A stretch of 64,000 bases of DNA from assembly GCA_047495785.1 (NCBI GenBank), contig JBLDXI010000001.1:2666001-2730000 (forward strand). The letters are read 5' to 3'. Positions within the stretch are counted from its first letter, which is position 1. Each line of letters begins with the position of its first letter. The notes under the pieces were generated by a model. It had not been told where the DNA came from. It worked only from the letters and a program-made list of their open reading frames with translations, and searched no databases. This stretch comes from Lepidodermella squamata. Taxonomy: Eukaryota > Animalia > Gastrotricha. A program made the translations under genes and the position numbers. This document shows positions 1 through 64,000 of this stretch, in pieces.

Positions 1-1002
1 CCTATGATTATAGTTGAGAGGGGACATAAAAGGTGAATCTAGAGGTGAAGTTTTTCGAGACCTTTCTAGAACATTACGATGTTTGATTAGATAAGGTTGC
101 CAGACGAATGAGGCCAACTGTAGGTCTGGCAAAGAGTTGGAAGCACGAAATAGAAACTGAGATATTTCTTGTGGGAAATGAGTTCAAGATCAAACACAAA
201 GGCGACGGCACTTAACGTGTAGTTGGTTACAGTGAGCCGGGAAGGTACAGTGAGCTACCTATGATGACGCCAAGATCGATTGCTTCTGTCACCGAGTTGA
301 TAATATGAGCGACGAGAATACCGCTGACATTCATTGCAGGCAGTTCGTTTTTAATTCCAAGTAATTTCGGTGTCAAGACATCCTCTGAGTCTTCTCGTTT
401 AACTTCAGGCTATTTAACCGTAGCTAATAGTCAAGTTGCTGCGAAGGTTTAAGGTTAGTTGCATTTAGAGGGGAGCACTAGCCTAGAGGATAAGGAAGCT
501 AGCCTATGTGCATGAGGTCGTGGGTTCAACGCCCGCTGACCGCTGACGTCGCCCGACGCCCGACAGTGGTTTAGCAATCCACTGATGAGTAAAAAAATTG
601 CTACTCGAGTGTAATTTGAAAAAATTGCTCGGGGCTCTCTGGGGCTACGGGATGTATGCTCTAGAAGAGGGCGTAGGGACCAACGCCCGGCCTCGGCGTT
701 CGGTACACTGAGGTAGATGTATGCCACCGTAAAATAGCTTACAGGAGAATGTGAATGAGATGCATTTAGAGCTTCGCTTCGACTGAGGAAATTGAGTCAC
801 CGGTGTCGTCCGTGTAGATAAAAATACCGCAGTCAGCAGGATCAGTTACCAGACTCAACAGTTCGATCAAGTAAATCTTAAATGGTAAACAGAAGAGAGG
901 AGAGGCCCCAGAAGAATTCTTTGTGGGCGTCTCATTGCACAGTCTTCTGGTTATCTTTTGACCTTGGAAAAGCATGCGGAAAAAATCATGAGTAAGTAGC
1001 AA
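1..1002 (-). mobile_element. Decayed non-LTR retrotransposon (CR1/L2-like LINE) reverse transcriptase region, interrupted by a SINE
   Basis: Minus-strand translation gives LINE RT motifs in the expected order, with stops and frameshifts: PFKIYLIELL...CGIFIYTDDT (YxDD at 805-816), LRLNSLKLNEKT, IDLGVII, LILNSF...ARP, VWQPYLIKHRNVLER...FTSR. Confidence 0.8.
471..760 (+). mobile_element. tRNA-derived SINE with 11-bp target-site duplication
   Basis: TGCATTTAGAG flanks both sides (460-470 and 761-771). The 5' end is tRNA-like, with an A box (TAGCCTAGAGG) and a B box (GGTTCAACGCC). LINE motifs continue on both sides of the insert. Confidence 0.8.
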
Positions 1003-1636
1003 ATTTTTAGTTGAGTTTATAACTACAATTATATTTTGTTATATATTTTGAATAAATAATGTTTAGCGAAAAAATTCAAACTTCGAAAACCCGCGCGCTT
1101 AAAAGGGTATTCGGAGGACCTATAGCAGCTGTGGGGGTTTTTCTCTTAAGCTTTTGAGAACCTAAGACTGTGACCTGCTCTCATCACGAAGACGTTAGCT
1201 TCTAGCCTTTAGAAGCATGGCGAAATGTCACGTTATATGCCACGATTTCTAGCCCTGAAAGATCGGTTGCCACTGATGTGGTTTTGTTAATGTCAACATT
1301 GAAGATTGCGGAATTATTTTTTGACTCAAGACTCAAGATAAAGATAGAATTTGATCTTTGATCTTTAAGCTGTTGTTCGTCTCTGCTAGTTTTATATTCC
1401 CCAGTATCCAGCTTCTCAGCTCTGGGCAGTTTCCTTTTGTCTGTGATTTTATTCACAAGTCGGAGTCGGATGAAAGAATCTCTAAGAACGTTTCTACGGT
1501 ATTACTTCGTAAGTCTTTTTTGTGTTTATCTCTCACTCTTTTCATTTCTATTATTTTCTCCTGTTTTTCACTCTTATAACGATAATTAAGTGCTGCTGCA
1601 CGTTTTACATCTTGTCTTCTAGACTTGAATCTTCGA

Positions 1637-2404
1637 ATGTTGTTAGCATTGCGATCTTTCCGTGTGCCATGCGGTGGTTTTAATCGCATCTGGGCTACCC
1701 CACTGTCTTCGTCGGCTGTTAAGTGTGCACCGCCGAAGTTTCGAAATATCGAGAAAATCACTGGTGACGGCGAAGCTACAAATGAGTTTCCCGAATTGAA
1801 GTTTCTTGCTAAAGACTCGAAGCTTGAGAAATTGCGGTTAAAGGATAATGTATCAGCTGATAATATCCTGATTTATCGTGCCCCCAACGGCACCCGCCTC
1901 GTCGCTACCTACTTGTCAGTGCAAGTTCTTGGTTTGCTATTGCTAGGACTGTGTGGGCATTATGTCTATGTTCATTCGGCTGATCTGCTGTCGTCATTCG
2001 CTGACATCGATGTTGATCCGTTACCGGCCGCATTTTGCACTTGTATCTTCTCACTAATTGTTGTGCTATCGACTAGAGGAATTCTTCGCCGCTCGCCTCT
2101 GCGGATATATCTTAACCCAAATTCGAATGAGTTTAAACTGATCAAATTGTCCATGTTTCTAAGTCACCAGCGAATTTCGTTTACTCCGAAAGATGTGAAG
2201 CATTTTCCGAACTCAAGCTATTTTTCCGCGTTATACACCGGATCTGCTAAAATTCGAAATAGCTACTATTACCTCGATCCAGAATATTTTGCCAAGCCCG
2301 CTTATTACAACCTTCTGATGGGAAAAAGTTGGGATGAAAACGATGGCTCGTCTGAAGCCTCTTTGAGGGAAAAACGTCGAATGGCCAAAAGTAGAATGCT
2401 TTAG
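1637..2404 (+). CDS. Mitochondrial inner-membrane protein, TMEM70/TMEM186/TMEM223 family (intronless)
   Basis: Arg-rich presequence-like N-terminus, LIYRAP motif, two TM helices, and a C-terminal RIY...F.PKDVK...LDPEYF...YNLLMG segment resembling TMEM70. First ATG at 1637. Confidence 0.65.
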   Translation: MLLALRSFRVPCGGFNRIWATPLSSSAVKCAPPKFRNIEKITGDGEATNEFPELKFLAKDSKLEKLRLKDNVSADNILIYRAPNGTRLVATYLSVQVLGLLLLGLCGHYVYVHSADLLSSFADIDVDPLPAAFCTCIFSLIVVLSTRGILRRSPLRIYLNPNSNEFKLIKLSMFLSHQRISFTPKDVKHFPNSSYFSALYTGSAKIRNSYYYLDPEYFAKPAYYNLLMGKSWDENDGSSEASLREKRRMAKSRML

Positions 2405-2509
2405 GATTTTAAGTATTTTTGCTGCTTGTTCCGAGTAAATCGGTTTAATCGCTAATCGGTAAATGTCATGATTCAACGTATTGTCTTTGCTTAGGTGTTA
2501 GCATTTTCC

Positions 2510-5500
2510 ATGTTGTATCTAGTAACACACAGACCAACGTGGATTTGCTGTTTTGCGTTCTTAACACTTTTCGATTCAATATTAGCTGGTATGTTTATTC
2601 GCACATGTTTAATTAATAGTTAATTATTTTTCCTTGATCTTTAGGCAGTAGATTACACGCGCGCTCCTCGTGGATTCCTAAAAGCTGCGAAGCCGAACAA
2701 TGCTACCCATCCACCGGCGATTTGTTAATAGGACGCGAAAGACAACTGAGAAGCACATCGACGTGTGGTCTGAATGGCCCAGAACGATTTTGCACTGTCA
2801 GCTCGGAGCCGCTTCATCGAGCTCCACAGTGCATGCAGTGCGACTCCACAAAGCCGTATCACAGTTCGAGAAATACGCGAAGTCATCGTATTGAGAATAT
2901 TGTTACACCAAATAAGAAAGACCCAAATAGATGGTGGCAGTCGGAGAATGGCGTTGAAATAGTTGCTGTTCAACTTGACCTCGAGGCTGAATTTCATTTT
3001 ACTCACTTGATGATGCGGTTTAAGGTAAGACGCGGAGTTTAACTGCTCATATTAATGTGAATTTTTCGTGAAAATTTCAGACCTTTCGGCCTCAATCAAT
3101 GCTGATTGAACGATCTTCAGATTTTGGCAGGAATTGGAAAGTTTATCGGTATTTTGCGGATAATTGCACTGCATTTTGGCCTGGAGTTCGTGTCGGGCAG
3201 CCTTCAAGTTTCGCCGAGGTTGTATGCGACGAGCGATACTCAGCAGAAACTCCGTCTTCTAATGGCGAAGTTGTGTTTCGCGCATTGCCGTCTGCAAATT
3301 TGAGCAACCCATGGGCTGAAGAAGTGCAAAATTTGTTGAAAATTACCAATTTACGTATCAATTTCACCAAACTTCGCACGCTCGGTGACGATTTGCTCGA
3401 TAACCGACGCGAAGTGAAAGAGAAATACTACTACGCCGTTTACAACATGGTCGTCCGAGGCAGCTGTTCTTGCTACGGTCACGCTGCTAATTGCGTTCCG
3501 CTGGAAAACTTGTCTCATGATACGCCGAATATGGTCTATGGCCGCTGTAATTGTACCCACAATACTCGCGGAAATAATTGCGAGCAATGCGCTGATTTCT
3601 ATTGGGATGCGCCTTGGAGACCTGCTATTGGTGCGAATCCAAACGAGTGCAAAAGTGAGTTGAAAGAATTGCGTTTAAACAATTTTATGGCGGATTCTTT
3701 TTGAATTAGAGTGCAATTGTAATCAGCACGCATCTCGCTGTCACTTCGATGCTTCAGTTTATGCTGCTAGTGGGTTGACGTCCGGCGGTGTTTGCGACGA
3801 TTGCGGCGATAATACCGAGGGTATTCATTGCGAACGCTGTAAGCCGCACTATTACCTGGTCGATGGACGGCAAATCTTCGAAAAAGACGCCTGCCAACCG
3901 TGCGATTGCGACCCGGCTGGACAGTCACAGGAATGCGATTGGCTGACGAATTTAGCCCTGGGCCTCAAGGCTGGTCGCTGCTATTGCCGGACGAATGTTG
4001 GCGGGCCTCGTTGTGACACATGTAAAGGTGGTTTTTACAATTTGACGCGGGAAAATTCGGACGGTTGTCAGGCCTGTGACTGCCACTGGCCTGGTGTTCT
4101 GCGAATTTCTGAGCTTGAAACGGCGACATCACCAGGCGAAGGCGAGTCAGACGATCTTCAACTACCCCCGTGCGACCCAGTAACCGGTGTTTGCACCTGT
4201 AAACGAAATGTCATGGGCGAGCGGTGTCAAGAATGCGTTTCCTACCACTACTGGAAACCGCCAGAAGAAACAGCTATGCCGCAAGATACCGAGGGTTGCC
4301 TACCTTGTGACTGCGATTTGGGCGGCGCGTTTGGTAGCCAATGCGATCTAACCACCGGTCTATGCGGCTGCAGGCCTAATATTGTCGGTCGGAATTGTAA
4401 TCGGACAGAATCAAGCTACTGGCTACCGAGTCTTGACTCGTTACGTCTCGAGGCTGAAGACGCTGTTAAGACAAAGGGCAGGTCGAAAACTGTTGAAATT
4501 GGCCCAAATACCCTGGGCGTTCGAGCTCAACACACTGGAACTGGTCATGTTTTGATTTGGGACGGTACTACTTTGGAATTCAACGATGTCCGAGTGCCTT
4601 TCCCGACTCATTACGACGTAGTTCTTCGCTACAAACTCGAGGGCCGTTTTCCTTGGCGGCAACTTGAAATTAAGCTGAACCGAACTCAACCAGCGTATGA
4701 AGGCGCTGGAATTTGCTCGAATGTCAAGCCGGAAGAAGACAAAATCGACCTTGAGTACTCAGGTTTCGAGTTGAACCCAACTAAAGGTGCCTTTCTCGGC
4801 ATGAAAGTCGGCACGTTCTGCCTGGAACCCGAACTGATATACGGGCTGACGTTACGGCTACCGGAAAACAGCCAACCTGAGTCAAATTTGTTTCTAGAGC
4901 TTGATTCGATCGTTCTGATGCCGGCTCAATCGCAGATTCCGTTGTTTCAAGTCACTACGTCAGAGGTCGAGTCGATTCGAGACGAATTCACGCGCGAGAA
5001 ATGTGCTGAGACACTGTTCAATGTCAACGACCCTGCTTCAGATTTGAGCCCGATTTGTCAGAAATTGATTTTCAGTGTTGTTGCCAGCATGACCCCGGCG
5101 CTTCCCTGCGACTGTGACCCGTTAGGATCTGCGTCTAACGAGTGCTACCATTTAGGTGGGCAGTGCCCGTGCCGCAAAAATTACATCGGCCGGCGGTGTG
5201 AACGTTGCGCGCCTCATACCTATCGCCTGGGTAGTTCAATCGATTGTATTGAATGCGGTTGTTCAGACCTCGGCTCGTTGCACCGATCTTGTTTCAACAC
5301 GACTGGTCAATGCCCGTGTCACGACCTAGTTGAAGGGCGGACGTGCGATAAATGCCAAATAGGCTATTTCGGCTTCCCGAGATGTCAAGAGTGCGCTTGC
5401 AACGGCCTGGCTGAGCAGTGCAGTGAACCGGACGGTGTCTGCCTGAATTGCCGAGAACATACAACCGGGCCCCATTGCACGACTTGTAATGCTACCTTCT

Positions 5501-8500
5501 ATGGCGACCCGTTGCGATATCGTGAAATGGGCTGGGATACGCCGTGTCGAAAATGTAACTGCCCCGGAATACCACCCCATGGTCCTCAGCACGCTGATTC
5601 TTGCTCGCTGGTTACTAACTCACCAGGCGGGTCTTCTTCGACCAGTGTCGTGCCGCAAGATTTTGCCTGTGATTGCCACAAAGGCTACTCTGGTCAGTAT
5701 TGCGACCAGTGTGCGGCGAATTACTACGGAAAACCAGCTAGTACCAACCCGGAAGACGCGTGCCGTCCGTGCGAGTGTAACAGCCACATCGATTTGAACG
5801 AGCCGGGCAATTGTGATCCGTCGAATGGCAAGTGCTTGAAGTGCCTTCATTCAACCGTCGGCGATCGTTGCGAGAAATGCGCGCAGTTTTTCTGGGGAAA
5901 TGCCGTCGATTCGAACGTGTCACCCGCCGATCGCTGCAAGCCCTGCTTGTGTTTTGTTCTCGGCGTCAACGTGACCGTCGACTGCCCGAGTGCGAGCGAA
6001 TGGCGCGATGGCTACGGTCAGTGCTCTTGTGAAACGCTGACCGGTCGGTGTCGTTGCCTGCCGAATGTTACCGGCGACCAGTGTGACCAGTGTCTACCTG
6101 CACATTACGGCCTGGCGACTGGTACGGGCTGTCTGCCGTGTCAATGCGATCCGGTCGGCGCTGAGGGCGAGAAATGTACTGATGAAGGCGTGTGTACCTG
6201 CAAGGAAGGATTCGGTGGTCTCCGATGCAATCAGTGTGCTGATGGAAAGGTACGTCATCCGTTTTAATTTTTTTATTTCGACTAATCCTAAAAATGCTTC
6301 AACTGTGAGAAAGGTGCTTCGCAAAATTTTGATTTCTTCCAGAATTCGAAATATTTTTTGATAATTGTAATTTTTGCACCTCCGAAATAATCAATACCAT
6401 AGAGGCATGGTATTGTGGATCTGAACGGTTTTATTGTCATTTTAACATTTTCTCGCCGATTTCTGGGTCACCCTGGTGGATAGGCTTGACGTAGAAGGGA
6501 TTTTCTGGATATCTCTTTTTAAATTAGCTGATTCAAACGTAGCTTCAGATAATGAGCCAGTTGCTTATTCGTTCGTTGCTCATTCGTTGCCCGAGCACAA
6601 CTTGAAACTGTTTGGCGGGAACCTGCCAGCACGGCCTCGCCCGCTCTACCTCTGAGGATCTACTCTACCTTTGAGGATCAAGGTCGATCCCATATATATC
6701 AGGCTCAGAAGTTCCGAAGAGGCTAGACGTTCCAAGTTCCAAAACCCATCTTAATATTCTTCTAGAAAACGTTGATTCACACTAAGATCAGGCTTCTTTT
6801 GAGAAATCGGCAGTTTGTTTGAGTAGAGTTGAGTTAGCTCATTCGATCGATCGATGATCTCCACAAATAATCTGAAAAATTTAGCGAGGAATGTTGATTT
6901 TAGTGCTGGAATTATTCAGATTCATTTTGTTTCTCTCGAAAAAATTATTTTCTACATTGTCTCGTGATTCATTCAGTACTCGTTAATTAAACAATTTCTT
7001 TCTTAATTTTAGTGGGGAAATCCGCATGCGAATGAATGCGTCGATTGCGACTGCGACCCGGCCGGAACCATAGCGAACACGTTCTGCGAGAAGCAGAGCG
7101 GCCAGTGTCAATGCCGACCCGGAATCACCGGCCGTCGATGCGATCGTTGTGCCCGGGGCACTACCGGTGACAACCCGAGCGATTGCAAGCCGTGTGGCGA
7201 GTGTTTCGACAACTGGGACGCATCTCTCAGCCAATTGAAAGGCAACGCTTCGAATTTGTACGTCGAAGCCGAACGAGTTCGCCGTACTGGTGTCAGCACA
7301 GCTTTTGCCGCCGAATTTTCCGGGGCTGAAAATGCGATTTCAAACGCGGAGAAAGCGATTTCAGCTTGGCCTGTTCTCAAAAATGACTACGCCGCTCTTC
7401 GAAAACGGATCGGAGCTATGGCTGGGGAATTGATGAATGGAGATGGGTGTGACGATAGCGATGATGAAGAAGACCCGTTGTTGGCCAGTACCAGCACTGT
7501 CGCCCCGGCGAAACAGCTTACTGTGCTAAAATTGTGTCTCGTTGGTAAGCAAGAGACGACTTTGCTCGGCGAACTCGACGTCTGGGGTCGGACTGCCACG
7601 GAAATAGCTGCCCGGATTGAAAATATGCAATCAGAGGCGAAAAGCTACAAATTGAACGCGACTAAAATATTCGACGCCGCTGACGCTGGTGCGAATCGAA
7701 CCATTGCGGAAGAGGCTGATCTGGCGAAAAAGGACGCCGATGCTATCAACCAGCTGAAGAATCGTCGCGAAGATCAAGCTAGGAACAAGCGCATTCCGTT
7801 GGAAGACTGGTTCTCACAAAGCCAGTCGCGTCTTGTCGACAACGCCCAGTCGCTGTCTAACGATATTGAATCGTTGTCTAAGGACGTTGCGAATTTCGAG
7901 CAGAATCTAGGCAACGCCTCTAGCAAGTTGTGTCTCGGCGAGTCGCAGCAATGCAGCTTGTACATGAAAAACGCGCAGACCGCACTGCAAGACGCGAGAA
8001 ATTTGATTCAGCAGCGAAATTCCGAGGCAGACGGCCGTTTGACTGTCCTCAACACGCAAGTCGGCCGATTGTCCGAAATGAGTACAGCCGCTACGAATTA
8101 CCTTGCCCTTGGCCAGCAAGTCTGTGGCAAATTAAATCAGTCGAAATCGGATGTTTCGGCGATTTTGAAGGAAGCCACATTACTACTTCAATGCAGTAAG
8201 GCGGAACGCGAGGACTTGCAGTGTGGAGCTCGGGCTGAAGACCTGCAAATGATTGTTGGCAAACTGGACGAGATCAAGATGGTGGTTGAGGATAACGAAT
8301 TGAACGCGCTGATCTCAAACCTGACCCAGGCGGCGAAAACGATAACGTCTGACACCGATATCGCTAGAATGTTAGCCGAAACAGAGCCGCATCTTGAAAC
8401 AGCTGAGAAACTGAAATTACTAGCAGAAGCGCTGGAAAATGACACGAACTCAGTCTCTGGTCTGTACAACAATCTTGCTGATCAGATGGTTAACACCGAG

Positions 8501-9190
8501 AAGGCGCAAATCGATATGGAAAGTGATATCGACAACAGTTTGATCACCCTAGCAAGTGCTCGCGAGACGTTGAAACCGCTTCAAACTTCAGGTTTGGCCG
8601 ATATCAATGATCGGAATTCGGAAATTGAGCGCAAGGTTGACGCATTGAAGGCGGAGGCGACCCAGTTGCATGGCGAGTACGTTGCCGCTGTGAATTCGAT
8701 TACCCGACTTGACACCCAGTCTGCGAATGCAAATCGGCGCAATCAAACGGCCCACGCGAATATGACTGAGTACAAAACCCGCCTTAATGAACTGGCAACT
8801 CGCTTGAAAGTCGGAAAACCCGGCGAGTTGGGGCCGTCTTTCAACGCATCGCAAGGGGTTGCGAGTAAACTAGCGGCCCGAGCTGCGTCCTTAGCGACTG
8901 AATTAAGCCGGCTGAGGGGTCGGCAAATTCAGGTCTTGAGCGATTTGGATAATTTCAAGCAAAAAGGAGCTAAGCAAGAGCAGGCTTTGCGCGAGATTAC
9001 AACCAACATTCAAGAGGCGCTGAAGAAACTGGCAGCTCTTCACAGCCATCACGCAACTTGCAGTCGAAGCCAACCTCGACCTGGTGGAGGAGCCGCTCCG
9101 TTTTCGATACCAGGCGCCCAACAACCGCAATTGAGGCCGAGATTTGAAGTGAATCGTCGAAAACGGCATCCGTATCAACCAGATTTGTAA
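2510..9190 (+). CDS. LAMB1: Laminin subunit beta, ~1916 aa; exons 2510-2588, 2645-3024, 3081-3654, 3710-6249, 7013-9190
   Basis: Signal peptide; LN domain (CYPSTGDLLIGR, WWQSENG, LDLEAEFHFTHL, TFRP.SMLIERS.DFG, YYYAVYNMVVRGSCSCYGHA); LE repeats; LF domain; coiled coil. All joins are GT-AG and in frame. Confidence 0.95.
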
Positions 9191-9685
9191 ATTGTGTACA
9201 TTTATGAAGTTGTCTATTATTTATGCGATTGTGCGTGCTTGTTTTCCTGCACAGGTGATTTTTTTTAAGCTGGACTTTTTTTCAAACTGCCAATATTGTA
9301 AACCTTTTGTCTCGAAAAAATCAAAATAATGCCCGAATTTTCTAGCTCATCGTTTTTTCTCTGGATGACTCATCTCGCTACCTGTTCACCCGGCGATTTT
9401 TGTTGGCGTTTTATACCCGTGTTTCACTGAAGAAAGAAAATTGCCGGTTGTTGTTTTTTTAATCACTGCTCAATCAAATTTTGGTCATTTTAGTGCTGCT
9501 CATCGAACTTCCGTTTTACACTTCTGCCATGTTTTTAGCAATTCTCTTTTAATTGAAAATTGATACTTTGTACTAAAAATATTTGATGATAATTGATGAT
9601 GAATACATTTGTTTGCTTCGCGGTTTTTATACGAAGTCCTCAATTTTTTTGTCACAACGTAGAATTTTTGAGAATTAAAATCGAG

Positions 9686-12600
9686 ATGAACGTCGGAACG
9701 GCAAAGCCTTTTGTCCGCTGGGACGACCTGGACTCTGTCATTTTTGGCAACGACCCTAAAGCTAGAAGAACTGGTTGGTAATTTTGTGGGCTCGGTTGGT
9801 TGAATTTAATGAATTGCTCAACATCATTCAGGCAATCGTTCGGCTGTTCCTGTTTTGGGAGAAATATCGATGACAGACAAAACGCTGGCTGAAACTAACA
9901 TCACAGAATATCGGCGATTAGTCTGCGAATCTTACAGTAGGTAGAATTTGTTATATGCCAAGAAGGAGTTTTCAAGTGTCGCGGTTTTTTTCCAGAATTT
10001 TTCACGAATTTTCACAGTCAAATTCAAATGAATGAAGACGTAAAACCTGACCGGTTTGTGAGATTGCAGTAACTATATGGAGGTCTAATTTTATATTTAG
10101 AGCGATATCGCCAAATGAAGCCAAGAAAATGTGTCTTTTGTACTCTGAGCTCTTGCAAACTGTGCTAATAGAGAAAATTGGTAATTTTAATCTCCTTTGA
10201 ATAAGTTTGAAAAACAGCGACTGGATTTTTCAGACAATATTGCCGATGAACGAGATCAGCAGTTCTGCACTGAGCTCAAAGTTTTCGAAATGTTCCTATC
10301 GTTATCGTCGTTTGTCATTTTTGGCGGCTGTAGCCGGCCTCAAGGCAATAGCTCTGGTCTGTGTTATGAACTTGCCGAATGGATCAAAATGCGTCAGCCA
10401 TGCGGAGATCAGCTCCGTGATGCTTGCCTCAAAGTAACCCCGCCGAATCGGTGCGAACACTTCTGGCCAGCTGTGAGTTCGAAATTTGTCATCATTTTCA
10501 TGTTGATTCATATGTTACGCCTCAAGGTATACTCTTTGCTCATTGTGGGCGATTTGTATGGGGCTGTTCATTTATTGCGACTTCACGAATCGAGTCATTT
10601 AACGGATTTCGGCGCTGCGGTCGAGCTAGTCGAAGCTTTTGCTCGCCTTCACGCCGATTTAGCTGGTCTAGCCGAAGAAAATGACGCTCAAAACGCGTCG
10701 ACGATCATGTCGCCGACATTTGGCACTCAATCTCGGTCCGTTTTCACGGCCCTGCAAAACCAGTGGCACAGCTTAACGGACGCAGCGAGAGTTATCGCGC
10801 AGAGAATGTCGTCGAATGGCGAAAAATCGAGTGGCGGCGACTGGGCGGCTCGGTTGCTTGTTGTAGTTGAACTACTCGCCGGAAGAGAGTCGGCTTTCGC
10901 CGATTTGAAGCCGCACTGCGACGCCTGGTACCAGTTGTTGGTGCCGCGTCTTCTCTACATCGACCCGTTCGTGACGTGTAGTAGCGGCGAAACGACATCT
11001 GTGAGGACGCCGACGACTAAAACGCCGCAGAGTGCTAATGATTTGACGAAGCACGCAAAGGTATGGCGTGTATTAGCCACAGATCGATAATTTTTACTGT
11101 ATTTTTACTTTAGTGGTGCTTAAGTTACTACTTCGGCCCTTCGCCTGCCTTGTCACCTTCCGACAGTTTGTTCTATTCGCTATTTACTCGCGACCTGGCT
11201 CAACTTGCCAAAGGAATCGGGTAAGGCTATCTTTTCTCACAATTGAAAAACCGAAACTAAACATTCAACCGAGACATCCCGAAATTCATAAATTTTTTAC
11301 ATTGTTTAATTTACATAAAATTTTCTCTATTATTTGAGCACAAGTAACAAAACGGGAGTAAAAGTACAGTAACAACAAAAGAGCAAATTTCCAAGCTTGG
11401 CGCTAGCCGGAGGAGGATCATTCTGAGACCGATCCTAATCAGCCCGGAATTATCTTATGATAAATCGGATTTTATAATAATATTATGTAACAATTTTTTT
11501 TCGTAAATCATAGGTTTAGATCATTAGACGGGCACACAGGCCTCTTACGCTAACCCAATAAAATTTTCCAAGCTCCAAGTTCAGGTATTTCTGTCTTGAG
11601 AATGTCGGTCAGATCATCTGCATTGCCTTCTCCCATGCCAAAGATGATTGCACAGTTCGAAGCCGTTCCTCCTCAATTTGGTTCACCTTGATGTTACATT
11701 CGCTGTTGTCAAGTTCAAGTTGAGTTTTCGAGCGTTTCGAGCATTTCGATCCGCTGGGCAATCTCGGCTGTGTGATGTGCCTTGAGGCGTTCCTCAACAC
11801 CAGCGATTAATTTTTGGAGAAAATCTTGTCCCTCCTTGTCAAGCGGCATTTCCGTTGTTGACACTCAGCCAGTATCGTATTCGCAGTTCAGAGATAAAGA
11901 TAAACTTTTTATTTCCGAAAATCGGTTGAGCGTTGATATTTCCAGCCGGTATACCACCTTTTACTTGTTATCGATGAAATAACAGTCGGATTTAATTAAG
12001 CTTTAATCACTGTAAAAATACTCTCATGTATACATTTTTGTTGTTGTTGATAATTTCAGTGAAAACTTCAGTAATTGGTGGCTATTGGCTCATCTCATGG
12101 ATTTACTCTACTTATCCGGTTCCGTATTAGAGCAAGGCGGCTGGATCGTCTCCAGCACGGTCACTCTATCTGCCTCGAAAGCACCTGTTCAGCAGCAACT
12201 GACCTTTCACATGTTGTCAGAAATGCGAAATTTCGCCGTTCTCGAATACGCGCTATCCTTAGCGAATGACAGCGATTTATGGCCGATTTCAGCCGGATAT
12301 CTATCCGAAACGAATCCTGTGATAATTACAGGTGATAATTACGGGAACAAACGGTCGAGTAACCCAAGTGGACCCGAACTGGCGTCATACCTCATTCGAC
12401 GGGCTGTTAATCGCTTCCCAGAAAGTCTAGACCGAGCGCTAGATCTGTGCAACCGCCTTAACTTAGCGGAATGCTACGCCGAGCTTTGCATTGCCGAGTC
12501 CAATCGACTCTTCGCATTGGCCAAGACAATCAAACAAAACGACTACGACATGCAGGGTTGTCGTAGGGAGTGGCTGCTAATTTCAGCCTTGTCCTGGGCA

Positions 12601-13122
12601 TCTCGGCCTAGTGATGTACCGTCAGCTCGAGAGGCTGCTGATTCAATCGTTTGCGAACTATTGAGCGGGCCGAATTGTAAAAATTTGTTCGAGCCGAAAT
12701 GTGCCCAAATTTGGGAGGCAATTTATTCAGCTAGCACCGGCCTGCTTTCCACCTCAATTTCGTCGTCGTCAAATTTACCGTTTTTGAATCTGGCTGTCCG
12801 GTTGTACGAGCTGCATAAATCACAGCCGGAAGATGGGGTTGATCTATTAAGCCGAATGTTGACCACGGTGGTTGCTGCTGGAATGCATGCGGGGTCGCGT
12901 GAAAAATCGGAGAATTTGAATGGCCTAATCGCGTTGGAACTTCGTTCGATTCTGCAAAATTTCGTTTCCTCGTCGCAAATTTCTCGTTTATCGGATACGT
13001 ATTTGTTAACGCTGGCGAAATGTGTGCGTGACGTTTCGTGTTTGCCGCAACAACTCGTCGCTGATAATGATCTGAATAAGTTGCTCATGATTGTCATTCG
13101 CCAAAACACATCTTCCTGGTGA
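9686..13122 (+). CDS. NUP85: Nuclear pore complex protein Nup85 (multi-exon)
   Basis: Motifs YRRLVCESY, WYQLLVPRLLYIDPFV, NWWLLAHLMDLL and MRNFAVLEYALSL...LWPISAGYL match Nup85. Several short GT-AG introns plus one ~840-nt intron starting at 11221. Confidence 0.85.
11560..11850 (-). mobile_element. Probable decayed LINE ORF1p fragment in the large NUP85 intron
   Basis: Frameshifted minus-strand reading MPLDKEGQDFLQKLIAGVEERL... (coiled coil), then QIEEERLR/NCAIIFGMGEGNADDLTDIL, resembling the 'EQxxRxNNLIIxGIPE' start of the ORF1p RRM. Confidence 0.5.
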
Positions 13123-13246
13123 ATAATTTTGTCTTTTAATTGAACTCAGCCTGGTTTCTTTTAGCTTTAAAAATACCGATTTCATGCAATTTATTTGTTG
13201 CATTTTTTTTAGGAGTTTTGATGTGATATTTTAGCAAGCTGAAGTA

Positions 13247-16200
13247 ATGCCGCAGGACACACTGACGGAGACGGGGTCGACCTACCATGCCGGGGTCGGC
13301 CTGATTATGGTGTTCAACCTCATCATTGGAACAGGTTTGTTATGATTTTTCAATGGAAGCGACGCGCCTTTTCTTCAACAAACGTTGAAATATTTATTAC
13401 TCGACAACTCGAGATTACAAGATTAGGATTAGGTAGAATTCTACACATCAGCCTTCGCCAGCTCCTTTAGCTTTTCTTATTGAACTCAAATTATGTCTTA
13501 TGACAAAATTGAAACACATGAATGTGCCTTAATTCACTGCGGGCGAGAAATTGGGCATTGGCGACGCTGCCGCTGAAAATTTGTACAGCGAGTGTCTCTT
13601 TCGTCGGCCACTTGGTGCGAAGATGAAGGCCAACTGCATCTTGTAGATGAACCAATCAACGACGTGAAGCTTTGTAAACCTGGCCACGGTAGGTAAAAAG
13701 TAGAATTCCCCCAAGAGAGCGCGAATTTCATCACAAGCAATGAGTTGCGTCTTGGCCCCAGTACCAACTCGACTCATGCGCAGCTGGAAACGGCGAGAAA
13801 ATTTCGGTCGCAATTTCTTCGAAACCTTCCATGGTCTTTACATTCGGCGGGTGGCAGTCGTTGCAATAGCGCGCAACCCTCGCGTTACTAACTCCTGTCG
13901 CATTTCCTTCAGAACTGCTGACTGAATCGGTTCGCACGTTGATTCTAACAACAAGGGGCAAACCGGGTATGAGAGGCAAACAAGAAGAGCCCGATAACGA
14001 GAAAAGCCAGTTTCGAATTCAGAACTGTCGTGTAAAATAGACTGTGTCTTTTGTTCTGACGAACAATGTTTTGGTCCATCAGGTTCGAGCGCGTTTCTGT
14101 CGATACGCGCGTGTTGTTTTGTTGATGATTCTGCGCGTCACCAACCTGGCGTATTGGTTGAAGTCATCCGTGTCATGAGCCGAAGTCCCCGCTCTTTGTT
14201 TAAAGCGACCGAAAAAATGTAGAATTTCTGACCTATCATCGCATATTTGAAGGCATATTTGCTGTTTTGCTGTTGCTAGCCGCCAACTGATTACCTTGAA
14301 AAATAGCCATTGGAATTGCTTCTATCGGACTAGGCGGTATTACGGCCAATGACTGGTTCGGCTGGTTTAGAAGTTCTTATAAATTTGTTCCAACTTCGAG
14401 CCCAAAACGACTACTGAGCTCATGTCCTTGTCTCGTGAGCTGTACCTAGTATTAATCCTCAAAGGGCGAGGTAGTAGTGATTGAAGGATTTAAAATGTGT
14501 TTGGATTTTACGATATTGGGTGGCTCTTTGGTACAATATTCAAGATTTCGAGCCAGCATTGGTTGAAACCAACAAAGCAAATGCTTATTCTAATTTCCTT
14601 ATCCGTAAACTAATTCACTAATTTTTTCATCTTTATTAGGTGCTTTGGCGCTCCCGTATGCTTTTAAGGAAGCTGGCTACGTAATCAGCGCAATTATGCT
14701 ATGCCTAATCGCTCTGATCGCATACGTCACCGCAACTTACGTCGTCGAAGCCATGGCGATCGGAAATGCGGTCATCTACCTGCGAAAGCGTCGCGAGGAG
14801 GCCGCGCGAGAAGACGGCGGCACCGGCGTTAAGGCGGGCGATGAAAGCGACCCGGAGCTGGTCGACGAGCGAAGCCCGATGCGGCGAACTTCCTCGGCAG
14901 TTAGCGACCCGCGCCCCTTGGAAGATCCGGCCAGCGCATGGACCCCATTTGAAATTCGCAGTCGAGTCGAACTCGGGCGGTTATCGACCATTTTCTTCGG
15001 CCGCGTCGGCCAGGCGCTTTTCTACCTATCGATGGCTGTTTATTTATACGGAGATTTAGCGATTTATGCGACTGCTGTACCTACGTCTCTGCTCAGGGTG
15101 ACTTGCTCGTGGACTGGTGACAATTCGTCATCATCTGGCAATTGCTCAACTAGTTCGGCTGATGCCAACCTGACAATGAGCGACCCGTGTTGGGAGGGTG
15201 TCTACTTGAGCCGGTTCGACGTGTATCGCATCTATGTTGCGGCTTTCACGCTATGCCTCGGGCCATTTGCGTTTTTCAATGTTCAGAAGACTATGTTGAT
15301 TCAAATCGCTACGACTGTGCTGAGGTGGGCATCCCTTCTGGCAATGATCTCATTGGCCTGTTTGGTTCTCACTTCACCGGGAGGTGGTCATGGAAAACCG
15401 GTTGCAGGTAATTTTCTTTCATTTTCTAACAGTGATAACCATGCTGTCGAGGGCTCCAAACTCGACCAGTTGGAGCAGGGCTTCTCAACAACAGCCACCC
15501 CAAAATCTAAATTTTTAGCGGGCTGCAACCCCTATAGCGAAATTTGCTATTTTTTATCGCTTATCAGTGTGGGAAACGATGCTCAAAAGTTTGAAATTCT
15601 GCATCAAAACTATAAAATAGTACCCAATTTCCATCAATTTTCGCTATAATTTCTTCAGCCTATATCCCTGAACCCTGAACTGGGCTCTTGACCGCATTTT
15701 CAATCGGCTTTTAGTTCGCTTACTAAAGTTGAATGTGAGCTTTAGCTGACGCTTGTTTAGAGATTTATTGTGGAAGATTGTCTTGAAATGATCTAAATCT
15801 TTTCAATTTTCACGATCTATATATATAAAAATCATTAGGCGATCCCCAGCTGACTCGGTGACCCACGGAAAACGGGCCTGCGACCCCCAGTTTGAGAAGC
15901 CCTGAGTTGGGATGATTTTTTTCCATTTTTTTTCCTTGCGGGATTTTTCGGTTTTGAAGAATAGTAGAAATTTTTTAGATTTTCGGCAAGTTATCGTTGA
16001 GACGTTGCACCGGGACGGTGTCAAGGCAGATCTAGGCTCAGCCTCCATAAAGGCAAAGCCGGATAATCCTGGAAGACCAATATGAGCCAATTGCGCTCGG
16101 TAATCAAGGGCTTCAATCATAACATAACATAACATTACATTATCGTTATTTTATATTTTCCTTCTTTTACATATTATATGATACAAAACAAGGATTAACA

Positions 16201-19200
16201 ACAAGGAATAGCGAATAGGAAGGAAAAATTATAAAATAAAAATACCCCGGTGTGCCCAGCGGGGTTTCAATCAGGTAATTTCAGGGTTTACGGCGGAGGC
16301 TCACATAAAAATGCATGAATCGTACCGTAGGGAGGGTAATTTTGGACAGTTTTTCGAGGATTAAAAAATCAGTCCTAAATCAGAAACCGATGGTATTCGT
16401 TACTAATATCCATAGAAGTCATTTGTAAATGTTCGCAACGGTAATGCGAACGCGATTATCAGTCTAATCGAAAAAGATGAGGGAGCCAGAGTCGCAGCGA
16501 CCGCAGGTAAGCTGAAATCTTGGGAGACGATGCAGGTAAAAGCGGCTGATATATACGCAGCTGCCTCGATTAAAACACAGCCGATGGCGCGGAAGCGTCC
16601 TTTTGTGACATGAAAATGACAGCATGGTACGAACTTGCCCAGTATCGCCGGTGATTGAGCGTAGGACAAAGACGCCATAGTTGCGAGCTTAATATTCCAC
16701 GAACTCCTTGTTGCAAGTGGCTAACTGAGCCTATGAGCTATTATGGTCAAAAACGAGCTTTTGTTGCTACTTCCTACCGAGGTAGGACTTTCGAGAATCT
16801 GTCGCTCATGTTGAGGCGGACCAGCAACGAACGTTCGATGATATCAATAGGAAAATATGTTGTCCCAAAATGAGGAATGATATGGTGATTGAAAATAGCT
16901 AGATGTTCATAGTTAGCCTACGGCTGAGGCTTGCATGGGACTGAAGGAATATGTAGCACTGCTAGGTTCCGTCAGGGTGACGCTGCCGGCTGTGGTAACG
17001 GTGGGCGTTTTCACGGGGCAGAAATTGCAATTCATGTGCTGTCTCACACAACGCAAAATGTATTCATATGAAAAATTGATTTTTGATTTTATGGCGATTC
17101 ACGGCAGCCTGTTGTACGAGATTGAAGAGTTCTCGATCAAGGCGTACGTTTTGGTTTCGGATGACTTGGTGGCCATTCTCTAGACGATGTAGAACGCTTT
17201 CCGTTCATTGAGCCTGCAGCCAGATACAATCGGAAATACTGCGAGACATGGTCAGTAACGTTGTTTCTGCGAATTATTCGTGCGGTGGTTTCCAATCGGA
17301 GAAACGCTATTAGATTTTGGAAATAAGTTCGATCTTCGTTGGCTATTCGTAGCTGAGTTAGTAGTTCCGCCGAAAAATACCAAAAAATAAACAATGTTTT
17401 TTATTACGGTGTGGCTATTGGCACATAATTATGTGCCTCTTATTGGCTATTGGCACATACATTATGTGCCCCTTAATGGCTATTGGCACATAACATTTTT
17501 CATTCAACTGCTTTTTTGGGGAGTTTAATTCCCAGATAACAGCATTTCAACGTTGCATTAGCAATCTAAGGGCGGCGAATTCACTGGAATCGTCGGATTT
17601 CACGTAACTGTGCGATAGACTTCAGATACTCTACTTGGGCTACCCATTAGATGACGGATACCCCGATTTGCGGGCCCATGACTGCAATTTCGATATCGCC
17701 ATTCGATTCCCCGTTGACGAAAACCCTAATATCAATACTCGTTGAACATTTCGATGCGTGACTTTCTAAAACATCGAAAATTGAAATTAGCGTTATGTGC
17801 CAATAGCCATTAAGAGGCACATAATGTATGTGCCAATAGCCAATAAGAGGCACATAATTATGTGCCAATAGCAACACCCTTTTTATTAAAATCAGAATTT
17901 AATGTTACATAAAACATTTTGCTAGTTTTTATGCTAATAATATCATTTTTCCTTAATTTTAGGAGAAATCGGCGGAGTGCCACAGCTGTTTGGTTCAGCT
18001 GTCTACGCGTTCATGTGTCACCACAGCTTGCCGTCTCTTATCACGCCTATCCGTCAGAAGCGCCAGGTGAACATGCTACTGGCCGGAGATTTCATCGTCG
18101 TGCTGCTGTTCTACTTACTTCTGGCAATAACCGGCATTTTCGCCTTCGACCACATCGAAAGTTTATATACGCTCAACTTCCGGCCTGGCTTCTGCGACAG
18201 CGGCCCGAACCCCGCGCCCGCCACTGCCCTCGTTCCGTTGCAATATTTTATCGCCCTGTTTCCGGTCTTCACAATAAGTGCTAGTTTCCCGATTATTGCT
18301 ATCACGCTGCGGAACAATATTCACGCGTTTGTGCTGGCGTTGATCTCAACATTTCGAAGGCGGAGAAACCGCGGTGAAGGATCGTTGCTTATCGAACACG
18401 CTGATTATGGAACTGGGGTAAGTGTTTTTTATTTGACCCTTACTGTTATCGTTACTATTGATATGGAATGCCGCAATCGGTTCAAAATTTTGTAAATTTC
18501 GAGATGTGCTCTTAAAAATTTATTTGTGCTCATCCGAATTTTCCGATTTTGACCAAAAATACTTCGGCTCCTGAGCTTTCCAACATTTCTTATGTTATTG
18601 ATTTTGAAAAATCTTCGAAGCTCAGAAAGGTTAGTTGGGACCTATGAAAGGATGGGCAAATTATTTAGATTTACGGGAACTGGAAATCGTGAAGGAAATA
18701 TAAGGAGACGGACGACCCATTTATGCTGCTAAACAAATAAAGAAGGTTGGGATTTAGGATACATTATTTTTGACGGTAATGCCCTAAGTCATTTACCTAG
18801 TTTTCTCGAGATTTCCTAAAATGTCTGGGGAATTGGACTAGGTAGAGAAGCGTGTCAGTCGAAGAGTTAGTTGCTCGAGTTCTTAAAATACCGTAAATAC
18901 CGAAATATGAGGCGGGGCCGAAACAAAGGGCAGAACCTGAATAGCTGCAGGACGTTCGGAAAACTATATATAGGACAGCCAAAATAGAGGGCCTATCAAT
19001 ATCAATGCCACAGCGCTGTTTACAGATATGCTTTAAAATCAAGATTTTCTTAAATTTATCGACAAATAAAAATGGGAAAGAGAATAACTGAGGCTCAAAC
19101 ACCCATTGAAACCGATAAGAGCTCCACTTTTGCTGCCATTTTCCATGCAGACCCTGAGGACTGGGGTTGCCGGGCGTTTGAAAAAAAATAGGAGACAATG

Positions 19201-19696
19201 CCTTATTATTCGGTATTTAAGGAACCTTTTTTTTAATACCGAATGCTCTAGTCCTTTACTAATAATTTTGATTTTATTTATGTAATTTCAGACTACTGAT
19301 GCCTTGGCAAGCCCCGGCGATCTGCCCCCGCCAACTCTGCGCCCACCAGACCGCCACAAGTTGCCATTCTACGTCGAACGAATCATTCTACCCCTCGTCG
19401 CTCTGCTGCCTCCGGTCGCCCTGGCCCTAATCACCGACAATGTGTCGCTGTTGGTCGGCATAACCGGCTCTTATGCCGGCGCGTTTGTTCAATACCTGAT
19501 ACCAGCTGCTTTGGTGTATTTCGGCCGGAAACGACTGGCGGAGCTGGTTAAAGTTCTGCCCAGCGCAGCGAATGTCGCCGCGAAAAACCCGCATCAATCA
19601 CCCTTCGGCCACATCGTATGGCTGATTCTTGTCTGTGCCTGGGCATTGGTTGCTATCGGTCTCGTCACGGTCGATCATATTATCACTGGAAAATAA
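13247..19696 (+). CDS. TMEM104: Transmembrane protein 104 (SLC38-like amino acid transporter); exons 13247-13334, 14640-15407, 17963-18417, 19292-19696
   Basis: LTETGSTY...FNLIIGTG|ALALPYAF, YVVEAMAIGNA, YLYGDLAIYA, GPFAFFNVQKT, VYAFMCHHSLPSLITPI, LVGITGSYAG are TMEM104 signature motifs. Joins are in frame. Confidence 0.93.
15476..15904. mobile_element. Non-autonomous hAT (Charlie-like) MITE
   Basis: Perfect 13-bp TIR CAGGGCTTCTCAA / TTGAGAAGCCCTG. Imperfect 8-bp flanks AGTTGGAG / AGTTGGGA. GCGACCCCCAG subterminal motif. Confidence 0.8.
16000..16143 (+). mobile_element. Possible 3' end of a non-LTR retroelement with (CATAA)n tail
   Basis: GC-balanced segment ending in CATAACATAACATAACATTACATTA. 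No TSD identified. Confidence 0.35.
16400..17395 (-). mobile_element. Possible highly decayed LINE fragment (end of APE endonuclease and downstream)
   Basis: TARIIRRNNVTDHVSQYF resembles the endonuclease 'SGIIxxDISDHxPIF' motif. The rest is heavily interrupted. Confidence 0.35.
17407..17879. mobile_element. Foldback/Mutator-like MITE with ~85-bp modular TIRs and 9-bp TSD
   Basis: TTTTTATTA flanks both sides (17398-17406 and 17880-17888). The TIRs are built from repeated GGCTATTGGCACATA units and the palindrome GGCACATAATTATGTGCC, mirrored at both ends. Confidence 0.88.
18800..19198 (-). mobile_element. Decayed LINE ORF2 fragment (post-RT region, I/Jockey-like) in TMEM104 intron 3
   Basis: VFEPQLFSFP...DKFKKILILKHICKQRCG...ILAVLYIVFRTSCSYSGSA resembles 'IFDSKLxF.PHI...KxLNILKxL...WG.D...LLxLY...IRSxLDYG'. 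Confidence 0.5.
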
Positions 19697-20127
19697 TAAT
19701 TCGCTAGCTTTGAATAAAAAATCAATTAATTTTAATTACGAATTTAATTTCAGTATTTCTATTAATGATCTTCGAGCTTTCAATTAAAATATTACAACAA
19801 ATCGCAGCGCTGGATAATTTTTAAAAATGTTTGCAATTACTACAATAAACCATGGCTGTGAATTCGATTATAAACGCGAGCTCTTTGAAGATGCACACTG
19901 CTTGTTTTTTCGCTTTAGTTTGTTATGATTCGCTCGCTGTCCTCGATTTTCGTCGAAAATCTTTGTCTTGAAAAAGTTGGGAAAATAAAACAACGAATGT
20001 TATGGAGCTTCTTGCCTTTTTGTTATCGCATTTAGACTGATAAAAGTGGTCTTATCCGCTTTTTGGCTAACAAAGGTCATGATTTAATACGGCAGTTCAT
20101 TCCTGTAGTTTTGGGCTTGAAAAATCA

Positions 20128-21615
20128 ATGTTGTCCTCCTCAGCTTCATCGACAAATCATCAGGCAGATGATTCAGAAAAGCAGTACCATGGCTATAAGA
20201 TGCGCTGGTACATTCTTGGCCTGTACTTCATGATGGCATTCTGGCAGTCAGCCACATCCTCCTGCTTCGGCCCGATCGCGCCCGAAATAAATCCAGCTTT
20301 CGGCTTCACCCAACTCGATTTCGCGTTGTTCACAAATTATTTCAACATCGGATTCGTACTTCTCTTCGTCATCTTCGTTTGGCTTATCGAGAATAAGGGT
20401 CTCAGGGTGGCTGTAGTCATAACTGCCGCAATCGTAGCAATAGGATCTAGCATTCGATGCCTTCATATCGGCAACCCTGTATTCGATAAATTCTTCATCC
20501 ACCTCGGCCTGGCTATCATCGGACTTGCAAGCTCTGTTTCCTGGTTCGCCTGCACCACAGTCAGTGCAGTTTGGTTCCCGCCGCATGAGCGTAATATGGT
20601 AACTGCGATTTGCCTAACAGCGGGTAGTCTCGCGGCAACTTTCATGTTCGGTGTCGCGCCGGCTTTTCTTCACGCTTTCGAAGGCTCAGGATCACCGGAG
20701 GAAATACGAGCGGCAACTTATAAATTTCTGTATTTCCAAGCCGTTGTCGCGAATTTAATCCTTCTCGCGATTGTTTTACACTTCCCGTCCAAACCGCCGA
20801 CCCCTCCATCGCCATCAGCAGCTGTTGCTAGGATGCAGCTGAAAGACGGGGTGATCCATTTCGTGAAAAATCCGAATGCGCTACTGATGTTTGGTGCCAA
20901 TATTTGCGGCAATATTATCTCGACCTGGGCAGTTTATTTGCGTGAGTTGACGTAAACATTGCTTTATATCAAGAACCTCAAATTTCGCCCGTGAACAGCG
21001 CAAATTGTTGAAAATTACATGAGTGATACCGAAACTGGTTTGCTCGGTTTTGCTATGGGCCTAGCGACTATAGCGGCCACATATGGCAGCGCCGCGATTT
21101 TGTCTTTCCCGAGATTCGCCCCGAAATCTCGCCTAGCCGCAATTATTCTCGTATTTCTCGGTACTGCATGCCTGGTCCCGTTTGTATTCAGCCTTAACAT
21201 AACATCTCAAACATTTCTTACTCCGAGCAAAGTAAATTTTTGCATCATGAAATTTCCTGGAATTTATTTGTCTAATTAATAGCCTTTGATTTGGGCGACA
21301 ATTTTGGTTGGAATTCCGTTGGCTTCAGCGACGCAACCGGTTTGGTGGGAAATGACGTGTGACTGCATGTACCCGGTACCTGAGAGCGTAGTTGCAAGTA
21401 TTTTCAGTTTCGGCGCCTGCTTTTTTACCGTCATTTTACTCGTAATTATGATGTTCAACCAACTTGGCTTTATGTGGTTCAACTGGGTCTTGTTGGCATC
21501 TCAAGCCGCTATCGTACCTATGCTGATTTTCTACCGGCATAACGGGAAAAGAAGTACAGTCGATGAAAATGAGAACCAAATTAAACCTGATAATAATTAT
21601 CGTCCTTTGAATTAA
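20128..21615 (+). CDS. SLC49A4/DIRC2-like MFS transporter, copy 1 (introns 20942-20998, 21232-21282)
   Basis: YKMRWYIL, KGLR, IRC, SAVWFPPHER, FPSKPPTPPS and QPVWWEMTCDCMYPVPE motifs. Spliced frame is intact. Confidence 0.9.
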
Positions 21616-21837
21616 ATTTTATAATTATTATTGTTGGAAAAAATAAAGCTATGCTATTTTCACGCTGCAATCTAGGATGGTGCGTTATCTTTAGACGAGT
21701 CACGGGTACATTTTTTATCTAGAATTCCGTTTTTCGCGCCTAATGGCCCAGCCTGGAACTAAAAAGGGCAAAAAGCAAGTCGATAAAGTCTCGCATTCTG
21801 TTATACCCATTGTTTTGTTGCTGCTCATGAAATCATC

Positions 21838-23444
21838 ATGGCTGACGGGAAAAGAGTTGAAAAATTTGCGTCAGAATTTCCCGGCGACCTGCCGGAACTT
21901 AAAGTTGACCGATCGTACTCGGCAACAGCGTCGGAAAGTGGCAGCCATGCGCATTTTAAAGTCTACAGAACCCGGTGGTACATCCTGGCAATGTTCGGAA
22001 TCGTCGGAATTTTACAAAATATGGTTTACAGCACCTACAGCTCAATCGCGGTTTCAGCGAAATTAGCCCTGGAAATTACTGATACCGGTAATAAAAAAAA
22101 ATCAATTTTTTTCTCTAAAACCCATAAAATCCGTTTAGATTTTGCGTTGCTGACGAACTGGTACAACGTGAGCTTTTTGTTATCGGCCATTCCTTATATT
22201 TACATGGTCGAGGTGAAAGGGCTTCGAATGCCTATGACGACGACTATGAGCTTCATCGCTATCGGAGCGGCTGTAAGGTGTCTACACACCGGCGATAAAC
22301 AATTTGACAAAACGTTTTTACACCTCGGTCAAATTATTAATGGACTCGGAGCAGCTGTTCCGTGGTTTGCATGTACGACTATTAGTGCGGTTTGGTTTCC
22401 GCCCGATCAGAGAAATCTCGCGACAGCCATCGGCCTATTCACCGGCGGAATGGGTTCCTCTATCGCCTATATAATAGGCCCGGCCTTTCTCAACATTTAC
22501 CAGGGCTCCGGGAGTGTTGAAGAAACATACGACGCAATTTATAAGCTGTTCTACTTCGAAGCCTTGTTTTGTAACGGACTTCTATTTTTGACCATGGTTT
22601 ACTTCCCGTCGAAACCTCCAGAGCCGCCTTCGGTCACGGCGACGATTGAAAGAACGTCCTATATTGAAGGAATTCAGTTATTCGTGAAAAATCGATCAGC
22701 TTGGTTGATGTTTACAGTCTATATCCTAAACACGGTGATATCAACCTGGATTCAATACATAAGTATATTTTTTTAAATATTTTTCAATTTTTAAAATAAT
22801 TTTTTAGCTCAAATGGTCAATAGTCAAATGGATGAGACAGAGGCCGGGTGGTTGGGATTTACCATGACGGCGACTTCGATTCTTGCCGGGCCTATCCTGG
22901 CGGCTATTCTCAGCATCAAATTCTTGTCGCCTCACGCGCGACCAATCTCAATCATTTTGATACTAGCAGCTTGCGGCTGTTTCGGTCTCTTCATCGCAGC
23001 TGCTAATATTCCAGATCTGAATACTCTTCTCTTCAAACCGGTGCGCCTTTAAATTCAAAGAATTTTTAAAATTTGTTACGGAATTTTTTTATTCAGCCTT
23101 TGATCTGGGGCACCTTGGCCCCTTCGATAGCCCTAGCAACTGCTGCTCAGCCGATTTGGTGGGAAATGGCCTGCGATTGTTCGTACCCGGTCGCAGAATC
23201 TGTCGTTTCCGGCATTTTCAGCTTCGGCTCATGTGCAGTTTCGCTAGTCATTCTTTTCATTCTTATGATACCTGGCATTGGCTATTTATGGCTGAATTGG
23301 TTTATGCTAGGCTCGCAACTGCTTATTATTCCTCTTCTTCTCCTTTACCGGCACGATGGTCATCGATCTGCTGCTGATTTAGAGGGAGAAAGCCATGTTG
23401 ACTCAGACTCGCATTATCAAGACCAAATAGCTATTATCAATTGA
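21838..23444 (+). CDS. SLC49A4/DIRC2-like MFS transporter, copy 2 (introns 22088-22138, 22763-22807, 23041-23096)
   Basis: VYRTRWYIL, HLGQIINGLG, WFPPDQR, FPSKPPEPPS, EAGWLGF, QPIWWEMACDCSYP. Confidence 0.9.
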
Positions 23445-23669
23445 ATTTATGAGAATTATAATAAAGCAGATTTTTTCCATCTTTTCACCCGGTGTGTTTA
23501 GAGATAACAAAAATTCCCGTATCTCTTTAGAGCTCCGGTTTTTGCTGAGATAAAATTACAGCTGTAAAACGGAAACACCAGGCTGCACTGTTTTTTATAT
23601 AGAGGTCATAATTGACAAGTTAAAACGCTCTATGAAAATTTCGGCTGTCGTAGTTGAACCGAGCGTTTT

Positions 23670-25432
23670 ATGGCGGAAGAGTACTGCCTAAGCGAAACCC
23701 CACACAGTCTTGTTATGGATGTCGACGACCCTGGCTATGGGATTAGCTACGACCCAACAGCCCCGCGAGTTGTACGAAAACTGACCTTGGATGTCGACTT
23801 TCAAGTTTTCCCCGAAATCGGCGTTCCATCGACGTTAATCAATGATAATCTAGAGACCATCAGCCAGCAAGATAATGACATCCACAGTGACATTCATTAC
23901 GACATTAAAGAGGCGGAACATTACAAGGTCTACAGCACAAGGTGGTACATTTTGGCGATTTTCGCTGTTGTCGGAATCTGGCAAAATTTAGTCTACAGCA
24001 CTTTTGGGCCCATTTCAGACTCAGCTACTATTGCTTTGGAACTTACACAGACAGGTGAGAAATTAAATTTTCAAATTAAAATAAAAAAAATCTCATTAAT
24101 TTCAGATCTTGCTTTGCTGCCCAACTGGTACAACATCGCTTATGTCCTAAGTGCCTTTCCTTTCGTCTACATGGTCGAGGTTAAAGGCCTCCGGATGCCA
24201 ATGACTGCAACAATGGCTTTCTGTGCTGTTGGCGGATCCATTCGATGCCTTCACACCGGTAATCGAAGCTTCGACAAAGTTTTCCTACACCTCGGCCAGC
24301 TGATCAACGGATTCGGCGCTGCTGTACCCTGGTTTGCCTGCACAACTATCAGCGCAGTTTGGTTTCCACCCGGTCAAAGGTATTTCCGGCTAAATAAACT
24401 CCTTAAAAATGATAAATTTTATATCATTTTACAGGAATTTGGCAACTGCCATAGGGCTATTCGCGAGCAATTTAGGCGTGTCTTTGGCCTTCATATTAGG
24501 CCCGTCTTTCATTCAAATTTACAAGGGCGACGGAACGGAAGAGGAGCTGTACCAAGCGATTTATAAGCTTTTCTACTTCGAGGCCATTGTTGGAAACGCG
24601 CTACTTTTCATGACGGTTTTCTACTTCCCGTCAAGGCCGCCAACTCCGCCAAGTTTTACAGCGTCACAAGCTCGATATTCCTACTCGGAAGGCTTCGCTC
24701 AGTTCGCGAAAAATGGTCCGGCTTGGTTCATTCTTGCAATTTACAGCATGAATACTAGTAAATAATTTTAAATTTAATTTTAATTTTTTTTTTTAATATC
24801 GCTGATTTTTTTCAGTTTTTCAAACTTGGAACCAATTTGTGACCATGACCGTGAAGCCTGTTATGGGCGAATTTGAAGCCGGTTGGCTGGGATTTACAAT
24901 GACAACGGTTCCAATAATAATGGGCCCAATTTTGTCAGCATTCATCGCTCTGCCAAAAATTGCCCCTTACGCTAGACAAGTCTCAATTGTACTGCTGTCA
25001 ATGGGAGTATGCCTGATCGCCCTTTTCGTCTGCTCTGTCATGATACCGTCGTTAGAGGACACCTTGCTGAGTCGCGGCATTGTTTGGGGGACAATCATCC
25101 CAGCAGTCACCCTTTCAACAACGCCGCAACCGATTTGGTGGGAAATGGCGTGCGATCGCATGTACCCGGTTCCTGAGTCGATTATTTCGGGAATTTTCAC
25201 AGTCGGCTCGTGTTCAGTATCTCTCATTTTCCTAGTCATCCTGATGTTCCCACAGCTGGGGTTTAAATGGATCAACTGGATTCTACTTTTATTTCAAGCC
25301 GCGATAGTTCCTATGCTGATAATTTACAGGCATAAAAGTAAACGAAACGCAGCCGATCAAGCGAATCGCCCGGCCGAAGTCGACGTAAACAGTCTAAATC
25401 GTTATCAAAGCCTGACAAATTCTACTAGTTAG
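23670..25432 (+). CDS. SLC49A4/DIRC2-like MFS transporter, copy 3, long acidic N-tail (introns 24055-24105, 24380-24434, 24758-24815)
   Basis: VYSTRWYIL, TFGPI, HLGQLING, FPSRPPTPPS, QPIWWEMACDRMYPVPE. Confidence 0.9.
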
Positions 25433-26224
25433 AAAAAAAATCAATATATAGTTCAAAATAAATGCAATTATTTTGGCGTAATAACTTTTTCACGCTTGTT
25501 AAATTGAAATTCGAGATAACGACGCATAATATTATCTCGATAAGTGCTGCTGCTGAAAGCTTAGAGTGTAATAAGCTGATTTTTTATGAGTTCGCACCAT
25601 ATCCTAGGGAGGGAAAAAAATAGCACTGGCCAATTTTTTCTGACTCGCCAAAGCAGATCATTAGCAGGTTTTTTTTCGTGTTATAAATGTTTTATGTATA
25701 TGGTATAATGAAAGTCGGTGATCTTTCTTTTCTTACAACACACCATAATTTTTATTTCCATAAAAAATGATTAACAGTGCCATAAAATATAACTGCATGG
25801 TAATCACAAGTGCTTAGATTTAATTACGGGCTGCGAGCGGCATGGTGGCGGTAAATATTTGGGCAACACTTTCGCCGCAGCAATAAGCTGTCATTTAGCG
25901 CATGGCTCGGCTTTTTCATCCTCGTCCGTGTAAATAAAATAATATGCGCGGAGGGAGAGAGAAGTCGCTAATTTTTTCTGGGCAAACCGGATTATTAACT
26001 TGAAAAATTCTCCACGTGGCCATGTTTTTTGCAGTGCTCATCTGCTCATTATCTATGTACAAGTCAATCCATATAGCACTACACACACGTTAATTCAAGT
26101 TCTGGGCCTGCGTATTTTCCCTAGAGAAATGCGCAGACATCTTTTCATTCATTCAACATAATACTTTTTTCCTCAGAATTTTAATCAAGTTGAACTGAGA
26201 GCAGCGGACTCGTTTTCTGCCAAG

Positions 26225-27573
26225 ATGCGCTGTTGGGTCGTTAAATTTCTAGTACTCGGCATTTTCTTCAACGCTTTTCTCACCGCAATCGCGTTAATAC
26301 CCCTCTACCTGACAAAGGAATTCGGAGTTCCTTATGCTCGAGGTTTTGATCCGGTAATTTTTTAATTTTTCAATTTTCTGTGAAAATAAGTGCGGATTTA
26401 TTTTAGGCTGATAGTTCGATCGCCTTGTCGCTGAAACCTAACACGGTTTCAAGCAATGCGGCCACGTGGGGTTCTGCTTTTATGGCGGCGGGTGTCATTA
26501 TTCTAGTCGAAGTCATTTTGGCCCTCTGCCGCCAGCGGCGCCTTTTCAAAAGCTCCAGCCATGACGGATCTGAAGCGGCGACGGAGAAATTCTGCAAACA
26601 GGAAGACGCCTCTGGGCCTGAACCGACGACGAAGCAAATTTGGCTGAATACGCTTTTCGTCATTTGGCTGTTGATTGCTCTGCTGATGACCGGTTCCGGT
26701 ATCACTGGAACTGTGACGAATCTTGGCAAGATTTTTGTTGCAAGGTACTATTATATTAAGATCGGAAAATCGGATTTTATTGGAATTAATTATTTTTATT
26801 CAAAAATCGAAAATTAAAATTAAATTTGTTTTATTTTTACTAGACATTTTTTGAATTATTTTTCTTAAATTATTTTATCATAATTTATAATTCTTGATTT
26901 TTTGCTAATTTCTTTAACTAGGCCCCGTCCCTCTTTTATGCATTTTTGCCGCCCCGACTACACCGTGCTCAACACTACTGAATGCAACAAATGCGGCAGC
27001 TATTCAAAGCCCGGCCCACATTGGCCACTGTGCCCAAGTTGTCCGTTCATCGATGGCGAAACCGCCAACGACAAGGTGTGCAACCCTGTTGCATCGATGA
27101 AACCGGGCGATATGTGGAAATCATTCCCATCGGGCCATTCTTCCTACTCCATGTACGCAACTGTCTTCCTCGCCGTCTATCTCTACAGTCGTATGCGCGA
27201 GAGTGAGCTGATATCAAAGTATAAAAAATATTTTTAACATTTTTAAGATGGCTTATGAATTTTCGATTTTAGTTATCTAGTCACCCTGCACCCGCTGGTC
27301 ATTTTCGCAACTCTCCTGTTCGGAATTTTCACTGCTTTGTCCCGTGTTTCAGACCAGCGTCATCATTTGACTGATGTGCTAGCAGGGTCTATTTTGGGCT
27401 CGATCGTTGGTCTGATCATGGGCATCACGCTGGCTTTACCTCTGCTGCAGCGAGTCAAATCTAACAAGTTATTCTACTGCAACGCCGCTAATTGCAGCCG
27501 AAACGGTCATTGTGCCAATCTGAAAAACGACCTTGAATCCACTAATCACGCCGAGAAGAATGAATCGTTCTGA
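26225..27573 (+). CDS. Phospholipid (lipid phosphate) phosphatase, PAP2/PLPP family, 4 coding exons
   Basis: All three catalytic motifs are intact: C1 KIFVAR|PRP, C2 SFPSGHSS, C3 SRVSDQRHHLTD. GFDP|ADSSI follows TM1. Confidence 0.9.
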
Positions 27574-27798
27574 AGCCGATGAAAAAATTCGAAAAATATA
27601 ACCTCAATTTTCTTCCAAAAGATGCTTTGAAATCTGAGACCAAACAATTGTTCTTCTTTGTTTTTTATCAATCAAAAACCGCGCAGATATTATTGCAGTA
27701 TAGGCGTTTTCGTGTTTAGAATTTCAGAAACCTGATGGTGCCGCCCCGTGAGTCATAACGCGAATACAAACTATCAAAGTCTATGTGAGAAGTTCACT

Positions 27799-27864
27799 TT
27801 TATCTTTACTTTTACGAGAATAAAATTGCGAGGTTTATCTTGCGAGGGTTATCTCCTTCGATAA
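27799..27864. promoter_or_regulatory. Cluster of four GATAA/TTATC motifs upstream of MFS copy 4
   Basis: TTATCT x3 and CGATAA within ~65 nt, with TGAGTCA (AP-1-like) at ~27750. Similar clusters occur upstream of other copies. Confidence 0.45.
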
Positions 27865-27918
27865 GAAGACTGTAACCGCGAGCTGAGGTTGTCTAGACTC
27901 TAGACTTTGCACGCTAAT

Positions 27919-29505
27919 ATGGACCACGTGAGTTCTAAAAATTACCAAACCTTCTCCTCGCGGCCGTTTATATCGCTGAAAAACGATCAGATCCCAGCGA
28001 GCTACCGAACTTACCCGAGCAGATGGTACGTTCTATTTCTATACTCAAGCCTTGGAATGGCTTGCAATTTTGTATCGACAACGGTGAGCCCAATCGCCCC
28101 TCTGGCTCAGCAGGCATTCGGCCTCAATCAAACTGATATTAGCCTTCTGCCCAACTGGTTCAATTTTATGCTGATTATTCTCATTTTCCCCTACATGTAT
28201 TTCCTACAAATCAAAGGTAAGATGCGAAATGATCTTTCTCAACTCACATGAACCTTTTTTTCAAGGTCTTAGAATGCCAGTAGTAATGGGTGCATGCTTC
28301 ACTGCTGCTGGGGCGTTTGTGAGATGCTTGAATTCAAGCAACTCCAACCGGATGTTCGACAAGGCTACGCTTCATTTAGGTCAAATTATCAATGGAATCG
28401 GCGCACCTATTCTATGGTTCGCCTGCACGAAGTTGTCCGTTGTTTGGTTCCCACCCAGCGAGAGAATGGTCAGCACTACCATAGCCCTGTTATCGGGACC
28501 TGTCGGCGTCAGTTTAAGCTTCCTAATCGCCCCATACACTGTAGACAGCCTATCGAAAAATTTGGCAGTGAAAAACGGCGGCAATGTTGAAGATTACTAT
28601 GCAGATGCGATTCGTCAGCTTTTCTACGGGGTTGCGTTGTTATGCATTGTGTTATGCACGATGACTGTAGTCTACTTCCCATCTGCCCCTCCTACACCTC
28701 CGAGTTACACTTCTACAACAAAGCGGCATAACTTCATTCAGGGTTTCAAACAGTTCGGGAAAAGTCTGGACGCTTGGCTTATCTTAATTCTCAGCAGCGT
28801 TACAGGAGCCGTCTTGGGTATGTAATATGCCATCATGGATATAACGTTAATCGAAGTTTTACAGCCGGCTGGACTCTTTTTCTCTCAATCACCCTGAACA
28901 ACATCCTTGACAATGTGCAAGCGGGTTGGCTCGGGTTTGCTATGACTGTTACTTCTTTATTTTCTGGACCGGTAAGTCCTAAGAAAGGAGTGAGAAGCTC
29001 TCTTGCATTTGCTTCTTTCCTGAAGATCACGACTTTCACATCGCAGTGGTGGATTCACCGCTGCCCTCGAATCATTTGCGCTTGGATACTCGCAGTTGGA
29101 GCGGCTTGTACAGTTCTTTTCCTTATTGCTTCCGTCTTCATTCACTCATGGCTAACTGCGCCATTTTGCTGGGCAGTTCTGGTTACAACATCATTTTTCG
29201 TATCTGCAAATCAGCCAGTTTGGTGGGAAATGGCCTGTGAAGCGGTATATCCCGTTCCTGAGGAGATAGTTGCAGGGTGTTTTGCGCTCGGCTCAACATT
29301 AGTGTCTTCAACTTTTCTGATACTCAACGCGATTCCGTCGCTTGGCGCCGAATGGATCAATTGGTGCTTGGCAATTAGCGAGTGCCTCTGTGTTCCGATA
29401 ATTTTCTTCTACAGCGGAGCACGAAGACGTTTCGCTGATGATCAACTCGCCACTGCCAGATTGTTGCCTTCCGGGTCGTTGCGAGAAGAGCAGTCTCAAG
29501 CATGA
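27919..29505 (+). CDS. SLC49A4/DIRC2-like MFS transporter, copy 4 (introns 28217-28265, 28818-28864, 28972-29025)
   Basis: YPSRWYVL, WFPPSER, FPSAPPTPPS, QPVWWEMACEAVYPVPE. Confidence 0.9.
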
Positions 29506-29922
29506 AATTCTCCTGATGAGACATTGTTTAGAATCTGTGATAAAGCATTTTATCTAATAAACTTCCGCGTAGAATATGCAATATCCGCCTCCGATTTGGC
29601 CGTGAATAATGACGCTGACATGTTCTTCTCGGGTCTGCAGATGTTGACCATAAACGGTTCCAAGTCACGCTAAAAAATCGAGTTTATCAGTCATGCTAAT
29701 ACATTAGTTTGATAATGTACGGTAACAAAAAAAATGTGTTGGACTCTCTGTAGAACAGCTGCTTTTACCCAGAGGTATTGATTATACAGGGTAAAACTTC
29801 TCTCTCATTGCTACAGAAGATTAACTTCCTAGCATCTCTTTAAAATTCAGAGCACAATTACTAGGAATGGGGATATACTAGAATAGTGAAAGCGCCACTA
29901 TAGTTTCATAACTGCTTAGCTG

Positions 29923-31646
29923 ATGGAAGCTCTGAAAGCAACAAGGAACTCAATAGACGATGTAGTCGATTCAGAGCATTCAGGCCACTACAGGGTCTAT
30001 CGTCGAAGATGGTAACGAGCAGCTTTGAGATACGAAGTGTTATATGTGTATTGTTTATCCAAAGGTACGTGCTATTCGTCTTTTCAGCCCTTGGAACGGT
30101 GCAGAACATGACATTCAGCACCTTCAGCCCCATTTCGCAATTCACTGAGAAGGCACTCGGATTTGAACGATGGGAGATCGCGTTACTGGCTAATTGGAGC
30201 AATATTACTTTCTTGCTTGCGATTTTCCCTCACATGTGGCTCGTTCAGACCAAAGGTACAGATTCTATCAGCTACGCGATGATTTTTTCAGATTCATTTC
30301 TTTCCAGGACTTCGATTCCCGGTATTGATGAGTGCTGGACTGGTGGTCAGTATAATATTTTCCAACTATCCTTGCTCGTTGCTTTTACAGTTCCCGTTAA
30401 CAGGCCCTTGGATCCTTAATTCGATGCGTCAGCACCGGAGACTACAATTACCCAAGTCCTTTTTTCGATCGAGTGATGCTTCATCTCGGCCAAGCCTTGA
30501 ATGGCTTCGCTGCGCCTGTCCTTGGTTTCGCCTGCACGAAAATTTCAGCGGTGTGGTTTCCACCTTCGGAGCGAGCGATGAGCACGTCGATAGGATTAGT
30601 GGCTGGAAGCCTAGGCACTGCTATCAGCTTTGTAATTGGCCCGTACGCCATCACAGGATTGGCTACAAAGTGGTCAGGCGGGTTGAAACCCTTGCCGGAT
30701 GAATTGGCGGCAGCAATTTATTATTTGCTGTACGCCGAATTCATCGCATGTGTGATTTTATTTGCAATGACTTTAGCCTACTTCCCGTCAGAGCCGCCAA
30801 CACCACCGTGTTACACTGCAAGATGTGCCAGACTCGCATTTGGCAAAGGAATCGTTGAATTTGTGAAAACTAGGGATGCATGGGTTATTTTGGTTCTATA
30901 CAGCGTTTCCAGCGGAATTTTTTGTAAGCTATGGTAATTTTCGCATTATTGCTCTTGAATCTTCTTTTACTAAACCTTAAAGATGGTTGGACACAATTTC
31001 TCTCCATAAACCTCAAAGGAGTTATGGGGTCGATTGAGGCAGGGTGGCTCGGCTTCACACTAACGATCGCTTCAATCATATCCGGGCCGGTACTGCCATT
31101 CTTAAATTAATTTGGATTGTTATTACAGATTTAATTCTTCAGGCCACATCGGCAACGTCCAACTATTGGCTATATGGTCGTTTTCCAAAGCTAATTTGTG
31201 CCGGACTGTTGTTCATTGGTGCGGTTCCGGTGACAGTTTTCTTAGTTGCTAACCTCATGCCATCGATGCTCACGCCAGCAATATCTTGGATAACTTTAAT
31301 ACCCGGTGCATTTTTCACGAGTGCTTGTCAGCCAATCTGGTGGGAGATGGCCTGTGAAGCCGTTTATCCGGTACCAGAAGAAATAGTAGCCGGAATATTC
31401 TCTTTAGGAAATACTGTGATAACACTGGTATTTTTTGCTGTGTATTCGTTCCCGTCGCTAGGGACGTCATGGGCAACGTGGTGTTTAGCCATCAGTCAAA
31501 TTATTTGCGTACCATTAATATTTCTATACAGCGGAGCAACACGTCGCCTTGCCGAGGATAATGCTGGTAAATGTATTTTAGACGACGAACCTAGCGATTT
31601 TACTCCGGACAAAGAACAGGAGACGTCAGCGAGCATCGCCCATTAG
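29923..31646 (+). CDS. SLC49A4/DIRC2-like MFS transporter, copy 5 (5 introns)
   Basis: ATG at 29923 (MEALK...VYRRRW|YVL). HLGQALNG, WFPPSER, FPSEPPTPP, QPIWWEMACEAVYP. Introns start at 30012, 30256, 30346, 30924, 31090. Confidence 0.9.
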
Positions 31647-32075
31647 GTTCTTAATATTAAGTTATGAATTCACACGTCCTCTTAATTTTTCCTAAACTTG
31701 CAATAAAAGATATTGTCCGTGGTTCCGAGTTTGCATTACGTTGTTTTATATCAGAGTACTCCCTTTCGGTCCGTAATATGCATTGATTTTCCGACGTATT
31801 AACCCTGAAATTCTTTTTGGAGTGTCTGGAGATGATGAATGATTGACACGCTATTTCACAGCACAGAAGGAACACGACAAGAGATCAACAGCTTTCTAAT
31901 GTATTTTGTCATTTCTCTTCGTCCGAGGAGGATTCTATAGGGAGTTATGGATAGGTGTCGGAAAAGAGGACAGTGCCAGTCTGCATTAATAATACGAAAA
32001 ATCTTTGTGGGTACGCGAGTTGCAAATTAGATATATGTCCATAACATTAAGAGATTACTCTAAAATATTAAAAAA

Positions 32076-33656
32076 ATGGTCGATCGTGGAATGGAGGCGA
32101 GTAATTGCTACGAAACTTATAGCTCCAGATGGTATTAATCCTTATCTGCTATAATTATGTTTATTAATATTTGTCCCGACTACAGGTATGTCTTAGCTGT
32201 CTTCGCCATTCTCGGCATTGCCAACAATATGGTATCTACAACGTTCAGCCCTATTGCAAATCTTGCCGAAGAAGGACTCAACATGACTCAGACCGAAATT
32301 AGCATGTTGGCAAATTGGTACAATGTCATGTTCATAGTAAGCGTCTTTCCCTATATGTGGCTCCTCCAAATTAGAGGTTAGAATTGTATCCTCTTATTGA
32401 CTTTTTGGCTTAACCTTCATACCCTTTGAATAAGGTCTTCGAACACCCATCGTAAGCGCAGCCATTTTCATGGCTATAGGCAGCTTCATCCGATGCATTA
32501 ACACTAGCGGTCAAAATGTGGCACTCGACCGAGCGTTGCTGCACATCGGGCAAGCTGTCAATGGTATAGCTTCCTCCGTCTTATGGTTCGCTTGTACTAA
32601 AATATCCGCTGTCTGGTTTCCTCCTCATGAGCGAGCCCTGAGCACTGCTGTTGGGATGCTGTGTGGTGAACTCGGCATATCTGTTAGCTTCCTTGTCGGG
32701 CCGATAACTGTCAAAAGTTTAGCCGAGCGATGGACTACCGATGAAGAAAATGACGCAGTCAGTAAGCACTACGGACAGGCTATATCTTACCTGCTGTTTG
32801 CGGAAAGTGTCGTTTGCTTCCTCCTATGTGCAGTTGTAGTAATTTACTTCCCATCTGAACCACCTTCACCACCAAGCTTCACTGCTAAAACTGAAAGGCT
32901 CGACTTTGCTAACGGCCTCTCTCATTTCGTCAAAAATCGCGATGCCTGGGTGATTTTTGTTTTATTCAGCGTTTCATCTGCTGCATTTGGTAAGAAATGC
33001 CGCCCAAATATTGCAAAAGATTAAGCTATATCTTTTTGATAGCTGGTTGGACTCAGTTTCTTGCAATAACAATGAAAGGTATTATTGATGACGTCGAAGC
33101 TGGCTGGCTTGGATTCACGATGACGATAGCTTGCGTTGTATCTGGTCCAATATTTTCATTCACTGCCTATCGCTGGATAGAATCTCGGCATAACAAAGTT
33201 GTATGCGCCGGAATCCTCTTAACTGGTGCATCTATGACTGTCATTTTCCTAATTGCAAACGTATTCGTGAAATCTATGCTTTCTTCGGCACTCTGTTGGT
33301 CTACACTGATCATCGGCGTATTTTTCGTCAGCGCTTGTCAGCCTCTTTGGTGGGAAATGGCCTGCGAGGCTGCATATCCGATATCGGAACAAACCGTTGC
33401 TGGAATTTTCGCATTGGGTGGTACGAGTATAAGTCTGGTCATTTTTTCCATCTTCGCTATCCCATCGGCGGGGACTGAGTGGTCGACTTGGTTTCTGGCG
33501 ATTTCTGAGACAGCATGCGTTCCTTTGATATTTCTCTACTCTGGTAAGTGCCGGCGAACAGCAGAGGATCGCTGGGCCCGAATGCACTTGGCTGAGACCC
33601 AGCACAGTGCGGAGTGCGTGAGCCTCCTTGAAACAACCGATCTCAATTCGGAATGA
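32076..33656 (+). CDS. SLC49A4/DIRC2-like MFS transporter, copy 6 (3 introns)
   Basis: MVDRG...YSSRW|YVL, WFPPHER, FPSEPPSPPS, QPLWWEMACEAAYP. Confidence 0.9.
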
Positions 33657-33949
33657 ATCAGGCTAAATGTAACCTGTCATTGGTCCTTTTTTCTTTTCGC
33701 TTTTCTCGTGAATTAGCTATAAAGAAATAAATGAAGTAACTTCATGCGAACAGACAGTGGTATTCAACATTTTTATCGCAGCATAACCATACTTCGAAAA
33801 GTAAACATGAAAATGACAGAAAGCATTGATCGCGTTTAACATACGTAAAATTGTTTGCTCGAGCGCGTTTTGTGCTTACAGTGGATCATTAATTTGTTAG
33901 AAATTGTTTTAATCAGCCGCTAGTTTTTTGTGAAAAAGCCCAGTTGAAC

Positions 33950-35715
33950 ATGAAGATGGCCGATTACGATGAGGAAACACTCTATCTAGCGACAAGCAGG
34001 GATGAACGTTACAAGTCGTACCCAGCAAGATGGTTTAATTTTTTTCAATAATTTCTCCACTTCAAAATATAATAACCTCTATCAACCTTTCTAATCAGGT
34101 ATGTTCTCACCGTCTATGTGATATTGGGGATAGCCAACAACCTGATCTATTCCACATTCACTTCAATCGCTGAATACGCTGAGAGAGGCTTAAATATACA
34201 CCAGACTGAACACAGCTTGATTAGTAACTGGTACAACATCGGCTTCCTTGTCGGCGTCTTTCCCTATATGCGTCTGCTACAAATACGAGGTAAAGGGCTG
34301 TTGTCTCAATTAACTCAAGTTATAATCATGGCTGTCATTATTTTGTTAGGCATTCGGCCTGCTGTAATTTCTGGAGCTGCTTTTGTTGTAAATTTTCATG
34401 TTTTTCGTTCAAACCAGAGTAATATTCTCATCAATCTAAGGCATCTGGAGCTGTCATTCGATCTATAAACACAAACGGGAAAATTTTGATTTTTGACAGC
34501 GCAATGCTTCATCTTGGGCATGCTATCAACGGCCTTGCAGCATCGATTTTCGCTTTCGCTTGCACCAAAATATCCGCTGTTTGGTTCCCACCTTCGGAAC
34601 GTCCCTTAAGCACTGCGTTAGGCCTGGTTTCTGGTAATACGGGAATAGCGCTGAGCTTTGTGATAGGCCCCTACGCCATACGAGCGTGGGTTGAGGGAAC
34701 TGCGAAGAACCAAGAGGCATACGCCACAGCAATATATTACCTAATGTATGCTGAAGGCGTTGCCTGTTTGCTGCTGTTCGCCTTGACAATTGTATATTTC
34801 CCCAATGAGCCGCCATCGCCACCCAGTTACACAGCATCGAGTGATCGCTACTCATTCTTTGCCGGGCTTCTGGAATTCAGCAAGTCGAAAAATGCCTGGG
34901 TATTGCTTGCCATCTACAGTTTATCCTCCACAGCATTCTGTGAGTTTTATTTCTTTGGCCACAAAACTATACGAAAATTGATGTTCAGCATCTTGGACGC
35001 AGTTTATTGCAATAACGATGAAGGGGAAATTATCACCGGTGGAGGCAGGATGGTTAGGTTTGTTTGAATCTCGTGTTGCCCTCTACAAATTCGTACATCT
35101 CCATATTCCACAGGTTTCGCTCTTGTCAACGCAATGACTTTGTCAGGGCCGGTAAGTTGATGAGTGTTACCTTGAATAGTGTGTTCCCGTGTGATTAACT
35201 AGATTTTCTCGATAAAAGCTGATCGTTGGATGGAGTCTTACGCAAAAATAGTAAGCGTCTTGACACTATTGGCAGGGGCTTTGATGGTGTCCCTCATGTT
35301 AAGCGGCGAAGTGCTAAATATTGCCCAATTAAGCAGTCGCGAATTCATTTGGATTTCACTAAATATCGGCGCGTTTCTCGTTTGCGCGTGTCAACCTATT
35401 TGGTGGGAAATGGCCTGCGAGGCAGTTTATCCTGTGCCTGAAGAAATTGTTGCTGGAATTTTCGCTCTCGGAAGCACTATCATAGCCGTAATTTTTGCGG
35501 CCGTTTTCGGCATTACATCTCTCGGCACTCAATGGACAACGTGGTTTTTGTTAATCAGCATACTTTGCTGCGTGCCATTGGTTTACCTGTATAATGGTTC
35601 GTATCGGAGAACAGCGGAGGATCGAGCTAATGAGCATCTCGATGCAGAATCCCCCAAAGAGAATAAAAATAACGCATCTGATGAGTTGGAACAGCTTATT
35701 GAAAATGTGGAATGA
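33950..35715 (+). CDS. SLC49A4/DIRC2-like MFS transporter, copy 7 (6 introns)
   Basis: MKMADY...YPARW|YVL, WFPPSERP, FPNEPPSPPS, QPIWWEMACEAVYP. Confidence 0.9.
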
Positions 35716-36216
35716 AAAATCCGTTTGAACTGTATTCCCCTTGTCATTCTTTAAATTTTTCAATAATTATGATGATATGAGCTAATTTAAAGTTTGAAAT
35801 GGTTAATTTCAATAAAATCGTGGAAGTGCTAAAAACCGTTGAAATCGTTGGGAAATTGCGAGCCCCTTTAAGTGGATGCTTCAGACTCCGAAGCAACATG
35901 AATTTCCTTAGACTATCCGGTCATCCAATAATATTCACACTCGTTAAGCATTTAGTCTTTAGTCAAGTCGTCAGCACTTAAAGGAGCCTACTCGCATAAT
36001 AGCATTGCAGCGCCGCCAGACTCGGACTCAGCCATCAGGCTTGAGTCGCAGCCTCCAAAAAGTAAACACAGAAAGGGAAATTCATTGATCCATACTACGA
36101 TGCTTTACACGACTCCTCTTTCTTCATCATTTTGGAGATGCTTTAGTAAGCTCGTCCAATCTTGAATTTTCTGCTCGGAAATCTAAAATTTTAAGCGAAA
36201 ACATACACGCTGCATC

Positions 36217-37906
36217 ATGTCAGAATTAGCTATTGGTGATGAATGCGTATTTTCAGAAAACATATCCAGCGATGGAGGACAATACAGATCATATGCAACG
36301 CGATGGTCAGATATTTTCTATAGCTCAGCCTGTCATAATTTTTCCTCTAACTCGCACAGGTACATCCTCGCTCTCTTCTCAACATTGGGTATAGCGAACA
36401 ATCTAGTATACAGCACGTTTACTTCAATCGCTGAACACGCGGAGAAGGGTTATAACATGAAACAAACTGAGCAGAGTTTGGTTAGCAACTGGTATAACAT
36501 TGGTTTTTTCATCGGAGTATTTCCGTACGTGTGGCTTTTGCAAAGAAGAGGTAAAATTGAGCCCTGCTTTCTCTGATACAAAGCTTGCATTTATATATGT
36601 CATATCTAGGAATCCGTCCGGCAGTTGTTTCAGGGGCTGCTTTTGTGGTATGCTAACTTTTTATGACCAATTGTCTTAAAAGTGTTCGAATTTAAACAGG
36701 CTTCGGGAGCCGTCATCCGATCAATCAATACAGGAGGCTCGAACGAGATTTTCGACAACACAATGCTCCATCTAGGCCATGCAATTAACGGCTTGGCAGC
36801 TTCGGTCTACTGGTTTGCCTGTACCAAAATATCAGCTGTATGGTTTCCTCGCTCAGAGCGGCCATTGAGCACTTCTATTGGGTTGGCAACTGGAAACTAC
36901 GGCATAGCATTAAGCTTCGTGATAGGTCCCTACGCCGTGGATGCCTGGGTGGCCGGAACTTTGAAAGATCAAGCGGCTTACGCAACGGCGATTCATTACC
37001 TCTTGTATGTCGAAAGTATAGTATGCGTCCTACTGTTCGCTCTGGTCGTTTTGTATTATCCAAATGAGCCCCCAACGCCACCCAGCTACACGGCCTCGGC
37101 AGTACGTTACACGTTTTGGCAAGGTCTAGTCGCAATCACCCGATCCAAAAACGCTTGGGTCATGCTGATTGTTTACAGCTTCACCGCAACAGCATTCTGT
37201 AAGATATAGCCACATAACTTTTTATTGCAGCAATCACGTTGTTAATCATAGCTTCTTGGACTCAGTTCATAGCTATCACCATGAAGGACAGATTATCGGC
37301 CGTAGAGGCTGGTTGGCTCGGATTTGCTCTTATCAACGCCATGAATATTGCTGGACCGGTACGTCTTTTCCCTTGCTGAATTTGAAATTAATCGTGGGAA
37401 TATCTCGACAGGTATTCTCAATATGCGCAGATCGATGGATTGAGTCTTACGGAAAACTAGTGAGCGCTACGACACTTTTCATCGGTGGGGCGATGATTTC
37501 TTTGTTACTTATTGGGGATGTTTTTGACATCCCTTTCATGATCTCCAGTGAACTCTGCTGGATTTCCCTTGTCAGTGGTGCTTTCTTCGTTTGCGCTTGT
37601 CAGCCAATTTGGTGGGAAATGGCCTGCGAGGCAGTTTATCCCGTTTCTGAGGAAATTGTTGCGGGAACTTTCGCCCTTGGAGCTACCGTTGTTGCGATGG
37701 CCTTCGCTGCTGTTTTTGCAATTCCATCGTTTGGTACTCAATGGACAACGTGGTTCCTGGTTATTAGCGTCTTCGTTTGTGTGCCTTTGGTATATCTCTA
37801 CACTGGAACATGTCGAAGAACAGCGGAAGATCGGGCAAAAGAAAAATCCAAGCCATCGGACGGCGGGTCTGATGAGCTTGACAGCTTTTTCGACGATAGC
37901 CTCTAA
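36217..37906 (+). CDS. SLC49A4/DIRC2-like MFS transporter, copy 8 (5 introns; closest to copy 7)
   Basis: YATRW|YIL, WFPRSERP, YPNEPPTPPS, QPIWWEMACEAVYP. Confidence 0.9.
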
Positions 37907-38270
37907 TCTTCAGCTTTTAGCTGCTCAAATCTTTGATTCTTTACTCAATCACAAAATTGTCGCTAGCTATCAATTTCGGATTGCTAGTGATAGAACGTTG
38001 ACTGAAGCAAATGTTGTCCCAGTGATGCGACCTGTCAGTACCTTACTCGTAGCTCGTAGGTTTATTCTAAATTGGAAAACACCCAACCATAAGATTGCTG
38101 TCAGCATGCCAAACACCTTTTGGCTATTGCATCTCCTGAGAAAAATATTCCACACCCCATTTCCGACTTTATACTTTCCTCTTACTGTTTCGCGAGATAA
38201 AACGTGCTTAAAAGTCAGGCAATTCATTTTTTTTAAATTAGATCGAAAATAATTTTTCACAAGTGGTGTT

Positions 38271-39941
38271 ATGGAAGATAATGAAGATAAGGAGCAGATT
38301 CTTTCACTTGTTGAATCCGATGAAGAGAAAAAAGCATACAAGTCATACCCGGCAAGATGGTATTTAGACGAAGCTAATTGACAATCCCATTTAGAGTTAA
38401 ATTTTACATTTACAGGTATGTTCTAATGGTATATTCTCTGGTAGGAATGGCTAACAACCTGGTTTTTGCAACCTTCAGCACAATCGCGCACTTCGCTGAA
38501 ATCGGTCTTAATATGACTAAGTCGGAAATTAGTGCATTAAGTAATTGGTTCAACGTCATGTTCCTAATTGGAGTAGTCCCTTACTTATGGCTTCTCCACA
38601 ACAAAGGTACTTTTTGATCGCTATGAATGCGAAAATTTTATTGCAAGCCTATTCTAATCAGGTCTCCGGCCATCTATACTCCTCGCATCAGCTTTCATCG
38701 TAAGATTAACATTCAGTCGACTGAACATAGAAAATATTATCTCCAACATCAGGCTGTTGGTGCTGCTACTCGATGCATCCATAGTAACGGAAGAAATCCT
38801 TTGTTCGATACGATTATGGTGCATTTAGGCACGGCTATCAATGGTATGGCATCACCTGTTTTATGGTTCGCCAGCACCAAAATATCTGCTGTGTGGTTTC
38901 CTCCCAAGCAACGTGCTTTTAGCACCTCAATAGGGATGACAGCCAGTTATTTCGGGGTCGCATTAGCTTTCGTCATTGGTCCATATGCTGTAACTGCATT
39001 ATTGCAACATTCATCAGCAAAGGACCCACAAGACCACGCAGGAGCGATACATCAGCTTTTGTACGTTGAGGCCCTCGCTTGTTTGGCCTTACTCGCCGTA
39101 GTTGCAGCTTATTTCCCATCCGCCCCGCCAACGCCCCCGAGCTATACAGCTTCGTGTGATCGCAAGGGCGTCTTCGAAGGTTTCGCAACGTTTGCGAAAT
39201 CCAAAGACGCATGGGTAATTTTTATTTTGAGCAGCGTAGGTCCCGTCGCAATATGTGAGCCAAGTTGATAAGTTATAAGAAGCTTACTACAAATTGATTA
39301 TTTATTTTTAGTTGCTTGGACTAATTTCCTTGCGATAACGATGAAAGATTCAATGTCGGAAATTGAGATTGGATGGCTTGGATTTTCTCTGACTATTGCC
39401 ATGGCTATTTCAGGACCGGTTAGTTAACTTTACTCTTGATCAGAAGTAAACTAATTACTCTGAGCAGATTTTCTCCCTAGGAGCGCATAAGTGGATGGAA
39501 TCTCATGCAAAAATAGTCACAGTGACAAGCATGGCTATGGGTGCTAACATGGCAGCTGTGTTCCTCGTTGCCCACACTTACTTCCACGAGGCAATTAGTC
39601 CGACAATTATTTGGTTATCTCTGATCAGTTGTTCATTTCTTGTTTACTCTTGCCAACCACTTTGGTGGGAAATGGCATGCGAGGCAGTTTACCCGGTATC
39701 CGAGGAAACAGTCGCAAGCATTTTATCGGTGGGAACTATTGTTTTCTCAATGATATTTTTCTTTGCTTATGGTATACCTTGCGTCGGAACTGAATGGACT
39801 TCCTGGTCGCTGGTGATTTGCGAATACGCCTGTGTTCCATTGATCTTTCTGTACCGCGGAACCCATCGCAGGTTGGCAGAAGATCGAACGAATGATAATT
39901 CAAATGGTGGATACACCCAGGTTCTGAATAAAGAGGGCTAA
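38271..39941 (+). CDS. SLC49A4/DIRC2-like MFS transporter, copy 9 (5 introns)
   Basis: MEDNEDKEQIL...YPARW|YVL, WFPPKQR, FPSAPPTPPS, QPLWWEMACEAVYP. Confidence 0.9.
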
Positions 39942-40380
39942 ATATTTGTCAATGGCTTAAGCTGCTATTCGTACATTCATTGCTGGAAATTCCAATGAAG
40001 TATAGGTATAACTCAGTGGAATTCAAAAAGCTCACGGGAGTGAAGTAGAGTGCGAGGTCAGCTTTTATGCTCAAGCCAATTCTAACTGCTTCAGACTTGC
40101 TCTAGATGTATTTTCCCAATGATCTTTTGCTCTACAGGTCCTGGTAATTCAGAACATTTCGGTGGCTAGTGCATTCTATCATGAGCGGTATTGAAGATTT
40201 TATCAGTCGTCTCTCCAAAACACTATCAAGGACACGCTGTGAAATGATAAGAGACATAAGCCATTCCCTTAATCTTGGTAGAGGAGTGGAAAGGGACTTC
40301 TTCTACTTAGGGCGTCACCAGCAAAGATAATCACGTATTAGTCTCTTCGATTCCGATTGGTATTTTTGGCTGATAAAATT

Positions 40381-42128
40381 ATGACCGAGGAAAAAGCAAT
40401 AATGAACAACGATGGCGTTGGATACAGTAGTGACCATAAAATCCCAAACCAACTGGTCAATGCAGAAGTTAACTCTGGAAAAGGAGTTTTGGATCATAGG
40501 GTTCTGGAAACATCATCCTACTCTACCTACTGGAGTAGATGGTATGGTAGAAATATTACAACCCCTGTCGGAAAATATAATATTTTGCATTAGGTATGTC
40601 CTGATTTTGTACGCAGTCCTCGGAGTCGCCAACAACATGGTTTACAGTACGATAAGCCCGATTGCCAATTACGCTGAACCTGCCCTCGGTTTAACGCAAA
40701 CTGACATCAGCTTACTTGCAAACTGGTACAACATAATGTTCTGTGTCGGAGTGTTTCCGTACATGTATTTGGTTCAAAAGAAAGGATTAAGGATGCCAAT
40801 AGCTTCAGGAGCTGCTTTTACTGTGAGCAAAATTATTTTCTACTGCCAACAAGGCCCTTTGACATCTAATATTTAGGCCATTGGGGCTTTCGTTCGATGT
40901 TTGAATACTCACGGCCAATGTCCTAGTTTCGATACGGCAATGCTACATCTCGGTCAAGCTATTAATGGTCTAGCTTCGTCCATCCTTTGGTTCGCCTGCA
41001 CGAAACTTTCAGCCGTCTGGTTTCCACCCCACGAGAGAGCTATAAGCACCTCAATTGGGCTAGTCACTGGAGGCAGTGGGGTAGCCATAAGTTTCGTTGT
41101 CGGGCCAAATGTCGTCGAAGGTTTAGCTTCGAAATGGTCGGGAAATGACCCATCTCAAGAAGACTACGCAAATGCTATTAGATTTCTTCTCTACGGCGAA
41201 TGCATTGTCTGTTGCTTCCTATGTTTCCTGACGCTGATTTACTTCCCATCCGAGCCGCCAACACCTCCGTGTTACAGCGCTACGTCAGATAGATTCGAAT
41301 TCATCAAAGGACTGAAACAATTCTCCAAAAGTAAAGACGCTTGGCTCATTTTCGCACTTTACAGCGTTTCTGGAGCAGTGCTAGGTGATTTCGTCAACTC
41401 TGTTTCCTATTTAATCACTCATCGCGCTGATTTGTTTAGGGGGCTGGACGCAATTTCTCGCAATCACCGTCAAAGATGTCATGGGCGATATCGAATCAGG
41501 ATGGCTCGGCTGCGCGATTACAATTGCTTCTGTGATTTCGGGGCCGGTAACTATCTTTTGATAAATAATTTACTTTTTCTATCTTCAGCATTTTCTTTGA
41601 CAGCTGCTGTCCCTAACAACCAAGTTCTGGATTGAACGACATGCAAAAACTGTTTGCACTGCCATGATATTCATTGGTGCCAGCTGTATGACAGTTTTCT
41701 GGGTGTCAGAGGCGTTTGTCCGCTCTATGCTTTCAGCTGGGCTTTGTTGGGGAACGCTAGTACCTGGGGCTTTATTCGTCACGGCTTGCCAGCCGATGTG
41801 GTGGGAGATGGCATGCGAAGCAGCTTACCCAGTACCCGAGCAAATCGTGGCTGGAATTTTCGCGCTGGGAAGCACGGCTTTCAATGTCGTTTTCTTTCTA
41901 CTCTACTCTTTTCCGCAACTTGGAACTCAGTGGGCTAATTGGTGTCTGGCTATCAGCTTGATGGGCTGCGTGCCCATAATTTTCTTCTACAGCGGGCAAG
42001 CGCGACGGCTAGCCGATGATTGCAGAGCCGAAGAACAGCGACAAGCCGCGATTAATCAGAGCGGAAATTACTCCAAACTGAACGACTCGTGTTATCCAAA
42101 TGCTTTTCAAGAAAATGTCCAACCATAA
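40381..42128 (+). CDS. SLC49A4/DIRC2-like MFS transporter, copy 10 (4 introns)
   Basis: YWSRW|YVL, KGLR, WFPPHER, FPSEPPTPP, QPMWWEMACEAAYPVPE. Confidence 0.9.
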
Positions 42129-42267
42129 ATAAAGTTGTAACAATCACGTAAAATTGATGTCAGCAAGTTTATTTCTTCACAGAAGTGTTGAGCATAACTA
42201 TATCGGTAATATAAACAAAGACAAAGCACAAGAATTGAAAAGCGGCGTCTTATTGCAGTGATCTGGT

Positions 42268-43474
42268 TCAATATTGACGCCCATTTGATGGCGGCGGCGG
42301 AATTGATGGAGGTTGAAAGGCTGGAGGGACTGTCGGAGGCGGCGCGAATTGAACTGCCGGTGGCGGGTAACCAGGAGGGAGAGCCGGTCCTATATAATAT
42401 CAGCCGTGTAATCACTCATTTTCAGAATTGATACCGCAAAATCCGAATTACAAGGCACTGCCTTATATTTTGATCAATGAAGCCCCAGCCAATGCCTTAT
42501 AAATGAGACATGCCATCTATTTTTTAATGGCACCTTTTTCTGTCGGGCAGAGCAGGTTTCAATAGCTACATATCGCATCCTGAAACTTCCTTTAACGCGC
42601 TAATTCACTTCTGATGAGAGTACTTATTAGCTGGAGTATTAGCTGGAGAAAATACTTTCTCGCCCCAAAAAACTGCGGGGTGCCTTGGGAGGCTCAAATA
42701 ACATTAAACCATGTTTTATAATTAGGACCTGTGACATGTCCAGAATTTCAATTATTGACCTCAACACTCTACATAATGAACGAGGCTAACCTCTAGCAAG
42801 TTTCTGCCTTTAATACGGATTTTACGGTTGCTTTCATATTCTTATAGCAGTGACTAGTGATATCAAGGATCCGTGATATTTATATGTATATAGGACTCTT
42901 ACCTGCTGCAACAGGCGGTGGAGGCAAGCCAACAGGAGGACGCGGTAAGCCGGGCGGCGGCACGCCTATATAGGACCAAATTAGCGTTTATGAGCTTTTT
43001 TACAAAAATAGTACCAGGAACGAGCATAGGAGGAGGAGGCCCCACCATTGGTGGTAACGGCATTCCAGGTCGGAAACCAGGGGGCATCATTCCAGGAGGA
43101 GGTAACGCCATACCTCGCATCGTCGATCTATTTTTGAAGGCGGCGGCTAAAAACAGATAAATTTAGCCACAATTTAATGGTTAAATTAATGATGAAGAAC
43201 ATACTAGTTTCATCGACGATCTTTTGCACTTGTTCTTCAAGCCAGTGTTGATAATAATCCCGAACGCTGTCCTTATGTTTTCTGCCACTGCAATGAGTTT
43301 TCCTGACCGAGGGCTGCAATGGTAAAATTTAATAAAAATTGATTTGAGGGTGGTTTCAAATACTAACCGAATCGTGCGTCAAATACGTATCGCAGTAATC
43401 GCAATAGTATCTGAAAAATATGGAGAGGTAATTTTTCCTGTGAAGGGTCAAGAATTTGAAGCTTACTTTGGCAT
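42268..43474 (-). CDS. SNRPC: U1 snRNP protein C (6 exons)
   Basis: MPK|[14 protein letters not shown]|[36 protein letters not shown] zinc finger, followed by a Pro/Met/Gly-rich tail. Confidence 0.97.
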
Positions 43475-43716
43475 TCCGTGAATAATCCTGATATTGTGCA
43501 ATAATAACCTAAATCAAATAGCAATCAGAGAGGGGAGAGGGAATGATAAACGATAAACACAAAAGCGGTTGAATTTCCAAGAGCCAAAATCCGAATTTGG
43601 CCCTGTTGTCGGCTTAAAGTCTCGCAGCTGAACGGTGAACAAGATCAGCTAAGCCAGATAGCTGGTTATTGCAGGAAACAAGGTATGCTATCCAGCTCAG
43701 CTGAGTAACAACGCCG

Positions 43717-44037
43717 CAGAGCTCCAAAAAGACGGTAATATAGTAATTAAATTACGAGACAGATTCAGAGGCTCAGCTGATAGGGTAACAAGATTGGATG
43801 AGTTTCCTGCGATTTGTCTCGCTAATCTCACGTATTTTGATTGTTGGGGAGTCGCTGGGCCATTTAGATCCTAAGTTTTTGTAGGAAAACTCTTTTTGCC
43901 CATTCAAATTGCCTGTAATCTACGCGAGTAAGGAGTCGAAATGACAACCATGTCATGTTTTTGTAATGGAAGGCAAGAGACAGTTTCTAAAATTGTCTGA
44001 CCGGTTACGAGACAGAAAACCACTTTTTGGAGCACTG
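43717..44037. mobile_element. Non-autonomous hAT MITE with perfect 8-bp TSD
   Basis: TIR CAGAGCTCCAAAAAG / CTTTTTGGAGCACTG (one mismatch). CAACGCCG on both flanks (43709-43716, 44038-44045). Internal repeated ACGAGACAGA. Confidence 0.88.
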
Positions 44038-44930
44038 CAACGCCGGTAAGTAGAGGGTAGAGGGTAAAGGCAACACAGCTAAATCAGTAAATCTTTGAAG
44101 TTTTCCGTGAGCGCGATAGTTTCTTACATCAGCTTCTTCATGCTAGATCATAACATTTATTCCTTTCAAGCACAAGAACGGCGCTAATGTGTCAAAGCGT
44201 CATTCAGCCGTGAGCGCAAACGACCAAAAACTGCGAAATTTCAGTTCAGCTGCGCTTACTTTAAGCTGAGCTTGTTACGTAGAGCAGCGGGGCCGGATTT
44301 AACTATCAGTTTTACATGTGCAGTCCACATTTCAATCCGCGAGCCACGGAAAATGGTCCACCGGTAAGATAAGTCCGGGATTATAGAACCTTTTTCATTT
44401 TGTTTTAAATGTGAAACCCTTCATTCATTTTTGAAGTCCTTAATGTTTCTCAATTTCGATATAAACTATTTGAGCTGTTGTTTTATAGTTCATATGACGT
44501 TTTGAAATATTTTATTTTTCAGTTTATCTTGTGATCGAGGGAGTCTCAGTTAGTTCAGCATTTTTAACGCGGGAACTCCGCTTGACTTGAAAACGGGTGG
44601 GGCTGTGACCGCTGTGACCGATCAGATAAGACGTAGTCCTAAACGCGTGCGAACTCAAACCTCACAACTAAGTCTCGACTGAAGCCAGTCGATCATCGGG
44701 CTAATCGGGCTAAAATGTTGGCCTGATGACCTTATGCGCGCTGCCTGCTTTTGATACTTTGAACCATGAACGAAAGCCCACAGCCAACTGGCTGTTGACT
44801 TTCATAGTGTTTGATTTTTAAAGTTCAAATTGGTTTTTGTTCATAATTTTTCAAGTGCGTTTTATTCATACCTAGTTGTTCTTGCTCAGTTCTTTCTATC
44901 ACTGTAATAACTCTGACGGAAAATATTAAC

Positions 44931-45867
44931 ATGACCCAAGCTGCAAAAGGAAAAACGTTGACGAACAATCCCTTTGGAGAACTTGATTTGAGACTTAATC
45001 CTGAGAAAAATCTAACTCAGCCGACCGAGGATGAACCAGCGCGTACCCTGATCGTCGGAAATCTTGGTGATCGGGTTGGTGAAGAGGTTCTGTTTGAACT
45101 CTTCTTGCAGGTTAGTTTCAATTGAACTCAATGTTACTTTTATCAATATTTGATTTCAGGCGGGACCGTTATCTGGCATTCGAATGCCCAGGGATAAGGC
45201 CACTCACAGGCCAACCGGAATGGCTTTTGTTGTTTTTAAACATCCTGCATCTGTCGATTTCTCGATTCGATTGATGGCGGGAATTCGACTTTATGGTCGA
45301 GAACTTGTTCTTACAAAGATGGATGCGGGAGTCGGTGCAAGAATCGATCCTGTAATCGCGCAAGTCAATCCTATCATACCACAAAGCTCAATGACACACG
45401 GCCCAAATCTAAGCCGCGGTATTGTCGAAATTCATTGTCCTATTTCATTAAATTGCTGTTTCCATGCCTTAGCTCATTCCGATATTAGCCAGCAGGTTAA
45501 TCGCAACGATCAATTCATGTATTCAATGGCCCCTCGCCCTTTGCTAATGGCGCCCCCGCCGCCGCCTCCGTTGTTTGCGATGAACAAACCGAACTATGGA
45601 TATTACAGTCCCGTACAGCCCTCCTTCCACCCTCCAATGTACGCTCCTCACTCAGATCCTGCTAGTTACAATAACGGCCAAGGAAATAACCGACGCACCT
45701 CTTATGACTCAGGAGACCGTTCTCGAAACGGCCAAGGTCACTATAGTAATAATCATCACAATCAACAGCCCAATCAAACCAGCGGATATAGCAAAAACGA
45801 GACGCCTCGCAGACCAATGCCATATTCAAGGCCGCAATCACAATCTCGAGGAAATAATTGGCGTTAG
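44931..45867 (+). CDS. RBM7: RNA-binding protein 7/11 (RRM; NEXT complex)
   Basis: RTLIVGNL..RV.EEVLFELFLQ|AGP...MPRDK...AFVVFKHPASVDFSIRLMAGIRLYGREL. Intron 45111-45159 and probable intron 45419-45472. Confidence 0.88.
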
Positions 45868-46399
45868 ATTGTGTAGTCCATTAGGTCACAAATGTTGCTG
45901 AAATTGGCGCGTTCTCTAGATCTTTTCTTTCGTCTTTGCCAAGTTTCACTTCAATTCTTATTAGCACAGAGGCAGCCGTTTTCCGTTTTTTCTTTAAAAT
46001 TAAGCGACTTCGGGGAACTCAGTATTCAGTTTATGTTTCGTTTATGAATTTCTTTCTATAAAATTTGGCGTCGCAAAGAAAAAAAAACAAAAAATTATAC
46101 CGCCAATTTTGAAAGAAACATGTAACCGCAGCGCTGAGGCAACAGCTTGGATGAGGGATTAGTTTCTTTTTCATTAAGTTTCACTGTTGTTGAGTTTTTC
46201 ATTGCCATGTTTCACTGAATGAAGAGCTTGGTAGGGACACCCCATTAATTCCTCATCCACTGCTGTGCCGTCTCCGCCGCATCTTGATAGCCGAAAAACC
46301 ATGGCTTTCTTTTTTTGCATTTATGAAGTGAACTTGTATCAAGTGTTGTTTTTATTCATAGGTTGTTATAATTTCACTGATTATTCGTCTTCATTAGTA

Positions 46400-48613
46400 A
46401 TGTTATTGCGGCTTTGCAACCGCCAAGCTGTTGGGAATTTCAAGCTCCTTACTTCTGCAAATAGACTCATTTCGACATCTATTTCAAAAAGGCCACCATC
46501 TTTGAGATTTCTGAAAGGTAAAACTCTCCTGCTCTCGGGACTTGTTGGAGCAGCTGCAACCGGAGCTTTATTCCTCGGAAAAAATTGTCCCGTGGTTTAT
46601 TCAAAGGAATCTGATTTGGAACATGCCATTGTTGAAGAAATTGAGGAGATCAAATCGGAAATTATCGAGGAGAAAGAAGCTGAAGTAACTTCTTCATTCC
46701 TTGGCGTGCCCGTTGTGTTTTGGCAACAGGTCTACGATATTTCGAAAGGAAAATTTTGGGTTCTAGCTATCGCAATCGTTTCTGCTGTCGCTTCAGCTTA
46801 TTTCAACGTGAAAATCGGCCTTCAAATCGGTGACTTGATTAACGTGATTTCGAGATACATCCGAGTGCCTAATAATAATAACGCTGACGATGCAATTCCA
46901 GATTTTAATTACCTCTCAACCGAGGTAGTGAAACCATTGGTGCGTCTTGTAATAAGTTACATCGCCCAAGCTGCTGCTACATCTTCGTATATTACTGCAA
47001 TGTCGTATTTCGGTGAACACCTCGGCGTTGAATTTCGAGTGAAATTGCTTGAAAAACTGCTGTTGATGGACGCGGAATTTTACGACCGGCGCCATCGTAT
47101 CGGAGATTTGCTCAATAACATAACTCACGACACGCAGCAATTTAAGAGCGCTTTCAAACAAGTTGTTGGTCAGGGATTGAAAAATAGCGTTCAGATCGCG
47201 GGTTGTATTTGGTCTCTTGTTATCATTTCGCCAACTTTGGCGGCATCCCTGGGCCTGCCCCTTTTGGGCATGATTTTCGTCGGGTCAGGTATTGGACGAC
47301 TCCTGCGGAAAATGTCTCACGAAGCTCAAGGGAATCTAGCAAAAAGCACCTCTTTAGCGTCGGAGAGTCTTTACGGAGTTGCTACAATTCGAGCTTTTGC
47401 CGCTGAAAAAGACCAAACCGATCGATATGCGCATCAATTACGCAACAAGTTTTTAAGCTCCTCGATCAGCTTAGGAGCCGGTATTGGTTTGCTGCAAGGT
47501 TTGAGCAATTTAGCGATAAATGGAATGGTTGTCAGTGTTGTTTTTCTCGGCGGTTGGCAAATTTCAACCGGTCGTATAACGCCCGGTGATTTGATGTCAT
47601 TTTTAATGGCGTCTCAAAGTTTGCAGCGATGCATGGCTCAAACTTCGGTGTTAATCGCTGATGTCATCAAGGGCTGCTCGGCTGCTTGCCGAATGTCTGA
47701 TATTTTGATGTTGAAACCATCGATTCCATATTCTGGAGGTCGCAAAGTCGCGTTTCACTCGCTAATCGGTGATATTGAATTCAAAGATGTGACTTTGACG
47801 TACAACTCCCGAACCCCTGTCCACGATTTTGAGTTCGATTCTGAACCAGAAAGGCAATCTGCTTTGAGTGGGATTAACCTTACCATCCCTGGCGGTACAA
47901 TTGTCGCGATTACCGGACCGTCGGGTGCTGGAAAATCAACCCTGGCGAGTTTACTCGAGCGGTTTTACGACCCATCCTCCGGCTCGATTTTCCTCGATAA
48001 AATCGATCTGCGTCTCTACGACTTGAATTGGCTTCGCCACCGTGCGATTGGTTATGTTGGGCAAGAGCCGGTTTTATTCGCCGGGTCTGTAGCTGATAAC
48101 ATTCGCTTCGGCCGTCCCGAGGCGACTGATCAGGAGGTTTACGAAGCGGCAAAGGCGGCTTCTGCGGATCAATTTATCCGAACAGAGTTGCCAGATGGTT
48201 ACGATACAATGATTGGAGAACGTGGAGTTTTGTTATCAGGGGGTCAAAAGCAACGAATCGCACTTGCCAGAGCATTAATTAAGGTAGATTTTATCAATTG
48301 ATAGAGAAATTTGGCTAATTCGTTCATTCTTTCATTTCAGGACCCTCCGATTTTGGTTTTAGACGAAATTACAAGTGCGTTGGACGCGGAAAGTGAGCGG
48401 GCTATTCACCGAGCGTTGGAGCAAGGTTCTCCCCACGGCCGAACTGTCGTAATGATCACGCACAGGCTGAACTGGGCCCGGTCAGCCGATAAAATAATCG
48501 TAATCGACGCTGGGAAGGTTGTCGAAGAGGGCTGTCACGAGGCTTTACTGGCAAAACGTGGCGTATATTACAAACTGTGGAATGAACAGCACAAAGGGGA
48601 CGCGAAAAAATAG
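46400..48613 (+). CDS. ABCB8: Mitochondrial ABC half-transporter; exons 46400-48283, 48341-48613
   Basis: Presequence; ABCB8-type motifs QQFKSAFKQVVGQGLKN and GDLMSFLMASQSLQRCMAQ; Walker A GPSGAGKST; LSGGQKQRIALAR; Walker B ILVLDE. Confidence 0.9.
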
Positions 48614-48805
48614 ATCTGTTATGCAATAGTGAAATTACCTATTCAGTTTGTTTCTGTCTTTCACACGCGATAAATACCTAGCCAAAAAATCTAGCTCTAT
48701 GCAAAAACTGCTGTTTGGTTATAATATGAAATGAAATATTTGAATATGATGGCTTGCCTTGTTTTGAAAAATGCGATTTTCAACGATAGTTATTTACAAT
48801 TTGCG

Positions 48806-49950
48806 ATGGCTGATGTGTTTGGAGACGTTGCCGAATTAGCAGCTGGCGATAACACGGAGGGCATATCAGCTTTGAATCACTTGATCGCAGGTTGGGTGGG
48901 CGGTTCGGCCGGAATCATTGTTGGCCACCCGTTCGACACAATAAAAGTGCAGGTGCAAACTTCAGAATCGAGATCTACCTTAAAACGGACTCTAGATTCG
49001 GTTAAAAATTTCGGCTGGTCTCATGGGTTCTTTCGCGGCCTGTCTTTTCCGCTGTATTCTCAAGGCGCGCTGAGTGCGCTTTTCTTCGCAGGCTACGGCT
49101 ACACGCTCGAAACTTTGAAGCGGAAATACCCTGAGTAAGAAATCGCAAAATCACACGATTGAAAAATTCTAAAAATTTCTGCCTAGGTCTCCAGAGGTGT
49201 TCAGAGCCTTTGTTGCTGGTTGTGTTGGTGGGGCTATGCAGGTTATACCGTGTTGTCCAACCGAAATAGCCAAGTGCAATCTTCAAGCCCGCATTTGTAA
49301 GATCATTTCAAAGCCTTGAATCAATTCGAAACGTCCTCTTTCTTACCTGTAGCTCCCGATTCAGATCGTTTCTACCGCGGTCCAGTAGATTGCCTCAGGT
49401 CTATATACCGAGAAAACGGGTTTAGAGGCTGTTTCCGAGGCCTTGGCATTCACTCATGTCGTGATATCATTGGATATGGCACTTACACTGCTGGCGATAT
49501 TTATTTTATGTGTAAGTTGCAGAAATAATGATTTTCTACAGGTCCATGAAAGGCTTCAAATTCGAATCATAAACAGTTCTTTAGCCTAATTTACTCCCAT
49601 TTTGAGTACTTATTCACAATCTTTAATGTCCTACAATATTTTCAGCCGCGCTTCATCCATATACCTCGCACTCGCTGGCTCCGGCCAGTTTCCTCGCCGG
49701 TGGCTTAGCCGGTAGTGTTTCTTGGTTTGTCGTCACCCCGTTCGACGTTCTAAAATCGCGCATTCAATCCAACAACATGAAACTTGGATTTGGAGGTTTC
49801 TTCCGCTTTGTTGCTCACATCGCGCGAACCGAGGGCTGGCGGGTGTTCTTCAAAGGTGGTCTTATGAATGTTGCTCGGGCGTTTCCTGTCAACACTGTCA
49901 CCCTGCCGCTGTATCATTTCTGCGAAAAAGCGCTCAAAGACGTGTTGTGA
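48806..49950 (+). CDS. Mitochondrial carrier, SLC25A29/45/47/48 subfamily (4 exons)
   Basis: Three carrier repeats: AGWVGG...VGHPFDTIK, CPTEIAK...YRGPVDC...FRGL...RD, FLAGGLAG..SW...TPFDVLKSRIQ...RAFPVN. Confidence 0.88.
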
Positions 49951-50834
49951 TTTTTCACTCGCCGTATTTATTCTTTCCTTTTTATCTGCAATAATTTACG
50001 ATGATCAGATGACATTATAGTTTTTGTGCAATTTTTTCAAGATTAGGCATTCGATGATCCTCATTCTTGTAGTTCGTTGACACACTCATTGGCTGAAGCT
50101 TGAAATCAGAACTTTCATAGCCTGATTTATTTTAAATCAACGCCTTCGATTTTTAATCATGTGTTCAGTTGCTGTGATTTCATCTCAAATTACCGGGTGA
50201 AAGGAAAATAAAAGACCAAATGATTTTCAATTACGTTGGATGATTTATTTGGAGAATAATCGCGCATTAAAACACATTTTTCGCCTCGAAACACAGAAAA
50301 CAAGTCGTTTTGATAATAATATATTATTAATAATAATTAACAGCTGATTCATTCACAGATGTTTTTTTCTTGAACATGATAAATAATGTAAGTAATAAGT
50401 TTTGTGACAACAAAATAACCGAAAATGTAGGTAGCAAGACGTGATTTCGCTTACGACTCAAATCGCATTTGGGAAAAGAAATCGTGAATTGCGAGCGGTA
50501 AAATTCATTTTTTCTCAGGTTTTCCCACGAGGATGCACCAAAAATAAGAGACGAGTATGCTGAACAACGTGATGGTGGAAACTCAGCCGGCGTGATAGCT
50601 AGGTCGTGTAATTTTAATCAGCAGCTAGCAAATTATTTTTTTTCACGCTCAAAATGACACATAAATAACAACTGCTAATAATTAATATGTAGCAGGTGAG
50701 GCGGTAAAAGCACATTGATTGTTGTTAGGCAGAACAGCAGCAGTTTTGGTGTAGGTAACAGGCAGCAAGCAGTTCCAAGGACTATAAAATCGATTTTTTT
50801 ATCTCATATTTTTTATACCGACTTCTTCACTATT

Positions 50835-53800
50835 TTAAAGCGAATTAGCTTGCTCGAAAGCGAGTTTTATATCGCGGTTCGGCTGCCTCCGGGCATCTTT
50901 CAGCCGACGAGTGCCCATTTTCTCGCGAAGAGCCTTCAAATAGGCCAAATCAGCGTCTTCTTGCGACTGCGTTGATTGTGAGCCGAGTTGTGGCGAAAAT
51001 GGGAGCGGCGATGGGGGTGTCGGGGGCGCCGGGCTCTGAGTGTCGTTGAACGATGGCCTGACAGGGGTAGCGATGACTTCGGGCTGTGTTTGCGGCTCGG
51101 AAGTAGGTGCAGGAGTTGGTTCTGCTTGCGACTGCCTAGCGGGCGATAGCGATTGCTCGACCGGCGATTGTTTCTCCTACATTTCAGGAATTTCGTGAAA
51201 ACAAAACATTCACACCGGTCAATAATTTCAACAGCGGCCTCCGGTTTTCACGTAGCAATTGCGAGACAACCACCAACTGAAGCATTGAAAACGCCGCTGC
51301 TGTTAAATTTCATGCGCCCTTGTACTTCACTGCAGAATAAGCGCGCATCACACGCACTTCGCTTAATAATCCCGTGTGGAATGTAGAGCTACGCGCCACC
51401 CTCAACGCTATAATCCCCAAAGGCTATTATACATACATTCGCACAAAAACGAGTGCTACTGGTGAATTTTCAAAAATAATTTCATCAACAAACAATAGCA
51501 CGATTCATTAGCAGCAGCTGCGGTAGGTCCGACTGCGCGGTGAATGCTAGGCGTAAATCTCCTTTCGGGCTATATATCGCAAGAAAACAACAAGCAAACA
51601 AGTGCGCTAAATTCGTAAACAAGAGACAACACCTGCAGAGAGCGCGCGTACTTTGCACGCCAAATTAAAGTATGGCAAGCCAAATTAGCGGCAAATCGCT
51701 AGGCAACGAATACCGAAGAGCGAATGGTAAATGACACAAAAACAGCAATAATATCAACGTAAATGGTATTATCTAGAAGTTGGCGGCTGCCTTGACGCAT
51801 AACAGAAATTAAAGTAAAAAGCAAAAATTACCGTTTCCAATGGTGACGAAACTTCGAGTCGCGATGTATTTGGAGAGAGTGATTGATCTAAGAGATCTCA
51901 TTTATTTCACTGATTTTAGAAGAAAACTTCAACAAACCCAGTTCTGGCGGCGAAAGAGGGGTGCGGAATTCTTGGACCTGGCATATTTGCATAGATCGAG
52001 CGATAGAGATGCCCTTTTGCTCGCAGAACGCAACGGCCTCACTCGATGCGATCAACATATTAACAGTATCACCTGATGCTTGAATTTTTTGAACAACCTA
52101 TTGGCATAAATTATGGAAATTTCACAGCTTCACGAAAGTTTTAAGATTGACTTACTGCGCCATGGGGATCGGTCATAATGTTATTATCATTGACAGCAAC
52201 GATCCTCCAACCGATGACGAGACCTCCGCACTCTGCTGGAGATCCAGGGTCGAGTTTTCCAATATAATGACCTGGTCGGTTTCTTTCGGCTTGCAGATGA
52301 AAACCATAGCCCTTGAATTTAGTCGGCCATTTAGACAGCTGACAGCTTCGAGGCACAGCAAGATCGCTAGGCCAGTGTACTTCTTCTGGCATTCGAGGAA
52401 TCGTTGCAGTGAGAGTAAGAGTGCCAAAATCCGTGCCAGGAGCACCTAATCGAAAAAATTCAAACGATTAAATAACAAATAAATGACAAGTAAATCAAGA
52501 CAAGCTACTTGCTAAAAACGAGACAAGCCAATTAAGTAAGCCTCAAGGGAAGCATCATCCAGCCAATTCGTACTGATTTGTTTGATTTTGCTCTTAGAGT
52601 TAGATTCAGGCGTGGGTCGTCAAGAAATTGACTCCCAACTTCCAGTAGATGAAAGGAGATGCAAAACTGTGACAATGAATTCCTTATTACGCATGAATTA
52701 CGCAAACAACTAGCAAAGACAAATGTCAAGCAGCAAAGGTTGTTTCTGGTTTTCTTTTTCAAAGGTCGAGGAGAAATAGCGACCAATACTGCTGGTGGAC
52801 ATCATAAGGGAATACGAAATAATTCGTTCAGCAAAGTAAAAACATGGGAAGATGAAACATGAGGCGAATATGGTTGCGCGAAAGTCTTGCAAACAACAGC
52901 AAGTTGGTACCTAATGACCAACAGAAAGATAATAATGCGCATCTTCCAAGAGAAAATCAATAGTTACGCTCGCGTGACGAGAAAACTGGCAAGTAACCCG
53001 AGACGCGGTTTTGCGCTCCGCAGTTCAAAATTACCGCCGAAATCGCCAGCAAAAATTAAAAACAATTAAGGAAATGAAAGGGAAAATTATACCTTGAATT
53101 TGTTTTCTCTCACGAGTAATAATGGGGAAATTATCAGCCGCAGTTTGCAGATCTTGTCCGTGACCTTGAACGGCCACGAGAAAAGCGTCGCCGGTCGCCA
53201 CCACGAATTCGACATCGTTTGGTTGGGCTGTCGGGTGTTCGAAATGTAATATAATCAGTATAATACGCTCTAGAATGCTCTGAAACCTGAAATTAGTGGC
53301 TTTACGTCGGTTACGGTCTTGTTGAATACGAAAGATCCGTTGATTTTGAATACGACCATTCCGACTTCTAGGCCAGACTCGAAAGCGGGCGAGTTGGCTT
53401 CGACTTTCGTCAACCGCAAATATCCAGGGTACCCTGAAATTAACCTTCAATATATATTTTTTAAGGAAGCAAACAATTTTCCGAACCATTTTGGCCTTGT
53501 TCGTACTTCAAGCCGAAACCGTATCCTCGAACTTCGGGAGCTTTGCTGACGTTGCATCTGTAAAGAGTAGTGGGGGCGGGCAAGGAACTCTCAATCGCCG
53601 GCGATACAGCTGCCGATTGAGGTGGAGTAAGTGAATTATAGACAGCCTCTTGAGCGACAGGAGTTGGTTGAACCGATTGACGAACTTGGGGTACTTAAGG
53701 GCAAATCAAAATTAATTAGCTTCGATTGTAAAATCGGAAGGGAGTATGAACCTGGGGCTTGGGAAGACGTCGTTTCAGTGAGCTGACTGGGCTCCGGCGC

Positions 53801-54683
53801 TGGGGGCTCCGAAACAGGTGGCTCAGGAGGGGGTTCGTGGGTTACGACATTTAATTCAGTTAGACTTTCTTCGAGACTTTTTCCGGCGTTGTTGAGCCAC
53901 TCAAGTGTCTCTTGGGATGCCACTGTAACCGATACTTCAGCACCGCTTGCTGCACGTGACGATAAAACAATAAACACTCAGTATAATTAAAATGAAAGTT
54001 ATACCTTTGATCATCTGCACAGTCTCTTGATATGAAATGTTTCTGACATTCGCTGAGTTGACTTGACACAACACTGAATCGGTTTTGATTCCACTCGCAA
54101 AGGCCGGCGTATTCGGCTCGATCTTAACCACGTATTTCAACCCTGTTGAGTGTGAGAAACGATGAAAATATAACTAACTTGACAGTTTATTGGGTATGCT
54201 ACCATTGGTCTTTTGACTGATGCTGAAACCAAAACCGCCGTAGTTTTTCCATTTCTTGAGGTGATGAATTGAAATAGGATGCGGCTGGTCTTCCTTCGAG
54301 AATGGCTTGGGCTGCGGCGTGATGGTGGCAGCTGGTTGGATAGAAGCGCTGAGTGTTTGGGTGTTGCTTCCAGGCTGGTTTTCTTTGTTTCCTTCTGCCT
54401 CAGCATCTGCTCGAGCGTAAGCAATATTCAATTTTCCACCCTGAGCTTTTTGAATTAGCTCGGCCACTCCTTTAACATTTTTGCCATACAAAGATTCGTT
54501 GTCGATCGCCAGCAAAATGTCACCAGCCTTCAATCCGCCGCGCGCTGCCGGACTATCTTCTTTAACATTTTTCACAGTTATTTGCTGCGTAACTGCAGAC
54601 TGGGAAACACCAAAGCCAAAGCTAGATTCTCCTTCATTTTTCTGAAGGACACAAGTCAAAATAGTCTGACCAATGCCAGTCAT
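50835..54683 (-). CDS. Four-PDZ scaffold, NHERF/PDZK1 family, with ERM-binding-like C-terminus
   Basis: Four carboxylate-binding loops (SFGFGV, GFGFSI, GYGFGL, GYGFHL), each followed by SPA/TPA...GL. PDZ4 PRSCQLSKWPTKFKGYGFHLQAE is NHERF-typical. Last exon ends LKALREKMGTRRLKDARRQPNRDIKLAFEQANSL*. Some internal exon boundaries are uncertain. Confidence 0.8.
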
Positions 54684-56346
54684 TGCTAAACCTAGATCAC
54701 ACACGGTAAATTGATGGGTTACTTCTAGAAAACAAATGGAGTGCGGATAAGTTGGGAACTTATTAGCAGAATCTATGCTTTATACGGTTGACTTGCCGGT
54801 AAAGCTTAACAAAGGCGGGGAGTGAAAACGCCTTGGTTTCTTATCGTGAGGTTTCAGCGGCTATTCACTATATAATATATGGTAAAAATAATAGTAATAA
54901 TAATAATAATGCCGGTGGTGGCATGCGATAATATCCGAAATTGCTCCAATGAGCTAACAACCATTACTACAGCAATTGGGGAAGTGCTTTGTTATGGAAG
55001 CTGAGTAGGTGTGAGTGACGCCTTCGCTATTGAGCACTGCGAACTACACGGAACATAGAAACTCCCAGTCTGTGAAAAAAGACGACTTTTTTATCGCAAT
55101 TTGTTGGGGTGCCATATGTACGGCCGCTCCTCTAAAGAAAAGTGAGCATTCGGTGCTATTATTTGACCGAAAAGCGGTTATAAAATGCATAAGCCAGCAA
55201 GCAGAGATAAGAGCCAACTCGACTCGGCGCGAATAATACAACATTTACATTACCCATTATGCCTTTCGATGCGATGAGATGCATGACATCTTGGTTGCTA
55301 CGCAGGATACGAAAACTGTGTACATGTTAGATGGAGTTACATTGTCGAGAGAGTGAGTAACGCAGAGGTATATTTTCTCTTTTCCGAACGGCCGCCTGCA
55401 AAGAAAGATGCGGAAAAAACACCGGTTGTTGTTGGAGTGGGCTAGCTCTTTCTAAACCAAGACATTGATATATTATTGAGAGACGATAATTTTCAGCCAG
55501 AGTAATGATCATGGAAGTAAGCAGGATACACGGTCATTATTTAGCAATCTTGACCGCAGGACACTCGAGCTGTCACTTAGTAAGTCGTCGAAGTACGAGC
55601 TTACAAAGAGCGCATAAAAACACCACGTGTTCGTGCCAAAAAACATGGGAAAACTTTGACGCGCGCGCTAAAAAGCTTACCGAAAAATCTCTAAAAATAA
55701 TGTTTCGTGACATAAACCAAAGGGTACTGTCGCCGATAATAGCACGGATGGCAAAATGGTATGCAAATGCATATTCATTATTTTCAAATTATTTTTATAT
55801 TATAACAATGCGCTAAGCTTTTGAGATTATATGCGGCGTTGGCAAATATATTGCAGCTTTTCATCTACCATTTAAAATGTACATGGCGTATATAGGTAAG
55901 TAGTGTTATTGATATAAAATTATTTTTGCGACAAAATACATGAGGTGTTGTATATTAGCGCTGCTTTATGCGCATTTTAAGAACACAGGTAAAAGTTATA
56001 GGTTGATACACATCGTGCGAAAGCGATGGTACTTGCGCCGAACAAGGCTGCCATTTGTAGTAGCAAATAGCCTGCGCGAGTCGTCCATAAGCGCATTTTA
56101 CGCGCATAGCGCTAAAAAATTGCAACAAACGCTTGATTATGCGCTAATTTTTGTTGCTATATAAACATTTCTGCGACTTTCCGGGGCATACCGCTGGCGT
56201 TATCACGGAAGTCTAGCACGGTCACGTTTATTATTTGGAAAATAATCGAGTCAGATAAGCAATTGTGTTCAAGTAAGCATAAAAAATAGGCTTGTAAACT
56301 ACAAAACATCATGCATATTTTGAAGTGCACTCAAAGAAGAAGGCGC

Positions 56347-57911
56347 CTACAAATAACCATCGTCCTCAAGTTGATCAATTTGAACTTGATGTTGGGCGAT
56401 GTCATTTTCAGAAGTATTGTTAGTCTCGACGAGGAGTTCACCTTCTGCAGGCTCCTGAGCCAACGTTTCATCACTCAGGGGGATTTCATCTTCAGCGAAG
56501 GATGAAATTCCAAGCTCCTTGAAGTCTGTGGTTAGTCGGTCAGGATCTTGGTCGTTTGTTTCTTCGTAATCAAAAGCTGGTGTCGCACTCAGCTGTCCAT
56601 CGTTTTCGTCCTCCACGCTTTCCAGGTTTTTGTTGCTGCCATTCAATTTTGTAACAGAGGCAGATACCGGGCGAAGATCCACATAGGATAAAGGAAAAGA
56701 ACCATCCCCTGTTTCGAAAACAACTTCGACGGCTTGATATTCATTCCAAGGATCAGCTGAGCCTTTTGCTGATTTTGAGCCATCCTTTGAAGCTGCTCGT
56801 GTTTGCTTTTCAGAGGCTGCAGGTGTTTGGCTTTCAGATGCCTAGAGAAAATTTCAATGATTTTGAAGAGTGCGGGGGATGTAACATTAAAATCAAAACT
56901 AACCTTTTGCTCTTCAGGATCCTTTGGTATGAGAGCTTCGGCGCTCAGTAAAGCGGCATGATGCTGAGCGAGTAACTGCTGCCTTTCGATGGGATCTCTC
57001 TTTGGTGGCGGTGTCGGAGGTCCTCCCGGTCTGGAAAATGGGAATATGCTTTAATCTTTCTTCGGCTAAATTCTAATAAATCAACCTAGACGATAACGGC
57101 GCTGATCGTGACACTTGGAAATAAAGAATCTTTCCTCTTTTCGACGCCTCCGTATTCCAGAACTCTTTACGCCACTGTGAGAAGTAAGGCTCCGACGTAG
57201 CGTTGGCCGAAGGGGAAGGAATAATGGTACCAGGCGTCATTGGCACACTGTCGATGCTATTCATTATAGTATTGGGTGTATTAGGGAGCGTTCCATTTAA
57301 TACAGGCGTATTAGGCGCCGCTGAGCAACACATCAGATTGGACGTGGGCGATGGTGGTCGAGGCGAACGAAGAAAAGCGAATTTACCACTGGCGAACGAA
57401 TTTGAAGCAGCGAACTTCGACAATTGCTCGGTAGGTGTTTGTGTAACGAATATTGTTGACAGTGCATTAGAACTGGGTGGTGGGGAGGATGGGGAGTTTG
57501 TACCATGATTATGCAGACTTCCATCTGTCCGCTCTCGGTTTAATAAAATATTTCGTCCTCGAGCTTGTCTTTGAACAGATCGTATCTCTCTCTCTTGTTT
57601 CTGAAATAGTGTAAAATGCGATTCAACATGACACGGCATTACAAACAGTAAACGCACGACGGCTGAAGGAAAGTTATTATCATTGATCTTTGAGCCAGCA
57701 GCCTTTGCTAAATAATCTACCAATGCCTGGTATTATGATCAATTATTAGGAAAAATGAAAAGTTATTGTGGGTGTGTACCTTTCTTCGGGTTTCCGAGGC
57801 TGTTCGGGATACAAACGAAGGACGATATCGACTAGCCCATACAGGAGCATTGCTGTTGCGGGTCGGCTTAATGACAGCATAAGGTAGTGACAGAAGGGCG
57901 GGATCATTCAT
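56347..57911 (-). CDS. Uncharacterised 5-exon protein, Pro/Ser-rich with acidic C-terminus
   Basis: Five segments join in frame through four ~55-nt GT-AG introns (MNDPALL...RRK|ALVDY...SAV|KQERE...SSR|PGGPPTPPPKRD...EQK|ASES...EDDGYL*). No recognised domain. Confidence 0.65.
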
Positions 57912-58109
57912 TTCGCATATTTTTCAGGCCCTAAAACAGATAGCGAGTTGACCTGAGGAAAATATCTTATTGCAAGGTTCGCAATAAAGAAAAGTTGGGA
58001 AGGGCGTAAATTATCCAAGACAGATTTAATGGGTGGTCTCGGAATTCATCAATATAGTGAAGTTATAATAAATATTAAAAATGCTCCTTTACAGGTGTTT
58101 CTAGCCAGT

Positions 58110-58860
58110 AAATAGCCCTTTTATTCAAGTCTAGTCGCGCGATTGTGATTATTCCATCACTGCACCTGGCAACCTAACGCGTGAAAAACTCAATGCAATC
58201 CTACTTGTATAAAAGCTTTTCAATTAGAAAAGCAGCGGTGATGTGGATTTTAAAAGCCGATGAGGGTGAGGCAGGAAGTTCATTCGAAATGTGTAAAGCG
58301 AGGAGAAATGAGGAAGTGGAACACTCTTTAGCAAGCATGTTTGGTTTCAACCACTGGCACAGATCACCGCATAAAAATTGGAAGTACCTCATTTTCCCTG
58401 CTCAACATTCGCAACCTAAGCGAAATTTGTCAATAGAGGTTGCGTTTTGAAAGTCCAGGTCATCATTTTCTGATTATCTAAGCCAGGCCTAGTCCACGCA
58501 GTCAACGTCATTCGCCACGTAAAATTTAGTTTTCGGTTTTTCGGCTCAGTCATATACGTCTGTTCTGCACGAATTGTCAATGAACAATTCCCCATCATTC
58601 AATGCTTTACCCCTCAACATTTCCTGGGATTTAAATGAAATCTGAGAACGATGGCGCAGTGGAAATATTAGGTCACTTTTAGCTTCCAGGAATATTTGTT
58701 TTCGGCCATATTTTTCACAGAGGGTTGCATTCATAACAGGCCTTAGCAGCTGCGTTATACGCTTTCGGGGCCCTTTCCACCACGTTATTTCTCTTTGCAG
58801 TAAGCACACTTGAGCGAAAGAATTAGGCCACCACTACGACAAAAAACACGTTGAATGGCC
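58110..58860 (-). mobile_element. Possible decayed CR1-like LINE 3' portion
   Basis: Frameshifted fragments NVVERAPKAY, FLEAKSDLIF and HISNELPASPSSAFK occur in the order of the LINE ORF2 tail motifs (LERVQR, LExRRxxxDLI, WNxLP...SFK), followed by AATAAA. Confidence 0.35.
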
Positions 58861-60698
58861 TGCATCTAGTCAAGAGTCAAGTATAAATTCAAATTTTATC
58901 GAACTGTTACTTTGACAAAAGTCAACAAAAAGGATACTTCTTATCTCAATTGACTGAATTGATTTATTAAAACTTCAGGATTTTTAACTTTACCTATAAA
59001 TAAATTTCCCACAGCAACATTATTCTACAGCTTGCAACTTGCCTCAATTATTAGTGGCGGAGCGAATCAGTCAATTCGATGGTTGTATTATTTTGCAGTG
59101 GCATAAGTGTGCCTTCCACATTTCTTTTGAATCGACTAATAGCATGCGAGTATTTCACTTCAAACGACAACTGGAATTTCAGAGTTGTCGGAAGAAAACA
59201 ACCACGGTTGAAAATTGAAAATTGTTAAGTATTATGTTTATCCTTTTCAATTTTTTTCAAAGTGGGGCTTCCTGGGCACCTGTCCCGCGTACCAATGCCC
59301 GTGAGTTTATCGACTTCGAGGCTCCCAGAACGCTCTGAGTACTGGTCAAGAATGAGAAAAAGCTTATTATTATCACACTAGCTTCGGTTTTAATATGAAC
59401 GTTTATCGAGAAAAATTCAGAAGTGTCGAGTCATATCGTGCTGAATGCTGAAGAAAATGCTGCTCCTTGCTCTAACGTTCTGGGACTAAGACGTAATTTC
59501 TCTTGGCGCGAAGCTGACAATCAGAAATATAAAATTGAACATTCGAACAAATAAGGCGAGTAGAGCCACGTTAGGATATAGCGGAAAAGCTTTTAATGAC
59601 ATTTTTTGCATCGCTTCACACAACATCAATTCACAGCATCCTCAATCCACAATCTTGAGATGCGAAACACCTGCTGATGTAGAGCCTGCAACTCCCAAGG
59701 AAAAGACAATGAATGGTTTTGAATCTGCTGGTATAAAATTCGTCCCGATTCCCGATGCTTAACCGAGCCGAATGGATGATTTTAGCTAAAAAAATCGTCA
59801 CGGTTGACTGGGCATTGGCTGAAGCGGCAATAAAAACCTCCATTTATCTATATAAAAGTTTAAAAAAATATTTATTGTTTACATAAAGCTTGTTTATTGT
59901 ATGTATGAAAAATTGACCTTGACTGAACTTTTGGCGCTATTTATTTATCAGCATCACTTCTTCTCGCTTTATCGCAGTTTTTCGGGTTTTTTCGTTATCT
60001 CTCTAAGCAGGTTGCTGATCCCAGATCGGAGGTGATATAGAGAAACTAAATCTACAGAGAAACGGTTAGAGCATTTGACATGTGGTGGATGTGATCGAAA
60101 CTTTTACTGCCATTAGCAGCTGGTCACTGGTCAAGGTGTCTTTCGCACCTTGAAGTTCATAGTTATGTGCCTTTTAACCAGCAGCCAAGTTGCGGTCACA
60201 TTTTGTCTCATTTTCTGTAGCCATCTTGTAACATGTGCCTACAAATTATTACTTCTCTATTCGCCCCGCAGGAAGTAACTTCAGGCTGAAACACGTGATC
60301 GCGCGGTAAGAGCGTTCTTCGAACTGCTGGTATATCTTTAAACTTCCAATTAACTTCCAAAGTAACTTTTAAAACCGTGTATTATAATGCCTCATATGTA
60401 TTTTCTTGATGAGAGCTTTGTGTTCGCTTATTACAGTTATCATCATGTAGTTCGGATGCCTGCATGGATAAGTAGTGGCAATGTCATTTGTTTAGAGCCT
60501 CAATAGGTCGATTTTATCATGAAAGCATTCTACTTTAATAAGAGAGCAGTAAGTGGCAAAGATAATTCCAAACAGAGCAGTCGCGCGGAAGCGCCAAGTC
60601 TTGAGTTGAGCTCACCCCTGTGTAACATGTTGACTTAAACCCCGATCGAAAATTGGTCATTGGTCAGAGAGTGATTAATGAATTTTGATCCTCGATCT

Positions 60699-61357
60699 GA
60701 CTGAAGGTGACTTCGCCGTTTCAGATTCCAGACGCTATGAAATGCTTCCCAAGCAATTGCTTCCAAAGCAACTGCTTCCCAATCACTGCTCTAGAAGCAA
60801 AGTGCTTCCCAAACAGGTAAATAAACATGGCGTAACAATCACTGCTTCAGAAGCAGTTGCTTCCAAAGCAAATGCTTCCCAAGCAGAGTTTCGCGATTTT
60901 TCACCGCTGAGCCACATAAGTAATAAGTAATAGGAAATCGCAAGTAAAGCCGAAAATTGGATTGTTAAATTCCGAGCTAATGCTTCTCGATCAAACTCAT
61001 CCTTCGCCCTGGGTCCTAGCCGCCCTCCATTCAGATGTGAAATAAAACATATTTTTCATTAGCTTTTTATGTTACCGTTTAATTCCTTGATCGATCGGTT
61101 GATTGATCATGCAACGGATCCTTGCTCCGTGTGGCCTACAACCCGCGGTAACAGGGCTAAATAGTGAATTTCCTAAAAATTCAGCTTGCTTGAAAAGTAG
61201 TGCTTCCCAATCAATTGCTTGGGAAGCAGTTGATTGGGACGCAATGCTTGAGAAGCAGTGCTCTGTAAGCGTGCTGCTTGGGAAGCAGTTGCTTTGGAAG
61301 CAATTGCTTGGGAAGCATTTCATAGCGTCTGGAATCTGAAACGGCTCGCCTTTAGTC
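60699..61357. mobile_element. Foldback-type element with long inverted arms made of ~15-bp TGCTTCCCAAGCAAT-like repeats
   Basis: GCCGTTTCAGATTCCAGACGCTATGAAATGCTTCCCAAGCAATTGCTTCCAAAGCAACTGCTTCCCAA (from 60715) is mirrored exactly, ending at 61345, and extends outward with an indel. No clear TSD. Confidence 0.85.
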
Positions 61358-61424
61358 GAATTATAATGTTTGTTTGTAATTTGTTTGAACTTAGCTTACA
61401 TTCGCCCACACTAATTGTTACACA

Positions 61425-62291
61425 ATGTGTATATTGTTTGTGGCGTTGGGGCAAAGTAAACGATACCCTGTAATCATTGCTTCTAATCGCGACGAATACA
61501 TCAAACGCGAAACGGCCCTTGCGCACTTTTGGAAGCGAGATAATGGTGACCGGGTTATCGGCGGTGTCGACCTAGAAGCAGGTGGAACGTGGCTAGCTGT
61601 TTCTGATCGCGGGAAAGTTGGAATAATTTTGAACTGTGTTCAGCCCGTAGCGCCGACGGAAGGTTTTCTCTCGCGAGGCGAGATTGTCACTAAATTTGTC
61701 GACGATCAGAGTTCCGACACGGAGGCATTCAAAGCTAGCCTGTTGCAAACTTGCGATCATTATAAGCCTTTCAATTTTGTCGGAATATCAATCAAGCCGG
61801 CCATTGTTCAACCTTCGGCTTTTACGGTCACAAAGCCAACGGAGAGTGAAAAAGGTTATTCGAAGATACTGCCAGATGGTTTTCACGTTGTTGGGAATTT
61901 GCCGGTCGGCTCTGACGTGCACCTGAAGAAAATGGAGCATGGCAAATCACTTTTCCAAACTATTGTAGAAAAGTTTGAGGCAGATGAAACAGCAGGCTTT
62001 GAGACGCTTCATCAAAGTCTAGCAAATGATCTTCTCTGTGATCGAACGTGCTGCTTTCCAGATGCAGAGCTTGAAAGAATTTGGAAAAAGCATGAAATAG
62101 AGCATTTGAAGTCAATTGCTCGAGTTTTTGTGTCAATCGGATCCGTTTATCAAACGAGGTGCAGTACTATTGTGGCGATTGACAACGAAGGAATGTGCCA
62201 CTTTGTTGAATACACATGGGCGTTGGCCGACGAAGTTTCACAACCTAAGGCCACGCACGTTACTCGAGAATCATTCAAACTCGCAAAATAG
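61425..62291 (+). CDS. TANGO2: Transport and Golgi organization 2 homolog (NRDE family, intronless)
   Basis: MCILF start, ASNRDEY..RET, GGVDLEAGGTWLA, SRGEIV..F, Y.PFN, YQTRCSTIV. Confidence 0.95.
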   Translation: MCILFVALGQSKRYPVIIASNRDEYIKRETALAHFWKRDNGDRVIGGVDLEAGGTWLAVSDRGKVGIILNCVQPVAPTEGFLSRGEIVTKFVDDQSSDTEAFKASLLQTCDHYKPFNFVGISIKPAIVQPSAFTVTKPTESEKGYSKILPDGFHVVGNLPVGSDVHLKKMEHGKSLFQTIVEKFEADETAGFETLHQSLANDLLCDRTCCFPDAELERIWKKHEIEHLKSIARVFVSIGSVYQTRCSTIVAIDNEGMCHFVEYTWALADEVSQPKATHVTRESFKLAK

Positions 62292-62378
62292 ATTTTAATA
62301 TTTATTAATGCGCTTTGCACGTGAATACCCAATCTTTAGTAAATTCTATGATTTGAAGATATTTTAGGGTGTTTAAAA

Positions 62379-63799
62379 ATGCCTATGAATAGATATCGGC
62401 TGTTCAAGCAGCTGTGGAACAATCGTTATCCAGTGAGAGTATGGGGTAAAGACGTTATCCCGCCGGTTATTAAAGAAAAAGGTAAGTGAATAGCTTCACA
62501 ACTCTGAAGAACTTCATATTATAACTTCGTAGGTATTCCGGTGATCGATCCCACTGTTCCGAAGCCTCAAGAGGAAATATCATGGCAACCACCTGTTCCA
62601 GACGATCCTCGTTTCAAGCGATTTTATCCTCCCAAAGATCCAAAAACTCACCCGCATTGGCACGAGAAACCTGCAGTGTCTTTCGGCTACCCAGGGCAGT
62701 TGCTGAGTGGCGTAAAACAAGCTCAAGCAATAACCAACACCGTGATTTATTCAAGTCTTCCGTCTTTATATGCGTCAATTAGTGGCGAATTGAATGAGCA
62801 TCAGGATCAGTTGGTTCAACGACTGGCTTTGCAAGCTCACAAATGGTTCCCGGGCAGAGATCGCCTGCCGAAGCATTTCTGGCCAGAGTTTCCGAATTTC
62901 AAACTTCGGTCAGAGAAAGGAATTCTACGCGAAGATACGCTGTAAGTCATTGTTAACCAAAAACAATCCGCCTTAAAGCCCTATTTTTTAGGCGAATGTT
63001 TCTGCATAATTTACTGCATTTTTGCGCTGTTTCTGCGGGGCAAAAAGACATTGCGACGCTGTTGAAAAGACGGTTGATTTACGATCCTCAAATTGTGGCT
63101 TCTTATGACGTTTTAGCGTCAAATGGTGAGACGCGCAAAATTCTAGTTCGCGGAACTCATGCAGCGGCGATTTCATCGATTGTCCCGATTCCTGCGTTTT
63201 CATCTTCTCAAGAAGTGAAATCGACGAGTAAAGCTGAGTTGCCGGGTCTGGGTCCAGTTTCCCCATTCATCGATCTTGAGCCTGAGAATATTTACCCGAA
63301 CGACTCAAATGGATGGATTTCGACGGAGAAATCGAATTTAGATTCGATCCGTTACCCGCATACGTTGTTTTTGTTTAACAAAGAGGCGCTTTGGACCCAG
63401 GAGGATTTCGAGAAGGAACCATGGACTAAAGAACAGCGCGATGCAAGGGCAATTCTATTCACCCATGCTTGGTGTGTGTCTTACGCGAAACAGCTGTACG
63501 GCAATGATGTGAAAGCCTTGCCGAAACCGGTTACTGCTCAATGCGTTCAGACCGATGGCGAGTCGCTGCATTTCCTCTGCTACCAGTTGAACACACTGGA
63601 CCCGGCTCGTCAAAGTGCTGCTGTTAAAAACCAGGCGTGGATTGATAACGGTGAAAGTTCGCTGTTCGTCAAAACAATTCTGCCGAAGCAATTTGCTCGC
63701 CAGGCAACTTATACTGATTTCGAACCAGCCGTGCTCAACCGCTTCGTGTCATTCTACGTCAATGGCTGTGAACAGCTTGCCAAACCAGCCACCGCTTGA
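62379..63799 (+). CDS. MRPL37: Mitochondrial ribosomal protein mL37 (3 exons)
   Basis: GVKQAQAITNT and LPKPVTAQCVQTDG..LHFLCYQLNTLD...VKNQAWID match mL37. Introns start at 62482 and ~62943. Confidence 0.9.
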
Positions 63800-63923
63800 C
63801 ATTGTTGCTCAAAAACAGTCAATAAATCAATCAAAGCGTTGTGCGATGAAATTTTATATAAATCGTGATGAATAAATAGAACGCATTTATTGTTTGATTT
63901 TCAAACATTTTTCGAGTCTCGAT

Positions 63924-64000
63924 TTAATAACGCTCAAGCCGGTCTTCAGGCTCTTCGTAGGCCACATTGAATTGTTGCAGCCGTTTCAAGTGCTCGTAGT
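63924..64000 (-). CDS. 3' end of an unidentified convergent gene (truncated by window edge)
   Basis: Open frame ...YEHLKRLQQFNVAYEEPEDRLERY*, followed by a minus-strand AATAAA (tttatt at 63886). Confidence 0.5.
   Translation of the reverse strand, partial: YEHLKRLQQFNVAYEEPEDRLERY

What the first reader, a model, noticed from the sequence alone, without database searches (positions are those of the whole stretch)
20128..42128. Ten-gene tandem radiation of SLC49A4/DIRC2-like transporters, all apparently intact
Seen: ten same-strand paralogues in 22 kb, each reconstructable without internal stops, strongly diverged outside core motifs, and sharing the signature QP[IVLM]WWEM[AT]C[ED]xxYP (human DIRC2 has roughly VPIFFELFVETVYP). 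Known: human has one SLC49A4, a lysosomal MFS exporter; the related FLVCR1/2 carry choline and ethanolamine. Inference: an old, selectively retained, lineage-specific battery of endolysosomal or gut small-amine transporters, for example for intracellular digestion or symbiont-derived nutrients.
Basis: partly seen in the sequence, partly recalled or inferred. Interest (0 to 1): 0.8.

Follow-up and report, generated by a model that had tools for sequence, protein, structure and literature searches.

The report
Ten tandem SLC49A4-like transporter genes
A small, gene-dense invertebrate genome carries ten neighbouring, intact and long-diverged genes for membrane transporters related to the human lysosomal vitamin-B6 exporter DIRC2/SLC49A4; the expansion is real and confined to this lineage but fairly ordinary, and the cargo is unknown.

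Summary
Ten + strand genes lie between 20128 and 42128. Each has the 14-residue motif QP[IVLM]WWEM[AT]C[ED]xxYP once. Each gives an open spliced model of 459-532 aa with GT-AG introns of 45-66 nt. A conserved PAP2 gene splits the array into 3 + 7 copies.

Spliced RNA-derived contigs confirm all four introns of copy 10 and one intron of copy 8. Copy 9 is barely covered, and copies 1-7 could not be tested.

Amino-acid identity between copies is 30-69%. Synonymous sites are saturated in every pair, and tree-wide dN/dS is about 0.12. All ten score 345-425 bits against a profile of outside SLC49A4 homologues. The array is therefore old and kept by selection.

Every named relative found, from sponge to fish, is an SLC49A4/DIRC2 homologue. 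FLVCR1/2 score less than half as many bits.

The ten belong to a 17-member clade seen otherwise only in metagenome contigs of a relative, whose matching locus has three copies. In this clade the TM1 tryptophan that binds substrate in FLVCR is Y, F or S, and the TM10 pair FF/FY has become an invariant WW.

No evidence supports a lysosomal, gut, small-amine or symbiont role. The case is ordinary; only the altered pocket residues are of some interest.

The parts
20128..21615 (+). Copy g1 (proximal group A), 459 aa. Exons 20128-20941, 20999-21231, 21283-21615.
   Evidence: Spliced model. Pfam MFS_1 E=3.8e-14 on exon 1. Motif at 21343. 345 bits against the outgroup SLC49A4 profile.
21838..23444 (+). 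Copy g2 (group A), 484 aa. Exons 21838-22087, 22139-22762, 22808-23040, 23097-23444.
   Evidence: Pfam MFS_1 E=3.4e-15. Motif at 23157. 381 bits.
23670..25432 (+). Copy g3 (group A), 532 aa from the first ATG. Exons 23670-24054, 24106-24379, 24435-24757, 24816-25432. It is the orthologue of the relative's gene A (63% identity).
   Evidence: Sister of LA with support 98/96. Motif at 25136.
26162..27573 (+). PAP2-family (lipid phosphate phosphatase-like) gene that splits the array. It is not an MFS copy.
   Evidence: tblastn of the relative's PAP2 ORFs hits 26162-26362 and 26935-27540. Pfam PAP2 E=1.7e-8. ORF 26425-26817 matches the relative's PAP2 gene region. The relative has the same position between its MFS genes.
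27919..29505 (+). Copy g4 (distal group B), 478 aa. Exons 27919-28216, 28266-28817, 28865-28971, 29026-29505.
   Evidence: Motif at 29221. 362 bits.
29923..31646 (+). Copy g5 (group B), 482 aa, six exons. Exons 29923-30011, 30065-30255, 30308-30345, 30404-30923, 30983-31089, 31143-31646.
   Evidence: Motif at 31338. 425 bits.
32076..33656 (+). Copy g6 (group B), 471 aa. Exons 32076-32131, 32186-32376, 32435-32989, 33043-33656.
   Evidence: Motif at 33348. 397 bits.
33950..35715 (+). Copy g7 (group B), 476 aa, seven exons. Exons 33950-34032, 34099-34289, 34350-34387, 34441-34939, 34989-35057, 35114-35151, 35203-35715.
   Evidence: Motif at 35401. Nearest paralogue is g8 (69% identity).
36217..37906 (+). 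Copy g8 (group B), 472 aa, six exons. Exons 36217-36305, 36360-36550, 36610-36647, 36700-37198, 37252-37358, 37412-37906. Transcribed.
   Evidence: An X1 spliced contig skips 37199-37251 (GT..AG), and X1 contigs lie over most of the gene.
38271..39941 (+). Copy g9 (group B), 466 aa, six exons. Exons 38271-38359, 38416-38606, 38662-38699, 38753-39254, 39312-39418, 39468-39941.
   Evidence: Motif at 39663. X1 cover is only patchy and low, so expression is not shown.
40381..42128 (+). Copy g10 (group B), 509 aa from the first ATG. Exons 40381-40541, 40594-40822, 40877-41384, 41440-41546, 41604-42128. Transcribed and spliced as modelled.
   Evidence: X1 contigs join 40541/40594, 40822/40877, 41384/41440 and 41546/41604. 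It is closest to the relative's gene C (64-65% identity).

Best explanation
The region is a tandem array of ten separate, functional genes. Each encodes a twelve-helix major-facilitator (MFS) transporter of the SLC49 family, on the SLC49A4/DIRC2 side of it.

History. The array grew by repeated local duplication on both sides of a PAP2 gene, giving three proximal group A copies and seven distal group B copies. At least part of the group B duplication happened before this lineage split from the relative known from metagenome contigs. That relative now has one A and two B copies at the same locus. Since then every copy has evolved on its own for so long that synonymous sites are saturated, while the proteins stayed under purifying selection.

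Mechanism (inferred). The proteins work by the usual MFS rocker-switch.

The substrate site differs from canonical SLC49A4/FLVCR. The TM1 tryptophan is replaced by Y, F or S, and the TM10 aromatic pair has become an invariant Trp-Trp. The TM1, TM7 and TM11 pocket positions differ between copies.

The most likely reading is therefore a battery of paralogous small-solute carriers with diverged substrate range and/or expression. The substrate and the membrane are unknown.
For: Shown:
- Ten motif hits, all on the + strand.
- Ten open spliced models. Five introns of copies g8 and g10 are confirmed by spliced RNA-derived contigs.
- Pfam MFS_1 on exon ORFs.
- Clade member P0004 aligns end to end with FLVCR2 (residues 23-456 against 71-505, E=1e-24).
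- The Atlas's own structural model of the relative's gene C ORF matches a DIRC2 cluster at TM 0.83.
- Every named relative is SLC49A4/DIRC2.
- phmmer bits against SLC49A4 homologues are 94-231 for g1-g10, 129-225 for P0004 and 71-132 for the g2 ORF. Against FLVCR2 and FLVCR1, P0004 scores 91 and 63; against FLVCR2, the g2 ORF scores 33.
- pS is at least 0.75 in all pairs listed, while pN is 0.19-0.37.
- The GY+F3X4+G4 codon model gives omega 0.119.
- All ten score 345-425 bits against a profile of 95 outside homologues.
- The careful tree has a 17-row clade with support 100/99, an A clade at 100/100 and a B clade at 100/100.
- The AU test rejects a single clade of the seven window B copies, p=0.014.
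- The locus is syntenic: laminin, Nup85, Aa_trans, a small ORF, then MFS, PAP2, MFS.
- Pocket and gate residues: read against PMC11168923.

Inferred: transport activity, rocker-switch gating, and divergence in substrate.
Against: - Transcription is shown for only two copies (g8, g10).
- The X1 run held 0.27 of the sampled words of 32100-42099. That is about what g8 and g10 alone would give, so g6 and g7 may be poorly represented in that run. This is a weak inference.
- Omega is one tree-wide value. No per-branch test was run, so recent relaxation of a single copy is not excluded.
- Pocket positions were assigned by sequence alignment to FLVCR2, not from a structure of these proteins.
- SLC49A3 (MFSD7) was not available for comparison, and no tree included FLVCR, so placement inside SLC49A4 rests on names and bit scores.
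- The AU hypothesis was framed after the tree had been seen.
- Introns 9.2, 73.1 and 86.0 are shared by window B copies but absent from the relative's B and C genes. That pattern would be simpler if the B copies had radiated after the split.
Confidence: 0.82

Rival explanations
1. The substrate is the same for all copies and only the expression differs. On this reading the copies were kept by regulatory subfunctionalisation or dosage (different tissues, stages or conditions), and the pocket differences are neutral drift at tolerant sites.
For: Each gene has its own 222-501 bp upstream spacer. In one RNA-derived run, contig cover differs between g8, g9 and g10. The gate residues and the WW pair are invariant. 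The same genome is noted to hold another tandem array of nine diverged transporter genes (an unchecked note).
Against: The position equivalent to the substrate-coordinating FLVCR2 W102 is W in 80 of 95 outside homologues. Among the ten copies it varies between Y, F and S. Identity as low as 30% goes far beyond what regulatory partition needs.
Confidence: 0.3
2. Several copies are unexpressed relics or are on their way to becoming pseudogenes. The array would then look intact only because decay has not yet produced stops.
For: Copy g9 is hardly covered in X1. The run's word share suggests little of g6 and g7. Copies g1-g7 are untested.
Against: Synonymous sites are saturated even in the youngest pair (g7/g8: pS 0.76, pN 0.19). 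Terminal branches are 0.9-2.9 substitutions per codon. Over that much time a neutral 1.4-kb reading frame with 2-6 introns would have gained stops, frameshifts or broken splice sites. None of the ten has one, and all score as full-length family members.
Confidence: 0.07
3. The genes belong to a different, already multi-copy MFS family, or to the FLVCR branch (SLC49A1/2/3), rather than to SLC49A4. The DIRC2 likeness would then be superficial.
For: The only solved relatives are FLVCR1/2. SLC49A3 was not compared. No tree included FLVCR or SLC49A3. The clade lacks the TM1 Trp and the N-terminal dileucine of human DIRC2.
Against: All named proteins among the nearest 150 of 1.84 billion representatives and among the 35 profile hits are SLC49A4/DIRC2 homologues, including a true fish SLC49A4 and amphioxus and ascidian DIRC2. 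Bit scores to these are 2-3 times those to FLVCR1/2.
Confidence: 0.06
4. The proteins are not carriers but transporter-derived sensors or receptors (transceptors). On this reading they diversified as chemosensory families do.
For: The pattern is a tandem, strongly diverged, lineage-specific array. The canonical substrate-binding Trp is lost.
Against: The residues of the alternating-access gate network (E424, E428, Y431 and E435 equivalents) are conserved in all ten. That is expected for proteins that still cycle. There are no added signalling domains, and the tails are short.
Confidence: 0.05

Closest known systems
[quoted passage not shown]
   Same: These are the nearest named relatives of every copy. 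Length is similar, about 460-530 aa, and the Pfam domain is MFS_1. The TM10-loop-TM11 motif P-x-aromatic-aromatic-E-x-x-x-E-x-x-Y-P-x-x-E is shared: fish SLC49A4 has VPIFFELFIETVYPVPE where the copies have QPxWWEMxCExxYPxxE.
   Different: Identity is only about 30-35%. There are ten copies here, plus clade members at other loci in the relative, instead of one. The TM1 Trp, present in 84% of outside homologues, is Y, F or S. FF or FY has become WW. None of the ten N-termini has a [DE]xxxL[LI] motif. Substrate and membrane are unknown.
FLVCR1 / FLVCR2 (SLC49A1/2), choline and ethanolamine transporters with solved structures (8qcx, 8qcs, 8ubw and others; PMC11168923)
   Same: They belong to the same SLC49 family and align end to end with a clade member at E=1e-24. 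The gate residues E424, E428, Y431 and E435 are conserved.
   Different: Similarity is much lower: 63-91 bits against 129-225 bits for SLC49A4 homologues with the same query. The choline-coordinating W102, Q191 and Q447 are not conserved, and F324/Y325 only partly. Choline or ethanolamine transport therefore cannot be carried over.
SLC49A multigene family of C. elegans (eight homologues, some proposed as haem exporters; bioRxiv 10.64898/2026.07.31.742071)
   Same: It shows that SLC49 genes can multiply in invertebrates and take on distinct roles.
   Different: It is a different lineage. I did not compare the sequences. The worm genes were discussed there as SLC49A3-like haem carriers, not as a WW-motif SLC49A4-like clade, and no ten-gene tandem array is described in the passages I read.
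Orthologous locus in metagenome contigs L001-L004 (ENA ERZ23486764, ERZ23486787, ERZ27333047, ERZ27332993)
   Same: Gene order is the same: laminin, Nup85, Aa_trans, small ORF, MFS, PAP2, MFS. The WW motif and the introns at alignment columns 261.1, 297.0 and 347.0 are also shared.
   Different: It has only three MFS genes (A, B, C) with 1-2 introns each. Maelstrom follows them, but no match to Maelstrom was found in the window. Four more clade members (P0004, P0005, P0153, P0007) lie at three other loci in the same samples.

Membership tests
Major facilitator superfamily (Pfam MFS_1, PF07690) | Significant match to the MFS_1 profile | tested here: met
   Exon ORFs of g1, g2 and g10 score 49-56 bits, above the 33.4-bit cutoff. 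Other exon pieces are too short to pass alone. Relatives P0001-P0007 carry PF07690.
Major facilitator superfamily (Pfam MFS_1, PF07690) | Two six-helix halves (twelve TM helices) over the full length | tested here: inconclusive
   Clade member P0004 aligns over residues 23-456 with residues 71-505 of twelve-helix FLVCR2. The Atlas's own model of the relative's gene C ORF matches DIRC2 and MFS clusters at TM 0.7-0.83. My crude hydropathy count on the ten models gave 5-10 peaks and is not reliable. The joined window models were not folded.
SLC49 family | Best solved-structure and named relatives are SLC49 members | tested here: met
   The only PDB hits are FLVCR1/2. All named database relatives are SLC49A4/DIRC2.
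SLC49 family | Conserved cytoplasmic gate network of TM10, loop and TM11 (FLVCR2 E424, E428, Y431, E435) | tested here: met
   E, E/D, Y and E are present in all ten copies. The same residues are present in 76-91 of 95 outside homologues. Their roles are taken from PMC11168923.
SLC49A4 / DIRC2 subfamily | Closer to SLC49A4 than to SLC49A1/2/3 | tested here: inconclusive
   The copies are clearly closer to SLC49A4 than to FLVCR1/2. P0004 scores 129-225 bits against 63-91, and the g2 ORF 71-132 against 33. SLC49A3 was not available. No tree included FLVCR or SLC49A3, so none could be rooted with them.
SLC49A4 / DIRC2 subfamily | One-to-one orthology with the single-copy animal gene | tested here: not met
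   The ten copies and seven relatives form their own 17-member clade (100/99) beside the other animals' SLC49A4 genes, not a single orthologue.
SLC49A4 / DIRC2 subfamily | N-terminal acidic dileucine lysosomal sorting motif (human E10-R-Q-P-L-L15) | tested here: not met
   None of the ten N-termini contains [DE]xxxL[LIVM]. Only g6 and g7 have such a motif, in their C-tails. The human motif is from PMC9719028. This feature is established for human DIRC2 only.
SLC49A4 / DIRC2 subfamily | TM1 tryptophan at the centre of the cavity (FLVCR2 W102 equivalent) | tested here: not met
   It is W in 80 of 95 outside homologues. In the copies it is Y in g2, g3, g7, g8 and g10, F in g5 and g9, and S in g1, g4 and g6.
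FLVCR-type choline/ethanolamine transporter | Choline-coordinating residues W102, Q191, Y325 and Q447 (FLVCR2 numbering) | tested here: not met
   The equivalents are Y/F/S, A/S, F/I/L and C/T/I. The residue roles are from PMC11168923.
H+-coupled pyridoxine export (the DIRC2 function) | Measured pH-dependent pyridoxine transport | not testable with these tools
   This needs heterologous expression and uptake assays.

The most novel reading that the evidence does not exclude
The WW clade may be a rebuilt offshoot of SLC49A4 in which the aromatic substrate-contact site has moved. The nearly universal TM1 Trp was given up, and an invariant Trp-Trp pair arose on the cavity-facing cytoplasmic half of TM10. 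The ten copies differ at the TM1 (Y, F or S), TM7 and TM11 pocket positions. On this reading they form a natural specificity series, carrying different small organic cations or vitamin-like solutes. That would make the substrate determinants of the poorly understood SLC49A4 branch directly testable.
Probability: 0.25. Interest if true: 0.5.

Novelty: new member of a known kind. Interest (0 to 1): 0.3.

Why it matters
SLC49A4/DIRC2 is among the less understood human solute carriers. One study reports lysosomal pyridoxine export, and a recent preprint links it to haem and red-cell formation.

This array offers ten long-retained paralogues that keep the gating machinery but vary at the predicted substrate-contact positions. 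That makes it a ready-made comparison set for asking which residues set specificity in this branch. It also points to some nutrient or metabolite traffic that matters unusually to this animal lineage.

Beyond that, it is a well-documented example of an ordinary process: tandem duplication followed by long-term retention, with intron turnover. It is not a new kind of system.

Tried and rejected
1. An eleventh copy in the 4-kb gap. ORF 26425-26817 had a weak sub-threshold MFS hit, but it matches the relative's PAP2 gene region. Rejected.
2. Pairwise Ka/Ks by Nei-Gojobori. Ks cannot be defined for nearly all pairs because pS is at least 0.75. I replaced it with a maximum-likelihood codon model.
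3. First spliced models built on the relative's 489-aa ORF. That ORF reads through two introns and produced false 28-35 nt introns. I replaced them with models built on the RNA-confirmed copy 10 and a 40-nt minimum intron.
4. Hydropathy count of TM helices. The result was unreliable, 5-10 peaks.
5. Single-sequence word search with a copy-2 exon. It found only one relative and said little about the family.
6. Identifying the organism through the neighbouring ABCB8 gene. The best hit is a metagenome protein at 75%, followed by fish at 46%, so this stays unresolved. Other notes of this scan say 'probably a rotifer'. I did not test that. No rotifer protein appeared among the relatives I named.
7. 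A single post-speciation burst for the seven distal copies. The AU test rejects it at p=0.014. The same test for the three proximal copies does not reject it (p=0.14).
8. Literature search for a described SLC49A4/DIRC2 expansion. Nothing specific was found, apart from the eight C. elegans SLC49A homologues.
9. Lysosomal sorting motifs. The N-termini have none, and the C-tails have only scattered YxxΦ or dileucine-like matches.
10. Structure prediction and fold search were not run. The joined window proteins have no reference, and the sequence alignment to FLVCR2 together with the Atlas model already showed the fold.

Full report
**What is there**

The ORF map shows short same-strand ORFs in changing frames, the pattern of a eukaryotic gene cluster with small introns.

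I wrote a protein-to-genome spliced aligner. The relative's 489-aa ORF proved a poor template because it reads through introns. I then rebuilt all models on copy 10, whose structure RNA confirms.

Each copy gives one open model from an ATG to a stop, 459-532 aa long, with 2-6 GT-AG introns of 45-66 nt. Spacers between stop and next ATG are 222-501 bp. The exception is the 2486 bp between copies 3 and 4, which hold a PAP2-family gene. tblastn finds no further MFS match elsewhere in the window.

**Transcription**

One search for sequencing runs gave two holders. Contigs of run X1, laid on 36180-42150, skip exactly the modelled introns of copy 10: 40542-40593, 40823-40876, 41385-41439 and 41547-41603. 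They also skip one intron of copy 8, 37199-37251. The third copy-10 joint is GT-AG once its 2-nt ambiguity is resolved. X1 is therefore RNA-derived, and copies 8 and 10 are transcribed and spliced as modelled.

Copy 9 has only patchy, low cover. Run X2 covers the whole stretch without joints and behaves as DNA.

**Family**

- Exon ORFs hit Pfam MFS_1.
- The only solved relatives are FLVCR2 and FLVCR1.
- I ran an exhaustive HMMER search of 1.84 billion representatives. The query was the relative's gene C ORF, given by reference, because the joined window models have none. It gave 99 hits below 1e-30.
- I looked up 30 of the top 150 across the tree. Every one with a name is an SLC49A4/DIRC2 homologue or an unnamed MFS protein. 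They come from sponges, a cnidarian, molluscs, a nemertean, a bryozoan, crustaceans, a sea star, amphioxus, an ascidian and a fish.
- A profile word search gave the same picture and no further close relatives.
- With the same query and program, bits to SLC49A4 homologues are two to three times those to FLVCR1/2. P0004 scores 129-225 against 63-91, and the copy-2 ORF 71-132 against 33.
- Atlas neighbours by features and by structure include DIRC2 clusters, with TM 0.83.

SLC49A3 was not available, and no tree included FLVCR. The SLC49A4 assignment is therefore well supported but not formally rooted.

**Age and selection**

Pairwise identity is 30-69%. The proportion of synonymous differences is at least 0.75 in every pair listed, including the closest pair (copies 7 and 8: pN 0.19, pS 0.76). 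Pairwise Ks is thus saturated.

A codon model (GY+F3X4+G4) on 422 ungapped codons of the ten copies plus the relative's three genes gives omega 0.119. Terminal branches are 0.9-2.9 substitutions per codon.

All ten models score 345-425 bits against a profile built from 95 outside homologues. That is the same range as the relative's genes. No copy shows a stop, a frameshift or a non-canonical splice site. Over this much divergence, that argues strongly for selection on each copy.

**History**

Metagenome contigs L001-L004 carry the orthologous locus of a fairly distant relative. The order there is laminin, Nup85, Aa_trans and a small ORF, then MFS-A, PAP2, MFS-B, MFS-C and Maelstrom. The upstream genes are syntenic with the window.

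A careful maximum-likelihood tree puts the ten copies, these three genes and four further metagenome proteins in one clade, with support 100/99. P0004, P0005, P0153 and P0007 lie at three other loci in the same samples.

Inside that clade:
- Group A is (g1,(g2,(g3,A))).
- Group B is (g5,((g10,(C,(g4,B))),(g6,(g9,(g7,g8))))).

Holding the seven window B copies together costs 25 log-likelihood units (AU p=0.014). So part of the B expansion probably predates the split, and the relative lost copies. For the three A copies the same test is not significant (p=0.14).

Intron positions complicate this. The window B copies share introns at alignment columns 9.2, 73.1 and 86.0, which the relative's B and C genes lack. 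All B-type genes share 261.1 and 297.0. Group A has a different set: 46.1, 142.2, 259.1 or 268.1, and 347.0. Either the relative lost the 5' introns, or the tree is misled by unequal rates. I leave this open.

**What the motif is**

The printed HMMER alignment to FLVCR2 reproduces the paper's numbering for A283, R200, S203, Y431, E435 and Q447. With it, the motif maps to the cytoplasmic half of TM10, the TM10-TM11 loop and the start of TM11.

In FLVCR2, Y431 and E435 belong to the intracellular gate, and TM10 and TM11 line the inward-open cavity (PMC11168923). The E424, E428, Y431 and E435 equivalents are kept in all ten copies and in 76-91 of 95 outside homologues.

What marks the clade is the aromatic pair. 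Outside homologues have F, Y or L there, with W in 0 and 1 of 95. P0007 has LW, and all 15 crown members have WW.

The TM1 tryptophan that contacts choline in FLVCR (W102) is W in 80 of 95 outside homologues, including fish SLC49A4. It is never W in the clade. It is Y in copies 2, 3, 7, 8 and 10, F in 5 and 9, and S in 1, 4 and 6. The alignment there is gapless, anchored by RWY(I/V)L and by the GPI-type segment just after the column.

The equivalents of Q191, Y325 and Q447 are A/S, F/I/L and C/T/I. The FLVCR choline site is thus not conserved, and predicted pocket positions differ between copies.

**Localisation**

Human DIRC2 reaches lysosomes through an N-terminal E-x-x-x-L-L motif (PMC9719028). 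None of the ten N-termini has such a motif. A few C-tails have dileucine-like or YxxΦ matches. Nothing here speaks for or against a lysosomal, gut or symbiosis role.

**Verdict**

The physiological part is unsupported.

Multi-copy SLC49 families exist elsewhere; eight homologues are reported in C. elegans. This genome is noted to hold at least one other tandem array of diverged transporter genes (unchecked). The expansion is therefore an ordinary kind of event.

The features worth following up are the loss of the TM1 Trp, the fixed WW pair, and the pocket variation among ten long-retained copies.

**Limits and rules followed**

- The joined spliced proteins were built and analysed only in scripts, from the stored window file.
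- They were never sent to a search, fold or look-up tool. Those tools received window exons by reference or proteins returned by the tools.
- The organism is not identified. Other notes of this scan suggest a rotifer. I did not test that.

Noticed in passing
window 26162-27573 (+): A PAP2-family (lipid phosphate phosphatase-like) gene sits inside the transporter array between copies 3 and 4. The relative has it at the same place, so the array grew on both sides of it.
   Followed up: partly
window 20128-42128; L001 10001-16462: Intron turnover is marked. The window's distal copies share three 5' introns, including a 38-nt micro-exon, that the relative's B and C genes lack. Proximal and distal groups share no exact intron position. 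The clade members at other loci (P0004, P0005, P0007) were called as single intronless ORFs. This conflicts mildly with the protein tree.
   Followed up: partly
window 3538-19693 (+): The upstream genes are syntenic with the relative: a laminin chain (3538-9166), Nup85 (10272-13113), an Aa_trans amino-acid transporter with larger introns (13247-18423), and a conserved small ORF (19331-19693, 70% identity, no Pfam family).
   Followed up: partly
window 42200-64000: The downstream neighbours differ from the relative; no Maelstrom match was found. They include an ABCB8-like mitochondrial ABC half-transporter (46265-48301), a mitochondrial carrier fragment (48731-49138), a PDZ-domain ORF on the minus strand (54174-54704), TANGO2 (61425-62291) and MRPS30/PDCD9 (62996-63799). 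TMEM70 lies at 1625-2404.
   Followed up: partly
L005 10001-13324; L006 10001-11275; L007 10001-11377: The same metagenome samples hold four more members of the clade at three unrelated loci. One locus has a tandem pair with the WW motif. The family is therefore dispersed as well as tandem in this lineage, and the window's genome probably has further copies elsewhere.
   Followed up: partly
window 36804-40408: Many low-depth X1 contigs show 'opposite strands' joints about 100 nt apart within copies 8 and 9. These look like fold-back artefacts of contig assembly at low coverage rather than biology.
   Followed up: no
window 36180-42150: Both public runs differ from the window at many sites (contigs are mostly 95-99% alike, with small indels in spacers). 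The window's source is thus a different strain or haplotype from either run.
   Followed up: no

Follow-up and report, generated by a model that had tools for sequence, protein, structure and literature searches.

The stretch of DNA analysed, a 64-kb window, contains on its + strand, between positions 20128 and 42128, an array of ten intact, intron-containing genes of the SLC49 (FLVCR/DIRC2-like) MFS type, with a gene of another family placed between copies 3 and 4. The features are as follows, where the residue named for each copy is the one at position 19 of TM1, counted from the R-W anchor at the start of that helix.

20128-21615, + strand: copy 1, 459 aa, two introns (20942-20998 and 21232-21282); Ser44 (TCC, 20257-20259); TM4 motif VSWFACT; Pfam MFS_1 match on exon 1
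21838-23444, + strand: copy 2, 484 aa, three introns, one of them (22088-22138, 51 nt) in-frame and stop-free; Tyr64 (TAC, 22027-22029); TM4 motif VPWFACT
23670-25432, + strand: copy 3, 532 aa, three introns, one in-frame (24055-24105); Tyr109 (TAC, 23994-23996); TM4 motif VPWFACT
26162-27573, + strand: gene for a lipid phosphate phosphatase of PAP2 type, separating copy 3 from copy 4; Pfam PAP2 match on 26902-27237 and 27337-27573
27919-29505, + strand: copy 4, 478 aa, three introns, one in-frame (28972-29025); Ser53 (TCG, 28075-28077); TM4 motif ILWFACT
29923-31646, + strand: copy 5, 482 aa, five introns; Phe47 (TTC, 30114-30116); TM4 Trp replaced by Gly (VLGFACT)
32076-33656, + strand: copy 6, 471 aa, three introns; Ser36 (TCT, 32235-32237); TM4 motif VLWFACT
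33950-35715, + strand: copy 7, 476 aa, six introns, including an extra one at 35058-35113; Tyr45 (TAT, 34148-34150); TM4 Trp replaced by Ala (IFAFACT)
36217-37906, + strand: copy 8, 472 aa, five introns; Tyr47 (TAC, 36409-36411); TM4 motif VYWFACT
38271-39941, + strand: copy 9, 466 aa, five introns; Phe47 (TTT, 38465-38467); TM4 motif VLWFAST
40381-42128, + strand: copy 10, 509 aa, four introns; Tyr71 (TAC, 40643-40645); TM4 motif ILWFACT

The predicted reading frames of all ten copies are open from ATG to stop, encode 459-532 aa and are interrupted by two to six GT-AG introns of 45-66 nt. Every internal intron was recovered by our own spliced-alignment program, with another paralogue serving as the guide each time. 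A phase-2 intron interrupts the R-W anchor at its Trp codon in copies 5-10, and the motif is consequently seen in these copies only after splicing. The possibility that the array is an assembly artefact or a set of recent duplicates was rejected, since the copies share 42-67% protein identity and their synonymous sites are saturated; the nearest paralogue of copy 7 is copy 8 (67% amino acid identity). The genome is compact, with introns of ~50 nt. No Rfam family matched within the 64-kb window, and a search for the nematode SL1 RNA found no match in this genome, nor any in the control genomes.

Exons of copies 1, 2, 4, 6, and 10 match Pfam MFS_1 (PF07690) with scores of 47-56 bits, against a gathering cut-off of 33.4. 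Database, family and structure searches were run with single exons, intronless relatives or database proteins, the full-length spliced window proteins being used only in alignments and trees. An AF2 model of the N-domain encoded by exon 1 of copy 1 (pLDDT 91.2, pTM 0.86) has six long helices arranged in the six-helix bundle of an MFS N-domain, and its top PDB matches are all MFS transporters. FLVCR1/2 were the only PDB sequence matches below 1e-3 (HMMER), and the model superposes on them with a Z score of 28 and an rmsd of 1.9-2.3 Å over ~249 residues, compared with Z ≤20.8 for other MFS structures. The closest named homologues are DIRC2/SLC49A4-like and Trp-bearing (a word-index search gave 'similar to dirc2' from Tigriopus and an 'SLC49A4 homolog' from Amphiura), and on the tree the array clade nests among DIRC2/SLC49A4-like proteins. 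Each of the ten copies carries the MFS signature motifs GLR, WFPP, ER, PPxPPS, and YPxxE without change. By homology, the array genes encode major-facilitator transporters with 12 TMs that belong to the SLC49 family and are nearest to SLC49A4/DIRC2. A first word-index search for closer relatives returned four distant matches only, and one scan of metagenome contigs, for which the aligned TM4-TM6 exons served as query, found no match above 36% identity.

Position 19 of TM1 is S, Y, Y, S, F, S, Y, Y, F, and Y in copies 1-10, respectively, and none of the ten window copies carries the Trp that marks TM1 in SLC49 proteins. This list and its three replacing residues had been given in the first-pass annotation, and the spliced gene models reproduce both exactly. 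The same annotation had aligned TM1 to FLVCR1 W125 without gaps; HMMER likewise aligns it gaplessly to human FLVCR2 (R84...W102) and FLVCR1 (R107-F108...NAFQW, W125), so the sequence strings quoted there were correct. Trp occupies this column in 89% of 117 proteins of the wider family and in 122 of the 142 top HMMER matches, and the non-Trp pattern of the array is thus not a matter of chance. W125/W102 touch choline, over which they form a cation-π lid, and alanine mutants lose transport (PMC11168923).

The sequence identity of the array proteins to FLVCR1/2 is just ~17-18%, a level at which position 19 might be wrongly equated with W125/W102. However, three independent HMMER alignments show no gap between the R-W/F anchor and the G-P/S-I motif, a span that includes position 19, MAFFT assigns the residue to the family's Trp column in an alignment with the 117 relatives, and the range offsets of the structural alignments with FLVCR1 and with FLVCR2 agree in setting residue 44 of copy 1 on W125/W102, which together make an alignment error highly improbable. 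In the AF2 model, residue 44 lies at the end of the first helical segment of TM1 and is followed by a two-residue break. As judged from these alignments, position 19 corresponds by homology to the Trp that contacts choline in FLVCR1/2, and we infer from this homology that its side chain points into the cavity. The first-pass annotation had named two observations that would speak against its reading, a structural placement of the residue outside the pocket and a common lack of the Trp among single-copy invertebrate DIRC2 orthologues. Neither was found, since the position is homologous, with the copy-1 N-domain model giving the same offset onto W125/W102, and ordinary invertebrate DIRC2/SLC49A4 homologues (Nematostella, Tigriopus, and Amphiura) keep the Trp, as do 86-89% of relatives.

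The sites equivalent to the FLVCR pocket also vary among the copies outside TM1 (TM4 Trp to Gly or Ala, TM7, and TM11). The TM4 Trp is present in eight of the ten copies, and its absence from copies 5 and 7, which had been noted at first pass, is borne out by their motifs. A Trp-Trp pair in TM10 is found in 10/10 copies. Mapping of the FLVCR2 choline site onto the array by HMMER alignment matched W102 to S/Y/F, Q191 to S/A, F324/Y325 to I/V/A and I/F/L, and Q447 to C/T/I. As no choline-site residue is kept, FLVCR-style choline transport by the array proteins appears unlikely. Q191, Y325, and Q447 lack conservation in canonical SLC49A4-like proteins too, where only the TM1 Trp of the choline site is kept, and for this reason the logic of the FLVCR pocket can be transferred only by position. 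Many further family-conserved columns are degenerate in the array, among them the second Trp of TM1, a Trp in a loop, and an Asp with 96% conservation. The changes within the array at position 19 and at the TM4, TM7, and TM11 sites fit diversification of the pocket.

Searches of the genome itself with two different queries recovered the same 17-18 loci. Outside the window, one member (C17, on contig C17) keeps Trp at position 19 and the other 7-8 all have Tyr, as do all eight proteins of a metagenomic relative. In the ML tree, a clade of 22 members without Trp has C17 together with P0015 as its sister group (support 100/98), and six state changes are placed at position 19, five of them inside the window. 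The tree assigns the W→Y replacement to a single event in the ancestor of the 22-member clade, before growth of the array. This non-Trp clade, which takes in the 7-8 Tyr genes elsewhere in the genome and the eight proteins of the relative, is lineage-specific, with at least 17 genes in this genome. The Ser and Phe codons at position 19 are each one base from TAY. AU tests rejected neither copies 4 and 6 (p 0.17) nor copies 5 and 9 (p 0.23) as a clade, and the secondary changes are consequently put at three to five rather than five; as reconstructed, these changes from Tyr to Ser or Phe are confined to the window array. Forty columns show no variation among the 12 Tyr-clade members outside the window, and of these position 19 has changed the most in the array. 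The repeated remodelling of the pocket proposed at first pass is supported in part: the Ser and Phe changes are specific to the array, but the absence of Trp from the ten copies amounts neither to ten events nor to three and goes back to one older W→Y replacement.

The syntenic locus of the metagenomic relative, tested by tblastn with the relative's PAP2 and the neighbouring ORF, has the order laminin-Nup85-Aa_trans-MFS-PAP2-MFS-MFS, with Tyr at position 19 in all three transporters. As the PAP2 gene occupies the same place there, it marks the ancestral layout of the array, around which the transporters number 1+2 in the relative versus 3+7 here. Copy 3 is sister to relA of the relative on the tree, and copy 10 is the window copy nearest to relB and relC. 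The laminin-β exon has ≤37% identity to any named protein, with matches scattered over fish, nematode, and coral.

Nei-Gojobori comparisons gave pS values of 0.72-0.85 in every pair, including copies 7 and 8 and the pairs of a copy with the relative, and pN values of 0.20-0.38. With dS saturated, dN/dS and site models are meaningless here; with pN far below saturated pS, all ten array genes are old and appear to be under selective constraint. It could still be argued that some copies are unexpressed or decaying and owe their unusual pocket residues to incipient pseudogenisation; the terminal branch of copy 1 (0.88) is longer than any other, and several conserved residues are missing from this copy alone. 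This is improbable, however, given that the ten reading frames are complete with their GT-AG introns intact, that the saturated synonymous sites and low pN imply frames held open over a long time, and that the five signature motifs are unchanged throughout.

The reading somewhat favoured here is that of an old, intact SLC49 array in which Trp was lost once and the subsequent Y→S/F changes in TM1 represent diversification by pocket substitution. On this reading, the near-universal TM1 Trp of the family, a lid over the central substrate site, was swapped once for Tyr in the clade ancestor, with new aromatics (the TM4 Trp and the TM10 Trp-Trp pair) appearing in cavity-lining helices. The array then expanded from about 1+2 genes around PAP2 to 3+7, and during or after this expansion Tyr was replaced by Ser (copies 1, 4, and 6) or Phe (copies 5 and 9) in three to five single-base steps, with divergence of the other pocket-equivalent positions (TM4 W→G/A, TM7, and TM11) as well. 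If the TM1 residue of the array proteins has kept its place at the substrate site, Tyr and Phe would retain a smaller aromatic lid and Ser would leave it open and polar, so that the paralogues would take different small solutes; divergence of substrate among them is plausible. A bolder version, which we hold tentatively and consider doubtful, is that the non-Trp clade constitutes an SLC49 subfamily not described before, its aromatic cavity rebuilt (TM1 W→Y, TM4 Trp, TM10 Trp-Trp, and TM11 N→C/T) for a class of solute unlike choline or pyridoxine; within the ten-gene array, the TM1 lid residue and the sites in TM4, TM7, and TM11 would then determine the substrates that each paralogue accepts.

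The main competing explanation is relaxed constraint with an unchanged substrate, whereby the TM1 position would have given up its key role, and Tyr, Phe, and Ser would have become nearly neutral choices, once W→Y had occurred and the TM4 and TM10 Trp residues had been gained, and redundant tandem duplicates would differ mainly in expression or cell location. The relocation of aromatics in the clade and the many other degenerate family-conserved columns are consistent with this, as is the variation among copies in the N- and C-terminal tails and in short sorting-like motifs, and synonymous saturation precludes codon-based tests of positive selection. Against it, all 12 members that the clade has beyond the window array carry Tyr without exception, the relative's three array genes among them, which argues that position 19 is still constrained in the clade, and the changes within the window are concentrated at this position beyond any other of the 40 otherwise invariant columns. 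Relaxed constraint is therefore a possible but less probable account than pocket diversification. For the sorting-like motifs, the dileucine [DE]xxxL[LI], which at the N terminus directs SLC49A4/DIRC2 to lysosomes, is absent from the N terminus of all ten copies and occurs at the C terminus of copies 6 and 7 only, although the motif is too short to carry weight.

Among characterised systems, the nearest named family is SLC49A4/DIRC2, a H+-driven lysosomal pyridoxine exporter (PMC9719028). The array proteins are of equal length and have in common with it the motifs RRWY, GLR, WFPP-ER, YFPSKPPxPPS, and YPxxE. Canonical SLC49A4/DIRC2 has Trp at position 19, a second Trp at +3, the G of 'NWG' in TM2, and N at the TM11 site, whereas the array has S/Y/F, F/Y/V/I, Y/F/S, and C/T/I at the same four sites, in addition to the TM4 Trp and the TM10 Trp-Trp pair, and the family numbers 17-18 copies in this genome. 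The substrates of SLC49A3 and SLC49A4 are debated, with pyridoxine and heme among the proposals. FLVCR1 and FLVCR2 (SLC49A1/A2), which are choline and ethanolamine uniporters (PMC11168923), are the best match in sequence and structure among solved structures, with TM1 gapless, but differ in the choline site and in the low overall identity. C. elegans has eight SLC49A homologues, including the HRG-13/14 heme exporters (bioRxiv 10.64898/2026.07.31.742071), and resembles the present case as a lineage-specific multiplication of SLC49 in a small invertebrate with new substrates proposed; about twice as many genes are found here, mostly in tandem clusters, and a whole clade of them has lost the TM1 Trp.

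Expansion and pocket divergence of duplicated MFS/SLC genes are common, and nothing in the array is mechanistically unexpected. The FLVCR structural papers regard the TM1 Trp as a key conserved substrate-coordinating residue, and a natural clade of at least 17 genes has done without it. That loss belongs to the older, larger family; what is specific to the window array is the later change of Tyr to Ser or Phe. The array samples all three residues at one spot with the rest of the transporter intact, which offers ready-made variants for the role of this residue beyond FLVCR1/2, and, if the cavity has indeed been rebuilt, it would amount to a natural mutational series for the determinants of SLC49 selectivity. 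The locus is in addition an example of a small, compact animal genome multiplying one type of solute carrier.

Ten homologous transporter genes of the SLC49 (FLVCR/DIRC2-like) group, copies 1-10, are arranged in tandem on the forward strand around a gene for a PAP2 lipid phosphatase.

Genes of the array and its upstream flank (window coordinates)
3538-19693, region upstream of the array: laminin-β (3.5-9.2 kb), Nup85 (10.3-13.1 kb) and an Aa_trans amino-acid transporter (13.2-19.7 kb)
20128-42128, + strand: copies 1-10
~26.2-27.6 kb: PAP2 gene, between copies 1-3 and copies 4-10

Gene models were assembled manually under splice-site and frame constraints, and each copy has a complete ATG-to-stop frame of 459-532 residues with GT-AG introns of 45-66 nt. 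Because every gene carries two to six of these very short introns, ORF scanning of the array yields only fragments; moreover, three introns of 51-54 nt (22088-22138, 24055-24105, and 28972-29025) are in frame and stop-free, so that a plain ORF scan reads through them as false insertions of 17-18 residues. A mid-protein read-through stretch of the same type is seen in the database protein P0014, which derives from prokaryote-style gene calls on a relative's metagenome contigs. A purpose-written spliced protein-to-DNA aligner, guided by a different paralogue each time, recovered every internal intron, with mismatches to the hand models confined to unconserved tails. The joined window proteins were used in in-house scripts only, and the database, family, and structure tools were given single exons, intronless relatives, or database proteins. 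Gaps of 222-501 nt separate same-strand neighbours in the array (e.g. 21616-21837, 23445-23669, and 29506-29922). AATAAA or ATTAAA occurs 16-96 nt past the stop in copies 1-7, and neither was found within 250 nt past the stop of copies 8-10.

Spliced TM1 begins with R-W-Y-[IV]-L in all ten copies, and position 19, counted from the R-W anchor, reads S,Y,Y,S,F,S,Y,Y,F,Y in copies 1-10 (codons TCC, TAC, TAC, TCG, TTC, TCT, TAT, TAC, TTT, and TAC, respectively), matching the first-pass annotation residue by residue. The gapless alignment to FLVCR1 NAFQW claimed there was reproduced by HMMER, which matched the array TM1 stretch to both FLVCR1 (R107-F108 to N-A-F-Q-W125) and human FLVCR2 (R84 to W102). 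The AlphaFold comparison with FLVCR1/2 that it proposed gave the same equivalence. The AlphaFold2 model of copy-1 exon 1 (N-domain; mean pLDDT 91.2) has the cryo-EM structures of FLVCR1 and FLVCR2 as its top matches (Z ~28, r.m.s. deviation 1.9-2.3 Å, ~249 residues aligned), with the next MFS family at Z ≤20.8, and the range offsets (19↔100 for FLVCR1 and 19↔77 for FLVCR2) place residue 44 on W125/W102. In the model, Ser44 closes the first TM1 helical segment and is directly followed by a two-residue break. W125/W102 lies above choline, making a cation-π contact jointly with Y349/Y325, and transport is reduced in W125A and W102A (PMC11168923).

A common lack of this Trp in invertebrate DIRC2 orthologues, named in the first-pass annotation as a refuting outcome, is not what is seen, since most relatives retain it. 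HMMER, run exhaustively with the clade's database member P0005, gave 142 top matches covering the column, 122 of them with Trp, and a 145-sequence alignment has Trp in 89% of its 117 wider-family proteins. The Tyr cases in the P0005 search are the very top matches, i.e. the same clade, and the nearest named proteins (Nematostella, Tigriopus "similar to dirc2", and Amphiura "SLC49A4 homolog") all have Trp.

Two queries of the 121-Mb assembly, an array exon and the Amphiura protein, recovered an identical set of loci: the ten window genes, two at 1.21 Mb and three at 1.50 Mb on contig C1, a near-identical pair split between C48 and C10, and one on C17. In spliced models, position 19 is Tyr at every locus outside the window except C17, which has Trp. 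The C48/C10 pair (507.7-509.1 kb and 1932.1-1933.4 kb, respectively) is one SLC49-like gene differing by only two residues, to be explained by haplotigs or else by a segmental duplication of very recent date. Every database relative of an individual member traces to ENA metagenome assemblies of a single animal, with identities of 55-73% to copy 3, copy 10, and the paralogues C48, C1b, C1a, and C17. One contig of this animal is syntenic with the window and carries laminin-β, Nup85, an amino-acid transporter, one MFS gene, PAP2, two MFS genes, and Maelstrom; the first three share gene order with the window at 45-71% protein identity, and Maelstrom has no match within the window. At this locus the relative has 1+2 transporter genes around PAP2 compared with 3+7 in the window, and all three have Tyr at position 19.

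In a maximum-likelihood tree of 45 proteins (LG+G4), C17 and its orthologue P0015 are sister (100/99) to a 22-member clade (100/98) that holds every non-Trp protein. Groups within it are copies 1-3 with relA of the relative (100/100), the C1a/C1b/metagenome genes (100/99), and copies 4-10 with the relative's relB and relC (100/100). Parsimony on this tree gives six changes: a single W→Y at the base, Ser in copies 1, 4, and 6, and Phe in copies 5 and 9. A single base separates each Ser or Phe codon from TAY. AU tests rejected neither the joining of copies 4 and 6 (p 0.17) nor that of 5 and 9 (p 0.23), so the defensible count is three to five secondary changes. Repeated remodelling of the site, as first proposed, therefore holds for Tyr→Ser/Phe in the array, but the Trp itself was lost only once. 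The secondary changes are confined to the window array: the clade's 12 remaining members, among them the relative's three array genes, are invariantly Tyr. In the window, no other of the 40 columns invariant in those 12 has changed as often as position 19 (5 changes, three residues; runner-up, 3 changes).

An intronless clade member, aligned by HMMER, served to carry the FLVCR2 ligand-site residues over to the family alignment.

Cavity sites in copies 1-10 and in related proteins
Q191: S/A; small (G/A/S) also throughout the SLC49A4-like family
TM4 Trp, three residues past Q191: W in eight, G in copy 5, A in copy 7 (the two copies already singled out as lacking it); the family mostly has M/F/L
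Y325: I,I,F,L,F,F,F,F,I,L; C1a and C1b genes have Tyr
G422-F423: W-W in 10/10; the family has F/Y
Q447: C,C,C,T,T,T,T,T,I,T; 72% of family members have Asn, as does C17

The array also lacks several other family-conserved residues: the second TM1 Trp, a loop Trp, the Gly in "NWG" of TM2, and an Asp conserved at 96%. This Asp lies in the TM8-TM9 loop (column 346, copy-10 numbering), aligned with the D of FLVCR2 "WLDRSK", and reads A,S,A,H,Y,E,E,E,E,E in copies 1-10 and Asp in C17. Judged from these alignments, the cavity appears to have been re-made across the whole clade and varied further in the array. Choline-site residues other than the TM1 Trp are unconserved even in canonical SLC49A4-like proteins, so FLVCR pocket logic is transferable by position only.

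Synonymous divergence is saturated in every pair (pS 0.72-0.85), including copies 7/8 (67% identity) and copy/relative pairs, with pN 0.20-0.38 across the same pairs; the site-wise selection tests suggested in the first-pass annotation are consequently unworkable at this divergence. None of the ten copies departs from the MFS and SLC49 signature motifs, and the ten appear to be old duplicates with frames held open by purifying selection. The Trp codon of the R-W anchor is interrupted by a phase-2 intron in copies 5-10 and uninterrupted in copies 1-4.

R-W-anchor phase-2 introns (gene models, + strand)
30012-30064: copy 5
32132-32185: copy 6
34033-34098: copy 7
36306-36359: copy 8
38360-38415: copy 9
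40542-40593: copy 10

Other intron positions differ between paralogues too: the TM7 intron of copy 3 is 9 codons away from its place in copies 1 and 2, an additional intron (35058-35113) is present in copy 7, and copy 6 has none after "SGP". Taken together, these differences show intron gain, loss, or sliding within one tandem family.

Fold, sequence, and nearest relatives place copies 1-10 in the MFS and SLC49. All ten lack the most conserved SLC49 pocket feature, the TM1 Trp, and have none of the FLVCR choline-site features; they are therefore filed as a divergent SLC49A4-like subfamily, neither FLVCR-type nor proven DIRC2-type transporters. A DIRC2-like ancestor most likely multiplied in this animal's lineage, one branch exchanging the TM1 Trp lid for Tyr and acquiring Trp in TM4 and TM10. 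The tandem array around PAP2 would have expanded later, with Tyr giving way to Ser or Phe several times together with changes at other cavity sites, probably altering the small solutes accepted by each paralogue. The descriptive part of this sequence of events is very probable, and the whole, altered solutes included, is the most likely reading, favoured with some reserve. Its main rival, that constraint was relaxed at a TM1 site of lost importance and the paralogues differ only in expression or targeting, is rather unlikely, as Tyr is strictly invariant everywhere outside the array. Multiplication of SLC49 in small invertebrates has a precedent in C. elegans, with eight SLC49 genes, two of them proposed heme exporters (bioRxiv 10.64898/2026.07.31.742071). 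The array offers a natural series of pocket variants of moderate interest, mechanistically unsurprising.

The N-terminal dileucine used by human DIRC2 was found in none of the ten copies. At the C-terminal end, [DE]xxxL[LI] occurs in copies 6 and 7 (ECVSLL, ~33.6 kb, and ELEQLI, ~35.7 kb), a length at which chance matches are common, and YxxΦ, short enough to arise often by chance, lies near the C terminus in copies 1, 3, 9, and 10.
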